A stretch of 47,336 nucleotides of DNA, taken from positions 1 to 47,336 of the forward strand of contig JAGWDQ010000080.1 of assembly GCA_018260615.1 (NCBI GenBank), in the 5' to 3' direction. The notes under the pieces were generated by a model. It was not told where the DNA came from, ran no database searches, and saw only the letters and a list, made by a program, of their open reading frames with translations. This document shows positions 1 to 47,336 of the stretch, in pieces. Positions within the stretch are counted from its first letter, which is position 1, and each line of letters opens with the position of its first letter. Source of the DNA: Candidatus Altarchaeum sp. GTDB taxonomy: Archaea > Altiarchaeota > Altiarchaeia > Altiarchaeales > Altiarchaeaceae. The position numbers were made by a program, and so were the translations under genes.

Positions 1-104
1 AATCAGAAAAATTTAGTAATTTAAGGGCGGATGTTCTTAATTCGCAACCACTCTAATATTCAATTTTGAGATTTCTTTTAAGCATTTTCAAATCAGAAGA
101 TTTG

Positions 105-200
105 AAAATCTCCGAGCATTTTGAAAATCAACAGATTTTGAAAATATCCGAACATCAGTCAGGTTATCAGCGAGGTGAGATTTTTAAAATATCTCTCGCA
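105..200. repeat. Degenerate copy of the intergenic hairpin element family
   Basis: AAAATCTCCGAGCA (105-118) and AGCGAGGTGA (169-178) also bound the hairpin array at 34064-34247. Contains a small hairpin AAAATC-aaca-GATTTT (124-139). Confidence 0.6.
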
Positions 201-342
201 AATTAATTAACCCAATTTAAAGGGATGAGCACCTCTTTTTGTTTCATCTTTCTATGGTTTATATAATTAAATTTAAACCATTAAATAAATGAATAAATTT
301 TATAAATTATAAATTTTCAATATTGAATTTTAAATTTCCTAT

Positions 343-1380
343 TTACTCCCTGCACAACTTTTCAATCCCTTTGACACACAAATCAATCGTCGCCTCAACA
401 TCCTTCATGCTGAAAACCCCTGTCGGCGAATGAATATACCTTGTCGGAATACTTAAAACCCCTGTCGGAATTCCTTCCCTGTTCATATAAATAATTGCAC
501 CGTCTGTCATTCCTCCTTCAAGAACATCAATCTGATAAGAAATTTTGTTTTCTTTTGCCGCTTCAATAAAAATTTTCTTTATTTTGTCACTGACAATAAC
601 TCCTCTGCCGCTCGCTTCAATTAATGTAATGGCGACACCCTTTCCGACATTTAACGATGATTCTGTTTCTTTGATTTGCGGAGTTCCTCCTGCAATGGTC
701 GTATCTATGGCAATCGCATAATCAGGATTTATTTTAAACGAGACGGTTCTTGCACCTTTTAGCCCTACTTCTTCCTGTGCAGTCGCAACGCCGTAAATTT
801 CCGCATTTAAATTTTTTGCATTGATTTTTTCCATAATTTTGAGCATAGCGTAACATCCTACTCTGTTGTCTATCGCCTTTCCGTAATATAAGTCCTTATT
901 TAAATTTCCAAAATTCGGCTCAAATATTATTGCATCGGCAATTTCAACCTTTGTCTCTGCTTCTTCCCTGCTTTCGCATCCAATATCTATAAACAAGTCA
1001 GTATGTTCAATGACCTTCTTTTTTTCTTCGTCTTTTTGTAAATGCGGCGGCTTACTTCCGATAATTCCGAAAACATCGCCTTTTTTGCCTTTTATTATTA
1101 CTCTTTGTCCTAACAGCACTCTGTCATCAATGCCTCCGATTTTGACAAAATTTATAAAGCCCTCTTTTGATATATATTTCACCATCAGTCCGATTTCGTC
1201 AATGTGTGCGGCAATTAAAAATTTCTTACCTCCTTTTCCTTTTCTGCCTATAACATTTCCAAAACTGTCTGTGCTTACATCATCACAAAATTTTTTCAGT
1301 TCCGCTTTTACAATGTCTGCTGCTTCTCCTTCATTTCCGCTTATTCCGCCTGCCAGACATAAATTTTTTAACAATTCCAT
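343..1380 (-). CDS. M42 family aminopeptidase (TET/FrvX-like)
   Basis: Motifs AAHIDEIG, KAIDNRVG, QEEVGLKGA, AIAIDTT, GGMTD, PTRYIHSP are typical of M42 metallopeptidases. Confidence 0.95.
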   Translation of the reverse strand: MELLKNLCLAGGISGNEGEAADIVKAELKKFCDDVSTDSFGNVIGRKGKGGKKFLIAAHIDEIGLMVKYISKEGFINFVKIGGIDDRVLLGQRVIIKGKKGDVFGIIGSKPPHLQKDEEKKKVIEHTDLFIDIGCESREEAETKVEIADAIIFEPNFGNLNKDLYYGKAIDNRVGCYAMLKIMEKINAKNLNAEIYGVATAQEEVGLKGARTVSFKINPDYAIAIDTTIAGGTPQIKETESSLNVGKGVAITLIEASGRGVIVSDKIKKIFIEAAKENKISYQIDVLEGGMTDGAIIYMNREGIPTGVLSIPTRYIHSPTGVFSMKDVEATIDLCVKGIEKLCRE

Positions 1381-1561
1381 TTTTATATAGTAAAGTAGAA
1401 TAAATTAATTTTTGATTGAAATAAACTGACAATTTTATATCTCTTTACTAAAGTTTTGCGTTTTACCGATTCATTTATGGTTAAAAATTTAATTTATTTA
1501 TTAAAAAATACAAAACATCAGAATTATATATAATTTATTTTTATTGAATTCCAATTAAAAT

Positions 1562-1864
1562 ATGGACATTAATGACATCAAGGAAAAAATACAAATTAAT
1601 GACTATGAAATATCATTACACGCATTGGAGAAGTCATTTGAGAGAAAGATATGGAAGGACGATATTGAACATGCGATTATGAATGGCGAGATAATTGAGG
1701 ATTACAAAGATGACAAACCGTACCCTTCCTGCCTTATATGTGGAAAAACCAGAGATATGCAACCTATTCATATTGTATGCACTTATCCGCCAATAGTGAG
1801 GATAATAACTATATATTTCCCGGATAAAGATAAATGGATTGATTATAAAATAAGAATAAAATGA
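1562..1864 (+). CDS. DUF4258-domain protein, putative toxin
   Basis: ISLHALEKSFERKI, GEIIEDYKDDKPYPSCLI, PIHIVC, IITIYFPD..KW match the DUF4258 pattern. Overlaps the next gene by 4 bp (ATGA). Confidence 0.8.
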   Translation: MDINDIKEKIQINDYEISLHALEKSFERKIWKDDIEHAIMNGEIIEDYKDDKPYPSCLICGKTRDMQPIHIVCTYPPIVRIITIYFPDKDKWIDYKIRIK

Positions 1865-2106
1865 AAGAGAAAGAAAAGTGTCAGTTTTGCGGAGGAATAT
1901 TGGACCATAAGAAAACAAATGTTGACTTGAGAGTAAATAATGAATTCATAATTTTTGAAGATGTCCCTGCAAAAGTATGTGGACAGTGTGGTGAGAAGTA
2001 TTTCTCTGCTGAGGTATATACAATAATTGAGGAAAGAGTAAAGAAAAAGGAAGATGTTAAAAAAGTGATAAATGTTCCGGTAATGTGTTTCCCGGTAAGC
2101 GTTTAA
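1861..2106 (+). CDS. YgiT-type (MqsA-like) zinc-finger protein, putative antitoxin
   Basis: CQFCGG ... EDVPAKVCGQCGEKYFS, two CxxC pairs. Translationally coupled to the DUF4258 gene. Confidence 0.85.
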   Translation: MKEKEKCQFCGGILDHKKTNVDLRVNNEFIIFEDVPAKVCGQCGEKYFSAEVYTIIEERVKKKEDVKKVINVPVMCFPVSV

Positions 2107-2194
2107 GAAAGATTTTACAAATTTCAAATTTGTGCTGATAAAATTTCCTCTTTGCATTCATGATTTGAATTTTCTGAAAAAACCTGCTTTTTCC

Positions 2195-2368
2195 CTATTC
2201 TTTATCTCCTGTATTTGCCTTTGCGTTTTGTCTTTGCTTATGTATTTTAATCAGAGCAAAGCCAAATATTAAAAGAGAGGCCCCGAATAAAAACCCGAAA
2301 ATCATCATAACATAATTGGGAAAATGAAGTAAAATGGAAAAAGTTAACAATAACAAAAGAATTGCCAC
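2195..2368 (-). CDS. Small putative membrane protein (57 aa, GTG start), not in the ORF track
   Basis: Read by hand: MAILLLLLTFSILLHFPNYVMMIFGFLFGASLLIFGFALIKIHKQRQNAKANTGDKE*. Two hydrophobic segments and a basic tail, directly downstream of 2371-2586. Confidence 0.4.
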   Translation of the reverse strand: MAILLLLLTFSILLHFPNYVMMIFGFLFGASLLIFGFALIKIHKQRQNAKANTGDKE

Positions 2369-2370
2369 GG

Positions 2371-2586
2371 CTAAAAAAGATATGAAAAATTTTTTATTTT
2401 TGTGCTGTTTTCGTCTTCATATTTTAAAATTAGCAACTTAAAACTAAAATATAAAAATAACATCGTAGTTGCAATATTAGAAAGGTAATTGAAAAAATTA
2501 TGAAGGTAAATATAAGATACCAGTGTTGCCAATAAAAAAATTCCTGCTATTACCCAACCAGCAAATAAAATGTTTTTGATTTTCAT
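2371..2586 (-). CDS. Small hypothetical membrane protein (2 TM)
   Basis: 71-aa ORF with two hydrophobic stretches, co-oriented 24 bp downstream of the nuclease gene. Confidence 0.5.
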   Translation of the reverse strand: MKIKNILFAGWVIAGIFLLATLVSYIYLHNFFNYLSNIATTMLFLYFSFKLLILKYEDENSTKIKNFSYLF

Positions 2587-2610
2587 TTAATAAATTTTGA
2601 CATTAAATTT

Positions 2611-3141
2611 TTAAAATTCGTCCCTGCACTTATAGGTTGAATTCTCACCGTAAATCCCGAGCTTTTCATTTCTTGCTTCTATTCCCGCATTTATTATTTC
2701 GGAATTTTTTGTCATAAAAGGACACGCATAACCATTCTTAACCATCTGATAATCATAGGACTCTTTAATATCATCCGTATCTGCATCTACCGGATAAATT
2801 TCGCATAAATTTCTTTTGTATTTATCTGTTCCTTTGCACTTCAATTTTATATGTTTGTTTAAAATTTTATCCTTCAGGAAATCCCTTGCCTCATAACCAT
2901 AAAAGTCCTTTGCTTTCGGCGGAACTTCCGGAGTGTCAATATACAAGACCCTGATTGATTCCGTAAGATTTTGTGTGCGAATAGTATCTCCGTCATGAAC
3001 ACTTGTCACATAATCAACAGATATTAAAGTATATTCACTTTTCTGATTTAAGTCAAAATTTCCTCCTGTCAGATAAAAAAATATTCCAAAGCCGATTATT
3101 ACTATTATTACAGTTAAAAACAACTTTTTTGTTAAGCCCAT
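2611..3141 (-). CDS. Thermonuclease (SNase-like) with N-terminal membrane anchor
   Basis: VHDGDTI, IRVLYIDTPE, DKYKRNL, MVKNGYA, EARNEKLGIY motifs and a hydrophobic N-terminus. Confidence 0.92.
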   Translation of the reverse strand: MGLTKKLFLTVIIVIIGFGIFFYLTGGNFDLNQKSEYTLISVDYVTSVHDGDTIRTQNLTESIRVLYIDTPEVPPKAKDFYGYEARDFLKDKILNKHIKLKCKGTDKYKRNLCEIYPVDADTDDIKESYDYQMVKNGYACPFMTKNSEIINAGIEARNEKLGIYGENSTYKCRDEF

Positions 3142-3171
3142 TTTAATAACACAATAAATTTTTATTAAATT

Positions 3172-4461
3172 TTACCTCTTACAACATTCCCATTTTTCTA
3201 TTTCGGCAACACTCGCTAATGTGCTTTTATTTCCAATCTCCTCCTTTATGCGATTTTCCTTCTCATAAACATCCAATGCCCTGTTTGCCACTTCAATTGC
3301 ATCTTCTTCCGGAACAACGCTCACTCCGTCATCGTCTCCGATAATATAATCACCCGGCCGGACATCAACTCCTCCGCAGGAAATTTTAACTCCTAATTCT
3401 CCAAATCCCTTTGGCTCTCCCGCATTGGAAGTTATTAATTTGGCAAATGCGGGAAAATTTAATTTTGAAATTTCTCCGGTATCTCTTATCGCCCCGTCAA
3501 TAACAACACCTTTGATTCCTTTCTGTATGCAGCTCAGAGTTGCTAGTTCACCCCAGACGGCAGGCGATTTTCCGTTGGCATCAATAACAATAACATCCCC
3601 TGCTTTTGCTTTATCTATACTTTCAACTGCTTTTGCCCAGTCGCCTGAAAATGTTCGGACAGTAAATGCCTTTCCGCTCACCTTTATTCCGGGTTTTATC
3701 GGCTTAATATCATTCATCACCTGTGCCCTGTGCATAGCATCACTTATATTGGCAGTGGAGACCTTTTTAAAAATTTCCAAAATTTCATCATCAGAACCTA
3801 CCTTTCTAAATTCGGATTTTACTGAAATTTCTTTCTCTATTGCTTCCTTTACTTTTCCCGCGCTTTCGGCAACATTCCTGCTTTTTGTTATTGCTGCACC
3901 AACAATTATTGTGTTACAAAATTTTGCCAGTTCGCCTGCATTTTCGGAATTTATTCCGCCTGCAACGGCAATATTCTTTATTCCTGCATTTACTAATTTT
4001 TCAACCTCATCTGAAATTTTCATTCCTCTCATCTGCTGGTCTATTCCCAGATGAACACACACACATACATTCTGGTCAAATTCCTGTATCTTCTTTGCTT
4101 TTTCTGCTAAATTTTCAACATTCAGCATATCAACCATAATTTTGCATCCGTAATTTTTACCTGCTTTGAGACATTCAAAGAGCATTGAATAATCGCTTGC
4201 CCCTAAAATTCCGACAATATCCGCTCCTGATTTTGCAGCCATTTCAACCTCTATTCTTCCGACATCCATTGTTTTCATATCTGCACAAATTTCTTGAGCA
4301 GGAAATTCCTTTCTGAATTTTCTGACCGCATTCATACCTTCACTTTTAATGAGCGGTGTGCCAACTTCCATTATATCAACAAAATTTTTTGCTTCTTTTG
4401 CAATATTCAACGCCCTTTCCAGTTCAACAAAGTCAAGTGCAAGTTGTAGTTTTGCTTTCAT
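3172..4461 (-). CDS. hxlA: Bifunctional 3-hexulose-6-phosphate synthase / RraA-like (HMG aldolase family) fusion
   Basis: N-terminal LQLALD, EVGTPLIKSEG, ADMKTMDVG, AVAGGI (HPS/OMPDC barrel). C-terminal STANISDAM, AVWGEL, VIDGAIRD, VRPGDYIIGDDDGV (RraA family). Confidence 0.88.
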   Translation of the reverse strand: MKAKLQLALDFVELERALNIAKEAKNFVDIMEVGTPLIKSEGMNAVRKFRKEFPAQEICADMKTMDVGRIEVEMAAKSGADIVGILGASDYSMLFECLKAGKNYGCKIMVDMLNVENLAEKAKKIQEFDQNVCVCVHLGIDQQMRGMKISDEVEKLVNAGIKNIAVAGGINSENAGELAKFCNTIIVGAAITKSRNVAESAGKVKEAIEKEISVKSEFRKVGSDDEILEIFKKVSTANISDAMHRAQVMNDIKPIKPGIKVSGKAFTVRTFSGDWAKAVESIDKAKAGDVIVIDANGKSPAVWGELATLSCIQKGIKGVVIDGAIRDTGEISKLNFPAFAKLITSNAGEPKGFGELGVKISCGGVDVRPGDYIIGDDDGVSVVPEEDAIEVANRALDVYEKENRIKEEIGNKSTLASVAEIEKWECCKR

Positions 4462-4478
4462 TTAGAAATTTTAGAAAT

Positions 4479-4862
4479 TTATTTTAACTTTAATATCCTC
4501 ATTGCCAGATATGCTGCATTTTCCGCATTATCAATTCCGACACATGCAACAGGAACTCCTTTTGGCATCTGTACAATACTCAATAATGCATCCAAACCAT
4601 CCAATTTTGCAGAAACAGGAACGCCAATAACAACTTTATCTGTAAAAGCAGCAACCGCTCCGGGAAGAGCAGCAGAAAGTCCCGCAATTGCAATAAAAAT
4701 TTTTGCATCTGTACTTTTTACAATTTCAATTAATCGTTCCGGCTCTCTGTGAAAAGAGCAATATTCAACGCCATACAAAATTTGATTTTCGTTTAAAATT
4801 TTTTCCGCTTTTTTTACGATTTCCTCATCGCTTTTGCTTCCTGCAATTATCAAAACATCCAT
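4479..4862 (-). CDS. purE: PurE (AIR carboxylase / N5-CAIR mutase)
   Basis: [46 protein letters not shown]. Confidence 0.93.
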
Positions 4863-4883
4863 TTAACATTAGTTTCAAAAATA

Positions 4884-4957
4884 CGGGCTTGACGGGATTT
4901 GAACCCGCGGCAGACGGATTAAAAGTCCGTCGCTCTGCCAAACTGAGCTACAAGCCC
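4884..4957 (-). tRNA. tRNA-Lys (anticodon UUU), intronless, CCA not encoded
   Basis: Reverse complement folds as a cloverleaf: acceptor GGGCTTG/CAAGCCC, D-arm GCTC/GAGC, anticodon stem ACGGA/TCCGT with loop CTTTTAA, T-loop TTCAAAT, discriminator G. Confidence 0.97.
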
Positions 4958-5002
4958 AAAAATTTAATTTGCTGTAATAATTACAAATCGGATTAAAAAT
5001 AA

Positions 5003-5962
5003 TTACATTATCAAAATTTTCTTTTCCGGCGGGGCAGAAATTTGGACACTCATAAAATCCTTTACAACATAACTGCTTTTAAACACTTCTCTTGCTTCAT
5101 TCTCCAAAATTTTTGAATCCGGATATCTCTGGCTTATGTGAATCAAAAACAGGGATTTTGCATTTGCATTTTTAGCTGTTTCCGCCGCCTGCAATGCCGT
5201 TGTATGTCCGTGATCTGAAATTTTATCTATGTCTATATTTGAATATGTTGAATCGTGGATAAGAATATCACAGTCATCCGCAAATTTTATTGTGTTGTCG
5301 CAGGGAGTTGTATCTCCGGTATAGACAATTTTTCTTCCTTTTATCGGCTGACTTAAAACATCATCTGCATTTATTACTTTTCCGTTAAAATTTATGCTTT
5401 CTCCTCTTTGAAGCTCGCTGTATAGTTTGCCTTCGGGGATTCCCAACGCAAGTGCCTTCTCCTTTAAAAATTTCCTTTTTTCCTTTTCTTCAAAGACAAA
5501 TCCCAAACTTTCTGATATATGCTGTGTTTTAAAAGGTATGATTTTATATCCCCTGCCTTCAACAACCTGCCCTTCTGAAATTTCATAAATTTTAACAAAT
5601 TGCATTGCATCCTTCGGAACCGGTAAATTTTTGATTATGTTGCGGATGCCGATCCCGCCATAAATTTCCAGATTGCTGTTTCGGCCTAAAAAATTCATCG
5701 TATTGAGTATTCCGGTTAAACCGGCAATATGGTCTGCGTGAAAATGTGTGATGAAAATTTTATTTATATTCATAAAATTTATTTTTTCGTTCTTTTCTTT
5801 GTTTTTTCCGTTCCTTTTTGACGAGCAAATCATTATTTGTCTTAAAGTTCCTTCCCCGCAGTCAAACAAAAAGAGTTCATTCAAATATTCAACTAATACG
5901 GCCGGCAATCCCCTGTCTTTTGTCGGCACACTTCCTCCGCTGCCCAAAAATATTACCTTCAT
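5003..5962 (-). CDS. rnz: Ribonuclease Z (tRNA 3' processing)
   Basis: LGSGGSVPT, FDCGEGT, THFHADH, exosite GIPEGKLY, YTGDT, HDST, GHTT, HISQRY. Confidence 0.96.
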   Translation of the reverse strand: MKVIFLGSGGSVPTKDRGLPAVLVEYLNELFLFDCGEGTLRQIMICSSKRNGKNKEKNEKINFMNINKIFITHFHADHIAGLTGILNTMNFLGRNSNLEIYGGIGIRNIIKNLPVPKDAMQFVKIYEISEGQVVEGRGYKIIPFKTQHISESLGFVFEEKEKRKFLKEKALALGIPEGKLYSELQRGESINFNGKVINADDVLSQPIKGRKIVYTGDTTPCDNTIKFADDCDILIHDSTYSNIDIDKISDHGHTTALQAAETAKNANAKSLFLIHISQRYPDSKILENEAREVFKSSYVVKDFMSVQISAPPEKKILIM

Positions 5963-5968
5963 AATATA

Positions 5969-6007
5969 TAAATTTTAATAAACATAAATTTTAATAAACA
6001 TAAATTT
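5969..6007. repeat. 16-bp tandem direct repeat (2 perfect copies plus partial) in the divergent rnz/DUF35 intergenic region
   Basis: TAAATTTTAATAAACA at 5969-5984 and 5985-6000, then TAAATTT. Confidence 0.8.
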
Positions 6008-6053
6008 AATTTTAAATGTAATTAATTACATTACTAAAATTTAAAACATAAAG

Positions 6054-6452
6054 ATGACACGAATTGCATTAAACTGGAGAAAAATTCCGCAGAGATATAA
6101 TCTGATAGGAACAAAGTGTACAACCTGCGAAACATATTATTTTCCGCCCCGGATTATATGCCCGAAATGCAGGAGAAAATCCAAAATGGACGAGCATAAA
6201 TTTTGCGGTGAAGGCGAAGTGCTGACATATACCCTGATTTATTCTCCTCCGCAGGGTTTTGAGAACATCAAACCATACATTCTGGCAATAATAAAATTAA
6301 ATGAAGGGCCTTCGCTTACGGCACAGATTATTGACTGCAAAATTGACGATGTGAAGATAGGGAGCAAAGTTAAATCCGTATTCAGAAAGATAGTTGAGGA
6401 AGGTGACGAAGGCGTGATTTTATACGGATATAAATTTAAGCTGGTGAAGTAA
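6054..6452 (+). CDS. DUF35-family Zn-ribbon/OB-fold protein
   Basis: CTTC..YFPPR..CPKC zinc ribbon followed by GEVLTYT...PYILAIIKL.EG..LTAQI...YGYKF. Confidence 0.92.
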   Translation: MTRIALNWRKIPQRYNLIGTKCTTCETYYFPPRIICPKCRRKSKMDEHKFCGEGEVLTYTLIYSPPQGFENIKPYILAIIKLNEGPSLTAQIIDCKIDDVKIGSKVKSVFRKIVEEGDEGVILYGYKFKLVK

Positions 6453-6537
6453 AATTGTTAACATATTAATTTTTGTTATTAAATTGAAGTGGTTGTTATG
6501 AGAACTAAAAATATAAAATCTGTCTACTGTTCGCAAA

Positions 6538-7851
6538 ATGAAATATGAAAAATACGAAATTAGGGATTCCGTTTGGGGTTATATATCATTTAATGACATG
6601 GAAAAAGCCATAATAGACAGTCCGATACTTCAACGACTTAGGCGAATAAAACAGCTCGCACTCACTGAGATGGTATATCCCGGAGCGACTAATACACGAT
6701 TTGAACATTCGCTTGGGGTGATGCATCTTGCATCCAGGATGTATGATAACATAGTCAAGAAAGATAAAGATATTCATATTCTTAAAAAAGCAGGGTATCT
6801 TGAGGAAGGCGATCGTACTAGACAACTTATCAGATTGGCAGCTTTACTTCATGATATAGGACATGCTCCATTCTCACATTCATCAGAAAGTTTAATGCCT
6901 ACAGATAGTAAAACGGGTGAAGAATACTCTCATGAAGATTATACGGAGGCCATAATTATAGGTCTTTTAAGGAAAACCATAGAAGAGAACGATCTTAACA
7001 ACAGGAAGTATAACATAACTGCCGATGAGATTGCTGGCTTAATTACAGGAAATAAAAAATTATTGAAAGATAAAATTATATGGAAAAAATTGCTTTCCGG
7101 ACAGCTTGATGCGGATAGAGGTGATTATTTGCTTCGGGATTCTTATTATACGGGTGTTAAATACGGGGTCTATGATGCGGAAAGATTAATAGTGAGTTCT
7201 GTATTGGGGATAAATCCGGAAGCAAAGGGAAATGATGATTATAACTCATTAGCTGTGGGTGTTGAAAAAGGCGGATGGCATGTTGCAGAATCCCTTATTA
7301 TAGCAAGATATATGGCGTTTTCGCAGATTGTCTTTCATAAAACCAGAGTTGCTTATGATTATCATCTTGAGGAAGTAATGCGTTCATTTTTAAAAGAAAA
7401 ATTTGGAAAAATTACATTTCCCTTGCCAACAGAAAAAGGTATAGAAGAGTTTTTATCATTAAATGATAGCACTATATGGAATTATATAAATGAAAACAGG
7501 AAAAAAGATGAAAATTGTCGCGCTATTATTGAACGAGATCACATAAGAAGCATAGATGAAACACCGGAAAACCCATCAGACGAGGATATAGATAAAATTA
7601 TGGGAAAAACAGAGATTCTAAAGAGTGCCGGATTATTCTGCCATATAGCAAAATCATATAAACTATGGTACGAATTCGGAAAAAGCGACTCTACTGAGAT
7701 AATAGTATTTGAAAACTATAACAATAGTAAGATTCTTTCAAAATACTCAAAAATAGTTGAATCACTAAAGGACGGTACACATCAACTAAGGATTTATGTT
7801 AAACAAAAAGATCGGGAAAAAGCCATCAAAAAGACATACAATAAAAAATAG
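6538..7851 (+). CDS. HD-domain phosphohydrolase (SAMHD1/dNTPase-like, YwfO/COG1078-like)
   Basis: QRLRRIKQL, YPGATNTRFEHSLGV, AALLHDIGHAPFSH, LDADRGDYLLRDS motifs. Confidence 0.92.
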   Translation: MKYEKYEIRDSVWGYISFNDMEKAIIDSPILQRLRRIKQLALTEMVYPGATNTRFEHSLGVMHLASRMYDNIVKKDKDIHILKKAGYLEEGDRTRQLIRLAALLHDIGHAPFSHSSESLMPTDSKTGEEYSHEDYTEAIIIGLLRKTIEENDLNNRKYNITADEIAGLITGNKKLLKDKIIWKKLLSGQLDADRGDYLLRDSYYTGVKYGVYDAERLIVSSVLGINPEAKGNDDYNSLAVGVEKGGWHVAESLIIARYMAFSQIVFHKTRVAYDYHLEEVMRSFLKEKFGKITFPLPTEKGIEEFLSLNDSTIWNYINENRKKDENCRAIIERDHIRSIDETPENPSDEDIDKIMGKTEILKSAGLFCHIAKSYKLWYEFGKSDSTEIIVFENYNNSKILSKYSKIVESLKDGTHQLRIYVKQKDREKAIKKTYNKK

Positions 7852-7921
7852 TAAGATGACAATTTAAATTTATAATTAAATTATTTTCATTATAATAAAC
7901 TAAAAATAAACAAAAACCAAA

Positions 7922-8413
7922 ATGACTTTATCAAATAAATCAGGAAATCAAAAAGAAAATTTTTTCGGAACAAGAAATGAACCTATAAGGAAAAGTATTT
8001 ATAAAACGGCCGGGATAATTGGATTTTTAGTAAAAGTACTACGAACAAAATATCCCGAAAAAAGAATAAGTCCTGCATATATTCAGAGAATTGGATATTT
8101 TTTAAAAAGAGAAAATGTAATAGATTTCAAGTATAGTATGTATCCTGATGGGCCTGGCTCCAATGCAATTTCAGTCGAACTTTCTGTTGCAACACATAAA
8201 AATATAGTAGAGATAAACTATTTGGAAGACAAAAAAGGATATTTTGTTGAACCCGGAGAAAACTTAAACAAAATGATTGACTTATTGACGAACGAAGAAA
8301 AGAATAAAATCAATAAAGTTGCAGATGAATTTGGACAATATGACTTAAGAGAACTTTCTGAAAAAGCAACAGATGTGTTTATCTTGAATCGCCCTACATT
8401 AAAATTTTCCTGA
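7922..8413 (+). CDS. YwgA/Panacea(DUF4065)-like winged-helix protein, partner of the HD gene
   Basis: IQRIGYFL...FKYSMYPDGPGS resembles the family pattern QKxxY...Y.YGP.S. Lies 70 bp downstream of the HD gene on the same strand. Confidence 0.55.
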   Translation: MTLSNKSGNQKENFFGTRNEPIRKSIYKTAGIIGFLVKVLRTKYPEKRISPAYIQRIGYFLKRENVIDFKYSMYPDGPGSNAISVELSVATHKNIVEINYLEDKKGYFVEPGENLNKMIDLLTNEEKNKINKVADEFGQYDLRELSEKATDVFILNRPTLKFS

Positions 8414-8563
8414 TAATCATGCTATTTTTATCACATATCTTAACCTTTCAAAAAAACAATCAATTATATCCGGGATCTCTTGGTTAAGGTGTTTTTTCTT
8501 TATTTTTTCATATTAAAATTTATCTGAGCACCAAAATAAACATAAAATAGAATAAAATTTGGA

Positions 8564-9106
8564 ATGATGAATAATAACAGTATATTAAATTTTTTTAAGT
8601 GGAAGGATGTATTTTCGCTGCTTTGTGCGGTCTTTGGATTTTTTGCTATAACTGAGGTATTTGCAGGAAATTTTTTGCCTGCTGCCTTGTTCCTCGTAAT
8701 TGCGGGAATATCTGACTACATGGACGGATTTATGGCAAGGAAATTTTCCTTTCCGACCGAGTATGGGGCAAATATTGATACGGTTGCGGATGCGGTTGCG
8801 TTTGGGGTTGCTCCTGCTGTTTTCATATACTTTTATGGGGGCAATTATCTTTATTTGTTAATTTCAATAATTGTTATGTGTGCCGGACTTATGCGGCTGG
8901 CGAGATATTTATGTCTGGCAAAAGAAAGCGAAAAAGAAAACACGGACAAAAACACAAAGGTTTATGTTGGGCTGCCCATAACATTTAATGCAATTATAAT
9001 TCCGCTGCTTTATTTGTTGTCGGTGTATTTAAATTTTAATTTGTTTTTTTTGACTTTGATTTCTGCTTATCTGATGATTTCAACGATAAATTTTAAGAAA
9101 ATTTAA
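8564..9106 (+). CDS. pssA: CDP-alcohol phosphatidyltransferase, likely archaetidylserine synthase
   Basis: DYMDGFMAR...G...DTVADAVAFGVAP signature, RLARY, YVGLPI, several TM segments. Confidence 0.88.
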   Translation: MMNNNSILNFFKWKDVFSLLCAVFGFFAITEVFAGNFLPAALFLVIAGISDYMDGFMARKFSFPTEYGANIDTVADAVAFGVAPAVFIYFYGGNYLYLLISIIVMCAGLMRLARYLCLAKESEKENTDKNTKVYVGLPITFNAIIIPLLYLLSVYLNFNLFFLTLISAYLMISTINFKKI

Positions 9107-9118
9107 GACGATTTAAAC

Positions 9119-9250
9119 ATGATGAAAAAAATAACTTCTGATCCGGATGAAATTACAGATATTTTTCAGGAAAAGGCAAAGGAAAAGGGGATTACGAGGA
9201 AGGAACTGATTAAGACGCTGAAAGATGTGCAGAGGAAAAAATGGCAATAA
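9119..9250 (+). CDS. 43-aa ORF resembling an antitoxin-like fragment
   Basis: Read by hand: MMKKITSDPDEITDIFQEKAKEKGITRKELIKTLKDVQRKKWQ*. Family assignment is tentative. Confidence 0.35.
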   Translation: MMKKITSDPDEITDIFQEKAKEKGITRKELIKTLKDVQRKKWQ

Positions 9251-9295
9251 AGATAATGATTAAAGCCAATATTTAAAAACTCGTTTATCAAATTT

Positions 9296-9400
9296 TCAAA
9301 TCACCAGCATCTTCAAATCATCAACATCCCACACATAAACCCCGTTTTCTCTTAAATTTTCTTTTCCATCTATTGTTTTTGCCATAATTCCGAAAAATTT
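9296..9400 (-). pseudogene. C-terminal remnant of an archaeal ATPase/DUF234-type protein
   Basis: KFFGIMAKTIDGKENLRENGVYVWDVDDLKMLVI* follows an in-frame stop. It resembles the recalled C-terminal pattern G+IAK.I.GKE.LR..G..V+D+.D. Confidence 0.45.
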
Positions 9401-9559
9401 CTATTTATTATGTTGGATATTTATTCACTTACTGAATTATTCACCAACTGAATATTAAATTTAAAACCTTCAAATTACATATTTAAATACCTTCATAACT
9501 AAATTTTGAGAAGTTGAGGTTTATCTTTGTATTGTCGCTAATCTTTCAGACGATTAAAT

Positions 9560-11845
9560 TTACTTTGAAAACAAAAATTTTACGAGTTCTACATTTTTCT
9601 TATCCTTGTTGTATACCTTATGTCCAAATATAAATGCATATAGCAATGATAATATAACCAGCATGGTAATTAATAAACCCGCAGCAGACATAGTGACTTC
9701 CCTTGTTTTTTCTTCTTCAATTTTGCTTTTTTCGGTTTTAAAGAAGCTTACCTCTGCATCTTTATTATCCCCCCCAATCTTTTCTCTTTTATCCATCATA
9801 TCAGCATAACAATTTATTACATCATCATATTTTTCATTTTTTCCAAAAGGGTCAATAAATAACAATTTTGAAATTTCATCCTTTAATGTATTTATTTTTG
9901 CCTTATTTTGTCCTATTGAAATGTTATATGAGATGATTTTGTTATTTAATTCACTGATTGTGTTGTTTATCTCACCTTTATTTTCGCAACTAATTTTCCC
10001 GCATAAATCCAATACCTTATTATATTGTTCTACGGAGAACAACATATTGCTGTCTTTTGTTCTGTCCCCTTCATTTTTAAAATGATTTAAAAGATTGCCA
10101 ACTATCTCCTTAAAATATACATCTACATTTTTTTCAATATCTGTTATTTCTGTCTTATACTTCCCATATTTGTTTTTTAAATCGCTTATTGAATTTTTTT
10201 GCGAAATCATGTTTTCTACTTCTTTGTACGCTTCATTGTAATCATTAACATTTGTCTTGCTTTTGATTTTCAGGGTGGATGTTAGAAATGAGATTGTATA
10301 AGGGGAGATAAAATCATTACTATATATATCTGTTCGTATTTTTTCTATTAATGTCTTTGTTGCTGATATTATATTTTTCTCATAATTATTGGTGGCAGAA
10401 CTTTCCAGGTCCTTCAGTTTATTTAATGTCTCTGTTATGGAGACATCAGCCAAAATAAATTTTATATTGAGATTTTTCTCTCCCGCGTATTTTGTAGTTA
10501 TTTTGCCATCGCAGGCATATTCTCCTGTTCCGTATTCCTTATTAGTATTTATACTGACAGAAACATCATTTGAATTTCCCTGCTTTATATAACTATCAAT
10601 TCCGTTAAATTGTATCCAGTTTTTTAATCCGTCAAAAGATTCTTCTCTTCCTTGTTTTGTTGTTCTTTTACAGTTAGTTAATGAAATTACTAATCCTTCT
10701 ATAGGAGTGTATCCGTCGGTTTCAGAGATTTTAAATTTTTCTCCCGCCTTGTTTCCGGGGTCAATAGTATAAGTAAATATTGTCTTGTCAACACTCATTT
10801 TAGGAAAAGGAATTTCAAAATTAAATTTGTAACTACTGCTATCCCTGTCTTTTATATAGTCATTGCTGAGAGTTACGCCGCCATAATATTTTCCAGGTAT
10901 GACATTCCTTTCCGGAACAGCAACTCTTATTGTTATAGTTGTTTCTCCTCCGGCATTAATGTTAGAAATGTCATTAATTCCTTCTGCATTCATCCAGTTT
11001 GGAAATCCGCTGCTGCTCACGGAAATTTTTCCGGTACCTTTATAGCCCATTGTTTCTTTTATATTGAGCTTACTTTCATAACTATTCCCGGCCTTTAACA
11101 TATCTTTTATATCTGACTTAATTGAGGTTATTTCTACTTCAACAGGATAAATCACCCTGACACTAAAACTTATTGTTTTTTCTCCTGCATTTCCAGATGT
11201 TATCTTTATGGAACCCTGATATGTTTTTTCCTGTGCGGTTTCAGGGATTTCCACTCTGACAATAATATCATTGCTTTCTGTCAACCCCTGAATTGAAGAA
11301 ATTTCTGTTTGTGAAACAGTTGTCCAATTAGATAAGTCCCCGCTTTTTGTTATTTTTACAGTTTGCATTGGCAATAACCCGTCATTTTTTATAGTAAAGG
11401 ATTTTTCAAAAGCATAAGTTTTTTGTGATCCCTTTGGTTTATTAAATTCCGCTGTAAAACTCCCTTCAATAGTATTATCAGTTATAGTAAGAACAGGTTG
11501 TTTTGAATAAACATGAAAATTTAGTAGTGGCTTATCAGAAGAAGTATGAGTTCTAATTATCTCACTTGCATTGTTCATTACTTTTACTTCACAATTTACA
11601 TCGCTGTTTGCTGAGAATTTTCCTGTTGTTATGGTATGTGATGTTGATAATAAATAATTATCTGAAAAGGATGTTCCATTACATATCACTTCAATTTTGG
11701 CAGGAGTATCTGTTGTTATAGAAAAATTTACTATATCATCGTTTGAGATTATGGTTTGCGGATTTCTTTGAATTTCAGTATCTGCAAAAGATATTGGAAA
11801 AAGCAGGAACAGCAAAATTACAAATATTAATGAAAATTTAAACAT
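9560..11845 (-). CDS. Large exported, membrane-anchored protein: signal peptide, tandem Ig-like/CARDB-type beta domains, helical region, C-terminal TM and short tail
   Basis: Probable start MFKFSLIFVILLFLLFPISFA (ORF track start 11944). Repeated beta-sandwich-like units (ITIRVAVPE...PGKYYGGVTL; VRVEIPE...YQGSIKI). TM segment MSAAGLLITMLVILSLLYAFIFG. Confidence 0.75.
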   Translation of the reverse strand: MFKFSLIFVILLFLLFPISFADTEIQRNPQTIISNDDIVNFSITTDTPAKIEVICNGTSFSDNYLLSTSHTITTGKFSANSDVNCEVKVMNNASEIIRTHTSSDKPLLNFHVYSKQPVLTITDNTIEGSFTAEFNKPKGSQKTYAFEKSFTIKNDGLLPMQTVKITKSGDLSNWTTVSQTEISSIQGLTESNDIIVRVEIPETAQEKTYQGSIKITSGNAGEKTISFSVRVIYPVEVEITSIKSDIKDMLKAGNSYESKLNIKETMGYKGTGKISVSSSGFPNWMNAEGINDISNINAGGETTITIRVAVPERNVIPGKYYGGVTLSNDYIKDRDSSSYKFNFEIPFPKMSVDKTIFTYTIDPGNKAGEKFKISETDGYTPIEGLVISLTNCKRTTKQGREESFDGLKNWIQFNGIDSYIKQGNSNDVSVSINTNKEYGTGEYACDGKITTKYAGEKNLNIKFILADVSITETLNKLKDLESSATNNYEKNIISATKTLIEKIRTDIYSNDFISPYTISFLTSTLKIKSKTNVNDYNEAYKEVENMISQKNSISDLKNKYGKYKTEITDIEKNVDVYFKEIVGNLLNHFKNEGDRTKDSNMLFSVEQYNKVLDLCGKISCENKGEINNTISELNNKIISYNISIGQNKAKINTLKDEISKLLFIDPFGKNEKYDDVINCYADMMDKREKIGGDNKDAEVSFFKTEKSKIEEEKTREVTMSAAGLLITMLVILSLLYAFIFGHKVYNKDKKNVELVKFLFSK

Positions 11846-12147
11846 TTCTATTTTATAATTATTTACAAAAGTTTCCCATTTGAAGTTACGACATTCAAGC
11901 AAATCGTTTGAAGTTATCTTTTGTACGCTTAATTTATCTAACATTTTATAAATTTACACCAAAAATAACACATTTTGACCATGGATGCTGTGTTTGGACA
12001 TGTCTTTTTTATGAATTGGAAAACTTTTGTTATTTACGGTTGAAAACATTTTAAATTTAAAAACTTAAAAATAAACCTAAAAAAGACGAAAAAGGAAAAT
12101 GAGTAATAACTTTTCTCTTTAAAATACATGAAAATAATTCCAAAAGG

Positions 12148-15114
12148 TTACATGTAATCTGCATTAGTTCCGCTTCCGCCTGATTCTGTACTTTGTGATT
12201 GTGACTGGTAACTGCCTTTTCTTTCCGTAATCTGTCCTTTTGATGCTTCCTCTACAACACCCTTTATTTCTTCTATCCTTCCTTCCATATCACTAATGTG
12301 AAGTCGCAACTGGTCAATTCCATCTTTTAATTTATCGTATGAATTATTAATTTCCTCAATACATCTTTGTGCTTCATCTTTTTTCCTTATAACAAGCGAA
12401 TCCTTTTCTTCTACGGAGTCAATAGAATTTTTCATATCGTTTATTGCAAGTGACAACGCCTTTGAATTAAGCGTCTCGTATATCTTATTGGACATCTCTT
12501 TTACATCATCTATCCTTGATTCTCTTGCCATCTTTCGCATATTTTCAAATGTTCCCGGATCAAGTGAAGGTATTCGTGACGCTTCTAATTGAGATGATAG
12601 TGTTTTTATCATTTCTACGCTCTTTAAGAAATCATCACCTGTTTTGTTGACCTTCTTTGATGTCTCATCAAGCATCTTTTGTATCCGTTCAAGTTTTATC
12701 ACAACTTCCGGAAGTTTTTCTTTTTCTATTTTTGTTCCTTCGGTTAATTGTTTAAAGTCATTTGTCTTTATCTCCAAATCACTTAAAGTTGTAGTTATAT
12801 TCTTAATCAGAACTCTAACCATCGCCAGAGTTGGCGGAAGCTGGTACCATTTTTCTTCGGGACCCAGCATCTGATAATTTTGCCAAAACTTCAGTATCTC
12901 CTGATTCGTTCCTCTTAGGTCCGTTGAATCAACCATTTTTCCGGTCAACCTTTCATAATCCTGATAAGTTATAAAAAACAGCGAATGATGCTGAATTCTT
13001 GAATTTATATGAGTTCTATAATACATGTTTTCATAATTGTTCATAGTTCGTAATCTGGACGGCTTTCCGGGGGCAATAGGTGCAAACGAAATTCCAAATA
13101 ACAATCCGTAAATTATAAATTCGTAAGGGCTTGGCGCTGTAAGAAGTTTAACCTCTGCTTTAGAAGCAACATACTCCATCGCCTTTCCTTTTAGATCTTC
13201 TATTTGTAATTTTTCACTTGTTATGTTTCGCGGGTCGCTTGAAACGAGTGCAAGGTAAAAATTACATTTTGCGGTTTCAACTATCGGATGTTTATTTTTA
13301 TCTTCGGATAGTAAACCATAGTTTTTGATTTCTTTAAGTTCTTCATGACTTAAACCTGCTCCGGATGCTGCCGTATTTGAATGCACATAGTCTAGTAACG
13401 GATTAAATAAAGCATTTGCATTTGATATTGGTTTATGCGTAAGGTCAAGATATTCATTTTCTCTGCCAAGTTTTCTCATAATGTCTATGAAGCAGCTATT
13501 TTCAATATATCCTTTTAACTTATCAATATCACTATTGTTCAGTTCAATTGTTCTGCTTCTCAGAGTTCTAAAACCAGTATTTAGCTCATGCAATGTTTTT
13601 TCTTTTTCTATTTCTGTTTTTTCAACTTCTTTTTGTAATTCGTCTAATTTTTGCTTACAATCAGGAATCTTTCTTGTTTCTAATGTATAAATTGTTTCTT
13701 CTATTCTCTTTTTACTACTTCTTTCACTTTCTACATTATCTTTTATTGTCTTTATCTTTGATGAATGCAGTTTGGAAAAGATATCTTTTTCTGTTTGCCT
13801 TAATTTTTCGCCGAGATCATTTATCAGAGCTTCCTTTTTTTCAATATTCTCTTTCAAATTTTTTAAGTCGTAACTTGCTTTTTCGTATTCATCCAATGCC
13901 GTATCGTATTTTTTTTCTTTTTGTTCTTTCAACACATCTGACAGTGCGTAAAACCATTTAAGTTTTCTATACGGAAATATAACCCTGTAATATGAAAATG
14001 TTGAAAAATTGTGTACCCCCGTTGTGTAAGTAGCAAAATCAGCAATATCAAATGCACCTTTTTTCCCTGATGCCTTCACTGTTTCCTGTGGAACAAAACT
14101 CATATGCCTGATAAAATCAGCTACTGTAGGGGTAAATCTTTCCAGTGCTTCAGGACTATCACCTATTTCTTTTCTGTCTGCTATAAATAACGCATTAAAC
14201 ATAAGTTCATTGGAAGATAAAAGAAAATGCAATTCATTTAACAATCCATAAGCATTTGCCAGTTGAAGTGCTTCGTGAGGAAGCGGCAGGGTAACAATCC
14301 CCGTCATCATTAAACTATCAGATTTAAACTGTTCAGGAAAGTCATTTCTTATCATCATTGCAAGATCTGGAAACATTCCTGATCCGGTTCCTCCACCTGC
14401 GGCGGTTACTATAGTAATAAAAAAATTTCTTCTTCCTGTTTCTTCAACAAGCTGTGTTGCCCTTTTTCTTATTGATTCCAATATAAGTCCCTTATTAACA
14501 ACAAAATATTCTTTTCCGGCAATTCTCCGCATTCCTGCTCCACTCTCACTTGGCCAATATTCATTATCTAAGCACGCTCCAAACGCCTGCTGACATATTG
14601 CTCTGGCCGGAGGCGTAAGTTCTATGTGGAATATGCTCGGATTTATACTTGATGGCGGGGGGTTTGTATCCACAGCAATGATACTTACTCCTTTTTTTAA
14701 CAATCCTCTTTCTTCCTCTTTGATATCTGTTTTTGAAGAACATCCTTCTGTCACTCTTTGCTTTGGTTTTATTCCCAAATCACTTAGTTCTGTTATTTGT
14801 TTATCAATCTCATCTTTTACATCAAAATAATCAACATCCGGCATTTTAAATTTTTCTATGCTCTTTAGTAAAGCATCTGTTTTTTCTTCTATTCTCTTTC
14901 TTCTTTCGTCATATTTCTCTACATTCTTTATCTCGTCATTTGCAGAAATTATCCATCTTTCTATTGATTCAATAATGTCTTTCTTTTCTTTTTTAATTTC
15001 ACCTTCTTTTTGCATTAAGTTAACTATCTCATCCCCTATTTCTGTTGCAGCGCCGCCCAAACAGATAACTATTTTATTAGTATCAACAGATATTGTTTTA
15101 GTTGTTGAATCCAT
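12148..15114 (-). CDS. Tubulin/FtsZ-superfamily GTPase, FtsZl1/Tubulin_2-like, with three predicted coiled-coil segments (988 aa)
   Basis: T1-like ICLGGAATEIG, T2 AVDTN, T3 GAGMRRIAG, signature AGGGTGSG (14377-14397), ANAYGLLNEL, T7-like FDIADF (14038-14049). Long charged helical stretches lie after H1, in the centre and at the C-terminus. Confidence 0.85.
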   Translation of the reverse strand: MDSTTKTISVDTNKIVICLGGAATEIGDEIVNLMQKEGEIKKEKKDIIESIERWIISANDEIKNVEKYDERRKRIEEKTDALLKSIEKFKMPDVDYFDVKDEIDKQITELSDLGIKPKQRVTEGCSSKTDIKEEERGLLKKGVSIIAVDTNPPPSSINPSIFHIELTPPARAICQQAFGACLDNEYWPSESGAGMRRIAGKEYFVVNKGLILESIRKRATQLVEETGRRNFFITIVTAAGGGTGSGMFPDLAMMIRNDFPEQFKSDSLMMTGIVTLPLPHEALQLANAYGLLNELHFLLSSNELMFNALFIADRKEIGDSPEALERFTPTVADFIRHMSFVPQETVKASGKKGAFDIADFATYTTGVHNFSTFSYYRVIFPYRKLKWFYALSDVLKEQKEKKYDTALDEYEKASYDLKNLKENIEKKEALINDLGEKLRQTEKDIFSKLHSSKIKTIKDNVESERSSKKRIEETIYTLETRKIPDCKQKLDELQKEVEKTEIEKEKTLHELNTGFRTLRSRTIELNNSDIDKLKGYIENSCFIDIMRKLGRENEYLDLTHKPISNANALFNPLLDYVHSNTAASGAGLSHEELKEIKNYGLLSEDKNKHPIVETAKCNFYLALVSSDPRNITSEKLQIEDLKGKAMEYVASKAEVKLLTAPSPYEFIIYGLLFGISFAPIAPGKPSRLRTMNNYENMYYRTHINSRIQHHSLFFITYQDYERLTGKMVDSTDLRGTNQEILKFWQNYQMLGPEEKWYQLPPTLAMVRVLIKNITTTLSDLEIKTNDFKQLTEGTKIEKEKLPEVVIKLERIQKMLDETSKKVNKTGDDFLKSVEMIKTLSSQLEASRIPSLDPGTFENMRKMARESRIDDVKEMSNKIYETLNSKALSLAINDMKNSIDSVEEKDSLVIRKKDEAQRCIEEINNSYDKLKDGIDQLRLHISDMEGRIEEIKGVVEEASKGQITERKGSYQSQSQSTESGGSGTNADYM

Positions 15115-15147
15115 TTTTAAATTGTAGGTTTAGGATATTTATAAATT

Positions 15148-15729
15148 TTAACGATTCTCATCAAGAGGTTTTTCATTTCTTATTCCTCCAAGTTTCTCGC
15201 TACCGCGCGAAGCTGTTTCACTACCCCTTTTTACTTTATCACTAATTTCTTTTGCATCTTTTTCTTTTTCCTTTATTCCTATATTTTTATCAAGACCTTC
15301 TATCTTTTTATTATTTGCAAAAAATGCTATCATGCCACCAACTCCAATAAACACCAGTCCAATTATGGCCCCTGCATTTAACAACTTCATCTGTGATGCT
15401 CCGCCTTCTATAACCTGTGTAAAGACCAGTAAATACAATATAAGCCCTATTCCAAGCAAAATACCTCCAATTAGAATTAATGAGAACCCCATTTTATATA
15501 CGCCATTCCAAAATTCAGTAGGGATTTCTTCTTTCCCCCAGCTTTTTAATGCCCGATATGCCATTATCATTCCAGCAATAATAAGAATAACTGATATTAT
15601 ACCCCAAAGAATATCATATATTAAATATTCTTTCTTGTCTAAAAAACCAGTAAGTTTTGCAATTAACCACACACCTGCGGCTAAAAATCCAAACCCGAGT
15701 ATTGCTACTCCTACATTACTTTTCCCCAT
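15148..15729 (-). CDS. Four-TM membrane protein with charged C-terminal tail
   Basis: Four hydrophobic segments and a Lys/Glu-rich tail. First gene of the minus arm, 33 bp upstream of the 988-aa gene. Confidence 0.8.
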   Translation of the reverse strand: MGKSNVGVAILGFGFLAAGVWLIAKLTGFLDKKEYLIYDILWGIISVILIIAGMIMAYRALKSWGKEEIPTEFWNGVYKMGFSLILIGGILLGIGLILYLLVFTQVIEGGASQMKLLNAGAIIGLVFIGVGGMIAFFANNKKIEGLDKNIGIKEKEKDAKEISDKVKRGSETASRGSEKLGGIRNEKPLDENR

Positions 15730-15810
15730 TTTTATTGTATAAAAATTTTATTTGATTAATAATTTAACTTTTAAAAATAAATTCAATAATATTTTTTATT
15801 ATAAATTAGA
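15730..15810. promoter_or_regulatory. Divergent promoter region of the tubulin-like locus
   Basis: 81-bp almost pure A/T gap between head-to-head starts 15729(-) and 15811(+). Individual TATA/BRE boxes cannot be assigned reliably. Confidence 0.5.
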
Positions 15811-17589
15811 ATGGATATTAAATTTAAATTTATTTTTGGATTGTTTTTGATTTTTGTATTGTGCAGTTATTCATACTCACAGGAAAATTATTTATCTGAA
15901 AGTGCAGAACCATTGTGGAGTTTTAAAGACATATCAAATATCGCGTGGGCTGTTGGAATGGATGAAGATGCCCAAAACATAATTGCTACTTCTTCAGATG
16001 GAAATATTTATCTGACAGATATAAATGGTAATCTAAAGAAATCATATAAATTTTCACTTGAAGAGTCCGGTAAGATTCTTGATTCAGGCGCTGGAAATAA
16101 AGACAACAAAATTTCTACAATTGTTGCTGCCGGAACAAAGGTGTGCCTGATAAATATGGTCGATAAAAAAGAGGAATGGTGTAAGTCCGTTTCTAAAAAT
16201 GAGTCATTCTGGGCCGTCTCAATGTCTAAAAACGGAAAATTTTATGTGACAGGAACATCCAGCGGAAATGTTGAACTTTATGATGAAAAAGGTAATAAAA
16301 AGTGGGAATATAAAATTCCTGTGAGTGCAAAAAAAATTGTCTGGAAGGGTGTCTCTGTTTCAAATGACGGAGAAGTAGCAGTAACTTCTTATGAAAATAT
16401 TTTTGTGCTGAAGGATGGAAACACCTTATGGAATAAATCTTTGTCAGAAAATATTGAAACAGTAAAAATTACACAAAACGGAAAATATGTTGCTTGCGGA
16501 TGCAGAGATGGAAGGATTCATATTTTTGATAATGGGGCCGAAAAAGGAAAGGAAATAAAGGTTTTGGAGAGTGGAGGAGGGTCAATAAAAGATATTTCCC
16601 TAAATGAAGACGGATTTGGAAGTATATGCGAGGCACAAACATTTCACTACATTTATATTTTCAGCGAAGGAACTACTGTAAAAGATGTTGAAATTTATTA
16701 TAAGCAATTCGGTGTTGAATTGACATCAACGGAAATTTCAAAAAACGGAAGATATGTTATTGTATCTCCGGCAACAGAAGGCAGCAAAGGAATTTACTTT
16801 TTTGATTCGCATGAATATATAAAAAACTATATGGGAAGGGTGAAACAAAAAATAAATGGTTGTGTTGAAACAGCGAAAAAAATTGGAATGAATGTAAGCG
16901 ATGTTGAAGAAAATGTTAAAAAAATTGATATCTGTATAGAGGACGAGAATTATAAACTTGCAATTGAAGAAGGTAAAAATACAAACAGAATGTGCGAAGA
17001 TAAAATATCAGGTTTGAGAAAAGAAGCTGAAAACAGAATTTCTGAAGTTGATAATGAAATAGAACAAAAAAGAAAAGAAGGGCATGATGTAGAAGATGCA
17101 GAAAAATGTATTAATGAATCAAGGGAATTATTTAGTTATTCACAATACAAAAAAGCAAAAGATAAGGCGGATGAATGTCATAAAATAATTAATCCTCCGC
17201 CATTTCCTGTATTTTTAGTTATCCTCCTCGCCGTAGTTATTATTGCAGTTATTCTCTGGTTCCATAGTAAAAAGAACCCCGATCCTGTTGAAGAAGAAAT
17301 GAAGGAATGGGAAAATAAGGGCTTTGATGTTCCTTTTGAATTAAAAAAAGAAATAGAAAAACAAAAAGATAAAATTTACACATACAGAGAGAGAATAGAA
17401 AGTGCCTCACTGTTAATCAGAGATGTCAATGAATTACTGAAAAATGCAACATCAAAGGAAAGAGATGAAATAGAAGAATTTAAGGAAAAAATTTATAATG
17501 ACTGGTATAAAAAAGATGAAAAAACAAATGTCTGGAGAATTGAACAATTAAAGGATGAATTTTTCAAAATAAAAAGAAACATAAGGTGA
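15811..17589 (+). CDS. Single-pass membrane protein: signal peptide, WD40/PQQ-like beta-propeller, helical stalk, TM, ~105-aa cytoplasmic helical domain
   Basis: Repeats such as WAVSMSKNGKFYVTGTSSGNVELYD and VKITQNGKYVACGCRDGRIHIFD. TM segment PPPFPVFLVILLAVVIIAVILWF. Confidence 0.8.
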   Translation: MDIKFKFIFGLFLIFVLCSYSYSQENYLSESAEPLWSFKDISNIAWAVGMDEDAQNIIATSSDGNIYLTDINGNLKKSYKFSLEESGKILDSGAGNKDNKISTIVAAGTKVCLINMVDKKEEWCKSVSKNESFWAVSMSKNGKFYVTGTSSGNVELYDEKGNKKWEYKIPVSAKKIVWKGVSVSNDGEVAVTSYENIFVLKDGNTLWNKSLSENIETVKITQNGKYVACGCRDGRIHIFDNGAEKGKEIKVLESGGGSIKDISLNEDGFGSICEAQTFHYIYIFSEGTTVKDVEIYYKQFGVELTSTEISKNGRYVIVSPATEGSKGIYFFDSHEYIKNYMGRVKQKINGCVETAKKIGMNVSDVEENVKKIDICIEDENYKLAIEEGKNTNRMCEDKISGLRKEAENRISEVDNEIEQKRKEGHDVEDAEKCINESRELFSYSQYKKAKDKADECHKIINPPPFPVFLVILLAVVIIAVILWFHSKKNPDPVEEEMKEWENKGFDVPFELKKEIEKQKDKIYTYRERIESASLLIRDVNELLKNATSKERDEIEEFKEKIYNDWYKKDEKTNVWRIEQLKDEFFKIKRNIR

Positions 17590-17600
17590 AATAAATTTTA

Positions 17601-18323
17601 ATGATGAACTTCACAAATTTTTTTACCAAAAAGAAGGATGAAAATAATGAAAATATAAGAAAAGAAAAGATTGATGAGTTACGGAATCTTGAAATAAGGT
17701 TGTATGGAGAGTCCATAAAGAGTGAGGAGTTCAAATTAAGGTCTGAAATTCCTGCTGATGAAATTGAAAAAGCGACTGAAAATATGAAGCAATTATTGAA
17801 TATCCGGGATGAAACGTTGAGGATGATAGAACAATATGAAAAGACACATAAACATATAAGCAAAGAAGATTTTTACAAAATATTTGAAAATAAACAGGAT
17901 GCGGATATATTCTGGATTGTTTATAATAAAAATAAAAGGGCTGACAGGAGTGATAATGAGGAAGAGAAAAGAAGGATAAGACAATTAAAAAACGAATGTA
18001 TTGAAATTGTTCCCGGCGAAAATGAGTTTATTGATTTACGGCTCAAATGGAAAAATTTTGTTGAAAATGTGAGTGATGAACATTATCTGGCTGACCTTAA
18101 GATATATGCGGAAAAATTTTTATCAAAAAACAAAATAGAAAAAATAATAGAACCCTTGTTTGAAAGACACTCAAAAAATATAACCAATGTTTATGATGTT
18201 TATAACAGATTAAGCAACAGTTTTGAAAATGCAGATGAATTAAGAGGAAACAATATCGGAAAAGAAATGAAAAAAGAGATTGCAAACATAATATATAACA
18301 GATTAACCTTAAAGAAATTTTAA
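17601..18323 (+). CDS. Soluble charged alpha-helical hypothetical protein
   Basis: 240 aa, no TM. Its stop codon directly abuts the next ATG (TAAATG). Confidence 0.75.
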   Translation: MMNFTNFFTKKKDENNENIRKEKIDELRNLEIRLYGESIKSEEFKLRSEIPADEIEKATENMKQLLNIRDETLRMIEQYEKTHKHISKEDFYKIFENKQDADIFWIVYNKNKRADRSDNEEEKRRIRQLKNECIEIVPGENEFIDLRLKWKNFVENVSDEHYLADLKIYAEKFLSKNKIEKIIEPLFERHSKNITNVYDVYNRLSNSFENADELRGNNIGKEMKKEIANIIYNRLTLKKF

Positions 18324-19565
18324 ATGTCAAAAATTTTGAACTTTGGACTGGGACAGGCGGGAATAAATTTGGCACTGAATATTTACAAAGAAGCGGGAAG
18401 GCCGGAAACAAGTTCCCTGGAAAATATTGGTTTTTTTATCGGAGACATTCAGCCAATAGAAACATCACAGGAAACACATAAAGAAGCAAAACGACTGGGT
18501 TTAGATTTAGAAAGATTATTCGGACATAAAAAAAGCATCCTGTTTCCTACGGCAGCATGCCTAAACCAGATACAGATAACAAGCGAGAATTATGAATATG
18601 TGAGAAGGTCGTGGCTTATATCCGGAAAGATTGCCGAAGATTTTTTGAACGGAGAGAAATCAAAAGAAGATAACAAATTTTATGGGAAGGATGGAATCAT
18701 AAACAGGATTAAAACAATAAATACAGATGATTTGTGGATAAACATAGTGAATGCCGGGGGCGGTGGAACCGGAGTTGGCTGCGGACACCTTTTTGGTGAA
18801 AAAATCAGGAAAGATATGAACAAAAAACCGGGGTCAATTTTAACGACAACAATTGTTCTGCCTTATAAAAACGAGGAACATTCCATAATGTCCGAAGTAA
18901 ATGCAATATGCAACATAGGGCTATGTCATAAGACATCAGATGCTATAATAATTGCTGATAATGAATATATGGAAAAAAGAGAGAAGGTCAATGAAATGTA
19001 TGGAAAATGGACCGCAAATTTAACAGAATGTAACATACCTAATCTTCATGAATTTTTTAAAAGGACAGGAAACAACAAAAAACCGCCGGTAATTGTTCCC
19101 TCTTTTGTTGAAAAGGATAAGGACTTTTGGGATACTCTCAAGCTGGAATTTTTAATAGAGGATGCATTGTATGAAGGAAAAATGGCTGATTGCGATTTAG
19201 AAAAATCAATGGAAATTTACATTGATGTTACTTTGCCAAATAACTATAAAGAAAAGATTACGGGCAGAGAATTAGAACAAAAAATAGAAGAAGATATGAA
19301 AAAAAACGGTAAAAATATTAAAGTAACAATAGATATTAAAAAACCAAGATCAAACAAACTTAAAATATGTTCATTTATTGCATTATCAAATACTCCCCGC
19401 CTTAATGAATTAAATGAAATTTTCGGAGAGTTCATTGCTAATGAAGAAAAAATGAATGAAATTTTAAACAAGTGTAATTCTTCAAACATTACGATTTCAT
19501 TAGAAGAATTAGAAAAGATATATAAAAATTTAAAAGACGATATAGATGAATTTTTAAAAGAATAG
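18324..19565 (+). CDS. Divergent tubulin/FtsZ-superfamily protein with degenerate T3/T7 loops (413 aa)
   Basis: T1 FGLGQAGINL, variant signature NAGGGGTGVG (18756-18779), IVLPYKNE, DAIIIADNE. The expected T7 DxxD position reads NIPNL (19032-19046) by my alignment. Confidence 0.85.
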   Translation: MSKILNFGLGQAGINLALNIYKEAGRPETSSLENIGFFIGDIQPIETSQETHKEAKRLGLDLERLFGHKKSILFPTAACLNQIQITSENYEYVRRSWLISGKIAEDFLNGEKSKEDNKFYGKDGIINRIKTINTDDLWINIVNAGGGGTGVGCGHLFGEKIRKDMNKKPGSILTTTIVLPYKNEEHSIMSEVNAICNIGLCHKTSDAIIIADNEYMEKREKVNEMYGKWTANLTECNIPNLHEFFKRTGNNKKPPVIVPSFVEKDKDFWDTLKLEFLIEDALYEGKMADCDLEKSMEIYIDVTLPNNYKEKITGRELEQKIEEDMKKNGKNIKVTIDIKKPRSNKLKICSFIALSNTPRLNELNEIFGEFIANEEKMNEILNKCNSSNITISLEELEKIYKNLKDDIDEFLKE

Positions 19566-19585
19566 TAAAAATTTAATAATTCAGA

Positions 19586-19628
19586 TATTTAATTATTTTA
19601 AAAATGTATTTAATTATTTTAAAAAATG
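19586..19628. repeat. 21-bp tandem duplication spanning the start codon of the 284-aa gene
   Basis: TATTTAATTATTTTAAAAATG at 19586-19606, repeated at 19607-19628 with one extra A, which puts the second ATG out of frame. Confidence 0.7.
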
Positions 19629-20458
19629 AGCAACTTAAGTTTTTGATGGCTGCATTTATATTGTTTGTCTTTGCTTTTGCAGGAAATGCCCATGCAACAA
19701 ACGGACCTGACGGGAGCAATTCTACAGATAACTATACGGGCAACAATAATACAACACAGGCAAATGAATCAAACGAATTACAAAACATTTCTGATGAGCA
19801 ATCCCAATTATCAACTGTGGATTTCTATTGTGATATGGATGGGGACGGATTTACTGGCGAAGAATCTTCCATATCTTGTCCTTCGGATGTCAGTTCTATG
19901 AACTGTAATCTAACCAAAATTTCTAATTGTGATGTAATTGACAGGCAGAATGAGAGCATTATCCTTTTATATGAAAATACCAGAATAAACTGTTCTGTTA
20001 AAAGAGGTGTTGACTGTAATGACCATAGTCCTTCAATAAACCCGAATGCCGCTGAAATATGTAATGGGATTGATGATAATTGTAACAACAAGACCGACAA
20101 CGACGAAAAAGAAGACATTTGTCCTCTTCTTTTATACTACTGTGACAGAGATGGAGACGGCTTTATAAGTATATTGCCATCCGGAAATTGTTCAACATTT
20201 AATTGTATTCCGTCAAAATGTCAAAATGAAAGCAGAGATGACTGCGATGATAACGATGCTGCAATAAATACAACCGCAAATATGAAAGAAGTGATATTGA
20301 AGCATAATAAGACCAGAGAAATAAATTTAACAGCAACAAAAATGGAAAATTCAAAAATTTTAATAAATGTCGTTTCGCTGTTGTTTTATCTTTTTGTGGC
20401 ATTTGCCGTCGTTGTTGTTTTATCATGGATCGTTTTCAGGGAAAAATTTCATCACTAA
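19604..20458 (+). CDS. Exported Cys/Asp-rich protein with putative metal-binding (MopE-related, PF11617-like) and DxDxDG motifs and a C-terminal TM
   Basis: DCNDHSPSINPNAAEICNGIDDNCNNKTD matches the recalled DC.D....I.P.A.EIC.GID.NC consensus. Also CDMDGDGF, CDRDGDGF, DCDDNDAAIN, signal peptide AFAGNAHA and a TM near the C-terminus. Confidence 0.82.
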   Translation: MYLIILKNEQLKFLMAAFILFVFAFAGNAHATNGPDGSNSTDNYTGNNNTTQANESNELQNISDEQSQLSTVDFYCDMDGDGFTGEESSISCPSDVSSMNCNLTKISNCDVIDRQNESIILLYENTRINCSVKRGVDCNDHSPSINPNAAEICNGIDDNCNNKTDNDEKEDICPLLLYYCDRDGDGFISILPSGNCSTFNCIPSKCQNESRDDCDDNDAAINTTANMKEVILKHNKTREINLTATKMENSKILINVVSLLFYLFVAFAVVVVLSWIVFREKFHH

Positions 20459-20488
20459 AATACAGGTGGAAAAATAAAAATTACAAAA

Positions 20489-20932
20489 ATGGAAAATTTT
20501 AATAAATTTAAAGGGGCTATGGGATGTATCTTAATAGCATTATTTTTTGTTTTACTTTTAGCCGGAAATACATCTGCCGAAAATAAAACAACCGAATGTG
20601 ACAAAACAATTAGCGGGTTTTTACAAATAGAAAATCTCACTGCTGTTGATGAAAATTATAAAAAAGCAGAACAATCATTAGAAAACACAACTAATGAGTG
20701 TAAAAATGATTCGCTTTTATTCAAAATATTAGGTGTGATTATTGGAATTGCTCTCGGACTGGTTTTAACAAAGAAATGGATTGACAGAATGAAATACGAA
20801 CATATCTATAAAGTTCCTGACTTTATATGGATATTAAAAACCGGAGGAATGATAACTGTGGCAGGAATAATTTTAATTATTATAATAGGACTAATCATCG
20901 GAATTGATACTCTTACAAACATTTTATTTTAA
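20489..20932 (+). CDS. Small membrane protein (signal/anchor plus two TM)
   Basis: Three hydrophobic segments. Stop is 1 bp before the next probable ATG (20934). Confidence 0.7.
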   Translation: MENFNKFKGAMGCILIALFFVLLLAGNTSAENKTTECDKTISGFLQIENLTAVDENYKKAEQSLENTTNECKNDSLLFKILGVIIGIALGLVLTKKWIDRMKYEHIYKVPDFIWILKTGGMITVAGIILIIIIGLIIGIDTLTNILF

Positions 20933-20933
20933 G

Positions 20934-21920
20934 ATGAATATAAAAAACATATTTTTCATGTGCCTGATTCTATTCATATTTCTATTTATGGGAAATGTGT
21001 ATGGGGACAAAACGGTTGAGGAGCTGCGCAAAGACATTTCAAATATTAATACTGACTCGTCATATTCCGAGCCGGGACAGATACAAAGAACATGTCTGTC
21101 CTGGTTGTATGGAAAAGATACATACAGCAGCAACCCGAATGTGAATAAATTTACTTATGAAGTTAAATCGTTTCTTGAAAATTTTATGAGTTTGGACAAA
21201 AAGAGAATCAATGATGTAAATTCAAGAGAAGAAATGTTGAAAAATGCACCTGATTTAAAGAGTATAATTTCTCAAATGGAGGAAACATACAATTACAATT
21301 TACGCTCGGATGAAGGCAAACAGGATATAAGTGAAATAATCAAACTTTCAAAAAGCGGCTTAACAAACATGCTGGAAGATACCGGGAGTTTTTTTGAAGA
21401 AAAAGGAAATAATGAAAAAATAACAATAAAGAAAATAGAACTTCTTGAAAACGCATTGAAATGTTATAACACAACGACATCAATTGGAGGAAATATCCCC
21501 GAAGAGTTAAACAAAAAGGTCTCTGAAACAAAAATGTCTTTTTATGAAGACATAGAAAAAGCGGGAAATTCTGTCAGTGAAGGAGAAAGATATTACAACG
21601 AAACATTAAATAACAGGCAAATGACAACCATAAAAAAGGCAACTGAAAATTACAATATCGCAATTTCAATCTATGAAAAGCATAACATCCCGATGTTATC
21701 CGGTTCCGAAAAATATAAAAGTTATTACGATGCGTATAAAGATGCGACTTATAAGATGGATGAAGCAAATAAATTAGAAAATGAATTACAGACATCATTT
21801 TATATGTTTGTTGGAATAGGTGCTATAATTTTAATCATAATATTTTCTACAATATTCAGAGGACTCTCATCTTATAAAAGAGATGAAGAAAGGATGAAAA
21901 TAACAAAAATTTTCAGATAA
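20934..21920 (+). CDS. Exported helical protein with C-terminal TM and short tail
   Basis: Probable start MNIKNIFFMCLILFIFLFMGNVYG (ORF track start 20904). TM FYMFVGIGAIILIIIFSTIF, tail SYKRDEERMKITKIFR. Confidence 0.75.
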   Translation: MNIKNIFFMCLILFIFLFMGNVYGDKTVEELRKDISNINTDSSYSEPGQIQRTCLSWLYGKDTYSSNPNVNKFTYEVKSFLENFMSLDKKRINDVNSREEMLKNAPDLKSIISQMEETYNYNLRSDEGKQDISEIIKLSKSGLTNMLEDTGSFFEEKGNNEKITIKKIELLENALKCYNTTTSIGGNIPEELNKKVSETKMSFYEDIEKAGNSVSEGERYYNETLNNRQMTTIKKATENYNIAISIYEKHNIPMLSGSEKYKSYYDAYKDATYKMDEANKLENELQTSFYMFVGIGAIILIIIFSTIFRGLSSYKRDEERMKITKIFR

Positions 21921-21944
21921 AAATTTAACCTTTAAATTAACAAA

Positions 21945-23126
21945 ATGGTCCAGGTTGTCGTTGGTGTTGGTCATTGCGGAACAAAGATAGTTGATGAGAT
22001 ATATGAAAATAAGGAAATGTTTGAATTGACATATCCCATAGCATTAAATAGCGAAGCACAGGAATTAATGCAGCTTCACAATTTAAAGGAGGATAAATGG
22101 GTAGGGATAACCGGAAACGGAGAATTAGTATCTACTAAGGGTTCTATATTCGGAAAAACATTTGGGAAAAAAGAAAATTTTATTTTTAGAAATGAAGTAC
22201 GGGGTGGATTTGGAAATGACCCCGAAAGAGCCGAAGAAGTAATAAATAAGAATAAGGACTATTTCAAAAATTGTTTAGATGCAATATTTCCGGGAGATAA
22301 AATAAATTATGCGTACATTTTTCTCGGACTTGGAAGCGGAACCGGAGCGGGTGTTTCTCCTGAGATAGCAAAATATTTAAAAAACAGATATCCAACTACA
22401 AAGGTCATTGCCGTAGGAGTCATGCCAGGTAAAAGTGAGGGAGGACGCCGGGCTTATGCTGCAAGGTATGGCATGGAACAAATAGCAGAATTTGCAGATA
22501 GCTTTATATTGGTTGATAATGAAAGAATATTCAAAGAAAAAAATATAGAATTGGCTTATACAAAATATAATAAATTTGTTGCAAATTTCTTCTATCACCA
22601 AATTGGGGGAATATTCAAACATAAAATAGACCCGAGCAAATATTCTGCATGGTCGGGAAAGGTTGTCGATAATGCGGACTTACTAACAGCAACAATGTTT
22701 AAAACAGGAAATAAACGATATGTTTCTGCAATATCCTCGGAACCTATAATAGTAGCGCCTAAATTAAGATATATTTTAGACAAATTAAAATTGGGCGGTC
22801 TTGCAGGAGCAAATATCCCTACATCAGACGGGATGAAAAAATATTTTGAAGACGCTGTCTCTCATTTAACAGTAACTGTTGAGGATTTAAAAAATGTTGA
22901 AAAGGGCTTTTGTAATCTTGTGATTCCGGACAAACTTGCAAATAAAGAAATTCAGGATAAAGTAATAAGAGATAAACTGGCAGAAATATGTAAAACAGAG
23001 TATCATTTTGGTGCATCATTAACAAAGGGCTATGTGATGTATTTAAATTTATGCCTGACAATGAATGTTGAAAATGTCGGACGGCTACATGAAATATATG
23101 AAATGGCAGATAAATTTAAGCCATGA
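21945..23126 (+). CDS. CetZ/FtsZ-like tubulin-superfamily GTPase with intact T7 loop (393 aa)
   Basis: T1 VGVGHCGTKIVD, ALNS, T3 GGFGNDPE, variant signature GLGSGTGAG (22326-22352), VMPGKSEG, FILVDNE, T7 VVDNAD (22662-22679). Confidence 0.9.
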   Translation: MVQVVVGVGHCGTKIVDEIYENKEMFELTYPIALNSEAQELMQLHNLKEDKWVGITGNGELVSTKGSIFGKTFGKKENFIFRNEVRGGFGNDPERAEEVINKNKDYFKNCLDAIFPGDKINYAYIFLGLGSGTGAGVSPEIAKYLKNRYPTTKVIAVGVMPGKSEGGRRAYAARYGMEQIAEFADSFILVDNERIFKEKNIELAYTKYNKFVANFFYHQIGGIFKHKIDPSKYSAWSGKVVDNADLLTATMFKTGNKRYVSAISSEPIIVAPKLRYILDKLKLGGLAGANIPTSDGMKKYFEDAVSHLTVTVEDLKNVEKGFCNLVIPDKLANKEIQDKVIRDKLAEICKTEYHFGASLTKGYVMYLNLCLTMNVENVGRLHEIYEMADKFKP

Positions 23127-23279
23127 TGGTTGAGTTGCAAATGAATTGGAACAAAAATTGGCTATTTATAAGAGGGGATGATATTTAAAAATTATGTCAA
23201 AAATTTTAAAGATTGTTGATTTTTTTAGGCACTGTAAAAAGCGTGGCTTTTATTTTCTGAATCTGCGATAATCTCTCGC

Positions 23280-23358
23280 TTACGCTCACTTCGTTCGTAT
23301 ATTCACAAAATCACCTTATCTCATTTGGAGATTTAAAATTTCTAAAGAAATTTTAAAT
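23280..23358. repeat. Intergenic repeat module TTACGCTCACTTCGTTC plus an AT-rich perfect hairpin
   Basis: 16/17 identical to 36224-36240. Hairpin ATTTAAAATTTC-taaa-GAAATTTTAAAT at 23331-23358. Lies between convergent genes. Confidence 0.6.
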
Positions 23359-23660
23359 ATGAGAAATTTCTGAAATTTTGTATTTTGTGGCCCATTAGCA
23401 CGATGAAATTTTTATTTTTTTACCCGTAATTTTTTGCAAACAATTTTTAAAATTTACCTTCATTTTATAAGTTAAAAAATTATACTTGTATTGTCCTTAT
23501 TTAAGTATTAACTTACACTTTTAAAGATGAAATCTCATATATTTTCTGTTTTTGTGTGTCGTTTTAATTTTTCTGTCGTGCTGATGGGTAGTAGTATTAT
23601 GATCTCACAATATTGAAAATAAGATCAAAAACTATTAAGTTTTAAAGAGTGTTTGATTAT

Positions 23661-24764
23661 TTATTTCAGATGAGTGTATTTTTTAGTTATCGGGTCAACT
23701 GCTATTTTTTCTCCGGTTGAGTTGGCGATATAACCAGGATAACCATATTTTCCAGCGGTGGATTCTAAAATCACGCACTGTTGGCCATCTATTTGATAAT
23801 AAGATATTTCTTTGTCTTTCATAAGTTCGGAAGTGGAATAGGAATAATAAAATGCTACACCCAGGTCAACGGTTGCATCATTGGAATTGTTGTTCACAAG
23901 TACTAACCCGCTACCAATAGATAAATGCCCACAAGATTCACTCGTTTTTAAAATATTTTGTTTTTTACAAGAGGCATAATGAGTAAATGTATCGTCTTTG
24001 CTCAGAAGCGCAAAATCATTTTTTGTCGGAACAACATAAACTGTGAGAGGTTGTGAGGAAGAGATATTATATTTTATATTCATAAAATCTATTGGTGCGG
24101 TAAAATTTGAAATGTTACTGCCATAATAGTAATTGTATCTTTCAGGCAGAACAAAAGTTTCCTTTTTTTCGCTTACAATGAAAAGATTCTCATCTTCAAT
24201 GACAACTTTGTAATACCCTCTTTTTTCAATATCCTTTGAGAATTGAGCAACAACATCTTCTTTTACATATTGTTCCATGTTTTTGGTATTTATTCCGCAG
24301 GCAAGAGAATAGGTATGATTATCAGTTAAAACAATGTATGTTTTAATGCCTATATTTTCTAAAAGTGAATTAAGCAAAATTGTTAGATCTTCGCAATCTC
24401 CACCTTTAATATCCATAGTTTCATCTGGAGATTGAATATATTCCTGACCTGTCGGATCGCTGTAATACTTGTAATTTTCAACTATGTATAAATATATTTT
24501 ATTTAATTGGCATTCTTTATCCCCGGAAGGGCAATCTCCGGCAATAGAAGCAGCTTTACTTCTTAAATTTTTGTCTTTAAATATGATTTTAGTCATGTAT
24601 GGTTCCGCCCTCTGAATTACAGAATCATTTGATTTTTCATCGGAAGATAATTCCTCACTATCATTTTGATACTCTTCCTCATCTTCAGTTTGGATACACC
24701 CACTAATAAAAATTACTAAAATCAAGAGCAGCCCAATAATAATTTTTGTGATTTCACACTTCAT
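23661..24764 (-). CDS. Transglutaminase-like cysteine-protease-domain lipoprotein
   Basis: Lipobox-like FISGC, YYSDPTGQEYIQSPDET, catalytic-type GDCEDLTILL, NHTY. Confidence 0.85.
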   Translation of the reverse strand: MKCEITKIIIGLLLILVIFISGCIQTEDEEEYQNDSEELSSDEKSNDSVIQRAEPYMTKIIFKDKNLRSKAASIAGDCPSGDKECQLNKIYLYIVENYKYYSDPTGQEYIQSPDETMDIKGGDCEDLTILLNSLLENIGIKTYIVLTDNHTYSLACGINTKNMEQYVKEDVVAQFSKDIEKRGYYKVVIEDENLFIVSEKKETFVLPERYNYYYGSNISNFTAPIDFMNIKYNISSSQPLTVYVVPTKNDFALLSKDDTFTHYASCKKQNILKTSESCGHLSIGSGLVLVNNNSNDATVDLGVAFYYSYSTSELMKDKEISYYQIDGQQCVILESTAGKYGYPGYIANSTGEKIAVDPITKKYTHLK

Positions 24765-24908
24765 ATTAAAATGATTAAGACTAAACGCATAAAAATTTTA
24801 TCAGTAAATTATGAATTTAAAACAAATTTTTCATTATTAAACACAAATTTTTGTGGACCGAATTGTTACAAATACTTAAACAAAAAATTAATTATACTTT
24901 ATAAGAAA

Positions 24909-25136
24909 ATGGAGATATGGGAAGGTAATCCAAATATAGAAGCATACCACAAAATGGAAGAATAATTATTAAAGAAATACCACGGCAAAGTGGCAGTATT
25001 CTGCAATGGAAAATTAGCCGCTATAGACGACGATATAGTAAAAGCAGTTGAGAAAGCAAAGAAGGCATACAAAGGAAAAACATTTTTTATAAAAACATTG
25101 TTTAGTGCAAAAGAGCAATACGAAGCATTATTATGA
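24909..25136 (+). pseudogene. Pseudogene paralog of the 25757-25984 gene, broken by one nonsense codon
   Basis: Same 228-nt length as 25757-25984. Codon 19 is TAA (24963-24965) where the intact copy has GAA, and the frame stays open afterwards (LLKKYHGKVAVFCNGKLAAI...). Confidence 0.85.
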
Positions 25137-25336
25137 AATCAAAAATGAGTTTTAAATATAGAAACTGCTAACCCACCTGCTGCATGTTCCACAAGTATTG
25201 CGTTTGTCTCCTTTCTTGCTTTGTGAACCTCTCCTACTACATCCTTGTCCTTTAATATTCTCATAATTTTTGTTTTCATTCTCATTTTTTACCATTAAAA
25301 TAATTAATCTTACATTCAATTAAAATCAATCTTAAA

Positions 25337-25670
25337 ATGATTATCAGCCCCCGGAAAACTGATGCTCTTCGGAGAACACAGCGTTGTCTATGGAAACCCC
25401 TGCATTGCAACAAGTATAAATAAACGACTTGATGTTTATTTGAACGATAAAAATGAAAACGGAAAAGAATTAGAATGCACAACAATTGATGCACTCGGAA
25501 TTAATGCAAAATTTCCTTCTAACTTTGAACAGCATAAATTTTTAAATTTAACAATTGCGAAATTTTTTGAGAAATACGGACAGAAAAATTTTGAAATCAC
25601 AACAAAACCAATACTAAAGGGTTTGGGAAGTTCATCCGCTGTTGCTACTATTTTCTATTTTTTGGAATAA
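25337..25670 (+). pseudogene. Truncated, frameshifted 5' copy of mevalonate kinase
   Basis: 25315-25643 aligns to 26446-26779. A 5-bp deletion (CATTC) follows ATGATT, and homology ends just after the GLGSSSA motif. Confidence 0.9.
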
Positions 25671-25756
25671 TTTAATCTAATAATGTAATGTTAATTTAAT
25701 TTATTTAATGAATTTTTCAAAACATAAAACTTGAGTATAATTTATTCTATAATAAA

Positions 25757-25984
25757 ATGGAAATATGGGAAGGAAATCCGAATATGGAAGCATTCCATCA
25801 GATGGAAGAAGAATTATTGAAGAAACACCACGGCAAAGTGGCGGTCTTTTGCAATGGAAAATTGGCAGCCATAGGTGAAGACATAGTAAAAGCAATTGAA
25901 AAGGCAAAGAAAGTTTACAATGGAAAAACCTTTTTTGTAAGAGAATTGTTTACAGCAGAAGAACAATCAGAAGCAATACTATAA
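25757..25984 (+). CDS. DUF5678-like small protein
   Basis: EELLKKHHGKVAVFCNGKLAAIGED...AIEKAKK resembles the L..Y.GK+VA+..G++...G pattern. Stop is 1 bp before the protease gene. Confidence 0.65.
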   Translation: MEIWEGNPNMEAFHQMEEELLKKHHGKVAVFCNGKLAAIGEDIVKAIEKAKKVYNGKTFFVRELFTAEEQSEAIL

Positions 25985-25985
25985 G

Positions 25986-26411
25986 ATGAAGTGTTGGAAA
26001 TATAGGAATGATATGCCGCAGGTTCCAGTACGGCTGATTGGAAAAATAAGTGTTGAGGAATGGGCTCTTGTGGATAGCGGAGCAACCTATTGTGTAGTTC
26101 ACCCAACGATTGCCATAGCAATGGAATTAAAATTTACAGGTGAGAAACAAGTGTATGGATTGGGTAGCAAAAAACCCGTACTTGCAGATGTAGCGAACAT
26201 AGAACTTGAGATTGGCGATTTCAGAGAAAAAATTGATGTTGTATGTATAAAAGAAGAGTATTATCCTATAAAAGCACATAAGGTGATTATAGGCAGAAAT
26301 TTTTTGAATAAGTATGCGATTATTCTAGATGGTGAAAAGATATATCTTGAAGATAAAGAAATGTTGAAGAAAAAGTTGAGAGAATATAACCAAACATCAC
26401 CCTGCCAATAG
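25986..26411 (+). CDS. Retropepsin-like (clan AA) aspartyl protease
   Basis: ALVDSGATYCVV catalytic motif and IIGRNFL second motif. Confidence 0.88.
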   Translation: MKCWKYRNDMPQVPVRLIGKISVEEWALVDSGATYCVVHPTIAIAMELKFTGEKQVYGLGSKKPVLADVANIELEIGDFREKIDVVCIKEEYYPIKAHKVIIGRNFLNKYAIILDGEKIYLEDKEMLKKKLREYNQTSPCQ

Positions 26412-26467
26412 GGATTTTATTAGTGATTTATAATTAATTTCATCTTTCAATTAAAATCAATCTTAAA

Positions 26468-27418
26468 ATGATTCATTCATCAGCCCCCGGAAAACTGATG
26501 CTCTTCGGAGAACACAGCGTTATCTATGGAAACCCCTGTATAGCAACAAGTATAAATAAACGACTTGATGTTTATTTGAACGATAAAAATGAAAACGGAA
26601 AAGAATTAGAATGCACAACAATTGATGCACTCGGAATTAATGCAAAATTTCCTTCTAACTTTGAACAGCATAAATTTTTAAATTTAACAATTGCGAAATT
26701 TTTTGAGAAATACGGACAGAAAAATTTTGAACTGACAACAAAACCAATGCCAAAAGGTCTTGGTAGTTCATCTGCGGTTGTTGTTGCAGCGGTAAAAGCA
26801 CTTTCAGCATTATATAATTTAACATGGAGCAACGACGAAATTTTTAAATTTTCTTATGAGATAGTTAAAGAAGGTCAAAATGGCAGGGCATCCGGATATG
26901 ATATTGCTGTTGCTGTATATGGGGGGACAATAAGATATGAAAATAAAAACGGAGATATGAAGGTAAAGAAATTAAAGAACATCAGAAATTTAATCGCAAT
27001 TGATACTGGAATTAAGTCCTCAACAACAGAACTTGTCCGGGAAATTTCCGAAAAGCGGAACAAATACAAAGAAATTTTTGACGGAATTTTTAAAATCATA
27101 AATAAAATCGTTGACGAAGGCGAAAAGGAAATAATGAATGAAAATTATGAAAAAATTGGCGAACTGATGAATATAAATCACGGGATTTTAAATGCTATGG
27201 GATTAAGCACTTATGAAATTGAAATTTTAATCAACGGAATAAAACCATACTGTTACGGGGCAAAAATTTCAGGAGCTGGAAGAGGAGATTACATAATAGC
27301 AATTTGTAAAGAGCAAAGCAAGAATGACTTAATGAATTATTTGAGGGATAGAAAAATTGAGGCGTTTGAAATTTTGCCGGCTGAAGGGGTTGATGTAAAA
27401 TTTATTAAAAATTTATAA
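26468..27418 (+). CDS. mvk: Mevalonate kinase (GHMP kinase)
   Basis: APGKLMLFGEHSVIYG, PKGLGSSSA, ASGYDIA, GAKISGAGRG. Confidence 0.9.
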   Translation: MIHSSAPGKLMLFGEHSVIYGNPCIATSINKRLDVYLNDKNENGKELECTTIDALGINAKFPSNFEQHKFLNLTIAKFFEKYGQKNFELTTKPMPKGLGSSSAVVVAAVKALSALYNLTWSNDEIFKFSYEIVKEGQNGRASGYDIAVAVYGGTIRYENKNGDMKVKKLKNIRNLIAIDTGIKSSTTELVREISEKRNKYKEIFDGIFKIINKIVDEGEKEIMNENYEKIGELMNINHGILNAMGLSTYEIEILINGIKPYCYGAKISGAGRGDYIIAICKEQSKNDLMNYLRDRKIEAFEILPAEGVDVKFIKNL

Positions 27419-27419
27419 A

Positions 27420-28307
27420 ATGGAATCAGATAATGCCTTGGTTGTATTTCAGGGAAAGGGCATCAGAAGAATATGGCATAATGATGGATGGTATTTTTCA
27501 GTGGTTGATGTATGTGGAGTGCTTACAGACAGCGTTGATGCCGGAGCATACTGGAGGAAGTTGAAACAACGGCTATCAGAAGAAGGAAGTGAGGTCGTGA
27601 CATTTTGTCACGGACTGAAATTAGAAGCTTCTGACGGCAAAAAATATATAACTGACTGCTCTGACACAGAAGGAATTCTTCGTATTATCCAGTCAGTCCC
27701 TTCCCCTAAGGCAGAGCCATTTAAGCGCTGGCTGGCAAAAGTCGGCTATGAGAGAATACAGGAAATAGAAAACCCGGAACTTGCACAGGAGCGGGCAAAG
27801 AAATACTATGAACTAAAAGGTTATTCTAAAAACTGGATTGACAAACGATTAAGAGGAATTGCCATAAGACAGGACTTAACGGATGAATGGAAAGAAAGAG
27901 GAATTGAAGAGAACAAGGATTATGCTATTCTTACAAACGAGATTTCAAAGGCAACATTTGGCGTATCAGTCAAAGACCATAAAGAAATAAAAGGTCTTGA
28001 CCCGAAGTTTAAAAACCAGAATTTACGAGACCACATGACGGATTTGGAATTAATTTTCACAATGCTTGGCGAGGCATCAACGACTGAAATAACAAAATCA
28101 GATAACTCCGAGGGGCTTGAAGAATGTCTTGAATCGGCAAAAGAAGGCGGAAAAATTGCAGGAAATGCGAGACATGAATTGGAAAATAGAACGGGAAGGA
28201 AAGTTGTGAACAAAGATAATTACGATAAAATTGCCGGGAAAGTGAAAAAAGTAGAGGACAATTCAAAACTAATATCTCAGAAAAAGAAATTAAAAGATTA
28301 TGTGTGA
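27420..28307 (+). CDS. BRO-N domain protein (phage antirepressor-like)
   Basis: IRRIWHNDGWYFSVVDV, YWRKLKQRL, RIIQSVPSPKAEPFKRWLAKVGYERIQEI, NLRDHMTDLELIF. Confidence 0.85.
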   Translation: MESDNALVVFQGKGIRRIWHNDGWYFSVVDVCGVLTDSVDAGAYWRKLKQRLSEEGSEVVTFCHGLKLEASDGKKYITDCSDTEGILRIIQSVPSPKAEPFKRWLAKVGYERIQEIENPELAQERAKKYYELKGYSKNWIDKRLRGIAIRQDLTDEWKERGIEENKDYAILTNEISKATFGVSVKDHKEIKGLDPKFKNQNLRDHMTDLELIFTMLGEASTTEITKSDNSEGLEECLESAKEGGKIAGNARHELENRTGRKVVNKDNYDKIAGKVKKVEDNSKLISQKKKLKDYV

Positions 28308-28308
28308 G

Positions 28309-28368
28309 AGAAAAATTGAAAATTTTGAAATTTTGCCGGCTGAATGGGTTGATGTTGAAATTTATTAA
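28309..28368 (+). repeat. Degenerate duplicate of the mvk 3' end (27350-27408)
   Basis: TTTGAAATTTTGCCGGCTGAA(G/T)GGGTTGATGT is shared, with similar flanks. The two copies bracket the BRO gene. Confidence 0.85.
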
Positions 28369-28460
28369 GCCAAATTTAGTTCCGTAAATTTTATAAATTT
28401 GAACAATTTTTAAAGAAATTTTAATTATTTTATCGGAATTAAAACGAATGAAAATTTAAA

Positions 28461-28781
28461 ATGAAAGGCGATAAGAGTAATATCAGCGATGCCGCTAACA
28501 CTTCTAACGATTTGGCAAAATACAGAAAAAGGATTGATAAAATTGACTCCAAAATCGGGAAATTAATAAGAGAACGACTCGAAATTGTCAGGGATGTCGG
28601 AAAATTAAAGGCAAATTTAGGTATTTCTATTAAAGATGAGAAAAGGATTAACAAAGTATACAAAAATTTTGCAGAAAACTCGGGATTATGTCTTAACGAT
28701 GCGGAAAAAATTTATTCGCCATTGATAGAACATTGTATAAATATGGAGGAGAAAATACAAAAAGAAAATAATAAAAAATAA
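28461..28781 (+). CDS. Chorismate mutase (AroQ class)
   Basis: LAKYRKRIDKIDSKIGKLIRERLEIVRDVGKLK...IKDEKR. Confidence 0.9.
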   Translation: MKGDKSNISDAANTSNDLAKYRKRIDKIDSKIGKLIRERLEIVRDVGKLKANLGISIKDEKRINKVYKNFAENSGLCLNDAEKIYSPLIEHCINMEEKIQKENNKK

Positions 28782-28793
28782 CTAACAGCGAAA

Positions 28794-29684
28794 GTGGATG
28801 AACGAATAAACAGGGAAATTGAACAATGTATAAAACACAGTGGGGAAAGTAATAAAATCAGAAAGGTCTTCTGGTATATGGATGAAAAGGTTGAAGGCAT
28901 GCTTTTCGGAATAAGACAGGGAGATGATGCAATTGTTGTCAAAGATATGGTTTTTAATATGGAAGGACCTTACCCTTTAAATATCGGAAGAAAAACAGGA
29001 CTTATTCACACGACATCGGATATTGTTGTTATGGGTGCAAAGCCGTTATACGGATTTGACGCCGTGCAGGCAAAAAATTTAAAAGAGGCGGAAGATGCGG
29101 CAGAGGATATAAAAAGGCAGAGCGATGGAATAAATGTTCCGATTGTGGGGGGAAATACGCAATGTCTGAAAAATTTAGAATCATGCGTGTCTTTTACGGT
29201 TGTCGGAAAATTAATAAAACCGATTCCCGACTCAAATTTAATGGAAGGAGACAAACTTTATATTATGGGAGAGGCAATTGAAGGAGAAATAGGAGACAGG
29301 GTCAAGAAAGCAAACACAAAATTTGAGACATTTTTGGACATGATTGAAAAAACAGAAATAAATGCGGCAAAGGACTGTTCCCGCGGGGGATGGTTTGGAA
29401 ATTTAATGGAGATGTTAATAAAGTCAAAAAAAGGTATCACAATCAGCAATATTCCTTATATGGACTTCAGCAAATATATGGGAAATTATCTTATATCAAC
29501 AAAGGCTGAAGGTGTAATTGACATTGCGATGCAGCATAAATGTCCTATAACTGAGATAGGAATTGTTACAAATGAGTTGGAAGTCAGGATTGGAAAGGAA
29601 ATCGCTGTGGATAAAGAAAAAATTTTAGACCTGATTGATAAATTTCCGTTTAAGAAGGCACATTTAAAGAAGGAAAAAATTTAA
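28794..29684 (+). CDS. AIR synthase-related (PurM/HypE/ThiL-like) protein
   Basis: GDDAIVV, SDIVVMGAKP, PIVGGNT, AAKDCSRGGWFGNL. Confidence 0.8.
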   Translation: MDERINREIEQCIKHSGESNKIRKVFWYMDEKVEGMLFGIRQGDDAIVVKDMVFNMEGPYPLNIGRKTGLIHTTSDIVVMGAKPLYGFDAVQAKNLKEAEDAAEDIKRQSDGINVPIVGGNTQCLKNLESCVSFTVVGKLIKPIPDSNLMEGDKLYIMGEAIEGEIGDRVKKANTKFETFLDMIEKTEINAAKDCSRGGWFGNLMEMLIKSKKGITISNIPYMDFSKYMGNYLISTKAEGVIDIAMQHKCPITEIGIVTNELEVRIGKEIAVDKEKILDLIDKFPFKKAHLKKEKI

Positions 29685-29918
29685 AAATTTAATTAAAATT
29701 TTACCTGCCTTGTATTAAATTGTACCCGTAATCCAGATATATCTTCATAGCACAGGACTTTGCTTATGCTTCGTATATCCAACCGCAGAATACGGGCAAA
29801 TTAAAATTATAAGTAAAATTTAGACCTGAAAATGTATTTATTTGTCTTTTAATCTAAATTAATAACTAATTGTAATTTAATAATTAAATTGTTGTAATCA
29901 AAATTTTAAAATACGAAA

Positions 29919-32270
29919 ATGGAAAATAAAACCGTAAAACTTGTAAATTTTTTTGATGAGGTTGGGAAAGAAGATGTTTCGCTTGTTGGCGGAAAAGGTG
30001 CAAATCTTGGTGAAATGTTCGGGACAAAAATTCCTGTTCCGGAGGGTTTTGTTGTAAATGTAAATGCGTATAAAAATTTTCTAAATGCCAATCCTGCAAT
30101 TAAAGAAGAAATTTCAAAAATTCTGGCAGAAACGGACATTTATAATGCAGAGATGTTAGAGAATAATACAAAGAAGATAAGAGAACTTATGATGAGTGTT
30201 AAGATGCCGCAGGAAATTTCAGATGAAATAAAGAAGGCATATCATAAACTGTGCGGACAAAATGATACTTTTGTTGCAGTCCGGTCATCGGCAACCGCAG
30301 AGGACCTGGCAGAGGCATCCTTTGCAGGACAACAGGATACATATTTAAATATAATCGGAGAGGATAATGTCGTGTATAATGTTCAGAAGTGCTGGGCATC
30401 TTTATTTACCGGAAGAGCAACATTTTACAGAACGGAACAAAAATTTAACCACATGCAGACATATCTTGCGGTAGTTGTGCAGAGAATGATTAATTCACAG
30501 GTCTCGGGAGTTATGTTTACTGCAAGTCCGATTACGGGAGAGAATGTTATAATTATTGAAGCCGCTTATGGTTTGGGAGAATTTGTTGTCGGAGGGGTTG
30601 TTACGCCGGACACATACCTGGTTGATAAAAAAACAATGAATATAACTGACAAAAAAATTTCCATACAAAAGATCGGACTTGTGAAAAAGGACGGTGTAAC
30701 AAAGCAGGTTGATATAAATGAAATTTATCAGAATGCACAAAAATTTAGCGATGATAAAATAAAGAAATTAGCAGATGTCGGGAAATTAATTGAAGAACAT
30801 TATAAGAAACCAATGGATGTTGAGTGGTGTGAAGAAGACGGAAAAATTTATGTCGTTCAGGCAAGACCTGTTACAACAATAAAGGATGAAGAGGTCGAAG
30901 ATGAAAAAGTTAAAGAAGAAACGGATGAAGGGACAAAAACAAAAGAAGAAACAACTGAGAAGAAAGTCATATTAAGCGGATTTGGTGTAAGTGTTGGTAT
31001 CGCATCCGGGATTGTTAAGATTGTTCGCGATGCTTCTGAACTTTCCAGGATTAAACAGGGGGATGTTCTTGTTACACGAATGACTACTCCGGATATGGTT
31101 CCTGCGATGAAAAAAGCAGTGGCGATAATCACAGACGAAGGAGGCATGACTTGTCATGCTGCTATCGTTGCCAGAGAACTTGGAATCCCGTGTATTGTCG
31201 GAACAAAGACAGCAACAAAAGAAATATCTGATGGAAGCACAGTCACTGTTGACGGGAGGAAAGGACTTGTATATGAAGGGAGGGTTAAAATAGAAGGGGC
31301 AAAAAAGAAAGTAAAAAAAGAGACCGCCGGACAACATGTAGAACATGTTGTTGTTATGTCTCCGATAATTACCTCAACGGAAATAAAAGGAAATGTTGAT
31401 TTCAGTGAAATTGCCGAGAAGGCGGTGGAATACGGTGCCGATGGTGTCGGACTCTTAAGATCAGAACATATGTTTCTTGAAATTGGTGAGCATCCGATAA
31501 AATTAATAAAAGAGAACAGGAGAGAAGAATTAGTTACAAAAATAATGAAAGGGATTAGGGATGTTGCCGAGGTTATGTATCCGAGACCTGTCTGGTATAG
31601 AACACTTGATTTAAAGACAGATGAATTTAAAGGTCTGAAAGGCGGAGAAAATGAGCCGGTGGAAGCAAATCCGATGATTGGCTGGAGAGGAATTAGAAGG
31701 TCACTGGATGAATCTGAAGTCCTGGAATGTGAATTTGAAGCGATCAGAAGATTGCAGGAAGACGAACGACTTACAAATATAGGAGTTATGTTGCCTATGA
31801 TTCAGCATCCGGCAGAACTTAGAAAAGCAAAGATATTGGCATCCGATGTTGGCTTAGATACTGATAAAATGGATTTTGGAATAATGGTTGAAATTCCTGC
31901 AGCTGCTTTAATAATAGACGACTTTATAAAAGAAGGAATTAGTTTTATCTCATTCGGAACAAATGATCTGACACAATTTACATTAGCATTGGACAGAAAC
32001 AGCGCTCATGTTGCAAAATTATATAATGAACACCATCCCGCAGTGTTAAAATTAATTGACATGGTAATAAAGGCGTGCAAAAAGAATAATGTTAAGACAT
32101 CAATATGCGGACAGGCAGGAAGTGATCCGAAAATGGTTGAGAAATTAATCATTATGGGTATTGATTCAGTATCTGCAAATATTGATGCCATAGAAACAAT
32201 AAGAAAGGTTGCCGCGAGGGTTGAGAACAAGTTACTTCTTGAGTCGGCAAGAAAAAATTTTAAGGACTAA
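29919..32270 (+). CDS. ppsA: Phosphoenolpyruvate synthase (pyruvate, water dikinase)
   Basis: VGGKGANLGEM, VAVRSSATAEDL, SFAGQQDT, phospho-His loop GGMTCHAAIVAREL, SFGTNDLTQ, SICGQAGS. Confidence 0.97.
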   Translation: MENKTVKLVNFFDEVGKEDVSLVGGKGANLGEMFGTKIPVPEGFVVNVNAYKNFLNANPAIKEEISKILAETDIYNAEMLENNTKKIRELMMSVKMPQEISDEIKKAYHKLCGQNDTFVAVRSSATAEDLAEASFAGQQDTYLNIIGEDNVVYNVQKCWASLFTGRATFYRTEQKFNHMQTYLAVVVQRMINSQVSGVMFTASPITGENVIIIEAAYGLGEFVVGGVVTPDTYLVDKKTMNITDKKISIQKIGLVKKDGVTKQVDINEIYQNAQKFSDDKIKKLADVGKLIEEHYKKPMDVEWCEEDGKIYVVQARPVTTIKDEEVEDEKVKEETDEGTKTKEETTEKKVILSGFGVSVGIASGIVKIVRDASELSRIKQGDVLVTRMTTPDMVPAMKKAVAIITDEGGMTCHAAIVARELGIPCIVGTKTATKEISDGSTVTVDGRKGLVYEGRVKIEGAKKKVKKETAGQHVEHVVVMSPIITSTEIKGNVDFSEIAEKAVEYGADGVGLLRSEHMFLEIGEHPIKLIKENRREELVTKIMKGIRDVAEVMYPRPVWYRTLDLKTDEFKGLKGGENEPVEANPMIGWRGIRRSLDESEVLECEFEAIRRLQEDERLTNIGVMLPMIQHPAELRKAKILASDVGLDTDKMDFGIMVEIPAAALIIDDFIKEGISFISFGTNDLTQFTLALDRNSAHVAKLYNEHHPAVLKLIDMVIKACKKNNVKTSICGQAGSDPKMVEKLIIMGIDSVSANIDAIETIRKVAARVENKLLLESARKNFKD

Positions 32271-32309
32271 AAGTAAATTTTAAGCAAATATAAATTTTAA
32301 ACTATAAAA

Positions 32310-32690
32310 ATGTTTCCGTTTGGCGGAGGAAATCCAAAACAGATGAAGGCAATGCTTCAAAGGATGGGGATGAAAATGGAAGAAATTGAAGCGAGCGAAG
32401 TTATTATAAAGAAGGTTGATGGGAAAAATTTAAGAATCACAAATCCCGAGGTTTCAAAGATTATAATGCAGGGAAATGTGCTTTTTAATGTAGCCGGAAA
32501 GGTTGAAGAAATTGCAGGACAGGAAATACCCGTAGAAGCAATAAATCCGGAGGATGAAAAGGTTGATATTACAGACGACGATATAAATTTAGTCACGGCA
32601 CAGACGGGTTGTAATTATGAGACCGCAAAGAAGGTATTGGAAGAAAATGAAGGAGATATTGCAAGTGCGATATTGAAACTGAAGAAATAA
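32310..32690 (+). CDS. nac: Archaeal nascent polypeptide-associated complex protein
   Basis: NPKQMKAMLQRMGMKMEEI, NAC domain, C-terminal UBA-like DINLVTAQTG...AKKVLEENEGDIASAIL. Confidence 0.95.
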   Translation: MFPFGGGNPKQMKAMLQRMGMKMEEIEASEVIIKKVDGKNLRITNPEVSKIIMQGNVLFNVAGKVEEIAGQEIPVEAINPEDEKVDITDDDINLVTAQTGCNYETAKKVLEENEGDIASAILKLKK

Positions 32691-32867
32691 TTATATAAAA
32701 TAAGAGGTATTTTTATATAATCATTTTGTTATATTGTTATATAATTTTAGGTATTAATTTTATATAAATAGAAAGCTAAACAAAATACACATGCAGGAGT
32801 TTGAACCGACATAAAATATTCAATCCTAAATTGAAAAATTTAAAAAAGGCAAAGGTAAAAATAAGTT

Positions 32868-33989
32868 TTGATTATGGAAATTTCAAAAATTTTAAAAAAA
32901 TACGACAGGAAAAATCTGAAAATCGCAACAATAGGCAGCCATTCCGCATTAGATGTTTGTGACGGAGCATGCGAAGAAGGAATAAAATCAGTTATATTTG
33001 CACAAAAAGGACGGGAAAAACCATACACTTATTACAAAAAGACAAAAATCGGGAATTACGAAAGGGGCTGTGTTGATGAAATTTTGCTTTTGGATAAATT
33101 TAAGGATATTTTAAATTTTAGGGAAAATTTGATAAAACAAAATACTATTATTGTTCCAAACAGGGCTTTAACTTCCTATCTTTCAATTGACGAAGTTGAG
33201 AAATTTGAAGTTCCGGTTTTTGGAAACAGATATATGTTGAGAATGGAGGAAAGAACGGAAAAGGAGAATTACTATTCGCTGCTTGAAAAGGCAAATTTAC
33301 CTTGTCCGAAAAAGATTGAAAACGCCGAAGATATAGACAAACTTTGTATGGTTAAACTTCCTCACGCAAAAAAACGATTGGAAAGAGGGTTCTTTACAGC
33401 TGCATCTTATGAAGAATATGCAGAAAAGTCAGAAAAATGGATAAAACAGGGAATTATAACAAAGGAGGACTTATATAATGCAAGGGTTGAAGAATATATT
33501 ATCGGACCTGTTTTCAATTTAAATTTCTTTTATTCCTCATTCTTCGGACTTGAATTGCTTGGAGTTGATTACAGGTTTGAATCAAGTTTGGACGGACATG
33601 TGCGACTGCCGGCAAAACAGCAATTAACGCTCGCGGGAACACAGGAATATCCCGAATATACGGTATGCGGACATGCGAATGCAACCCTGCGGGAATCGCT
33701 GCTTGAAAAGGCATTTACAATGGGAGAGAAATTTGTTGAGGCATCAAAAAAATTTTACAAGCCCGGAATTATAGGGCCGTTTTGCCTGCAAACATGTGTT
33801 GATAAGGACTTAAATTTTTTCATTTATGATGTTGCTCCGAGAATTGGAGGTGGAACAAATATTCATATGAATGTCGGAGCGCCTTATGGAAATACTATGT
33901 GGAGAAAGCCAATGTCAACGGGAAGGAGGATTGCGGTTGAAATAAAGTATGCTGCGGAAATAGATGAATTAGTTAAGGTTGTGACTTAA
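32868..33989 (+). CDS. purP: PurP-family ATP-grasp protein (formate-phosphoribosylaminoimidazolecarboxamide ligase family)
   Basis: IATIGSHSALD, FGNRYML, KLPHAKKRLERGFF, GPFCLQT, DVAPRIGGGTN. May belong to a PurP-like paralog subgroup. Confidence 0.85.
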   Translation: MIMEISKILKKYDRKNLKIATIGSHSALDVCDGACEEGIKSVIFAQKGREKPYTYYKKTKIGNYERGCVDEILLLDKFKDILNFRENLIKQNTIIVPNRALTSYLSIDEVEKFEVPVFGNRYMLRMEERTEKENYYSLLEKANLPCPKKIENAEDIDKLCMVKLPHAKKRLERGFFTAASYEEYAEKSEKWIKQGIITKEDLYNARVEEYIIGPVFNLNFFYSSFFGLELLGVDYRFESSLDGHVRLPAKQQLTLAGTQEYPEYTVCGHANATLRESLLEKAFTMGEKFVEASKKFYKPGIIGPFCLQTCVDKDLNFFIYDVAPRIGGGTNIHMNVGAPYGNTMWRKPMSTGRRIAVEIKYAAEIDELVKVVT

Positions 33990-34063
33990 ATTTTATTTAA
34001 TGTTAGAAAAGTTTAATTAATAATATAACTAACGATAACCATCTTTTAAATCCAAAGATTTTA

Positions 34064-34247
34064 AAAATCTCCGAGCAATTGTAAAAATCTTGCAGATTTT
34101 TAGAATATTATTTAAAAATGCTTCAGCATTTTTAAAGATTGAAAATTTTATAAATTTTCAGTATTAAAAACCTCGCAGGTTTTTAAAGATTGAAAACTTG
34201 TAGTTTTCAGTAAAAATACTTGAAGTATTTTTAGTATAGCGAGGTGA
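34064..34247. repeat. Tandem array of six perfect short hairpins (REP/BIME-like modular element)
   Basis: Hairpins at 34082-34102, 34111-34136, 34140-34160, 34164-34186, 34191-34209 and 34211-34233, with stems of 8-12 bp and loops of 2-3 nt. Confidence 0.9.
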
Positions 34248-34293
34248 ATCAATTCATTGGTTGGTAATTCACCATACATTAATAAAAACTAAA

Positions 34294-34491
34294 ATGGCAC
34301 CAGAAGAAGTTGGGGCAAAAGAGAGTAACAAAAAGGAAAATATTAACTTTTCGGAAATATATGAGATAAGTATTGAAGATATATGGAGATATGCAAAGCT
34401 GCATGAAAAGGAAACAAAAGAGTGGATAGAAAAAACAGAAAAGGAGGAAATAGAAACAGCTAAATATGCAAGAAATTATTTGGTTCACTGA
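34294..34491 (+). CDS. Small charged hypothetical protein
   Basis: Probable ATG at 34294 (MAPEEVG...). ORF track start 34261. No motif recognised. Confidence 0.4.
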   Translation: MAPEEVGAKESNKKENINFSEIYEISIEDIWRYAKLHEKETKEWIEKTEKEEIETAKYARNYLVH

Positions 34492-34727
34492 AAGTTGAAA
34501 TTGACTGTTTCATGTTAAAAATAGAAGAAGGACTTTTATAGTAATAAAGGAACATTCTGTAAAAATGTTCAAGTTTGAAATACCATCAAGCAATTCACCA
34601 AAAATTTTGGTTAAACACGCAACAATTTACCAACATATGACTTTCTCAGTTTTGATGCAAGAGCAACTCTTACAAGTAGTAAGAATAGATAAAGCAGGGT
34701 AAAATCCTATAATTTTTATGTAATAAA

Positions 34728-36149
34728 ATGACTATCTCTATTGTTAAAACTAAAGAAGAAATTATTAAAAAATTTGAAGAAGAGTTTCCTTATCCAGCAG
34801 TTTCAGATGACTTAATTAAGACAATAGAGGAAAAAATAGGTAAACGTTTTTTTACCAATAATATTAAAAGTTTTATTTTTGAATATCCTTACATTGAAAA
34901 AGAATGGAGGGAAATTTATTCCTTACTTTATTGTAAAACAAATTATTTCAAAACAAACCCGTATGTATTTCGCATACATATGATAAATAAAAGCATAGAA
35001 CATATAGATGAGTTAGACATGAGTTCTTATTTAGGATATATTACAGTAAGGCCTTTACCAACAAATTATCTTTCAAAAATTGTGATGAAACCAAACAAAA
35101 ACTTCTACGACCTCAATGATAATGAAAAGTTATTTGTGATTACCGTAAACCAAGAGGTACACATAGGGAGTAAAAAAATAGAATTTCAGGCGTTTCCTTT
35201 TTTCTCTCAAGATGCTATGGTCACAGTATGCGCACACGCAGATGTATGGATGGTATCTAACATAATGCATAAGAGATATGGACTGGACGAAATAAGTATA
35301 GAAAAAATTGTTTCAAAACTACCTCCATCAGATAGGGGAAGAAACATTCCCTCAGTAGGTTTAACTCTGGAGCAGCTTGCGTATGCTCTGCACGCGAATA
35401 ATTGGTATGCCAGAATAAGATCACGGCGGTTGGAAAATAATGACCTGAAAAAAAATAAGCAAAAAATTATGGAAATTATGCAATGCATTGATTCATCCAT
35501 TGAAAGTGGAATTCCCTGCATACTTGCTTTTAGTAATCATGTAATTGTTATTGCAGGACATACTCTTGATGAAAACAACAACAGAGCATATATAATTTTT
35601 GACGATTCCGGTGCCCATATTGTCCATACATTTAACGAGTCAGAACCAAAATTCAGCATAAAAGTATCTGTGGAACAACTGATGGAAATATTAGAGCTGC
35701 AGAATGGAGAAGAAATTGCTATTTTATGTCCTGAATTTGAAAGAATATATTTTCCACTTGAGAGTGTGCAGCACAACACAGAATCAATTATTGATGGGAT
35801 ATCTAAGGACGCAACCAAAACAGAAGGTGTTAGAAATGCGTTTGCAGATATTCTAAAAAATAAAAGTTATAGAATACTTCTTGCAGATTCTAAAAAATTG
35901 AAAGAATTTTTCTCCGAGAACAATGTTACTGATTTCAATAATTACTCTTTGTCGCATTATATATGGCTTGTTGAAATTTACTCAGAAAAAAGGGGCGACC
36001 CAAATGACTTAAAGGGATACTTGCTTCTTGATGCAAGTGCACATAAATACGATACCAAATATTGTTTTATTAATAGTAGTAATGGAAAAGAGATAATTCA
36101 ACCTGCACCTGAAGGAAAAGTAATGTCTTTATTGGAAGAATTTGATTAG
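34728..36149 (+). CDS. Hypothetical protein with predicted papain-like (C39-related) cysteine-peptidase core
   Basis: Q-x6-C (QDAMVTVC), GLTLEQL, NHVIVIAGH and IIFDDS in papain-type Cys/His/Asp order. Confidence 0.55.
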   Translation: MTISIVKTKEEIIKKFEEEFPYPAVSDDLIKTIEEKIGKRFFTNNIKSFIFEYPYIEKEWREIYSLLYCKTNYFKTNPYVFRIHMINKSIEHIDELDMSSYLGYITVRPLPTNYLSKIVMKPNKNFYDLNDNEKLFVITVNQEVHIGSKKIEFQAFPFFSQDAMVTVCAHADVWMVSNIMHKRYGLDEISIEKIVSKLPPSDRGRNIPSVGLTLEQLAYALHANNWYARIRSRRLENNDLKKNKQKIMEIMQCIDSSIESGIPCILAFSNHVIVIAGHTLDENNNRAYIIFDDSGAHIVHTFNESEPKFSIKVSVEQLMEILELQNGEEIAILCPEFERIYFPLESVQHNTESIIDGISKDATKTEGVRNAFADILKNKSYRILLADSKKLKEFFSENNVTDFNNYSLSHYIWLVEIYSEKRGDPNDLKGYLLLDASAHKYDTKYCFINSSNGKEIIQPAPEGKVMSLLEEFD

Positions 36150-36223
36150 TCCTGTACCACTTCATTTTAATAATTTTGTAACTACTCACCCGCCATAAAA
36201 AATTACAGGTAAATTTTTGATTT

Positions 36224-36349
36224 TTACGCTCACTCCGTTCCTGTATTTTAAAATTTCGTAAATTTTGAAATTGTATTTTTTTGAAATTTTCACGGGTAAT
36301 TTAAAAATCTTGCAGATTTTTAAAGATTGAAAACTCATAGTTTTCAGTA
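36224..36349. repeat. Copy of intergenic repeat modules (CGCTCACT motif plus double-hairpin unit)
   Basis: TTACGCTCACTCCGTTC (36224-36240). TTAAAAATCT-tgc-AGATTTTTAA, AGAT, TGAAAACT-cat-AGTTTTCA, GTA (36301-36349) matches the units at 34111-34212. Confidence 0.85.
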
Positions 36350-36380
36350 ATTTCCTACCACGTGAGGAGTTACCAACATA

Positions 36381-37535
36381 TTATTTATTCGCCACAATCT
36401 TTATCACATCCCCACTCTTCAGCACATAATTCTTCCCGATATTCATCCTCGTCTTACAATTTACCGCCGTAATAAAATTTTTTCCTATATCCGTATGAAC
36501 CATATAAGCCAAATCCACGGGTGTTGAATCGTTCCGGACAAGGCGTGCATCCGGAAGCACATTTCCTTTTGAATCGCTGAATTTATTTTCATCCTCTACG
36601 GGATAAGCAACAATATAATGTCCGATTTCAAATATACATTTATTTATTGCACTCTGAACACCTGTTCCATTATATTTCTGCAGTTGATTCTTAATGAAAT
36701 TTATTGCTTTTTCCTGACTGGCATTTAAATTTTTCAAAATTTTAAAATCATTGTCTCCTGGAAGGTAATCAATAATGCCTCCTTTTGCTGCAAGATGCAA
36801 TGCGAGTTCTCCGTCGGCAAATCCCGGAATTATGCTGTATTTTTCGCTCAGCCGTTCAAAATTTTTATTTTTATCTTTGTCAATCTTATTCCCAAACAGC
36901 AAAATTTTCTTTGAAATTTCCCTTAATTTAAATGAGAATTCCCTTAATTCGTCATCGTTCTTTAAAGTCATGTTCCCGAGTGCTGCCTTCACTTCATGTT
37001 CGGTAATGCCCAGTCCGGAAACCATAGATACAATTTCTTTAAGCAGGTCGTTTCTTTCGTATTTTACCTTTCCGGAAATTTTGCTCCAGTTCCTTTTTAT
37101 AATATCGTAAAACCATAAATTTATCTCGTCCTCTAAAAATTTTATATCGTTTTCGGGGTCATAATTTTCTGTTTCCTCTCCTTTGTCATTGGTTGTTCCC
37201 GAAATGTCAATAATATGAATCAGCACATCGGCATTTCTCAAATCATCAAGAAACTGATTTCCAAGTCCCTTTCCGAGATGGGCATCGGGAACTAATCCCG
37301 CAACATCAATAATTTCAACGGGAATGAATCGCTGCTGATTTATACAAACGGAATTCTTCGGATTACATTTAACATCTAATTCTTTACATACGCAGTCAGT
37401 CCGGACATATCCCATTCCGACATTCGGATTTATCGTCGTAAACGGATAATTTGCGATTTGCACATCTGCAAGTGTTGTTGCCTTAAAAAATGTTGATTTT
37501 CCCACATTCGGCTTTCCGACAATTCCTATTTTCAT
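36381..37535 (-). CDS. ychF: YchF/Obg-family NTPase (archaeal COG0012-type) with TGS domain
   Basis: GIVGKPNVGKSTFF, ANYPFTTINPN, DVAGLV, NKID, C-terminal LAYMVHTDIG...GDVIKI. Confidence 0.93.
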   Translation of the reverse strand: MKIGIVGKPNVGKSTFFKATTLADVQIANYPFTTINPNVGMGYVRTDCVCKELDVKCNPKNSVCINQQRFIPVEIIDVAGLVPDAHLGKGLGNQFLDDLRNADVLIHIIDISGTTNDKGEETENYDPENDIKFLEDEINLWFYDIIKRNWSKISGKVKYERNDLLKEIVSMVSGLGITEHEVKAALGNMTLKNDDELREFSFKLREISKKILLFGNKIDKDKNKNFERLSEKYSIIPGFADGELALHLAAKGGIIDYLPGDNDFKILKNLNASQEKAINFIKNQLQKYNGTGVQSAINKCIFEIGHYIVAYPVEDENKFSDSKGNVLPDARLVRNDSTPVDLAYMVHTDIGKNFITAVNCKTRMNIGKNYVLKSGDVIKIVANK

Positions 37536-37537
37536 TG

Positions 37538-37596
37538 TTAAAATTTTAGGTTAAAATTTAGGGTTAAAATTTAGGGTTAAAATTTAGGGTTAAAAT
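37538..37596. repeat. 13-bp tandem repeat (TTAAAATTTAGGG x3 perfect plus two imperfect flanks) just upstream of the ychF start
   Basis: Perfect units at 37551-37563, 37564-37576 and 37577-37589. Confidence 0.9.
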
Positions 37597-37636
37597 TTTT
37601 TTCGCCAACCTTTTCTTAAAGAAAAGGCTGATGTCC

Positions 37637-37798
37637 TGATTTTCCCACATTCGGCTTTCCGACAATTCCTATTTTCATTGTTAAATTTTTATGAAATTTT
37701 TAGTGTTAAATTTTTGATATTAAGTAAAATGCAAAACAACAATAATAAAATTCTTTTCGCCATCTTTAACTTTCCGACAATTCCTATTTTCATTGTTA
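37637..37798 (-). repeat. Two extra copies of the ychF translation start region
   Basis: 37637-37685 is identical to 37494-37542 (49 bp). 37770-37798 is identical to 37512-37540 (29 bp). Confidence 0.92.
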
Positions 37799-37883
37799 TA
37801 TCTTAATTCATTAATTTCATAATTTTTATTATAAATTTTACATTATAAATTTAATTTGCTATTAATAAAATAAAGAAAGAAGT

Positions 37884-39899
37884 ATGAATCATAAAATAAT
37901 ATTAGCGGTTTGTGTCATTTTGTTATTATCCGCGAGTTTTTTAGAAGGAAGTTGCGAAAATGTAGGGATACAAAACATAACATATAATGCAGATGCCGAT
38001 GGTAAATTTTTTGATATATCCTTAAAAAATTATGGTAATAATTTAACAACCGGACGGCTGGAGATAAATTTTAAGTGTGACAAATTTAATGACACATTTG
38101 TTAAAAATTTTGAAATTTCTCCGAACAAAACAAAGGAATTTGTAAATTATTATGATTTCTGCGAGTGCGAGGTCTCGGCAGTCATGATTGTGAAAAATAA
38201 TGTGAATAAGCAAACAGCATTGACGAAAAATTTCATCGCCATAACCATAAATTTTGACGAATTAAATTTAGTTGTCAGCGGAAAAATTTTTCCAAACTTA
38301 AATACAACCTTTAAAATTTTAAGCGACGATGTTTCGGCAAAAGAAATTTATCGCGGAAATGTTGTTAACGGAAAATTTTCCTTTGAACTCTCCGATACAG
38401 GGAAATTTGTGCTTGTCGTTGAAACTAAGTCGTGTAATGCATCCAATACATCTAAAAAATTCAGAACAAAATACAATACAATAATAACATTTAAAGATGT
38501 TAAAGAGGGAGAGATTAGAGAAGGAAAGGAGTTCAAAATTTTAGTTACAAATCAAAAAGGTAACCCCATAAGCGGTGTTTCTTTGTTTTGTAACGGAATC
38601 GCATGCGGAAGAACTGATGGAAATGGAATTTTTAAATTTTTTGCAAATAAAACATTTATATTGAGCGTTCCGGAAACCACCTCAACATGGCCGGCAAAAA
38701 AAGAAATTGTGGTAAAAGAGCAACAGAAAATAGAAATTATAATAAAGAAGGATGAAAAAGAACAGGAAAATTTTAGTGCTGGCGACTCTGCAATAATTAC
38801 AGTCGGAGCAAATAATTCGCCTCTTGAAAATGTGTCCGTCAGAATAATAAAATATGGTAGCGAAATCAATAAAACGGGTCTCAATACGACAATTAATGAC
38901 ACATACATAATTCTCCTCAATGAAGAAGGAATTTATGAAATTTTTGCAGAAAAGAAAAATTTCAAGCCCGCAAAAAAGGTTATTGCTGTCCGAAGAAATT
39001 TTGATGTAAACATAACTGCCGAAGAAGAAAAAGAAAGAGTAAGGATAAAGGTATCGGATGCTCTTACAAAAGAAGGAATAAGCGGTGCGGTTGTTACAAT
39101 TGACTATGTGACTACGGAAAACAAAACAACAAAAGAAATAAGACAAAGGGAAAAGACAGATACAGACGGCGAGCTCATATTCAAAATTCCCCCGGATAAA
39201 TATTGTCTTTGCGTTGAGAAGGAAAATTATAATAAATTTTGCACGGAACCCGGACCGATAAGGACATTAACTCTCAGGTTAAGCAAAAATTATATCTTTG
39301 AGAATCATTATGTCGTATTTTCAGATATAACAATAACTACATTTTACACCTATAGAGATATTCAGGTTACTGTTGACAAAATTTTTGTTAAAAGAGAAAG
39401 GGGAAATTTTTCAATCTATCCAACTTATGCACAGTCAAAGCTCTTTTTAAATGAAACCGGAAAGTATGAAATTTATGTCACGAGAACGGGCTATAATGAT
39501 GCGGTTGTAACTATTTTTGTTGAAAAGACGGATATTGATGTTTATTTGTCAGTCTCAAAAAATTTGTTAACGATAAACCCTTCAAAACAGATAGATGAAA
39601 TCAAAATAAGATGCAATAATGCAGGCAATGAAGAAATTGAGCTGCGGAATATTACTTATGAAAAAGTAGAAATTGACAACATCAGTGAAAAAAATTGCGA
39701 AATCGTTTTGCCAGAACAATACAGGGCAAAATTTTATGTTGATAACATACTTGTTCCGACAAATTCAACGGATAAATTTAAATGGACAATTAGAAAGGTC
39801 TATGATTATACCTGGCTATATACTGCGATAATTATTATTGTTTTGCTATCAACGCTTGTGATAGTGCAGCACAGATATAAAAAGAAAGGGGCAAAATAA
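37884..39899 (+). CDS. Exported multi-Ig-like (carboxypeptidase-regulatory-like repeat) surface protein with C-terminal TM anchor
   Basis: Signal peptide; repeats such as VTNQKGNPISGVSL...TDGNG and VSDALTKEGISGAVV...TDTDGEL; TM WLYTAIIIIVLLSTLVIV plus a basic tail. Confidence 0.8.
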   Translation: MNHKIILAVCVILLLSASFLEGSCENVGIQNITYNADADGKFFDISLKNYGNNLTTGRLEINFKCDKFNDTFVKNFEISPNKTKEFVNYYDFCECEVSAVMIVKNNVNKQTALTKNFIAITINFDELNLVVSGKIFPNLNTTFKILSDDVSAKEIYRGNVVNGKFSFELSDTGKFVLVVETKSCNASNTSKKFRTKYNTIITFKDVKEGEIREGKEFKILVTNQKGNPISGVSLFCNGIACGRTDGNGIFKFFANKTFILSVPETTSTWPAKKEIVVKEQQKIEIIIKKDEKEQENFSAGDSAIITVGANNSPLENVSVRIIKYGSEINKTGLNTTINDTYIILLNEEGIYEIFAEKKNFKPAKKVIAVRRNFDVNITAEEEKERVRIKVSDALTKEGISGAVVTIDYVTTENKTTKEIRQREKTDTDGELIFKIPPDKYCLCVEKENYNKFCTEPGPIRTLTLRLSKNYIFENHYVVFSDITITTFYTYRDIQVTVDKIFVKRERGNFSIYPTYAQSKLFLNETGKYEIYVTRTGYNDAVVTIFVEKTDIDVYLSVSKNLLTINPSKQIDEIKIRCNNAGNEEIELRNITYEKVEIDNISEKNCEIVLPEQYRAKFYVDNILVPTNSTDKFKWTIRKVYDYTWLYTAIIIIVLLSTLVIVQHRYKKKGAK

Positions 39900-39925
39900 A
39901 ATTAATAAAATTTAAAATTTTAAAA

Positions 39926-40048
39926 ATGTCCATTCTTTCAGATGACATAGGCAGTTTTCCCCTGCCAGACGGAATAAGCAGAAACGAAATTTCACTCATC
40001 ATCTCGCTGCCGCTCGGAGATTTTCAAAAAAATTTGAAAATTGCTGAA
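39926..40048 (+). pseudogene. 5' fragment (41 codons) of the metE-like gene
   Basis: 123-bp direct repeat of 42180-42302 with few substitutions. The ORF track 39926-40192 extends into unrelated sequence. Confidence 0.92.
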
Positions 40049-40193
40049 AAATTTGCAGGTAAGGAAATTAATTTATTTAATATCCTAAAATTAATTTATG
40101 ATGTTAAAATTTTCAAAACGCAAAACACCTATAAAAAGATTAAAATGAATTTTATTGTTATTTTTAATAAAACTATTATGTCATCGCAGTAAA

Positions 40194-41783
40194 ATGACAT
40201 CCAAACGAATAATATTTACTGGACAGTCAGGTATAAAAATCGACGGTATACTCAAAGATTTTATAAACAAACATTCATCTTTTGTCAGAGGACGTCAAAA
40301 ACCTCTCATTTTGAAGATTGAAGGTGAGATGAAAAATATTTATTTAAAAGAACATAATGACGCTGCTGACTCTGCTACTCTATGGATGAGAAATATATTA
40401 ATGTTACCTGCTCCTACTCTTTATAATCTTTGGGAAAAGGCATTTGAATCTGTTTTAAAAACAATTGAGAATGGAGAAAATAAAAATAAAGATATTTTTA
40501 TTAATCTTCATGCTTGTTTTTATCACCATACTACAGTTGAATATCTTTCTCCCGCAAAGATAGAATTATTAAAGAAATTCAATCCTGATTTATTTATTAC
40601 GCTGATAGATGATATTTATGATATTCATAATAGACTCAGATATCCTAATCAAATTTTTTGTGGTTTATATGGAGGTGCATCTGATCCTGTAGGGGCCATA
40701 TTTGAATTGATGCGGATATTGGATTGGAGAGCAAAAGAAATAATGATGACTAAATATTTTGCGCATGAACTCGGCGTTCCAAATTATGTTTTTGCAGTAA
40801 AGCATTCGTATGACACTTTATATAAATTAATTTTTGAAGACAAACATACTTTTTATATTTCTCATCCGATTAGTGAGGTTAGACGCTTACAAAAAATCGG
40901 GGAGAACGAGAAAGCTAATCAGATGATTGAAGAGATTCGTATGCTGGGAGTTAAATTCTCTTCTGAATTTGTCAGCTTTCTTCCAACCACTATTGATGAA
41001 CTTAGAATCCAACATAGGAATAATAAAAAAAAAGAACGTATTCCAAAACTAATGCCGCGATGGGACTCGGAAAAATACCTAAATCCTACAGATTTACTTT
41101 TTACACCTCCTCGCAAAAGGAATGAATTTGACCCAATATGGGAAGAAGAACACAAAAACTCAAAAGAACTTTGCTTATTACTTGAGGAGTTGTACAAACT
41201 CATAGAGGTTCAGGTAAGTTCTCGTGATCATAAGCTTGTTGAACAAAGTCGTTTTCTTTTTGTTTACCGGCCGTGTTTCAATGGTAACATCTCCGGTGGG
41301 GTATGGAAAGAAATTCAATACTTTAGGATGCTTACTAACAGTGAAATTGATAAGAAATGTTTTATTTATATGCCAACCGAAGACCAAAACAAATTAAAAA
41401 TCAGACAATTTGAAAAAATTTTAGAAAGTGAGATTAGAAACGGAACAATTACCTGCAAGGATGAAAAACTTATTACGTTGGATCCTGAAGAAGAAAATAA
41501 GTTAATTGCTGCCGACAATAATATTAACATTTTAACAGATGTATTTAAAGAAATAATGGATAATAAATCCATAAGATGTTCTGGTATCGAGAGGCGTGGT
41601 TTAGAGGAGGATTCATCTCAAAAAGCTATATCTTTTATAGAGAATATAACTGAACAATATGTTGCTATTTTTAACCAATACATCAATCAATACAAACAAG
41701 ATAAAACTGTTTTGTGGGAGGAAAATAATCAATCCCCCGGAACATTAGTAGATAAAATTATTAAATATCTTAAAAATAAATAA
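40194..41783 (+). CDS. Putative NMP-kinase-like P-loop domain fused to a nucleoside 2-deoxyribosyltransferase (NDT)-like domain
   Basis: Probable start MTSKRIIFTGQSGIK (degenerate P-loop), INLHACFY, PDLFITLIDD, DWRAKE. Then YISHPIS and RDHKLVEQSRFLFVYRP...SGGVWKEIQYF, similar to the NDT D..+....++......S.G...E pattern. Confidence 0.6.
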   Translation: MTSKRIIFTGQSGIKIDGILKDFINKHSSFVRGRQKPLILKIEGEMKNIYLKEHNDAADSATLWMRNILMLPAPTLYNLWEKAFESVLKTIENGENKNKDIFINLHACFYHHTTVEYLSPAKIELLKKFNPDLFITLIDDIYDIHNRLRYPNQIFCGLYGGASDPVGAIFELMRILDWRAKEIMMTKYFAHELGVPNYVFAVKHSYDTLYKLIFEDKHTFYISHPISEVRRLQKIGENEKANQMIEEIRMLGVKFSSEFVSFLPTTIDELRIQHRNNKKKERIPKLMPRWDSEKYLNPTDLLFTPPRKRNEFDPIWEEEHKNSKELCLLLEELYKLIEVQVSSRDHKLVEQSRFLFVYRPCFNGNISGGVWKEIQYFRMLTNSEIDKKCFIYMPTEDQNKLKIRQFEKILESEIRNGTITCKDEKLITLDPEEENKLIAADNNINILTDVFKEIMDNKSIRCSGIERRGLEEDSSQKAISFIENITEQYVAIFNQYINQYKQDKTVLWEENNQSPGTLVDKIIKYLKNK

Positions 41784-41793
41784 AAGTGTTAAA

Positions 41794-42027
41794 ATGGAAG
41801 AGAAAGCAATTTTGTCATTGAATAGGAAAGCAATTTTGTTGCGAAGTTATTCGGAAGAAAGCAATACTGCGGAAAAAATTTTAAAAAAAGCAAATATTGA
41901 TTATGTCCAAATTTTTCTACCAGATGGGGATCATTCCCCGAGCATAATAAGTCAGGACAGCGCATATCCCTATGAAGGTATAGGAGGCATCCAACTTTTT
42001 GTCAGAGGCGCCAATAAAACCAAATAA
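41794..42027 (+). CDS. Small glutaredoxin/thioredoxin-fold-like protein without cysteines
   Basis: AEKILKKANIDY...PSII...YEGIGGIQLF resembles a glutaredoxin core. No CxxC, in fact no Cys. Confidence 0.45.
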   Translation: MEEKAILSLNRKAILLRSYSEESNTAEKILKKANIDYVQIFLPDGDHSPSIISQDSAYPYEGIGGIQLFVRGANKTK

Positions 42028-42179
42028 TTTGGTTTTATTTTGACAGGTTGTATATTGGAGGTCTAAAAATTTTATTTCCTTACAACCTATTGACCAGGCA
42101 AAGGATCGTCTAACTGGAAAAACAAATATGTAATTTCCAATTTTGGTGAGTCAGTATCAAATTCTTAACCTTAACTAAA

Positions 42180-43265
42180 ATGTCTGTACTTTCAGATGAC
42201 ATAGGCAGTTTTCCCCTGCCAAACGGAATAAGCAGAAACGAAATTTCACTCATCACCTCGCTGCCGCTCGGAGATTTTCAAAAAAATTTGAAAATTGCAG
42301 AAGGCATTGCACGCAAAGAAATTTCAAAGGAAAGCGAATTATTCGGCAGATTTTCAAATGTCGTTCAGGATGCGATGCTTAAAAAGGTCCTTGCAAATGT
42401 GGATGTCCCGACTTATCCGCAATTCAGAGATATGATTGCTTCTTTTTACAATTTAATTGAGAAATTTCAGTCGGATGAGCCGTTTGTTATAAAAGATGAA
42501 TATGCAATTATTCCCGAATTGCTTGTGTTAAGCAGCGATAAATTCAGGGAAAAATTAGAAAATTTCGGAATTGAATGTATAAATTTAAGGGTTTGCGTTA
42601 CAGGTCCCGTTGATTTGTATCTTAACAAAATCGGATTTCATATTGACGGCGAAATACTTGCCAATTTTGCAAAAAGTGTGGGAAAATTTGTAAAGAATGC
42701 AATTATTGCTCAAAAATTTATAAAGACAACGGTTATAGCGATTGATGAACCAAGTGTCGGATTAAATTCAAATATGATCGCAAGCGATGAGGATTTAATC
42801 AATGGCTGGAATATAGCAATTGATGCCGCAAAGAAAAATGGTATTGATACGGAAATACATCTGCATTCAATAAATAAGGTTGATACGGTTCTTAAATCAA
42901 ATATTAATGTTATTGACGCCGATGTTGAAAATTTAAAGGACAGATACTCTCTTCAAAAGAATGACTTGGAAAGATATGATAAATTTATGCGTGCGGGAAT
43001 AGCGAAAAGCAATGTTTTTGATATTGTTGAGGATTATAAAAAAATTTACAACATTGACCTGTGGCAAACAAAAAATTATGCTCAAATTTTTGAGGTTGAA
43101 ACACAGAAAGTAATTACTGAACGGCTGAAAAAGGCGTATGAAATTTACGGAGAACGGATTAAATATGCAGGTCCTACCTGCGGATTGGGTTCGTGGCCAA
43201 CACAGGAGACCGCATCAAAGTTATTAAGATATACTTCTAATGCCGTGCATTGTGCTGGTTTCTAA
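42180..43265 (+). CDS. metE: Archaeal single-barrel MetE-like (cobalamin-independent methionine synthase family) protein
   Basis: DDIGSFPLP, YPQFRDM, VCVTGPVDL, IAIDEPSVG, IHLHS, GPTCGLGSW. Confidence 0.8.
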   Translation: MSVLSDDIGSFPLPNGISRNEISLITSLPLGDFQKNLKIAEGIARKEISKESELFGRFSNVVQDAMLKKVLANVDVPTYPQFRDMIASFYNLIEKFQSDEPFVIKDEYAIIPELLVLSSDKFREKLENFGIECINLRVCVTGPVDLYLNKIGFHIDGEILANFAKSVGKFVKNAIIAQKFIKTTVIAIDEPSVGLNSNMIASDEDLINGWNIAIDAAKKNGIDTEIHLHSINKVDTVLKSNINVIDADVENLKDRYSLQKNDLERYDKFMRAGIAKSNVFDIVEDYKKIYNIDLWQTKNYAQIFEVETQKVITERLKKAYEIYGERIKYAGPTCGLGSWPTQETASKLLRYTSNAVHCAGF

Positions 43266-43371
43266 TGCTGCGAGATAAACTATTTCAAGTTTTTTGGTTT
43301 CGCTTTTATGTTGATTTTTGTTGATTACCTCGCTTTTTTAAATGACAGAAAGTTTATCCGTAACTTTGCAC

Positions 43372-43768
43372 AATTTAACCCAACTTCACCGAGTAAACGA
43401 AAATTTTTCTTCGTGTTTTTGAATAATATATAGGTGTTTAAAGTGTCTAAATTTTTTTCTACATGTATTATTTTTTGGTTTATTCATATTCTTTTTTAAT
43501 TATTAAAGTTGGTGTCTAATTTATAACATAATAATGCTTGACTTTGAAAGTTATGGGGTTTTGACCTTTGAAATTGTAAAATTGACATGGCAACAAAAAG
43601 ACAATTTTAAAGGTGTTTTTAGACATTTTTTAAATATCTTTCAAAATCAGGTAATGGTTTAAATTAAAAAACCGCTGTGAAAAATTAGACACATTGCAAT
43701 CCTCGTGAGGTGTTAAAAAATGAGCGTGAAAAATTCAATTTAAGGGGGGTGTGAAGTTGGGTAAAATT
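43372..43768. repeat. Non-coding region with nested inverted repeats
   Basis: 18-bp IR with one mismatch (43372-43389 / 43751-43768). Inner (G)TGTCTAA at 43443 and 43512, mirrored by TTAGACA(C) at 43619 and 43685. Confidence 0.7.
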
Positions 43769-43874
43769 TAATCAAGTATAACCAACATTTTATTTATTTA
43801 TAGTTTAATTTATTAATTTAATAATATCCAAATATAATTACTTATAATCTAAATTTTAATGGCAGATATAATAT

Positions 43875-43928
43875 AAAAATCAAAATTTAACTTATCAAAA
43901 ATGATTTCAAAAAGATCTTTGTCATTTT
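43875..43928 (+). repeat. 54-bp direct repeat, identical to 47283-47336 (runs off the window)
   Basis: AAAAATCAAAATTTAACTTATCAAAAATGATTTCAAAAAGATCTTTGTCATTTT at both sites, including an ATG (43901 and 47309). Confidence 0.95.
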
Positions 43929-44224
43929 TTGTTGGGGAAAATTCAAAAATTACATATTTGAGAAGATCAATAAAAGCAAAAGATCCTTTACTTATTACTC
44001 TGAAAAGTATGTATCCCAAAAAGAACAACACGGTAATCAGATACACACTTTCTTTAATAAGAAACGGATGGAAAAAGCAGGGTTGCAAAATAAGTGAAAA
44101 ATATATATCTGATGAAAAGAAAAACAGAAAGAAAAAAATAGAACTTTTAGAGATTTCTTTAATTTCCCCAAAATCACCTTATTTCAATTCCTTCGGAGAT
44201 AAAAATTACAATGAAGAAGGATAG
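43901..44224 (+). pseudogene. Probable chimeric or dead ORF beginning with the duplicated start of the gene at 47309
   Basis: The first nine codons are shared with the window-edge repeat. No motif recognised in the remainder. Confidence 0.35.
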
Positions 44225-44423
44225 CAATGATGGAGTTTTCCTGAGCGAGAATTTGCTGAATGAAGCGGTCTTGCTGACAGCTTATGTCCCTGTAGAGGGC
44301 AGTTAGTAAAATTTAACCCATAACTTGCAGGTTTTGTGTAGTTTATGTAGAATTTTGTTGAAACAGATTACGCAAATTTTGTATAGTTACGGTTTAAACC
44401 TAAAAGGTAAACAGAAAAGGAAC

Positions 44424-44831
44424 ATGAGACATATATTAATTGGAGCGATAGCAATAGCATTGATATTTGCATTTGTATCTGAAGTATATGCAACAAACTA
44501 TTACACTTACGAATCAGTAGCTTGCGGGCCACAGAATACAGGAGTAACAGATTTTACATATACAACAAATTATTATGGATATTCTACATCTCAATGGAAT
44601 TGGCAAGGTGGAACAACATGGTGGGGATATTCGGACTCAAGTAAAAACGGATGTAAACCTAAGACGTCGCAGAATGTTAACGGATTCGGCGTGTGTGCTA
44701 GAGCATATAACAGCTTATTTAATCCTTACAATAAAAACTGTAGTAAGTCAGATGGCAAATATAGTTATGCTTTCGCTGGATGGAGCTCTAACATGGGAAG
44801 TCAACAAAGAGAGGTATACTGTACCAGCTAA
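44424..44831 (+). CDS. Small secreted Tyr/Trp/Gly-rich protein with five cysteines
   Basis: Probable start MRHILIGAIAIALIFAFVSEVYA (signal peptide; ORF track start 44325). Mature part about 112 aa. Confidence 0.7.
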   Translation: MRHILIGAIAIALIFAFVSEVYATNYYTYESVACGPQNTGVTDFTYTTNYYGYSTSQWNWQGGTTWWGYSDSSKNGCKPKTSQNVNGFGVCARAYNSLFNPYNKNCSKSDGKYSYAFAGWSSNMGSQQREVYCTS

Positions 44832-44956
44832 TTAAAAGCAGACGATGTATGATAAACATACAACAAGAGATTAATCCTTTTTATTTTTTTATTTATTTAC
44901 CTTTAATAATTTAACTCATCAAATAACTTAATAAAAATAACATTTAACTATTAAAT

Positions 44957-45961
44957 ATGGCCACAAATAGAAAATTTACAGGAAAATTTGGAATTGCAAT
45001 AATGATTGCAGTAATCCTGCTTATAGCTGGAACTGTTTTAGTTTTTAATAATTATCTAATATCTAATCCACAAAATTCAACAATTGAAAACCAGTATAGT
45101 GTTGAAAATAAAACATCCGAATATAATGAACCAAGTCCACTTGCAAAAGAGGCAGAAGAACTCGCAAAAAAAGAAAATATTACAGGTACCTCCTCATGGT
45201 CATCAACATTAGATTCTCTAACTCAAACATCAGAGCCAAAATTTGTTGTTGGTGAAAAATATACTTATTTTGTCAGATGGCCTCAACCAACAGATATGAA
45301 TAAACCAGGGATGCATTCACCAAATGTAATATTCAATGATTATAGGTATTTTAATATTTCATTTACATTGGAGAAAAAAGAGAAAATAAATAGAACAGAT
45401 TGTTATAAAATTTCTACAGAAGGTTCAGGGGAGGTAATTAATGGATTTGTGAAAGATGAAAGAGGAACAAGACCAATAATATCTGTCCCTATTGACTCAT
45501 CAGTAAGTTATATTGGTGTTAAAACAGGAAATTTTGTTAATCCCGAAACAGGGGACATAATAAAAGGGATAGAAGAAAAACATGAAGTAAGTGGGTTGTC
45601 AACTCTTAACGTATATACACCTTGGATGTTAAAATTGTCAGAAGGAATAAAATGGACAAATATTTATGAACAAAAAAGTACAGGTAGTATAGTTTGTAAT
45701 GAAGGTATGTGCAAAGCTATTAAAGAAAATGAGGAAATTACAGAAGAGGAAACCTGTGAAGTTAAGGAAATTGAAAATATAAATAAAAGAAAATGTTTTA
45801 AAGTGGAATGCAGATCAAAATTATGTAAAAACAATCTATGTGAAATTACGTATAAAAGAATATATTGGGTAGATGTAGAAAAGAGAATAACTGTAAAATA
45901 TCAATTATGGTACCAAAATCTTCAAACAGTTGAAGTAGAGTTAGTAAACTATGAAAAATGA
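44957..45961 (+). CDS. Membrane-anchored exported protein with DUF3108/LolA-like beta-repeat motifs
   Basis: N-terminal TM, then EKINRTDCYKI, ENINKRKCFKV and YWVDVEKRITVK. Overlaps the next gene by 4 bp (ATGA). Confidence 0.6.
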   Translation: MATNRKFTGKFGIAIMIAVILLIAGTVLVFNNYLISNPQNSTIENQYSVENKTSEYNEPSPLAKEAEELAKKENITGTSSWSSTLDSLTQTSEPKFVVGEKYTYFVRWPQPTDMNKPGMHSPNVIFNDYRYFNISFTLEKKEKINRTDCYKISTEGSGEVINGFVKDERGTRPIISVPIDSSVSYIGVKTGNFVNPETGDIIKGIEEKHEVSGLSTLNVYTPWMLKLSEGIKWTNIYEQKSTGSIVCNEGMCKAIKENEEITEEETCEVKEIENINKRKCFKVECRSKLCKNNLCEITYKRIYWVDVEKRITVKYQLWYQNLQTVEVELVNYEK

Positions 45962-47283
45962 AACACGCTGAAATATTTATAATTTTAGGAATAGCGGCAA
46001 TTGTAACTGCTATTTTGTTGATAGGACTGAACATAAAAGAACCCGATAAAGATAATATAAATTACATTGCAAATTCTGAAGATAAAGATAATACAAATAT
46101 AACAAATATAAACAAAGAAAATATTAATAAAGCGGAAAACATTTCAAACATCTCTTCTTCTGCACCTTTGCACATAAATTCTTCTGAAAACACTTCTAAA
46201 ATAAAAAGATATATTTATAAACAAACGCTCGAAAATTATACAACAATATTATATGTCGAAAATTATACATCTTCTGATGGGAATGTGTATATTGTAATAG
46301 AAGCAAATGACAATCCTAAAAAAGAGGAATTTGAGCTTAAGAAATACGAAGGCGGATGGACACCAAATATTAAATGTCCCCCCTGCGAATCTACAATTAC
46401 ATCAAACTATGTAAATAGAACAATCTTTATAAATCAAAAAACGAAAAATGTAAAAATAGCCAATGTGCCTTGGCTAACATTGTTTAAAAAGGAAAATAAC
46501 ATCATTTACAAAAAATTGACATATCCTACTGGTGAAGGAAAATGGGAAGAAAACTATAAAAGTTTCAATTACAACAATGTAGATAATATGAGTGTAGAAA
46601 CAATTAAAAATATACCTGACTTAATGTTTTTAGTTGATATTCTATATCCGGATAATATAAGCGTAGAAAGAATTGGAAATATAGAAGATTTAATATTTTC
46701 ATTTGACATTTTATATTTTCAAGATTTAAAAAATATTGAAAAATGTAACATTACAGGAATAAAAAATGTAAAACTTATAAAAACAGAATGCAATAATGAA
46801 TCTGGGATGGAGCTGGTATGTAATATGGGAGGTTGCAATAATTATACTATGTATAATTGCTATTCATTTTGGAATATCACTTACAATCTAACTTATAGAG
46901 AAGAAACCAACAATAAAAAAAATATTAGCAAATCATGGACTGAAAAGTATGAATGTGAAATTGGACTTACCGAAGAACAGGAAAAAGAACAAAAAAACCA
47001 ACACTCGAGGTATTGTGATGGATTTAATTTACATCCTTCTTTTGATAAGATGTATTTTGCAGGAACTGAAAATTTCAATGGAAAAATAACATATAAAATT
47101 ATATACGAAAAATTTGAAAATGTTAGTGAAATAAGTATTTGGCATTTTGTTGATACATTTCTGATTGATAAAGAAGAAGGAATTATATTAAAGGCAACTG
47201 CAAAGAACAGATGGATAAGCAATGATGTGCCGGATGAATTTATCACAACCAAAGAAATTGTATTGGAAAAAGAAGACAATTAA
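45958..47283 (+). CDS. Membrane-anchored exported protein, Asn-rich linker, C-terminal LolA-like motif
   Basis: N-terminal TM, N-x-S/T-rich linker, ENFNGKITYKI and FLIDKEEGIILKAT similar to the previous gene. Confidence 0.6.
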   Translation: MKHAEIFIILGIAAIVTAILLIGLNIKEPDKDNINYIANSEDKDNTNITNINKENINKAENISNISSSAPLHINSSENTSKIKRYIYKQTLENYTTILYVENYTSSDGNVYIVIEANDNPKKEEFELKKYEGGWTPNIKCPPCESTITSNYVNRTIFINQKTKNVKIANVPWLTLFKKENNIIYKKLTYPTGEGKWEENYKSFNYNNVDNMSVETIKNIPDLMFLVDILYPDNISVERIGNIEDLIFSFDILYFQDLKNIEKCNITGIKNVKLIKTECNNESGMELVCNMGGCNNYTMYNCYSFWNITYNLTYREETNNKKNISKSWTEKYECEIGLTEEQEKEQKNQHSRYCDGFNLHPSFDKMYFAGTENFNGKITYKIIYEKFENVSEISIWHFVDTFLIDKEEGIILKATAKNRWISNDVPDEFITTKEIVLEKEDN

Positions 47284-47336
47284 AAAATCAAAATTTAACT
47301 TATCAAAAATGATTTCAAAAAGATCTTTGTCATTTT
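47283..47336 (+). repeat. Second copy of the 54-bp repeat, with a probable gene start at 47309 continuing beyond the window
   Basis: Identical to 43875-43928. Confidence 0.9.

Follow-up and report, generated by a model that had tools for sequence, protein, structure and literature searches.

A divergent ten-gene locus of Candidatus Altarchaeum that appears to combine an FtsZl1/Tubulin_2 module with a "twin tubulin" envelope cluster

A stretch of 47,336 nucleotides (the window) from Candidatus Altarchaeum, an uncultivated archaeon of groundwater, contains a locus which, judging from its sequence, combines two described, uncharacterised kinds of archaeal gene group: an FtsZl1/Tubulin_2 module and a "twin tubulin" envelope cluster. 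The core of the latter consists of g10, g6, the paralogous g1 and g9, and the hairpin protein g8. The FtsZl1 protein g2 and the small multi-TM protein encoded in front of it form a separate conserved pair, which is joined to the twin-tubulin core in Altiarchaeales and in ANME-2/Methanoperedens. Our leading interpretation, held with about as much confidence as doubt, is that the block represents, in Altiarchaeum, a conserved archaeal system which, we infer, would link tubulin-like proteins of the cytoplasm with the cell envelope.

The locus comprises ten ORFs in two divergent arms, three on the minus and seven on the plus strand. Rechecking the coordinates reproduced the original prediction exactly, including the 81-bp divergent gap and the plus-arm gaps of 0–38 bp:

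g1, 9560..11944, minus strand: 794 aa; exported single-pass protein with signal peptide and Ig-like/helical ectodomain
g2, 12148..15114, minus strand: 988 aa; FtsZl1/Tubulin_2 protein
g3, 15148..15729, minus strand: 193 aa; four-TM protein with charged cytoplasmic tail
Divergent intergenic region, 15730..15810, no strand: 81 bp, very AT-rich; sequence read directly
g4, 15811..17589, plus strand: 592 aa; exported beta-propeller protein with TM segment
g5, 17601..18323, plus strand: 240 aa; soluble helical protein
g6, 18324..19565, plus strand: 413 aa; divergent tubulin-fold protein
g7, 19604..20458, plus strand: 284 aa; exported Cys/Asp-rich protein with MopE-type motif and C-terminal TM segment
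g8, 20489..20932, plus strand: 147 aa; signal peptide, short ectodomain and two-TM hairpin
g9, 20904..21920, plus strand: 338 aa (probably 328 aa, with ATG at 20934); exported helical single-pass protein
g10, 21945..23126, plus strand: 393 aa; CetZ-like tubulin-superfamily GTPase

The 81-bp region presumably holds both promoters. The presence of three distinct tubulin-superfamily proteins was borne out by Pfam matches above cut-off in g2 (Tubulin_2), g6 and g10 (both Tubulin), and all three carry a T4 signature of the tubulin type (GGGTGSG, GGGTGVG and GSGTGAG, respectively). Hydropathy agrees with the topologies described earlier, namely single-pass and hairpin proteins with extracellular domains: a signal peptide and a C-terminal TM segment were predicted in the 794-, 592-, 284- and 338-aa proteins, four TM segments in g3, a signal peptide and two TM segments in g8, and none in g5. 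As had also been noted, no vWA or small (Ras-like) GTPase domain is detectable in any of the ten proteins.

The g2 protein matches Tubulin_2 (PF13809; E 3.2e-14, 53 bits, cut-off 27) and comprises a GTPase head, into which a helical stretch of ~100 aa (residues ~21–112) is inserted, a coiled-coil hairpin (382–513) and a C-terminal helical region. It aligns with the Tubulin_2 proteins P0012 and P0013, and likewise with those of L039 and L040, at 25–26% identity over 687–916 columns. The GGGTGSG signature, the inserts between T1 and T4, the long coiled-coil extension and the lack of a recognisable canonical C-terminal tubulin domain are all shared with the FtsZl1/PF13809 family. The AF2 model (mean pLDDT 63.6) covers only the N-terminal GTPase domain at low confidence, and Foldseek matches are confined to FtsZ, CetZ and TubZ over ~200–270 columns. 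The membrane partner of FtsZl1 is probably g3. In L035, L037, L039, L040, L043, L044 and L045, the FtsZl1 gene is immediately preceded by one for a protein of 172–220 aa with 3–5 predicted TM segments (mostly four); g3 shows weak profile-profile similarity to these positional equivalents (hhalign 20%, E 1e-3; controls <1%) and has a weak DUF4199 Pfam match in common with the L037 protein. Like FtsZl1 operons in general, the locus offers membrane-associated neighbours, and its small membrane protein comes immediately before the FtsZl1 gene, as is the case for further archaeal members of the family. It differs in lacking a vWA protein, a small GTPase and a kinase, and in that the module is joined head-to-head to two more genes of the tubulin superfamily along with the membrane partners of these, a combination absent from the 2010 description (PMC2875224).

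The plus arm ends with g10 (Pfam Tubulin, 4.7e-22), in which T1, T4 and T7 (DxxD) are all present. Its best PDB sequence match is CetZ1 (4b46, 2e-14), the family profile finds the CetZ structures 3zid, 4b46 and 4b45 best, and the g6 family profile, too, has CetZ structures as its best matches. Members of the g10 family align over their full length at 30–34% identity (alignment A3), and dN/dS of g10 against the sister species is 0.12. Compared with the CetZ proteins of known structure (Haloferax volcanii CetZ1/CetZ2 and Methanosaeta CetZ), both g10 and g6 are nearer to CetZ than to FtsZ or tubulin in sequence, profile and predicted fold, and they likewise lack FtsZ_C and Tubulin_C. However, scores against CetZ are low (57–92 bits, versus >330 bits within their own families), which are separate families with dedicated membrane partners; CetZ genes have not been reported in such a neighbourhood. 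CetZ-like proteins have been listed in Altiarchaeota, with coiled-coil neighbours noted (PMC9871819), and 'CetZ-like / non-canonical TSF' groups were defined by Santana-Molina 2023 (PMC9871819) and Brown & Duggin 2023 (PMC9856176). Trees of the g10 and g6 families agree in their groupings, and g10 and g6 themselves have long branches in them. Given these branches, and T4 of g10 reading GSGTGAG in place of GGGTG, the Altiarchaeum copies may work differently from the rest of their family.

The second twin, g6, scores just above the Pfam Tubulin cut-off (2.4e-9, 38 bits, cut-off 33). Its AF2 model nevertheless presents a complete tubulin fold (pLDDT 84.5, pTM 0.89), for which CetZ1 (4b46) is the best structure match in the PDB, followed by beta-tubulins. 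Since T1 and T4 are kept while T3 and the acidic residues of T7 are lost, g6 is probably a conserved pseudo-GTPase; its family counts 61 representatives below 1e-10, and its dN/dS against the sister species is 0.17. An analogy can be drawn with alpha/beta-tubulin and BtubA/B, where g10 would be the subunit with intact T7 catalytic residues and the co-encoded g6 the one without, both under purifying selection. In contrast to those heterodimers, g6 and g10 are not sister paralogs, g6 has lost T3 as well, and an unrelated helical protein, g5, is predicted to bind the C-terminal domain of g6. The g5 stop abuts the g6 start, and a soluble protein of 282–338 aa directly precedes the g6-family gene in L039, L040, L043, L044 and L045, to which g5 is weakly similar (hhalign, 23%). 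For the g5–g6 complex, the prediction gave an ipSAE of 0.61 (0.57–0.70 in three runs), a mark that 58 of 80 solved complexes attained, as did 2 of 110 mismatched pairs; the best of three controls scored 0.01. With contact agreement of at least 87% between runs and partner pLDDT of at least 54, the model supports the prediction that g5 binds g6 on its C-terminal domain. The copolymer of all three tubulin homologs considered originally is unlikely as stated, given that g6 lacks T3 and T7 and that the FtsZl1 model is limited to the GTPase domain.

Among the membrane proteins, g1 has a signal peptide, a TM segment at 755–773 and a 21-aa cytoplasmic tail. The Ig domain attributed to it stays below threshold in g1 itself (NPCBM_assoc, E 0.0044), but its relatives have Ig-like matches, and one of these is significant (HYDIN/VesB-like Ig, 44 bits, cut-off 25.5). 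A jackhmmer search (Z=1e5) with g1 retrieved only positional equivalents of 685–793 aa in L041, L044, L046, L048, L049 and L051, and the family HMM scores 233–313 bits in four haloarchaeal genomes. In other archaea, the g1 family accompanies the CetZ-like gene and is paired with the g9 family. The g9 protein has a 20-aa cytoplasmic tail and a full-length alignment with eight members (A5); because the g1-family HMM also matches it (23 bits), g1 and g9 appear to be distant paralogs. Similarly, g8 resembles the hairpin region of a family of 264–412 aa (hhalign 88%, E 2.9e-6; family HMM 26.5 bits), so that by sequence it belongs, as a short member, to the hairpin family of other clusters, whose proteins have roughly 300 aa. 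The cytoplasmic tails of the g1 and g9 families have a common motif, [YW]-x-[KR]-D..[LM]-G-[DN], and the cytoplasmic loop of the hairpin family, including g8, has KW..x..Y..Y. These motifs are candidate docking sites for filaments, and the trans-envelope link proposed earlier, which we too infer, gains plausibility from them. At this locus, the g1 and g9 tails have diverged and lack the LGD end, which is kept by dispersed paralogs on contigs C79 and C68. The accessory surface module g4 has many beta-propeller/WD40 matches (about 1e-11), a TM segment at 465–483 followed by a coiled-coil cytoplasmic tail of ~110 aa, and homologs beside a Methanoperedens cluster (L048). With its MopE metal-binding motif (PF11617, 1.5e-10), g7 is a fast-evolving, lineage-specific surface module: identity with the sister-species protein is 43% by BLAST and 60% over 255 alignable residues, at lengths of 284 versus 429 aa.

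Absence of co-located homologs from other genomes had been named beforehand as the observation that would overturn the original reading, which survives, since such clusters were found in Altiarchaeales of another family, ANME-2/Methanoperedens, Archaeoglobaceae and four complete haloarchaeal genomes. Its claim to novelty fares less well: the minus arm is the archaeal FtsZl1/Tubulin_2 module (PMC2875224), and the plus-arm core with g1 is the Altiarchaeum form of a cluster of these other lineages. All three tubulin families occur together in L039 (Altiarchaeales WOR_SM1_79), L040, L043, L044 (ANME-2) and L045 (Methanoperedens). The g10 and g6 families occur together, with g1- and g9-family genes alongside, in L041, L048, L049, L051 and the four haloarchaeal genomes, in one of which (G239) no separate g9-family ORF was called. 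When loci were seeded with the g10 family alone, a g6-family gene lay within 10 kb in 6 of 9, and in 2 of the other 3 on another contig of the same genome. The haloarchaeal cluster, from a group for which quasi-tandem tubulin copies in a 'Halo.Tub' context are known (Halobacterota; PMC9871819), has the same core, with a hairpin-topology protein in the hairpin position. Its third tubulin-like gene encodes a 535–628-aa protein instead of FtsZl1, the g6-family gene has no g5-like gene in front of it, g1 and g9 lie next to each other rather than on opposite arms, and g6-family members keep the T7 Asp, whereas the Altiarchaeum g6 is degenerate.

Two or three independent systems could simply lie side by side, an FtsZl1 membrane-remodelling one (g3–g2, perhaps g1) and a CetZ-like one (g8–g9–g10, with g5–g6), with no physical or functional link. 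The modules are indeed separable, since FtsZl1 with its small multi-TM partner stands without the other two tubulins in L035 and the haloarchaeal cluster lacks FtsZl1; L037 has other partners (vWA and another tubulin type), and no FtsZl1 was found in the regions of up to ~15 kb examined on either side of the haloarchaeal, Archaeoglobaceae and some Methanoperedens clusters. Mere neighbourhood is nonetheless unlikely. Two Altiarchaeales families and ANME-2/Methanoperedens all show this juxtaposition, the g6 subgroup accompanying FtsZl1 is a distinct clade in the tree, and the block is inherited whole. Moreover, g1 is transcribed on the FtsZl1 arm although its family partners g9 and g10 elsewhere, so that the modules are interleaved.

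Distinctly improbable is a membrane-remodelling or vesicle-forming machine, in which deforming the membrane would be the task of the tubulin-like GTPases, with the exported proteins as cargo or coat. Such a role was predicted for FtsZl1 operons from their membrane-associated neighbours by Makarova & Koonin 2010 (PMC2875224), and nearly all partners at the locus are membrane proteins. However, that role is itself a prediction whose supporting vWA and small-GTPase partners are absent here, the locus has no ESCRT- or dynamin-like component, and conserved type-I partners with large ectodomains fit anchoring better than scission.

The proposal that the ten genes form one unit held up in a sister species. 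By blastn, window positions 9501–23127 are the only stretch common to both, in a different genomic context there, with nothing matching beyond it on the g10 side, the flank that this comparison covers (the sister contig ends ~160–220 bp past g1). All ten ORFs are intact, with dN/dS of 0.12–0.43. The ten genes are one unit of inheritance, moving between species under purifying selection; this conservation, together with the co-occurrence of the core families in distant archaea, indicates more than a chance arrangement. Two further genomes of this genus lack the locus, and what follows the CDP-alcohol transferase gene there does not match it. Overall, the cluster is uncommon and patchy, occurring in 6 of the 301 Halobacteriota sampled and in 2 of the 4 genomes of the genus. 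Elsewhere in the genome, a second set of members of these families is scattered over contigs C53, C114, C68 and C79, and contig C60 carries separate genes for division, namely three FtsZ units with FtsZ_C. It is very doubtful that the block is a horizontally mobile accessory island with a role in conflict or niche adaptation (variable surface display, virus exclusion, or an element-encoded tubulin like TubZ/PhuZ) rather than a housekeeping cytoskeleton: the patchiness, changed context, dispersed second set, hypervariable g7 and the group II introns or McrBC adjoining some related loci favour it, but the PADLOC/PHROGs search gave no family match except an incidental WD40-repeat one, the locus has no integrase, flanking repeat, TubR-like DNA-binding adaptor or nuclease, haloarchaeal copies are chromosomal, all ten genes are under purifying selection, and mobility and a structural role are compatible with each other.

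In the envelope-coupling system that we favour, g10 would form GTP-dependent CetZ-like filaments beneath the membrane, while g6, held by g5 at its C-terminal domain, would act as a non-hydrolysing partner, cap or nucleator. In g1 and g9 the cytoplasmic tail, and in g8 the loop, would dock these filaments to proteins with Ig-like or helical ectodomains outside. A second membrane-bound GTPase arm would be provided by g2, with g3 as its tether and the coiled coil as its extension, and g4 and g7 would be exchangeable, lineage-specific surface modules. What is new is that the two modules are fused in a single divergent locus, that g6 is probably a conserved pseudo-GTPase with g5, encoded just upstream, as its predicted binding partner, and that short conserved motifs on the cytoplasmic side offer candidate docking sites for filaments. 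Overall, the system would serve to place or pattern envelope or surface structures from inside (local shape, surface layer, contact sites), a role other than cell division, which the separate FtsZ genes would serve.

The locus consists of ten genes in two arms that diverge from an 81-bp gap which, as read in the sequence, is nearly all A+T. The list of open reading frames agrees to the base with the ten genes of the original prediction.

The ten genes of the divergent locus (window coordinates, strand, product; TM, transmembrane)
g3, 15148-15729, minus strand: 193 aa, four TM segments by hydropathy
g2, 12148-15114, minus strand: 988 aa, Pfam Tubulin_2 (3.2e-14), no TM segment
g1, 9560-11944, minus strand: 794 aa, signal peptide and C-terminal TM segment
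g4, 15811-17589, plus strand: 592 aa, many beta-propeller/WD40 Pfam models, signal peptide and C-terminal TM segment
g5, 17601-18323, plus strand: 240 aa, no TM segment
g6, 18324-19565, plus strand: 413 aa, Pfam Tubulin (2.4e-9), no TM segment
g7, 19604-20458, plus strand: 284 aa, MopE Cys-rich metal-binding motif (Pfam), signal peptide and C-terminal TM segment
g8, 20489-20932, plus strand: 147 aa, signal peptide and two-TM hairpin
g9, 20904-21920, plus strand: 338 aa, signal peptide and C-terminal TM segment
g10, 21945-23126, plus strand: 393 aa, Pfam Tubulin (4.7e-22), no TM segment

That three of the products belong to the tubulin/FtsZ superfamily, as had been proposed, is borne out by the Pfam matches of g2 (Tubulin_2), g6 and g10 (both Tubulin), and the T4 signature is present in all three alike. 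The listed TTG start of g9 overlaps g8 by 29 bp (20904-20934). The ATG at 20934, which would yield a protein of 328 aa, is the likelier start because it corresponds to the invariant first methionine of the family alignment.

The ten genes are one unit of inheritance. They recur in identical order in a sister species (G003), none is disrupted in either species, dN/dS values lie at 0.12-0.43, and their products, g7 excepted, share 69-85 % identity. By blastn the common stretch extends over window positions 9501-23127 with no match beyond it on the g10 side, the only side that the comparison of flanks covers, the G003 contig ending about 160-220 bp past g1. In G003 the gene for CDP-alcohol transferase, which is the neighbour of the locus in the window, is found on a different contig, and in two further genomes of the genus (G001 and G002) the sequence past this gene is unrelated to the locus. 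Single-protein queries retrieved orthologs of g6 and g10 from 2 of 61 Altiarchaeota genomes. Neither repeats (direct or inverted) nor an integrase were seen at the borders of the block. A transglutaminase-like gene (23661-24764, minus strand) was considered as an eleventh member and rejected, since the three sister genomes lack it and the shared block does not extend to it. This gene is convergent to g10 and its transglutaminase-core product carries an N-terminal hydrophobic segment; a related cluster, L041, also contains a gene for a transglutaminase-core protein (13411-15066).

Variability within the block is greatest, by a wide margin, in g7 (19604-20458), whose product is 43 % identical to its G003 counterpart by BLAST, or 60 % over the alignable part, and measures 284 vs 429 aa. 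Several large surface proteins encoded by the source genome (contigs C84, C60, C117 and C130) also contain repeats of the g7 type. In G003, a gene for an 859-aa membrane protein that carries a signal peptide and three C-terminal TM segments is located between the g4 and g5 orthologs (contig C41, L015:12192-14771) and has no counterpart in the window. The HD-domain (dNTPase-like) and Panacea-like genes at 6458-8551 are missing from two sister genomes; since their flanks abut there, this pair represents an insertion specific to the source genome. G003 contig C61 has, at L072:148-299, a second copy of the 3' end of the gene for CDP-alcohol phosphatidyltransferase, about 750 bp away from the complete gene; this resembles the target-duplication style of insertion.

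The minus arm represents an FtsZl1 module. With 53.4 bits against Pfam PF13809 (cut-off 27, E 3.2e-14), g2 belongs to the FtsZl1/Tubulin_2 family and is the sole gene of the source genome above this cut-off. It can be aligned over 687-916 columns, at 25-26 % identity by BLAST, with other Tubulin_2 proteins (P0012, P0013 and those of loci L039 and L040), and such relatives come from one Thermoplasmatota MAG and from metagenomes. As the family requires, a GTPase head precedes a long coiled-coil/helical extension, both in the AF2 model and in the alignments. In this model, which is of low confidence (mean pLDDT 63.6), the GTPase domain is split, at about residues 21-112, by a helical insertion that has no counterpart in other family members, and S1-S6 with their helices would lead directly into the coiled coil. 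A confident coiled-coil hairpin (382-513) is accompanied by a helical C-terminal region (759-961) and by a middle domain predicted too poorly to be interpreted. Foldseek aligns g2 with FtsZ, CetZ and TubZ over about 200-270 columns and no more. This limited alignment of the model agrees with the description of FtsZl1 by Makarova and Koonin, who defined the family, did not find T6-H7 and the C-terminal domain in it, and predicted a role in membrane remodelling from its vWA, GTPase and membrane-protein neighbours (PMC2875224). In contrast to the FtsZl1 operon described in 2010, which contains a vWA protein and/or a divergent P-loop GTPase, the Altiarchaeum locus has neither: as originally remarked, none of the ten proteins gave a Pfam or NCBIfam match to a vWA domain, a small GTPase or the divergent P-loop GTPase. 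The position of g3, directly upstream of the FtsZl1 gene, is occupied by a protein of 172-220 aa, for which 3-5 TM segments, mostly four, are predicted, in the contigs of the g2-aligned relatives and in L039, L040, L043, L044 and L045; the similarity of g3 to these positional equivalents is weak (hhalign 20 %, controls <1 %).

In the plus arm, g10 has the attributes of a CetZ-type GTPase: T1, T4 and T7 are present, Tubulin is its only Pfam domain and FtsZ_C is absent. CetZ1 (4b46) is its best solved relative by sequence (2e-14), and the g10-family profile likewise finds the CetZ structures 3zid, 4b46 and 4b45 as best matches. Members of the family align over their full length at 30-34 % identity and keep the T7 DxxD, with D242 and D245 invariant. 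Scores of 57-90 bits against CetZ structures, low compared to the 540 bits against its own family, suggest that g10 may represent a separate “CetZ-like” family. A division FtsZ is not indicated by NCBIfam, where the match of g10 to TIGR00065, the sole one obtained for the locus, stays far below threshold (68 bits for a cut-off of 295), nor by Pfam, where FtsZ_C is missing. The nearest g10 relatives, P0006 and P0007, are uninformative as to context, one being a solo gene and the other lying on a 2-kb contig.

The second tubulin-fold protein of this arm, g6, has no relatives outside the genus in a word-indexed protein search, which returned same-genus orthologs only; g10 and g2 had few relatives in the same type of search. 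When 1.8 billion representatives were searched with a profile, 61 full-length relatives of g6 emerged below 1e-10, all of 400-460 aa and without an assigned name, their sources being Altiarchaeales and MAGs that bear the labels Nanoarchaeia, Thermococci and Methanosarcinales; the closest named one outside the genus is that of Altiarchaeales WOR_SM1_79. The model of g6 is confident (pLDDT 84.5, pTM 0.89) and comprises the complete two-domain tubulin fold, most similar to CetZ1 (TMt 0.78) and then to beta-tubulin (TMt about 0.6), and CetZ also comes first among the matches of the g6-family profile. Membership of tubulin proper, artubulin or BtubAB finds no support in phmmer (E 0.005 or worse to tubulins) or in Pfam (no Tubulin_C), and neither TIGR00065 (NCBIfam) nor FtsZ_C (Pfam) assigns g6 to the division FtsZ proteins. 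The family pattern is G-[VA]-G-[NG]-x-[WF] in the T3 region and [DE]-x-x-D-[YF] at T7. The clustered Altiarchaeum copies, which retain T1 and T4, have YVRRSW for T3 and, for T7, I-P-N-L in a shortened loop. The catalytic loops are thus lost but dN/dS is 0.17, by which g6 is to be classed as a putative conserved pseudo-GTPase and not as a decaying gene.

On its upstream side g6 is abutted, with zero gap, by g5, a position held in five related loci by a soluble protein of 282-338 aa with weak similarity to g5. Complex prediction supports binding of g5 to g6, with an ipSAE of 0.61 (0.70, 0.61 and 0.57 in individual runs) and 0.01 for the best control. Among solved complexes 58 of 80 attain the ipSAE mark, against 2 of 110 among mismatched pairs; this calibration is only rough here because our own alignments were supplied for the g5-g6 prediction. 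Contact agreement among runs is at least 87 % and partner pLDDT at least 54; the predicted interface joins residues 267-284 and 324-330 in the C-terminal domain of g6 to residues 64-100 of g5.

The exported proteins of the locus also belong to families. In iterative searches run with a deliberately large Z, g1 is homologous to exported single-pass proteins of 685-793 aa from related clusters and g9 to proteins of 308-337 aa that adjoin the g1-like ones. The cytoplasmic tails of both families have in common a juxtamembrane motif of approximately [YW]-x-[KR]-D, 4-6 residues and [LM]-G-[DN]. The g1-family HMM also matches g9, so that the two are distant paralogs; HMM and motif together uphold an earlier suggestion that g1 and g9 share a tail. 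The small g8 corresponds to the two-TM hairpin region of a family of 264-412 aa encoded 3' of the g10-family gene (hhalign 88 %, E 2.9e-6), in which the cytoplasmic loop, KW..Y..Y, is conserved. Homologs of g4 are found beside one Methanoperedens cluster.

The neighbourhood search found these families side by side in other Altiarchaeales, in ANME-2/Methanoperedens, in Archaeoglobaceae and in haloarchaea, a conserved co-location on which the original prediction had depended. The survey covered the loci of g6-family proteins and nine loci for which the g10 family served as an independent seed, all annotated with purpose-built HMMs. HMMs and jackhmmer assigned 15 loci, and in the Altiarchaeum locus members of the g10, g6, g1, g9 and hairpin families are co-located. 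The g10 and g6 families occur together with FtsZl1 in L039 (Altiarchaeales WOR_SM1_79), L044 (an ANME-2 MAG), L045 (a Methanoperedens MAG) and the near-identical contigs L040 and L043. L043 (DATKUV010000141.1) is labelled “Candidatus Nanoarchaeia archaeon”; its CetZ-like protein is 98 % identical to that of L040 and 89 % identical to that of the ANME-2 contig, and the taxonomic label of the contig or bin appears doubtful. Both families, without FtsZl1 in the regions covered (up to about 15 kb on either side), are seen in L041, in L048 and L051 (Methanoperedens MAGs) and in L049 (an Archaeoglobaceae MAG). Among 301 sampled Halobacteriota genomes six carry the g6 family, four of them as complete chromosomes. 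In all four chromosomes a single cluster unites the g10 family, the g6 family, a g1-family gene and a third tubulin-like gene (535-652 aa, detected by HMM in three of the four); a g9-family gene was called in three. The g1-like and g9-like genes are adjacent in most lineages and on opposite arms in the Altiarchaeum locus, from which it follows that the FtsZl1 and twin-tubulin modules are interleaved there. Trees of the g10 and g6 families have matching groupings, with the Altiarchaeum cluster copies on long branches; this agreement is no test of co-evolution, as the relatives share labels.

The source genome (2.2 Mb, 87 % complete) contains eight Tubulin-domain matches in about six genes: three in the locus, three FtsZ units in two genes of contig C60, a solo CetZ-like gene on C53 and a solo divergent one on C114. 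A second, dispersed set exists, with one further member per core family on separate contigs. All four genomes of the genus carry the C53-type gene, which also occurs in another family of the phylum, and the dispersed copies on C79 and C68 keep the tail consensus better than the clustered ones.

Dispersed copies in the source genome (contig and coordinates)
g10 family, C53:30286-31416: CetZ-like, solo
g6 family, C114:16791-18122: followed by Kelch-like and CARDB surface proteins
g1 family, C79:29122-31122
g9 family, C68:53126-54097

On C60, an 832-aa ORF (C60:8578-12262, L033:5579-9263) comprises an in-frame fusion of two complete FtsZ units, each with Tubulin and FtsZ_C, and is followed by a third FtsZ gene of 353 aa. 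Such a tandem-fused FtsZ would be unusual if real, and may instead be an assembly or frame artefact.

What the cluster does has to be considered against several alternatives. An accessory or conflict-related role has a low probability but would fit the patchy, island-like distribution of the cluster; apart from an incidental WD40-repeat match, PADLOC and PHROGs gave no matches to known defence and phage families in the locus. Cell division is covered by the separate FtsZ genes of C60. Identification of g1 as a subunit of the hamus (grappling hook) was set aside on grounds of topology: g1 has a C-terminal TM anchor, whereas the published description of the hamus protein is of a soluble beta-sandwich protein of 97 kDa in which no TM helix is predicted apart from the N-terminal signal region (PMC4460559). 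A TubZ/PhuZ-type segregation system was dismissed since the locus has no DNA-binding domain such as a TubR-like adaptor would carry and no PHROGs match, and its flanks are chromosomal housekeeping genes.

Parts of the cluster have surfaced in the literature. Santana-Molina et al. (2023) record CetZ-like proteins for Altiarchaeota and describe “Halo.Tub” genes as quasi-tandem copies amid coiled-coil proteins of unknown function (PMC9871819), and Brown and Duggin (2023) refer to patchy “non-canonical TSF proteins” (PMC9856176). We found no paper on the membrane partners, on the three-family cluster or on experiments with it, and the Altiarchaeum papers examined do not mention the cluster. The original prediction knew of no description of this exact combination. 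The locus is nonetheless not unprecedented: it fuses two known but uncharacterised kinds of system, an FtsZl1 module and a twin-tubulin envelope cluster. The finding is real, and the fusion of both kinds in one locus is what is new.

As to mechanism, g10 would polymerise beneath the membrane and be modulated by g6 together with g5, the g1 and g9 tails and the g8 loop would dock the filaments to surface proteins, FtsZl1 (g2) with g3 would provide a second membrane-bound arm, and g4 and g7 would serve as exchangeable surface modules. In the boldest form, which we consider rather improbable, the cluster would be a previously unrecognised prokaryotic transmembrane cytoskeletal linkage, with surface-protein tails and a loop on CetZ-like filaments, a g5-clamped g6 that caps or nucleates them, and the FtsZl1 arm recruited in some lineages. 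By analogy, such a g6 may be likened to gamma-tubulin or to a non-exchangeable tubulin subunit. FtsZ uses its own C-terminal peptide to bind membrane anchors; docking through tail and loop peptides, an equally speculative part of the linkage, would be the inverse of that arrangement.

To our knowledge, archaeal tubulin relatives lack an established function, with the exception of FtsZ and to some extent of CetZ, and their connection to the envelope is largely unknown. The locus and its relatives yield a list of parts that comprises two tubulin-fold families, a pair of paralogous single-pass surface proteins and a hairpin protein, to which some lineages add FtsZl1 with a small multi-TM anchor. 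This list is conserved from Altiarchaeota to haloarchaea, and its candidate contact sites (the tail and loop motifs and the g5-g6 interface) can be mutated. Since versions of the cluster reside in complete haloarchaeal chromosomes, the hypothesis is testable in cultivable relatives, Altiarchaeum itself being uncultivated. Altiarchaeum for its part offers a natural experiment, with a conserved tubulin-fold protein devoid of catalytic loops and with clustered and dispersed sets of the same families in one genome.

Follow-up and report, generated by a model that had tools for sequence, protein, structure and literature searches.

A divergent member of the tubulin/FtsZ superfamily encoded in the window (the whole stretch of 47,336 nucleotides analyzed here) has lost both acidic residues of its T7 motif and, judging from structure models, essentially the T7 loop itself, and it lies in a conserved gene module with a paralog in which the T7 motif is canonical. 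We refer to this protein as X (P0001, 413 aa; 18324..19565, plus strand) and to the paralog as Y. Subunits of FtsZ, CetZ, and tubulin each contribute a T7 loop that completes the GTPase site of their neighbor, and subunit asymmetry in this loop underlies the alpha/beta-tubulin heterodimer; to our knowledge, such asymmetry outside eukaryotes is documented mainly for the Asgard AtubAB proteins. The best explanation of our data, which we hold with confidence and doubt in about equal measure, is that X is a non-catalytic cap/nucleator or subunit, most likely partnering Y, in a conserved multi-tubulin module. As a T7-dead and loop-less protein under purifying selection beside a catalytic paralog, X represents an independent natural experiment and could show how non-catalytic subunits, caps, and nucleators arise from GTPase polymers. 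In the literature on CetZ and tubulins of Altiarchaeota and on T7 and pseudo-GTPases, we found no description of the T7-less clade of the X family or of the three-tubulin module. PMC9871819 makes general mention of Altiarchaeota CetZ-like proteins in which some N-terminal blocks are tubulin-like, and of the listed titles and abstracts on T7 and pseudo-GTPases, none dealt with a T7-dead archaeal CetZ-like protein.

X matches the Pfam Tubulin/FtsZ family (PF00091) with 38.2 bits (E 2.4e-9), above the curated cut-off of 33. In a scan of NCBIfam no model matched X at E ≤ 1, including TIGR00065 (FtsZ), and the tubulin C-terminal domain (PF03953) had no match in X at E ≤ 1 in Pfam. Nonetheless, the AF2 model of X (pLDDT 85, pTM 0.88), for which an alignment of 11 family sequences served as input, has the two-domain FtsZ/tubulin fold with the core helix H7 and aligns to tubulin through H11–H12. 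This model matched more than 500 tubulin-family chains in Foldseek, and in VIA-align OdinTubulin, beta-tubulin, and CetZ tied at Z scores of 30–31 with 308–359 residues aligned, the tubulin alignments covering the model of X end to end (1–413 on 1–431). Among PDB sequences, the X-family profile found CetZ 3zid at the top (2.5e-15) and the gamma-tubulins next (about 4e-12). We conclude that X, by its modeled fold and profile matches, is a structurally intact member of the tubulin/FtsZ superfamily. Its place within the superfamily is less conventional. CetZ (3zid, 4b46, and 4b45) provides the best profile match among solved structures and superimposes on the model at 2.5–3.1 Å; however, the catalytic acid E218 of CetZ1 corresponds to N240 in X, the T7 loop is absent, T3 is not glycine-rich, extra C-terminal helices follow the CetZ-aligned range 1–375, and the X clade is separate from the CetZ-like Y family of the locus. 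With FtsZ, X has in common the superfamily fold and the T1 and T4 motifs, but in addition to lacking a TIGR00065 match it is only ~15% identical to the genome's own FtsZ, has no NxDxxD, and carries tubulin-type motifs (GQxG, a Trp after T3, and DNE). Thus, X departs in T3 and T7 from an active polymerizing GTPase; it is not an FtsZ and at most a candidate CetZ.

The sequence-only reading had proposed that X is a tubulin paralog without T7 acids in which NIPN occupies the T7 position, and this proposal was borne out by most of the alignments and by the structure models. The residual T7 and the start of helix H8 read C236-N237-I-P-N240-L-H-E243, with F as the next residue (19029..19052, plus strand); N237 and N240 thus stand in place of [E/D]xxD, and there is no acidic DxxD/E motif. 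In a MAFFT L-INS-i alignment of FtsZ, Y-family, and X-family sequences, N237 and N240 lie under both Asp residues of FtsZ 'DFAD' and of 'DIPD' in the X-family protein P0014, and when the P0001 clade was compared with its relatives by hhalign, the position of N240 only was supported, opposite the relatives' invariant Asp. We also read the register from DSSP boundaries of AF2 models. In X, H7 spans residues 219–235, the loop residues 236–237, and H8 residues 238–248, such that N237 lies directly before H8 and N240 is the third residue in H8; in the relative P0018, H8 spans residues 259–266 with D258 directly before it and D261 in the third position, giving the same register, and in both models H8 begins at I-x-[N/D]. 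Because L-INS-i, hhalign, and the H8 starts in the AF2 models agree on the register, we conclude that both T7 acids of X are replaced by Asn. One default MAFFT run, in which the gap was shifted, put F244 under the catalytic Asp; we rejected this placement because L-INS-i, hhalign, and the two AF2 models favor N240, and the equivalence of NIPN with DxxD is accordingly supported but not unanimous across alignments. The codons of N237 and N240 are each a single G-to-A transition from an Asp codon.

The loss appears to be larger than the sequence-only reading had noticed, affecting the whole loop and not the acids alone. Based on the AF2 models, the T7 loop has 2 residues in X (C236-N237) versus 15 in P0018, and counted in the L-INS-i alignment, the conserved Asn in H7 is separated from the first T7 position by 14 residues in X, 23 in this genome's FtsZ, 27 in P0018, and 33 in Y. 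These models suggest that the T7 loop, which is normally inserted into the nucleotide pocket of the neighboring subunit, is essentially deleted in X.

On the nucleotide face of X, the T1 loop (G8-LGQAG13; 18345..18362, plus strand) is kept and lines up with T1 of FtsZ and with the relatives' GxGxCG. The tubulin signature in T4 (G145-GGGTGVG152; 18756..18779, plus strand) is kept as well, and its G146, G147, and G150 are invariant in the X-family alignment. Because N193, the DNE motif, and N223 are also retained, GTP binding by X is plausible from its sequence. T3, the glycine-rich gamma-phosphate sensor, is different: the segment reads Y92-VRRSWLISG101 (18597..18626, plus strand), in which both glycines of the GVGGxW found in relatives (GAGG in FtsZ) are replaced by Arg. 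P0009 has YVRGSW at this position, while P0014 and P0018 have GVDKTW. With an Arg-Arg T3, the nucleotide chemistry that X itself may perform is uncertain. The assignments of T1, T4, and T3 agree with the sequence-only reading, which had identified GLGQAG and GGGGTGVG as preserved and YVRRSWLISG as the T3 segment.

The X family is tiny, unannotated, and centered on Altiarchaeales. HMMER, run exhaustively over 1.84 billion cluster representatives, recovered 8 proteins at E ≤ 0.001, word-indexed protein searches returned very few relatives, and all named members are 'hypothetical protein' entries from Altiarchaeales bins (A3, WOR_SM1_79) or from loosely binned DPANN/archaeal MAGs. When genome contigs were searched with P0001 alone, no related loci were found; with the three-sequence alignment, one related locus was found. 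Full-length X matches are present in only three (G000, G002, and G003) of the 61 species genomes of the phylum. The full-length relatives P0011–P0015 and P0018 are 22–28% identical to X and retain [E/D]-x-x-D with F-K/R-R after it, along with a T3 that has a tubulin-like Trp (mostly GVGGxW), and the DNE motif. By contrast, the N..N state was detected only in P0001, P0009/P0029, and P0010 (three sequences, 74–79% identical to each other), the motif being NISN in P0009/P0029 and NIHN in P0010; the substitution is therefore kept in the known full-length orthologs, which is what the sequence-only reading had suggested checking. In a maximum likelihood (ML) tree with the X and Y families, X was monophyletic (98/99) and apart from the CetZ-like Y family, and the P0001 clade was nested inside X on a long stem of 1.25. 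The stem of Y in this lineage is similarly long (1.31). Because the full-length relatives keep [E/D]xxD and the P0001 clade nests within X on its long stem, we conclude that the N..N state is derived and arose in the lineage of this genome. In a second family member, P0050, losses have occurred independently: the T3 segment is missing, T4 is no longer intact (GGCTGG), and neither T7 acid remains (G..G). The loss of GTPase features thus recurs in the X family.

X is part of a divergent locus with two arms. The minus-strand arm comprises gene Z (12148..15114), coding for a giant 988-aa Tubulin_2 protein of the FtsZl1 type (PF13809, 53 bits), and a gene for a 193-aa protein with hydrophobic N-terminal segments (15148..15729). 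The plus-strand arm begins with a 592-aa exported beta-propeller protein with a C-terminal TM segment and a coiled-coil tail (15811..17589), which has WD40/beta-propeller Pfam matches and is conserved in L009, followed by W (P0004, 240 aa; 17601..18323), a helical protein whose stop codon abuts the ATG of X in the junction TAAATG. Between X and Y lie three signal/TM proteins, i.e. a 284-aa MopE-like Cys/Asp-rich protein, a 147-aa protein, and a 338-aa protein (19604..21920), recognized from a PF11617 match and their translations. The arm ends with Y (P0002, 393 aa; 21945..23126), a CetZ-like paralog (PF00091, 79.6 bits) with CetZ1 4b46 and CetZ 3zid as its best solved relatives and with a canonical T7, D242-N-A-D245, in which D242 and D245 are invariant across the Y family. 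As the sequence-only reading had stated, the two other paralogs in the locus keep DxAD, namely VD242NAD245 in Y and FDIADF in Z. Makarova and Koonin (PMC2875224) name vWA, GTPase, and OmpA proteins in the context of FtsZl1; domains of these kinds were not found in the window proteins scanned against Pfam. The GC content of the window is ~32%.

The entire locus is present at ~80% identity in two Altiarchaeum assemblies, and X and Y are found together on every contig of the relatives that is long enough (L009/L010, L026, L028, L036, and L041). Homologs of Z lie beside X in L009, L036, L041, and, as a fragment, in L038. In WOR_SM1_79 (L036), the order is Z, a 213-aa protein, W, X, three further genes, and Y; in L041 it is Z, a 220-aa protein, W, X, and Y, with X and Y directly adjacent. 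Judged by position and size, a gene for a protein of 193–220 aa occupies the matching place in L009, L036, and L041, while L009 and L036, but not L041, have counterparts of the three proteins that separate X from Y. A W-like helical gene with a common C-terminal motif adjoins X in five lineages overall, including L026, L041, L036, and L039, in the last case on the opposite strand. In BLASTP comparisons, the membrane proteins upstream and downstream in the P0018 locus had no significant similarity to those of the window, and W alone was weakly similar. Of the phylum's 61 species genomes, G000 and G003 alone combine P0001-type X, P0002-type Y, and Z, whereas each of the 4 genomes of the genus carries a stand-alone paralog of Y, Y2 (contig C53), among them G001, which is without X. 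We conclude that Altiarchaeales-type archaea have a conserved module consisting of Z, a ~200-aa hydrophobic protein, W, X, and Y, and that in Altiarchaeum this module additionally includes several exported/membrane proteins. The combination of three tubulin-family proteins with helical and hydrophobic/exported proteins is uncharacterized and may point to a new cytoskeletal system in Altiarchaeales.

The sequence-only reading had hinted at an alpha/beta-like heteropolymer of X with the 393-aa Y, and this idea fared less well than the T7 assignment. On the positive side, the two T7 motifs are asymmetric (N..N in X, invariant D242/D245 in Y), the two genes are co-located, and a complex prediction with X, Y, and 2 GTP returned 'weak support', i.e. 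0.35 versus 0.00 for the best control, with no interface reported. In this prediction, the runs agreed in at least 20% of the contacts and the partner pLDDT was at least 80. Of 80 solved complexes, 58 attained this mark, as did 2 of 110 mismatched pairs, with passes at 0.60 or under comprising 7 of the 80 solved complexes and both mismatches. A score of 0.35 falls in a range that the predictor rates as more often wrong than right unless the pairing is already likely; moreover, such a pass could stem from solved tubulin dimers that the predictor had already learned. On the other hand, the [E/D]xxD relatives with sufficiently long contigs also adjoin Y, and there both partners have a canonical T7. 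Because canonical-T7 relatives also sit beside Y, we conclude that the X–Y pairing predates the asymmetry and is independent of it, and co-location is consequently not specific for an asymmetric heterodimer.

In beta-tubulin, K254 (versus E254 in alpha-tubulin) and, in AtubA, K248 render one interface inactive (PMC13394414). Like these proteins, X has no catalytic acid in its T7 and is encoded beside a paralog whose T7 is intact, and its model aligns over the full length of tubulin. However, in beta-tubulin and AtubA the T7 loop has its full length and the acid alone is replaced, while X has lost the loop and has Asn in place of both acids; in addition, X is only 13–16% identical to them, an X–Y heterodimer is at most a candidate, and X relatives with an intact T7 also lie beside Y. 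Because the T7 loop is gone and not merely neutralized, and because canonical-T7 relatives have the same neighbor, an alternating X–Y heteropolymer is less favored, and loss of the loop fits a terminal cap/nucleator at least as well as an alternating subunit. We regard as doubtful the more far-reaching proposal that Altiarchaeum independently evolved an asymmetric pair, with X as the T7-dead, beta-like or capping member and Y as the catalytic member, which together with Z and membrane-spanning partners would form a dedicated cytoskeletal apparatus.

Our working hypothesis for the function of X is as follows. In the lineage of this genome, X has lost ~13 residues of the T7 loop, the T7 acids have changed to Asn, and the T3 glycines to Arg. 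Given the published role of T7, X would be unable to activate hydrolysis in a subunit on its T7 face, and its bottom face would thus not activate GTP hydrolysis in any bound subunit; with the loop deleted, this face may form no normal longitudinal contact at all. Because the nucleotide face keeps T1, T4, N193, DNE, and N223, the T7 of Y or Z, which is intact, could still dock there, and we speculate that this top face is presented to another subunit, most likely Y with its intact DxxD. X would then be a non-catalytic subunit that caps the end of Y filaments or nucleates them, possibly held at envelope/membrane proteins via W, and a role as the beta-like half of an X–Y heterodimer would be less likely. 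The logic is similar to that of gamma-tubulin, which is a minus-end nucleator and cap: in the proposed role, the T7 face of a polymerizing paralog would dock onto the nucleotide face of X, and the filament would end there. Gamma-tubulin is also the second-best family in the profile search (4e-12), but this similarity is a family-level profile score rather than specific orthology, and there are no ring-complex partners here.

The alternative that survives best, although we consider it unlikely, is that X does not partner Y and forms homopolymers unable to hydrolyze GTP, i.e. static, hyperstable filaments that would serve as a permanent scaffold. Because the T7 mutant E218A of CetZ1 still polymerizes and gives rise to hyperstable polymers (bioRxiv 10.1101/2024.04.08.588506), and because X keeps T1, T4, and the overall fold, such filaments are conceivable; however, X is missing not a single acid but the entire T7 loop, which makes up much of the longitudinal interface, and T3 is altered as well. 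Somewhat less likely still is that X is a nucleotide-binding or nucleotide-free adaptor on W or on the tails of the membrane proteins and does not polymerize with tubulin-family subunits. The TAAATG junction and the recurrent W-like neighbor agree with this possibility, as does P0050, which shows that the X family tolerates complete loss of GTPase features, but P0001 itself keeps T1, T4, N193, and DNE under purifying selection, and the predicted complex with Y is weak, not zero. The non-catalytic cap/nucleator remains our preferred reading over both.

It is improbable that X is still a competent GTPase activator in which E243 or a residue of a partner replaces the aspartates, leaving no functional asymmetry. 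E243 does not vary among P0001, P0009, and P0010 and lies one helical turn past N240 on the face of H8 that N240 occupies, from where it might extend to the interface and could conceivably make up for the lost acids, and the default MAFFT run placed the catalytic position adjacent to it. Two alignment methods and two structure models nevertheless assign N240 to the catalytic position, X no longer has the loop that brings the acids into the neighbor's pocket, and the residue three positions after the catalytic Asp is non-acidic elsewhere in the L-INS-i alignment (R/G in the X relatives, A/T/I in Y and in this genome's FtsZs).

Finally, the sequence data indicate that X is under purifying selection. 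Relative to the ortholog in L009, dN/dS is 0.167 for X (dS 0.68), 0.119 for Y, and 0.179 for Z, and N237 is encoded by AAC here and by AAT in L009, i.e. Asn was kept through a synonymous change. Because the value for X is close to that of its canonical paralog, we dismiss as very improbable that X is a decaying gene under relaxed selection or an incipient pseudogene, in spite of the long stem of the P0001 clade and of an ortholog that is split into 215-aa and 189-aa pieces (P0031 and P0030) in one NCBI assembly: the fold is confidently predicted, and the reading frame of X is intact in G000, G003, L009, L010, L011, and L012.

The gene 5' of X, the 413-aa tubulin/CetZ-like protein with asparagines in place of the T7 acidic residues, encodes W, a helical protein (window 17601-18326), and a W gene likewise adjoins X at the relatives' loci L026, L036, L039 and L041. 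W lies directly upstream of X in the window, L026, L036 and L041 and is divergently oriented in L039; the W/X junction reads TAAATG in the window, and the two genes overlap in L041. Because W adjoins X and because a C-terminal motif, KKxhAxhIY[D/E/N]R, is common to the W proteins of five lineages, we suggest from these sequence features that W is a candidate direct partner of X.

In the tree, the stems of X and of Y, the CetZ-like paralog with a DxAD T7, are both long in the G000/G003 lineage (1.25 and 1.31 changes per site), which, as an observation on this single lineage, is compatible with joint acceleration. A further X–Y pair may be present on the short contig C184 (L017) of G005, a genome from another family of the phylum, where a 444-aa frame gives a weak match to the X profile (43 bits) and the Y profile also has a match (125 bits). 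In the closest relatives (L009/L010:6525-9104), the propeller gene and W are separated by an additional 859-aa FG-GAP/beta-propeller gene that has no counterpart in the window. The compact version of the locus, L041, has two reverse transcriptase genes of the group-II-intron type (RVT_1 with GIIM; L041:14463-17693) ~5 kb downstream of its X–Y pair.

A whole-genome scan of G000 (2.2 Mb, 87% complete) gave eight tubulin-superfamily matches, namely an apparently fused FtsZ pair, one FtsZ, X, Y, the Tubulin_2 protein Z, the Y-family paralog Y2 (contig C53) and a divergent 443-aa protein (contig C114) with VDVADY at T7. The pair is an 832-aa ORF on contig C60, outside the window (L001:31-2529), with two complete FtsZ domains in tandem, each with DxAD at T7, and it is followed by a third FtsZ (353 aa). 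Frames of 826-847 aa in G001-G003 also give two FtsZ matches, and judged from sequence the ORF looks like a covalent FtsZ–FtsZ fusion.

The X-family member P0050 (L040:85-1281), which comes from a metagenome unrelated to the others, has degenerated independently, with the T3 segment deleted, GGCTGG at T4 and G..G at T7; the genes that follow it on the 4.6-kb contig, of 333 aa and 681 aa, are without a Pfam match on record. On a 24.8-kb contig of one NCBI assembly, an X ortholog is split right after DNEYIEK into two calls, P0031 (215 aa) and P0030 (189 aa); the cause is either a frameshift or stop in the gene or a fault in the assembly.

What the first reader, a model, noticed from the sequence alone, without database searches (positions are those of the whole stretch)
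25315..47336. Recurrent integrase-free insertion signature: duplicated gene termini around accessory cassettes
Seen at five sites: mvk 5' (~330 bp), mvk 3' (~60 bp), ychF 5' (49 and 29 bp), metE 5' (123 bp), and an unknown gene 5' (at least 54 bp, 43875/47283). In four of them the dead fragment and the second copy enclose accessory genes. Many mismatches between copies are synonymous or conservative (mvk TGC/TGT, ATT/ATA, GGT-TTG-GGA/GGT-CTT-GGT; metE TCC/TCT, GCT/GCA), as expected for two functional alleles rather than neutral decay. Inference: incoming DNA from related strains recombines homologously in the core gene and illegitimately at the other end (homology-facilitated illegitimate recombination). 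This would leave the resident terminus as a scar and provide a general cassette-uptake route.
Basis: partly seen in the sequence, partly recalled or inferred. Interest (0 to 1): 0.7.

Follow-up and report, generated by a model that had tools for sequence, protein, structure and literature searches.

The report
Integrase-free cassette insertions duplicating gene ends
In this uncultivated groundwater archaeon (Candidatus Altiarchaeum), small accessory gene cassettes and tiny hairpin elements sit just outside core genes, next to a spare copy of the gene's start or end. About 90 such sites exist in the genome, none with an integrase, which points to a recombination-based way of taking up genes previously described only for bacterial restriction-modification genes.

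Summary
All five repeat pairs are in the sequence, far beyond chance. Related genomes hold empty sites for four of them. The pattern is genome-wide: 94 orphan copies of gene termini against 14 of internal segments, and 87 lie just outside the end they copy.

Orphan and gene differ mostly at third codon positions. 47% of changes are synonymous (56% in young cassette sites). Random change gives 20%, decay in place about 32%, and true orthologues 57-62%. DNA from diverged lineages was therefore involved.

The genome has one Xer-like tyrosine recombinase, no serine recombinase, and no transposase in the cargo. Cargo is diverse and rich in DNA methylases, restriction enzymes, toxin-antitoxin and defence genes.

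- The ychF site is a hairpin-element insertion with identical duplicates and no genes.
- The fifth site is a tandem cassette array with a repeated head of about 0.5 kb, broken by a scaffold gap. It is not a dead fragment.
- A missed 276-nt duplicate of a DUF5678 gene shows that the mvk 5' site is two diverged haplotypes in tandem.

I cannot separate it from single-crossover entry of a circle, or from in-place long target duplication followed by allele exchange.

The closest published kind is insertion with long target duplication (Furuta 2010). This scan had already met the same pattern elsewhere in this genome.

The parts
24889..25164 (+). Degraded second copy of the DUF5678 cargo gene plus the first 23 nt of the protease gene. 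It is 80% identical to 25738-26008. This is the left half of haplotype 1.
   Evidence: tblastn 77% over 75 aa; internal stop seen
25139..25299 (-). Segment X (holds a 48-aa ORF on the minus strand). In G002 it lies directly upstream of an intact mvk, so it is ancestral context.
25300..25644 (+). Orphan mvk 5' end (about -38 to +307 of the coding sequence). It has a 5-nt deletion after the ATG. Its last 50 nt are only 76-78% identical to every mvk examined.
25645..26429 (+). Insert between the mvk copies: a 93-nt unique junction spacer, a DUF5678-like gene (25757-25984) and a retropepsin-like aspartyl protease gene (25986-26411).
26430..27418 (+). Intact mevalonate kinase gene (26468-27418) with its duplicated 5' part (26430-26780) and 3' part (27347-27415). 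Its C-terminus is altered (ends ...VDVKFIKNL; the orphan copy and G002 end ...VDVEIY) at the junction with Bro-N.
27420..28307 (+). Cargo: Bro-N / DinD-like gene matching the candidate defence family PDC-S13. Paralogues lie on contigs C99, C134, C124 and C68. The gene sits behind mvk in G002 (87% aa) and G003 (64-74% aa over three segments) and is missing there in G001.
28306..28378 (+). Orphan mvk 3' end. It keeps the ancestral C-terminal codons and stop, and it is contiguous with the ancestral downstream flank.
33996..36377 (+). Another cargo slot, between purP and ychF. It holds a 473-aa ORF (34728-36149) bracketed by high-copy palindromic repeat arrays. It is absent in G001, and G003/L022 have only the repeats. 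No gene-end duplicate is present here.
37494..37807 (-). ychF 5' region. The gene start is at 37535. Reading away from the gene: copy 1 (37494-37548), a 13-nt tandem repeat plus a hairpin element (37549-37636), copy 2 (37637-37691), an older truncated element (37692-37769), and copy 3 (37770-37807), which joins the ancestral upstream flank.
39923..40069 (+). Orphan metE 5' end. Its start codon is intact and an 88-aa ORF runs on into the insert.
40070..42176 (+). Insert with a 542-aa ORF of unknown function (40155-41783). The last ~55 nt or so before metE resemble the native metE upstream spacer of L021 and G001.
42177..43265 (+). Intact short-form methionine synthase gene (metE-like, PRK06052). 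Its duplicated 5' part is 42177-42323.
43875..44411 (+). Head of cassette module 1: a leader motif, a 107-aa ORF (43901-44224) and the region upstream of the next gene. Its ends recur at 47283-47336 and, beyond the gap, at contig 47557-47590.
44325..47283 (+). Body of module 1: three genes for secreted or membrane proteins (168, 334 and 441 aa). The 334-aa protein is 26% identical to its counterpart in module 2 beyond the gap.
47283..47336 (+). Start of the second head copy (100% identical), cut by a 220-N scaffold gap at the window end.

Best explanation
The three cargo-bearing sites (mvk 5', mvk 3', metE 5') are products of host recombination between diverged Altiarchaeum haplotypes. No element-encoded enzyme is involved.

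Proposed steps (inferred):
1. DNA from a related lineage arrives. It carries a cassette next to the same core gene.
2. It pairs with the resident gene through the shared coding sequence.
3. Its other end is joined without homology inside the resident gene. Alternatively the fragment first closes into a circle and enters by one crossover.
4. The cell ends up with one intact gene, the cassette, and a stranded copy of the gene's terminus.
5. Later gene conversion between the two copies produces the identical cores.

The direct repeats could then let the cassette loop out as a circle and enter the same gene end in another lineage. Gene termini would act as portable homology sites.

Shown: the duplications, the empty sites, the lack of recombinases, the allele-type divergence, and the genome-wide recurrence.
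Inferred: the order of events, linear versus circular entry, and the conversion step.

The ychF site belongs to a second class. There a 60-130 nt three-armed hairpin element inserts with an in-place long target duplication.
For: (1) Orphans are terminal. 94 orphan/terminus pairs against 14 orphan/internal pairs, and 87 lie just outside the terminus they copy, split 45 at 3' ends and 42 at 5' ends.
(2) Divergence is allele-like. Mismatches at codon positions 1/2/3 number 190/139/372 (chi-square p = 8e-29). 47% are synonymous overall and 56% in cassette sites of at least 90% identity. Random change gives 20%, my estimate for decay in place is about 32%, and real G000-G001 orthologues give 57-62%. 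The bias is the same at all distances from the junction.
(3) mvk 5' has interleaved repeats. The order is DUF5678 copy, X, mvk 5', then DUF5678, protease, mvk. Identity is 80% in the accessory part and 94% in the mvk part, so two haplotypes of one locus lie in tandem. X-mvk adjacency is ancestral, as G002 shows.
(4) mvk 3' has three states in three genomes. G001 is empty, G002 has Bro-N and no orphan, and G000 has Bro-N plus an orphan joined at a TTAA microhomology.
(5) The metE slot is empty in L021 and holds different cargo (Bro-N + Fic) in G001.
(6) Recombinases are lacking. The genome has one PF00589 match, on contig C79, no resolvase, no IS66 transposase, and nine TnpB genes, none in cargo.
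(7) Cargo is heterogeneous. 85 ORFs are mostly singletons and are not bounded by high-copy repeats.
(8) In E. coli, duplications of 109-950 bp of the homologous locus arise from a single crossover with a circular molecule (PMC3240628).
(9) Independent assemblies show related duplications. G002 has a 59-nt pair flanking 1.78 kb of cargo, and G001 has a 22-nt tandem copy of the mvk 3' end.
Against: - Both metE copies share a 42-nt in-frame insert and an extra Ser codon that L021 and G001 lack. Both mvk 3' copies share derived bases. This fits an in-place duplication or a very close donor, unless conversion copied these features.
- The hairpin class, which almost certainly duplicates its target in place (26 of 28 copies have direct repeats of 18-178 nt, mostly 94-100% identical), shows the same synonymous bias (48%). 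The bias therefore does not prove that the copies were born diverged.
- The outer edge of the duplication hugs the ORF end. The median extension into the flank is 4 nt at 3' ends and 17 nt at 5' ends, although spacers are about 130-176 nt. This holds even for pairs of at least 95% identity. The model does not predict it.
- No donor haplotype was found for the mvk 5' or metE cassettes.
- Read-level data were not available.
Confidence: 0.5

Rival explanations
1. In-place insertion with long target duplication. An unknown host or element process opens the target with breaks 20-350 nt apart across a gene boundary, inserts the DNA and fills in. The copies start identical and diverge later, when the gene copy or the orphan with its flank exchanges alleles with other lineages.
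For: - Hairpin elements nearly always have long, near-identical flanking repeats.
- The coding parts of the ychF copies are identical.
- Some cassette sites are 97-100% identical.
- The metE and mvk 3' copies share derived characters.
- Both classes have the same geometry and the same tight outer boundary.
- Identical cores with diverged edges, and a U-shaped mismatch profile, fit exchange tracts entering from either side.
- Published bacterial cases of this kind also span start or stop codons (PMC2853133).
Against: - At mvk 5' the cargo's first gene is an 80% homologue of the gene already sitting upstream of the target. That is a coincidence under this model.
- G002 and G001 carry cargo at the same slots without orphans.
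- No enzyme or mechanism is known for this process.
- Young cassette sites already show orthologue-like synonymous bias.
Confidence: 0.3
2. Local tandem segmental duplication within one genome (slippage or unequal sister exchange), followed by deletion, replacement and decay. No foreign DNA is involved.
For: The interleaved repeat order at mvk 5'. Many adjacent short-gap duplicates in G000 and G001.
Against: - The internal segments differ (X versus the protease gene), and X-mvk is the ancestral adjacency.
- Identity is unequal: 80% against 94% within one supposed unit.
- The synonymous bias is well above the decay expectation.
- Cargo (Bro-N, the 542-aa ORF) is absent from relatives' sites.
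Confidence: 0.08
3. Site-specific recombination in trans. The single Xer-like recombinase, or an enzyme missing from the 87%-complete MAG, integrates cassettes whose attachment sites overlap gene ends, as phage-type elements restore the gene they enter.
For: Orphan plus restored gene is the classic outcome for elements that integrate into gene ends (icd with phage 21/e14; from memory). One PF00589 gene exists.
Against: About 90 different target sequences of variable length (22-400 nt) with no common core. No recombinase in or beside any window insert. The repeats are diverged, not identical cores.
Confidence: 0.05
4. Assembly chimera. Co-occurring strain haplotypes were concatenated by the assembler.
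For: - The genome is a scaffolded short-read MAG with 55-nt overlaps at its N gaps, which looks like SPAdes with k = 55.
- The copies look like two alleles.
- The second copy at site 5 abuts a scaffold gap.
- G000 is 2.2 Mb against 1.3-1.7 Mb for its relatives.
Against: - Each fragment-to-cargo junction is unique sequence with no N and no shared 55-mer, so a de Bruijn path needs reads across it.
- No second allele of mvk or metE occurs elsewhere in the bin.
- Similar duplications occur in independently assembled genomes.
- Contamination is 2.5%.
Confidence: 0.07

Closest known systems
[quoted passage not shown] 2000; Furuta, Abe & Kobayashi 2010, PMC2853133)
   Same: Inserts without integrase or transposase, flanked by direct repeats longer than 30 bp of variable length. 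The repeats often span a start or stop codon, so the gene stays intact. Related genomes hold empty sites. The mechanism is unknown. Cargo in this genome includes 7 DNA methylases and several restriction enzymes.
   Different: This is an archaeon. There are about 90 sites in 2.2 Mb, against a few per bacterial genome. Cargo also includes toxin-antitoxin, defence and surface-protein genes and non-coding hairpin elements. Many repeats are 80-94% identical with allele-like differences, whereas the published repeats are nearly perfect (44/46 to 49/49).
Homology-facilitated illegitimate recombination (de Vries & Wackernagel 2002; Prudhomme et al. 2002; summarised in PMC3240628)
   Same: One end is anchored by homology in a shared gene, and the other is joined without homology (a TTAA microhomology at the Bro-N junction). 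It brings in foreign DNA with no dedicated enzyme.
   Different: Experimental events usually delete about as much recipient DNA as they insert. Duplications in the E. coli study came from single crossovers with circles. It has been shown only in bacteria, and DNA uptake in Altiarchaeum is unknown.
C-terminal displacement arrays of Rhs, CDI and T6SS effector-immunity loci (Jackson et al. 2009; Kirchberger et al. 2017, PMC5361080)
   Same: Incoming modules recombine in the conserved part of a gene and push the old end downstream as an orphan. Repeated hits build arrays. The stacked ychF copies and four other doubly hit termini behave alike.
   Different: Those systems diversify one toxin family at its 3' end. 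Here unrelated housekeeping genes are hit at either end, and the orphan has no evident use.
Integrative elements that restore the gene they enter (phage 21/e14 in icd; tRNA-gene islands); from memory
   Same: An intact gene with an element-supplied end plus a displaced end that differs mostly at synonymous sites.
   Different: Those carry an integrase and use a fixed attachment core. Neither is present here.

Membership tests
Insertion with long target duplication (ILTD) | Insert flanked by direct repeats >30 bp of variable length | tested here: met
   Repeats of 55-351 nt in the window and 40-400 nt genome-wide
Insertion with long target duplication (ILTD) | Related genome with an empty site holding one copy of the repeat | tested here: met
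   L021 for metE; G001 for mvk 3'; G002 for mvk 5'; G001, L021, L022 and L023 for ychF
Insertion with long target duplication (ILTD) | No transposase or integrase in the insert | tested here: met
   Pfam on all window ORFs of about 100 aa or more in 23.6-47.3 kb; genome searches
Insertion with long target duplication (ILTD) | The two repeats are copies of one target, nearly identical | tested here: inconclusive
   ychF coding parts are identical. mvk and metE pairs are 85-94% identical with allele-like differences, but share lineage-specific characters
Insertion with long target duplication (ILTD) | Cargo is a restriction-modification unit | tested here: not met
   Window cargo is DUF5678 plus retropepsin, Bro-N/PDC-S13, and an unknown 542-aa ORF. 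Elsewhere in the genome 7 methylases and restriction enzymes are among 80 cargo ORFs
Homology-facilitated illegitimate recombination | Donor and recipient alleles of the anchor gene both leave traces in the product | tested here: inconclusive
   Synonymous fraction is 47-56% against 57-62% for orthologues and about 32% for decay, but the hairpin class shows the same bias
Homology-facilitated illegitimate recombination | Illegitimate junction at 3-10 bp microhomology | tested here: inconclusive
   TTAA at the Bro-N/orphan junction, inferred from G002 and G001. No donor is available for the other junctions
Homology-facilitated illegitimate recombination | Recipient DNA next to the anchor is deleted | tested here: not met
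   Recipient terminus is duplicated, not deleted. Deletion is the usual outcome according to PMC3240628
Homology-facilitated illegitimate recombination | Uptake of linear foreign DNA (competence or conjugation) | not testable with these tools
   No experimental system. Not examined
Integrase-mediated integrative element | Tyrosine or serine recombinase gene in or beside the element | tested here: not met
   None in the window. One PF00589 match on contig C79 and no PF00239 in the genome, which is 87% complete
Integrase-mediated integrative element | Common attachment core shared by insertions | tested here: not met
   Each site repeats its own gene end. No shared sequence at insert edges
Integron | intI, attI and attC-bounded cassettes in one array | tested here: not met
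   No recombinase nearby. Sites are dispersed over about 90 gene ends. attC-like sites were not specifically modelled
DNA transposon / MITE | Terminal inverted repeats and a short target duplication of fixed length | tested here: not met
   Duplications are 18-400 nt and variable. Cargo edges lack repeats. A classical MITE with 17-nt inverted repeats exists at 43512-43692 but is unrelated to the duplications

The most novel reading that the evidence does not exclude
Gene termini serve as portable homology sites for a recombinase-free cassette cycle in Altiarchaeum. A cassette flanked by two copies of a gene end loops out by host recombination as a circle carrying one copy. It moves between co-occurring lineages and re-enters the same gene end by a single crossover. 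This cycle, together with a hairpin element that duplicates 20-180 nt of its target, would account for most of the roughly 0.5-0.9 Mb of extra DNA in this genome relative to its 1.3-1.7 Mb relatives.
Probability: 0.3. Interest if true: 0.75.

Novelty: new variant of a known kind. Interest (0 to 1): 0.58.

Why it matters
Insertion with long target duplication has been known from genome comparisons since 2000, and its mechanism is still unknown. Here about 4% of all gene ends in one archaeal genome carry the signature, from 100% to 70% identity, with both non-coding and gene-carrying inserts.

That gives enough events to test mechanisms statistically, using junctions, polarity, selection on the copies and boundary rules.

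It also suggests how archaea without integrases or active transposons can gain defence and surface genes without breaking core genes. It may also explain why this MAG is about 0.5-0.9 Mb larger than its relatives.

For annotation, the orphans are a source of false short ORFs and apparently split genes.

Tried and rejected
- An exact-protein look-up of the protease cargo found no other assembly.
- The first metagenome scan, with mvk, found nothing. The second, with ychF, gave four close loci.
- I tested whether cargo inserts are bounded by high-copy repeats or hairpin elements. They are not: 11-14% of insert edges against 19% for intergenic DNA.
- I tested whether cargo is co-oriented with the host gene, which would suggest expression capture or an RNA route. 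It is not: 55 same against 30 opposite, with a background of 76%.
- I tested whether mismatches near the internal junction look like error-prone synthesis. They do not. The synonymous fraction is 44-51% at all distances.
- I looked for a recently imported block in the intact mvk by sliding identity to G001, G002 and G003. The result was too noisy to call.
- I tested whether one cargo family could be a mobility gene. It could not. The 85 ORFs are mostly singletons, and the largest cluster has 4 members.
- Rfam finds no known RNA in 24000-47336.
- Termini hit twice: 4 observed against 1.3 expected, so only weak evidence for hot spots.
- The genome-wide scan uses crude gene calls (longest ORFs of at least 120 aa) and BLAST thresholds (at least 40 nt, E ≤ 1e-6, copy number ≤ 2). 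The counts are approximate.

Full report
WHAT THE WINDOW IS

The window is bases 1-47336 of a 50,341-nt scaffold (C80) of a 2.23-Mb MAG. The MAG has 148 scaffolds, 33% G+C, 87% completeness and 2.5% contamination.

Close relatives are named Candidatus Altarchaeum sp. GA_1_1 (G001) and Altiarchaeales archaeon A3 (G002).

The window ends where a 220-N scaffold gap begins. N gaps in the genome are typically flanked by exact 55-nt overlaps, as in a SPAdes-type assembly with k = 55.

Gene content from 23.6 kb onward:
- a transglutaminase-like gene;
- mevalonate kinase (mvk, 26468-27418);
- a Bro-N gene;
- chorismate mutase, an AIR-synthase-like gene, PEP synthase, NAC and PurP;
- a 473-aa ORF;
- a YchF-type GTPase (36381-37535, minus strand);
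- a 671-aa surface protein;
- a 542-aa ORF;
- a short MetE-like methionine synthase (42180-43265);
- unannotated genes for secreted proteins.

THE OBSERVATION

All five repeat pairs are real. Coordinates and identities are listed under the observation check.

1. The ychF copies enclose no gene. Read in the gene's direction, the order is:
   - the ancestral upstream flank;
   - copy 3 (-4 to +24);
   - a truncated element;
   - copy 2 (-4 to +42);
   - a hairpin (stem CCTTTTCTT/AAGAAAAGG, -7.6 kcal/mol, z = -2.0) and a 13-nt tandem repeat;
   - the intact gene.
   The coding parts are identical. G001, L021, L022 and L023 each have one ychF start next to the flank that copy 3 adjoins.

2. At the fifth site, identity runs 43875-43928 = 47283-47336, then the gap, then 44378-44411 = 47557-47590.
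   - The repeat is therefore probably a head of about 537 nt, containing a whole 107-aa ORF, that the assembler collapsed.
   - It heads two modules whose bodies are only distant paralogues (26% identity between the 334-aa and 308-aa proteins).
   - A 25-nt leader motif recurs three times.
   - This is a tandem cassette array, not a dead fragment.

3. It is a degraded second copy of the DUF5678-like cargo gene.

EMPTY SITES AND ALTERNATIVE STATES

- mvk 5': G002 has segment X (25143-25300) directly upstream of an intact mvk.
- mvk 3': there are three states.
  - G001 has mvk followed by the flank. It also has its own 22-nt tandem copy of the mvk 3' end.
  - G002 has mvk, a 49-nt spacer, Bro-N (87% aa) and the flank, with no orphan.
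  - G003 has Bro-N (64-74% aa over three segments) with repeat elements.
  - In G000 the orphan keeps the ancestral C-terminal codons and adjoins the ancestral flank.
  - The intact G000 gene has a changed C-terminus where it meets the Bro-N upstream sequence.
  - The Bro-N/orphan junction falls at a shared TTAA.
- metE 5': CCXY01000204 (L021) has the 671-aa gene directly followed by metE. G001 has other cargo there (a Bro-N + Fic protein and a 107-aa ORF) and no orphan.
- purP-ychF: this spacer is minimal in G001, holds only repeats in G003/L022, and holds the 473-aa ORF in G000.

These intergenic slots are therefore hypervariable across the genus.

GENOME-WIDE PATTERN

I ran a self-BLAST of the MAG with simple ORF calls. 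It gives 94 pairs in which one copy covers a gene terminus and the other is an orphan. Only 14 orphans are copies of internal segments.

- 87 orphans lie just outside the terminus they copy (45 at 3' ends, 42 at 5' ends).
- Gaps between the copies run from 6 nt to 8.4 kb.
- 31 pairs have gaps under 400 nt, 25 of them under 200 nt, and none of these hold cargo ORFs.
- The other 63 have longer gaps, most holding 1-6 ORFs.
- Identity runs from 70 to 100%, with a median of 90%.

The short class. Many of the short gaps hold one family of three-armed hairpin elements.
- A profile built from seven copies finds 28 in the genome.
- 26 of these are flanked by direct repeats of 18-178 nt, mostly 94-100% identical.
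- ychF belongs to this class.

The cargo class. It has 85 ORFs, mostly singletons, and is not bounded by high-copy repeats. Among 80 ORFs scanned outside the window, the commonest families are:
- DNA methylases (7);
- restriction enzymes (TdeIII, GmrSD, YhcG-type);
- HEPN and nucleotidyltransferase pairs;
- AbiEii, PIN and AAA_15;
- surface proteins.
The window's Bro-N protein matches the candidate defence family PDC-S13 at E = 1e-123.

Recombinases. The genome has one tyrosine recombinase match (on contig C79), no serine recombinase and no IS66 transposase. It has nine TnpB genes, none in cargo.

ARE THE COPIES ALLELES OR DECAY PRODUCTS?

Over 8,639 aligned coding sites, mismatches fall 190/139/372 on codon positions 1/2/3 (p = 8e-29). 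331 changes are synonymous and 370 are not.

Synonymous fractions for comparison:

| Source | Synonymous fraction |
|---|---|
| Random single changes | 20% |
| Nine real G000-G001 orthologue pairs, whole genes | 57% |
| Same pairs, terminal 150 nt | 62% |
| Neutral orphan beside a constrained gene (my estimate) | about 32% |
| Observed, all pairs | 47% |
| Observed, cassette sites ≥90% identical | 56% |
| Observed, cassette sites <90% identical | 44% |
| Observed, hairpin class | 48% |

The fraction is even along the repeat.

Most of the divergence therefore arose while both sequences were under selection, which means exchange with diverged lineages. Because the hairpin class shows the same bias, the test does not say whether that exchange happened at the insertion or afterwards.

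SITE-LEVEL DETAIL

- The mvk fragment is identical to the gene over 200 nt. It differs at 3 bases and an indel near the start.
- Over its last 50 nt it is only 76-78% identical to every mvk examined. There the GLGSS motif is kept through synonymous changes.
- Its upstream part is G002-like.
- The metE copies have a similar identical core with diverged edges. At the inner edge the fragment matches L021 where the gene matches G001.
- Both metE copies share a 42-nt in-frame insert and an extra Ser codon that L021 and G001 lack.
- Genome-wide, the mismatch profile is U-shaped: 13% and 11% at the two ends against 8% in the centre.
- These patterns need at least one conversion or exchange breakpoint under any model.

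A REGULARITY THE MODELS DO NOT PREDICT

The outer edge of the duplication sits at the ORF boundary.
- The median extension into the flank is 4 nt at 3' ends and 17 nt at 5' ends.
- The spacer to the next ORF has a median of 130-176 nt.
- The same holds for pairs of at least 95% identity.
- Constraint from neighbouring promoters may explain part of it.

MECHANISM

For the three cassette sites in the window I favour recombination between diverged haplotypes, anchored in the shared gene, with one non-homologous junction.

The strongest site-specific argument is the interleaved repeat order at mvk 5'. There two versions of the same locus lie in tandem:
- DUF5678, X, mvk;
- DUF5678, protease, mvk.

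The mvk 3' site adds recipient-like, donor-like and product states in three genomes.

Published experiments caution that linear HFIR events normally delete recipient DNA. In E. coli, duplications of 109-950 bp arose from circles (PMC3240628).

The main rival is a true long target duplication made in place, as the hairpin elements indicate, followed by allele exchange. I give the two readings 0.5 and 0.3.

An assembly chimera is unlikely, for three reasons:
- each internal junction is unique sequence without N or a shared 55-mer;
- no second allele of these genes is in the bin;
- other assemblies show related duplications.
Reads were not available, so the chimera is not excluded.

COMPARISON WITH KNOWN KINDS

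The pattern meets the descriptive criteria of insertion with long target duplication (Furuta et al. 2010):
- long variable repeats;
- empty sites in related genomes;
- no mobility gene in the insert;
- repeats spanning start or stop codons.

It differs in several ways:
- the host is an archaeon;
- the density is about 90 sites in 2.2 Mb;
- the cargo is broader;
- there is a non-coding hairpin class;
- the repeats are diverged.

It works like the displacement arrays of Rhs and T6SS loci, but at housekeeping genes and at either end. It is not an integrase element, an integron or a transposon.

EARLIER NOTES OF THIS SCAN

Other windows of this genome, and one other Altiarchaeum genome, were already reported with the same pattern. 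Those notes led me to the Furuta paper, which I read myself.

New in this report:
- the counts and the calibrated codon test;
- the boundary rule;
- the cargo profile;
- the window's empty sites;
- the DUF5678 duplicate.

Noticed in passing
window 39990-40035 and 42244-42289; inverted partner near 136-173: Both metE copies carry a 42-nt in-frame insert (14 codons) that is absent from the metE of L021 and G001. It resembles a dispersed palindromic repeat, so it may be a small mobile element read as protein.
   Followed up: partly
window 34040-34233 and 36165-36354 (also 80-233): Arrays of a roughly 50-nt palindromic repeat (core AAAATCTTGCAGATTTTT) bracket the 473-aa ORF. The family occurs on most contigs of the genome. 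The ORF has paralogues on C99, C100, C53 and C21 and is absent from G001.
   Followed up: partly
window 43512-43692: A MITE of about 181 nt with 17-nt terminal inverted repeats (GTGTCTAATTT...). Copies at 75-98% identity lie on at least eight other contigs.
   Followed up: partly
window 37537-37601: A 13-nt tandem repeat (GTTAAAATTTAGG, about 4.5 copies) lies between the ychF start and the hairpin element. The end of the insert supplies the bases immediately upstream of the ychF ATG.
   Followed up: no
genome-wide; e.g. window 27416-27420 and 28366-28378: The outer edge of terminal duplications lies within a few nt of the stop codon (median 4 nt) or about 17 nt upstream of the start, although spacers are about 130-176 nt. 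No current model predicts this.
   Followed up: partly
L016 (G001) 1170-1225: G001 has its own 22-nt tandem copy of the mvk 3' end, separated by 9 nt. It also has four further short-gap duplicates of 52-64 nt at 98-100% identity near gene boundaries in 19 kb.
   Followed up: partly
L018 (G002) 1158-1214 and 2998-3056: In G002 a 59-nt copy of the chorismate mutase promoter region flanks 1.78 kb holding two ORFs (271 and 264 aa). The upstream copy appears to drive the first cargo gene.
   Followed up: partly
G000 C105:12295-15361: The second GHMP kinase gene of the genome (C105:12559-13479, 31% identical to mvk) also has orphans at both its ends. Four genes have orphans at both ends, against about 1.4 expected.
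   Followed up: no
window 25362-25670 and 39926-40192: The orphans keep start codons and open frames (102 and 88 aa) that run into the insert. They would be called as short hypothetical genes.
   Followed up: no
G000 C99:23585-24797 and C134:17875-19893: Bro-N/PDC-S13 genes occur in tandem with 5' fragments of themselves. On C99 they lie close to a paralogue of the 473-aa ORF, so this is another variable island.
   Followed up: no
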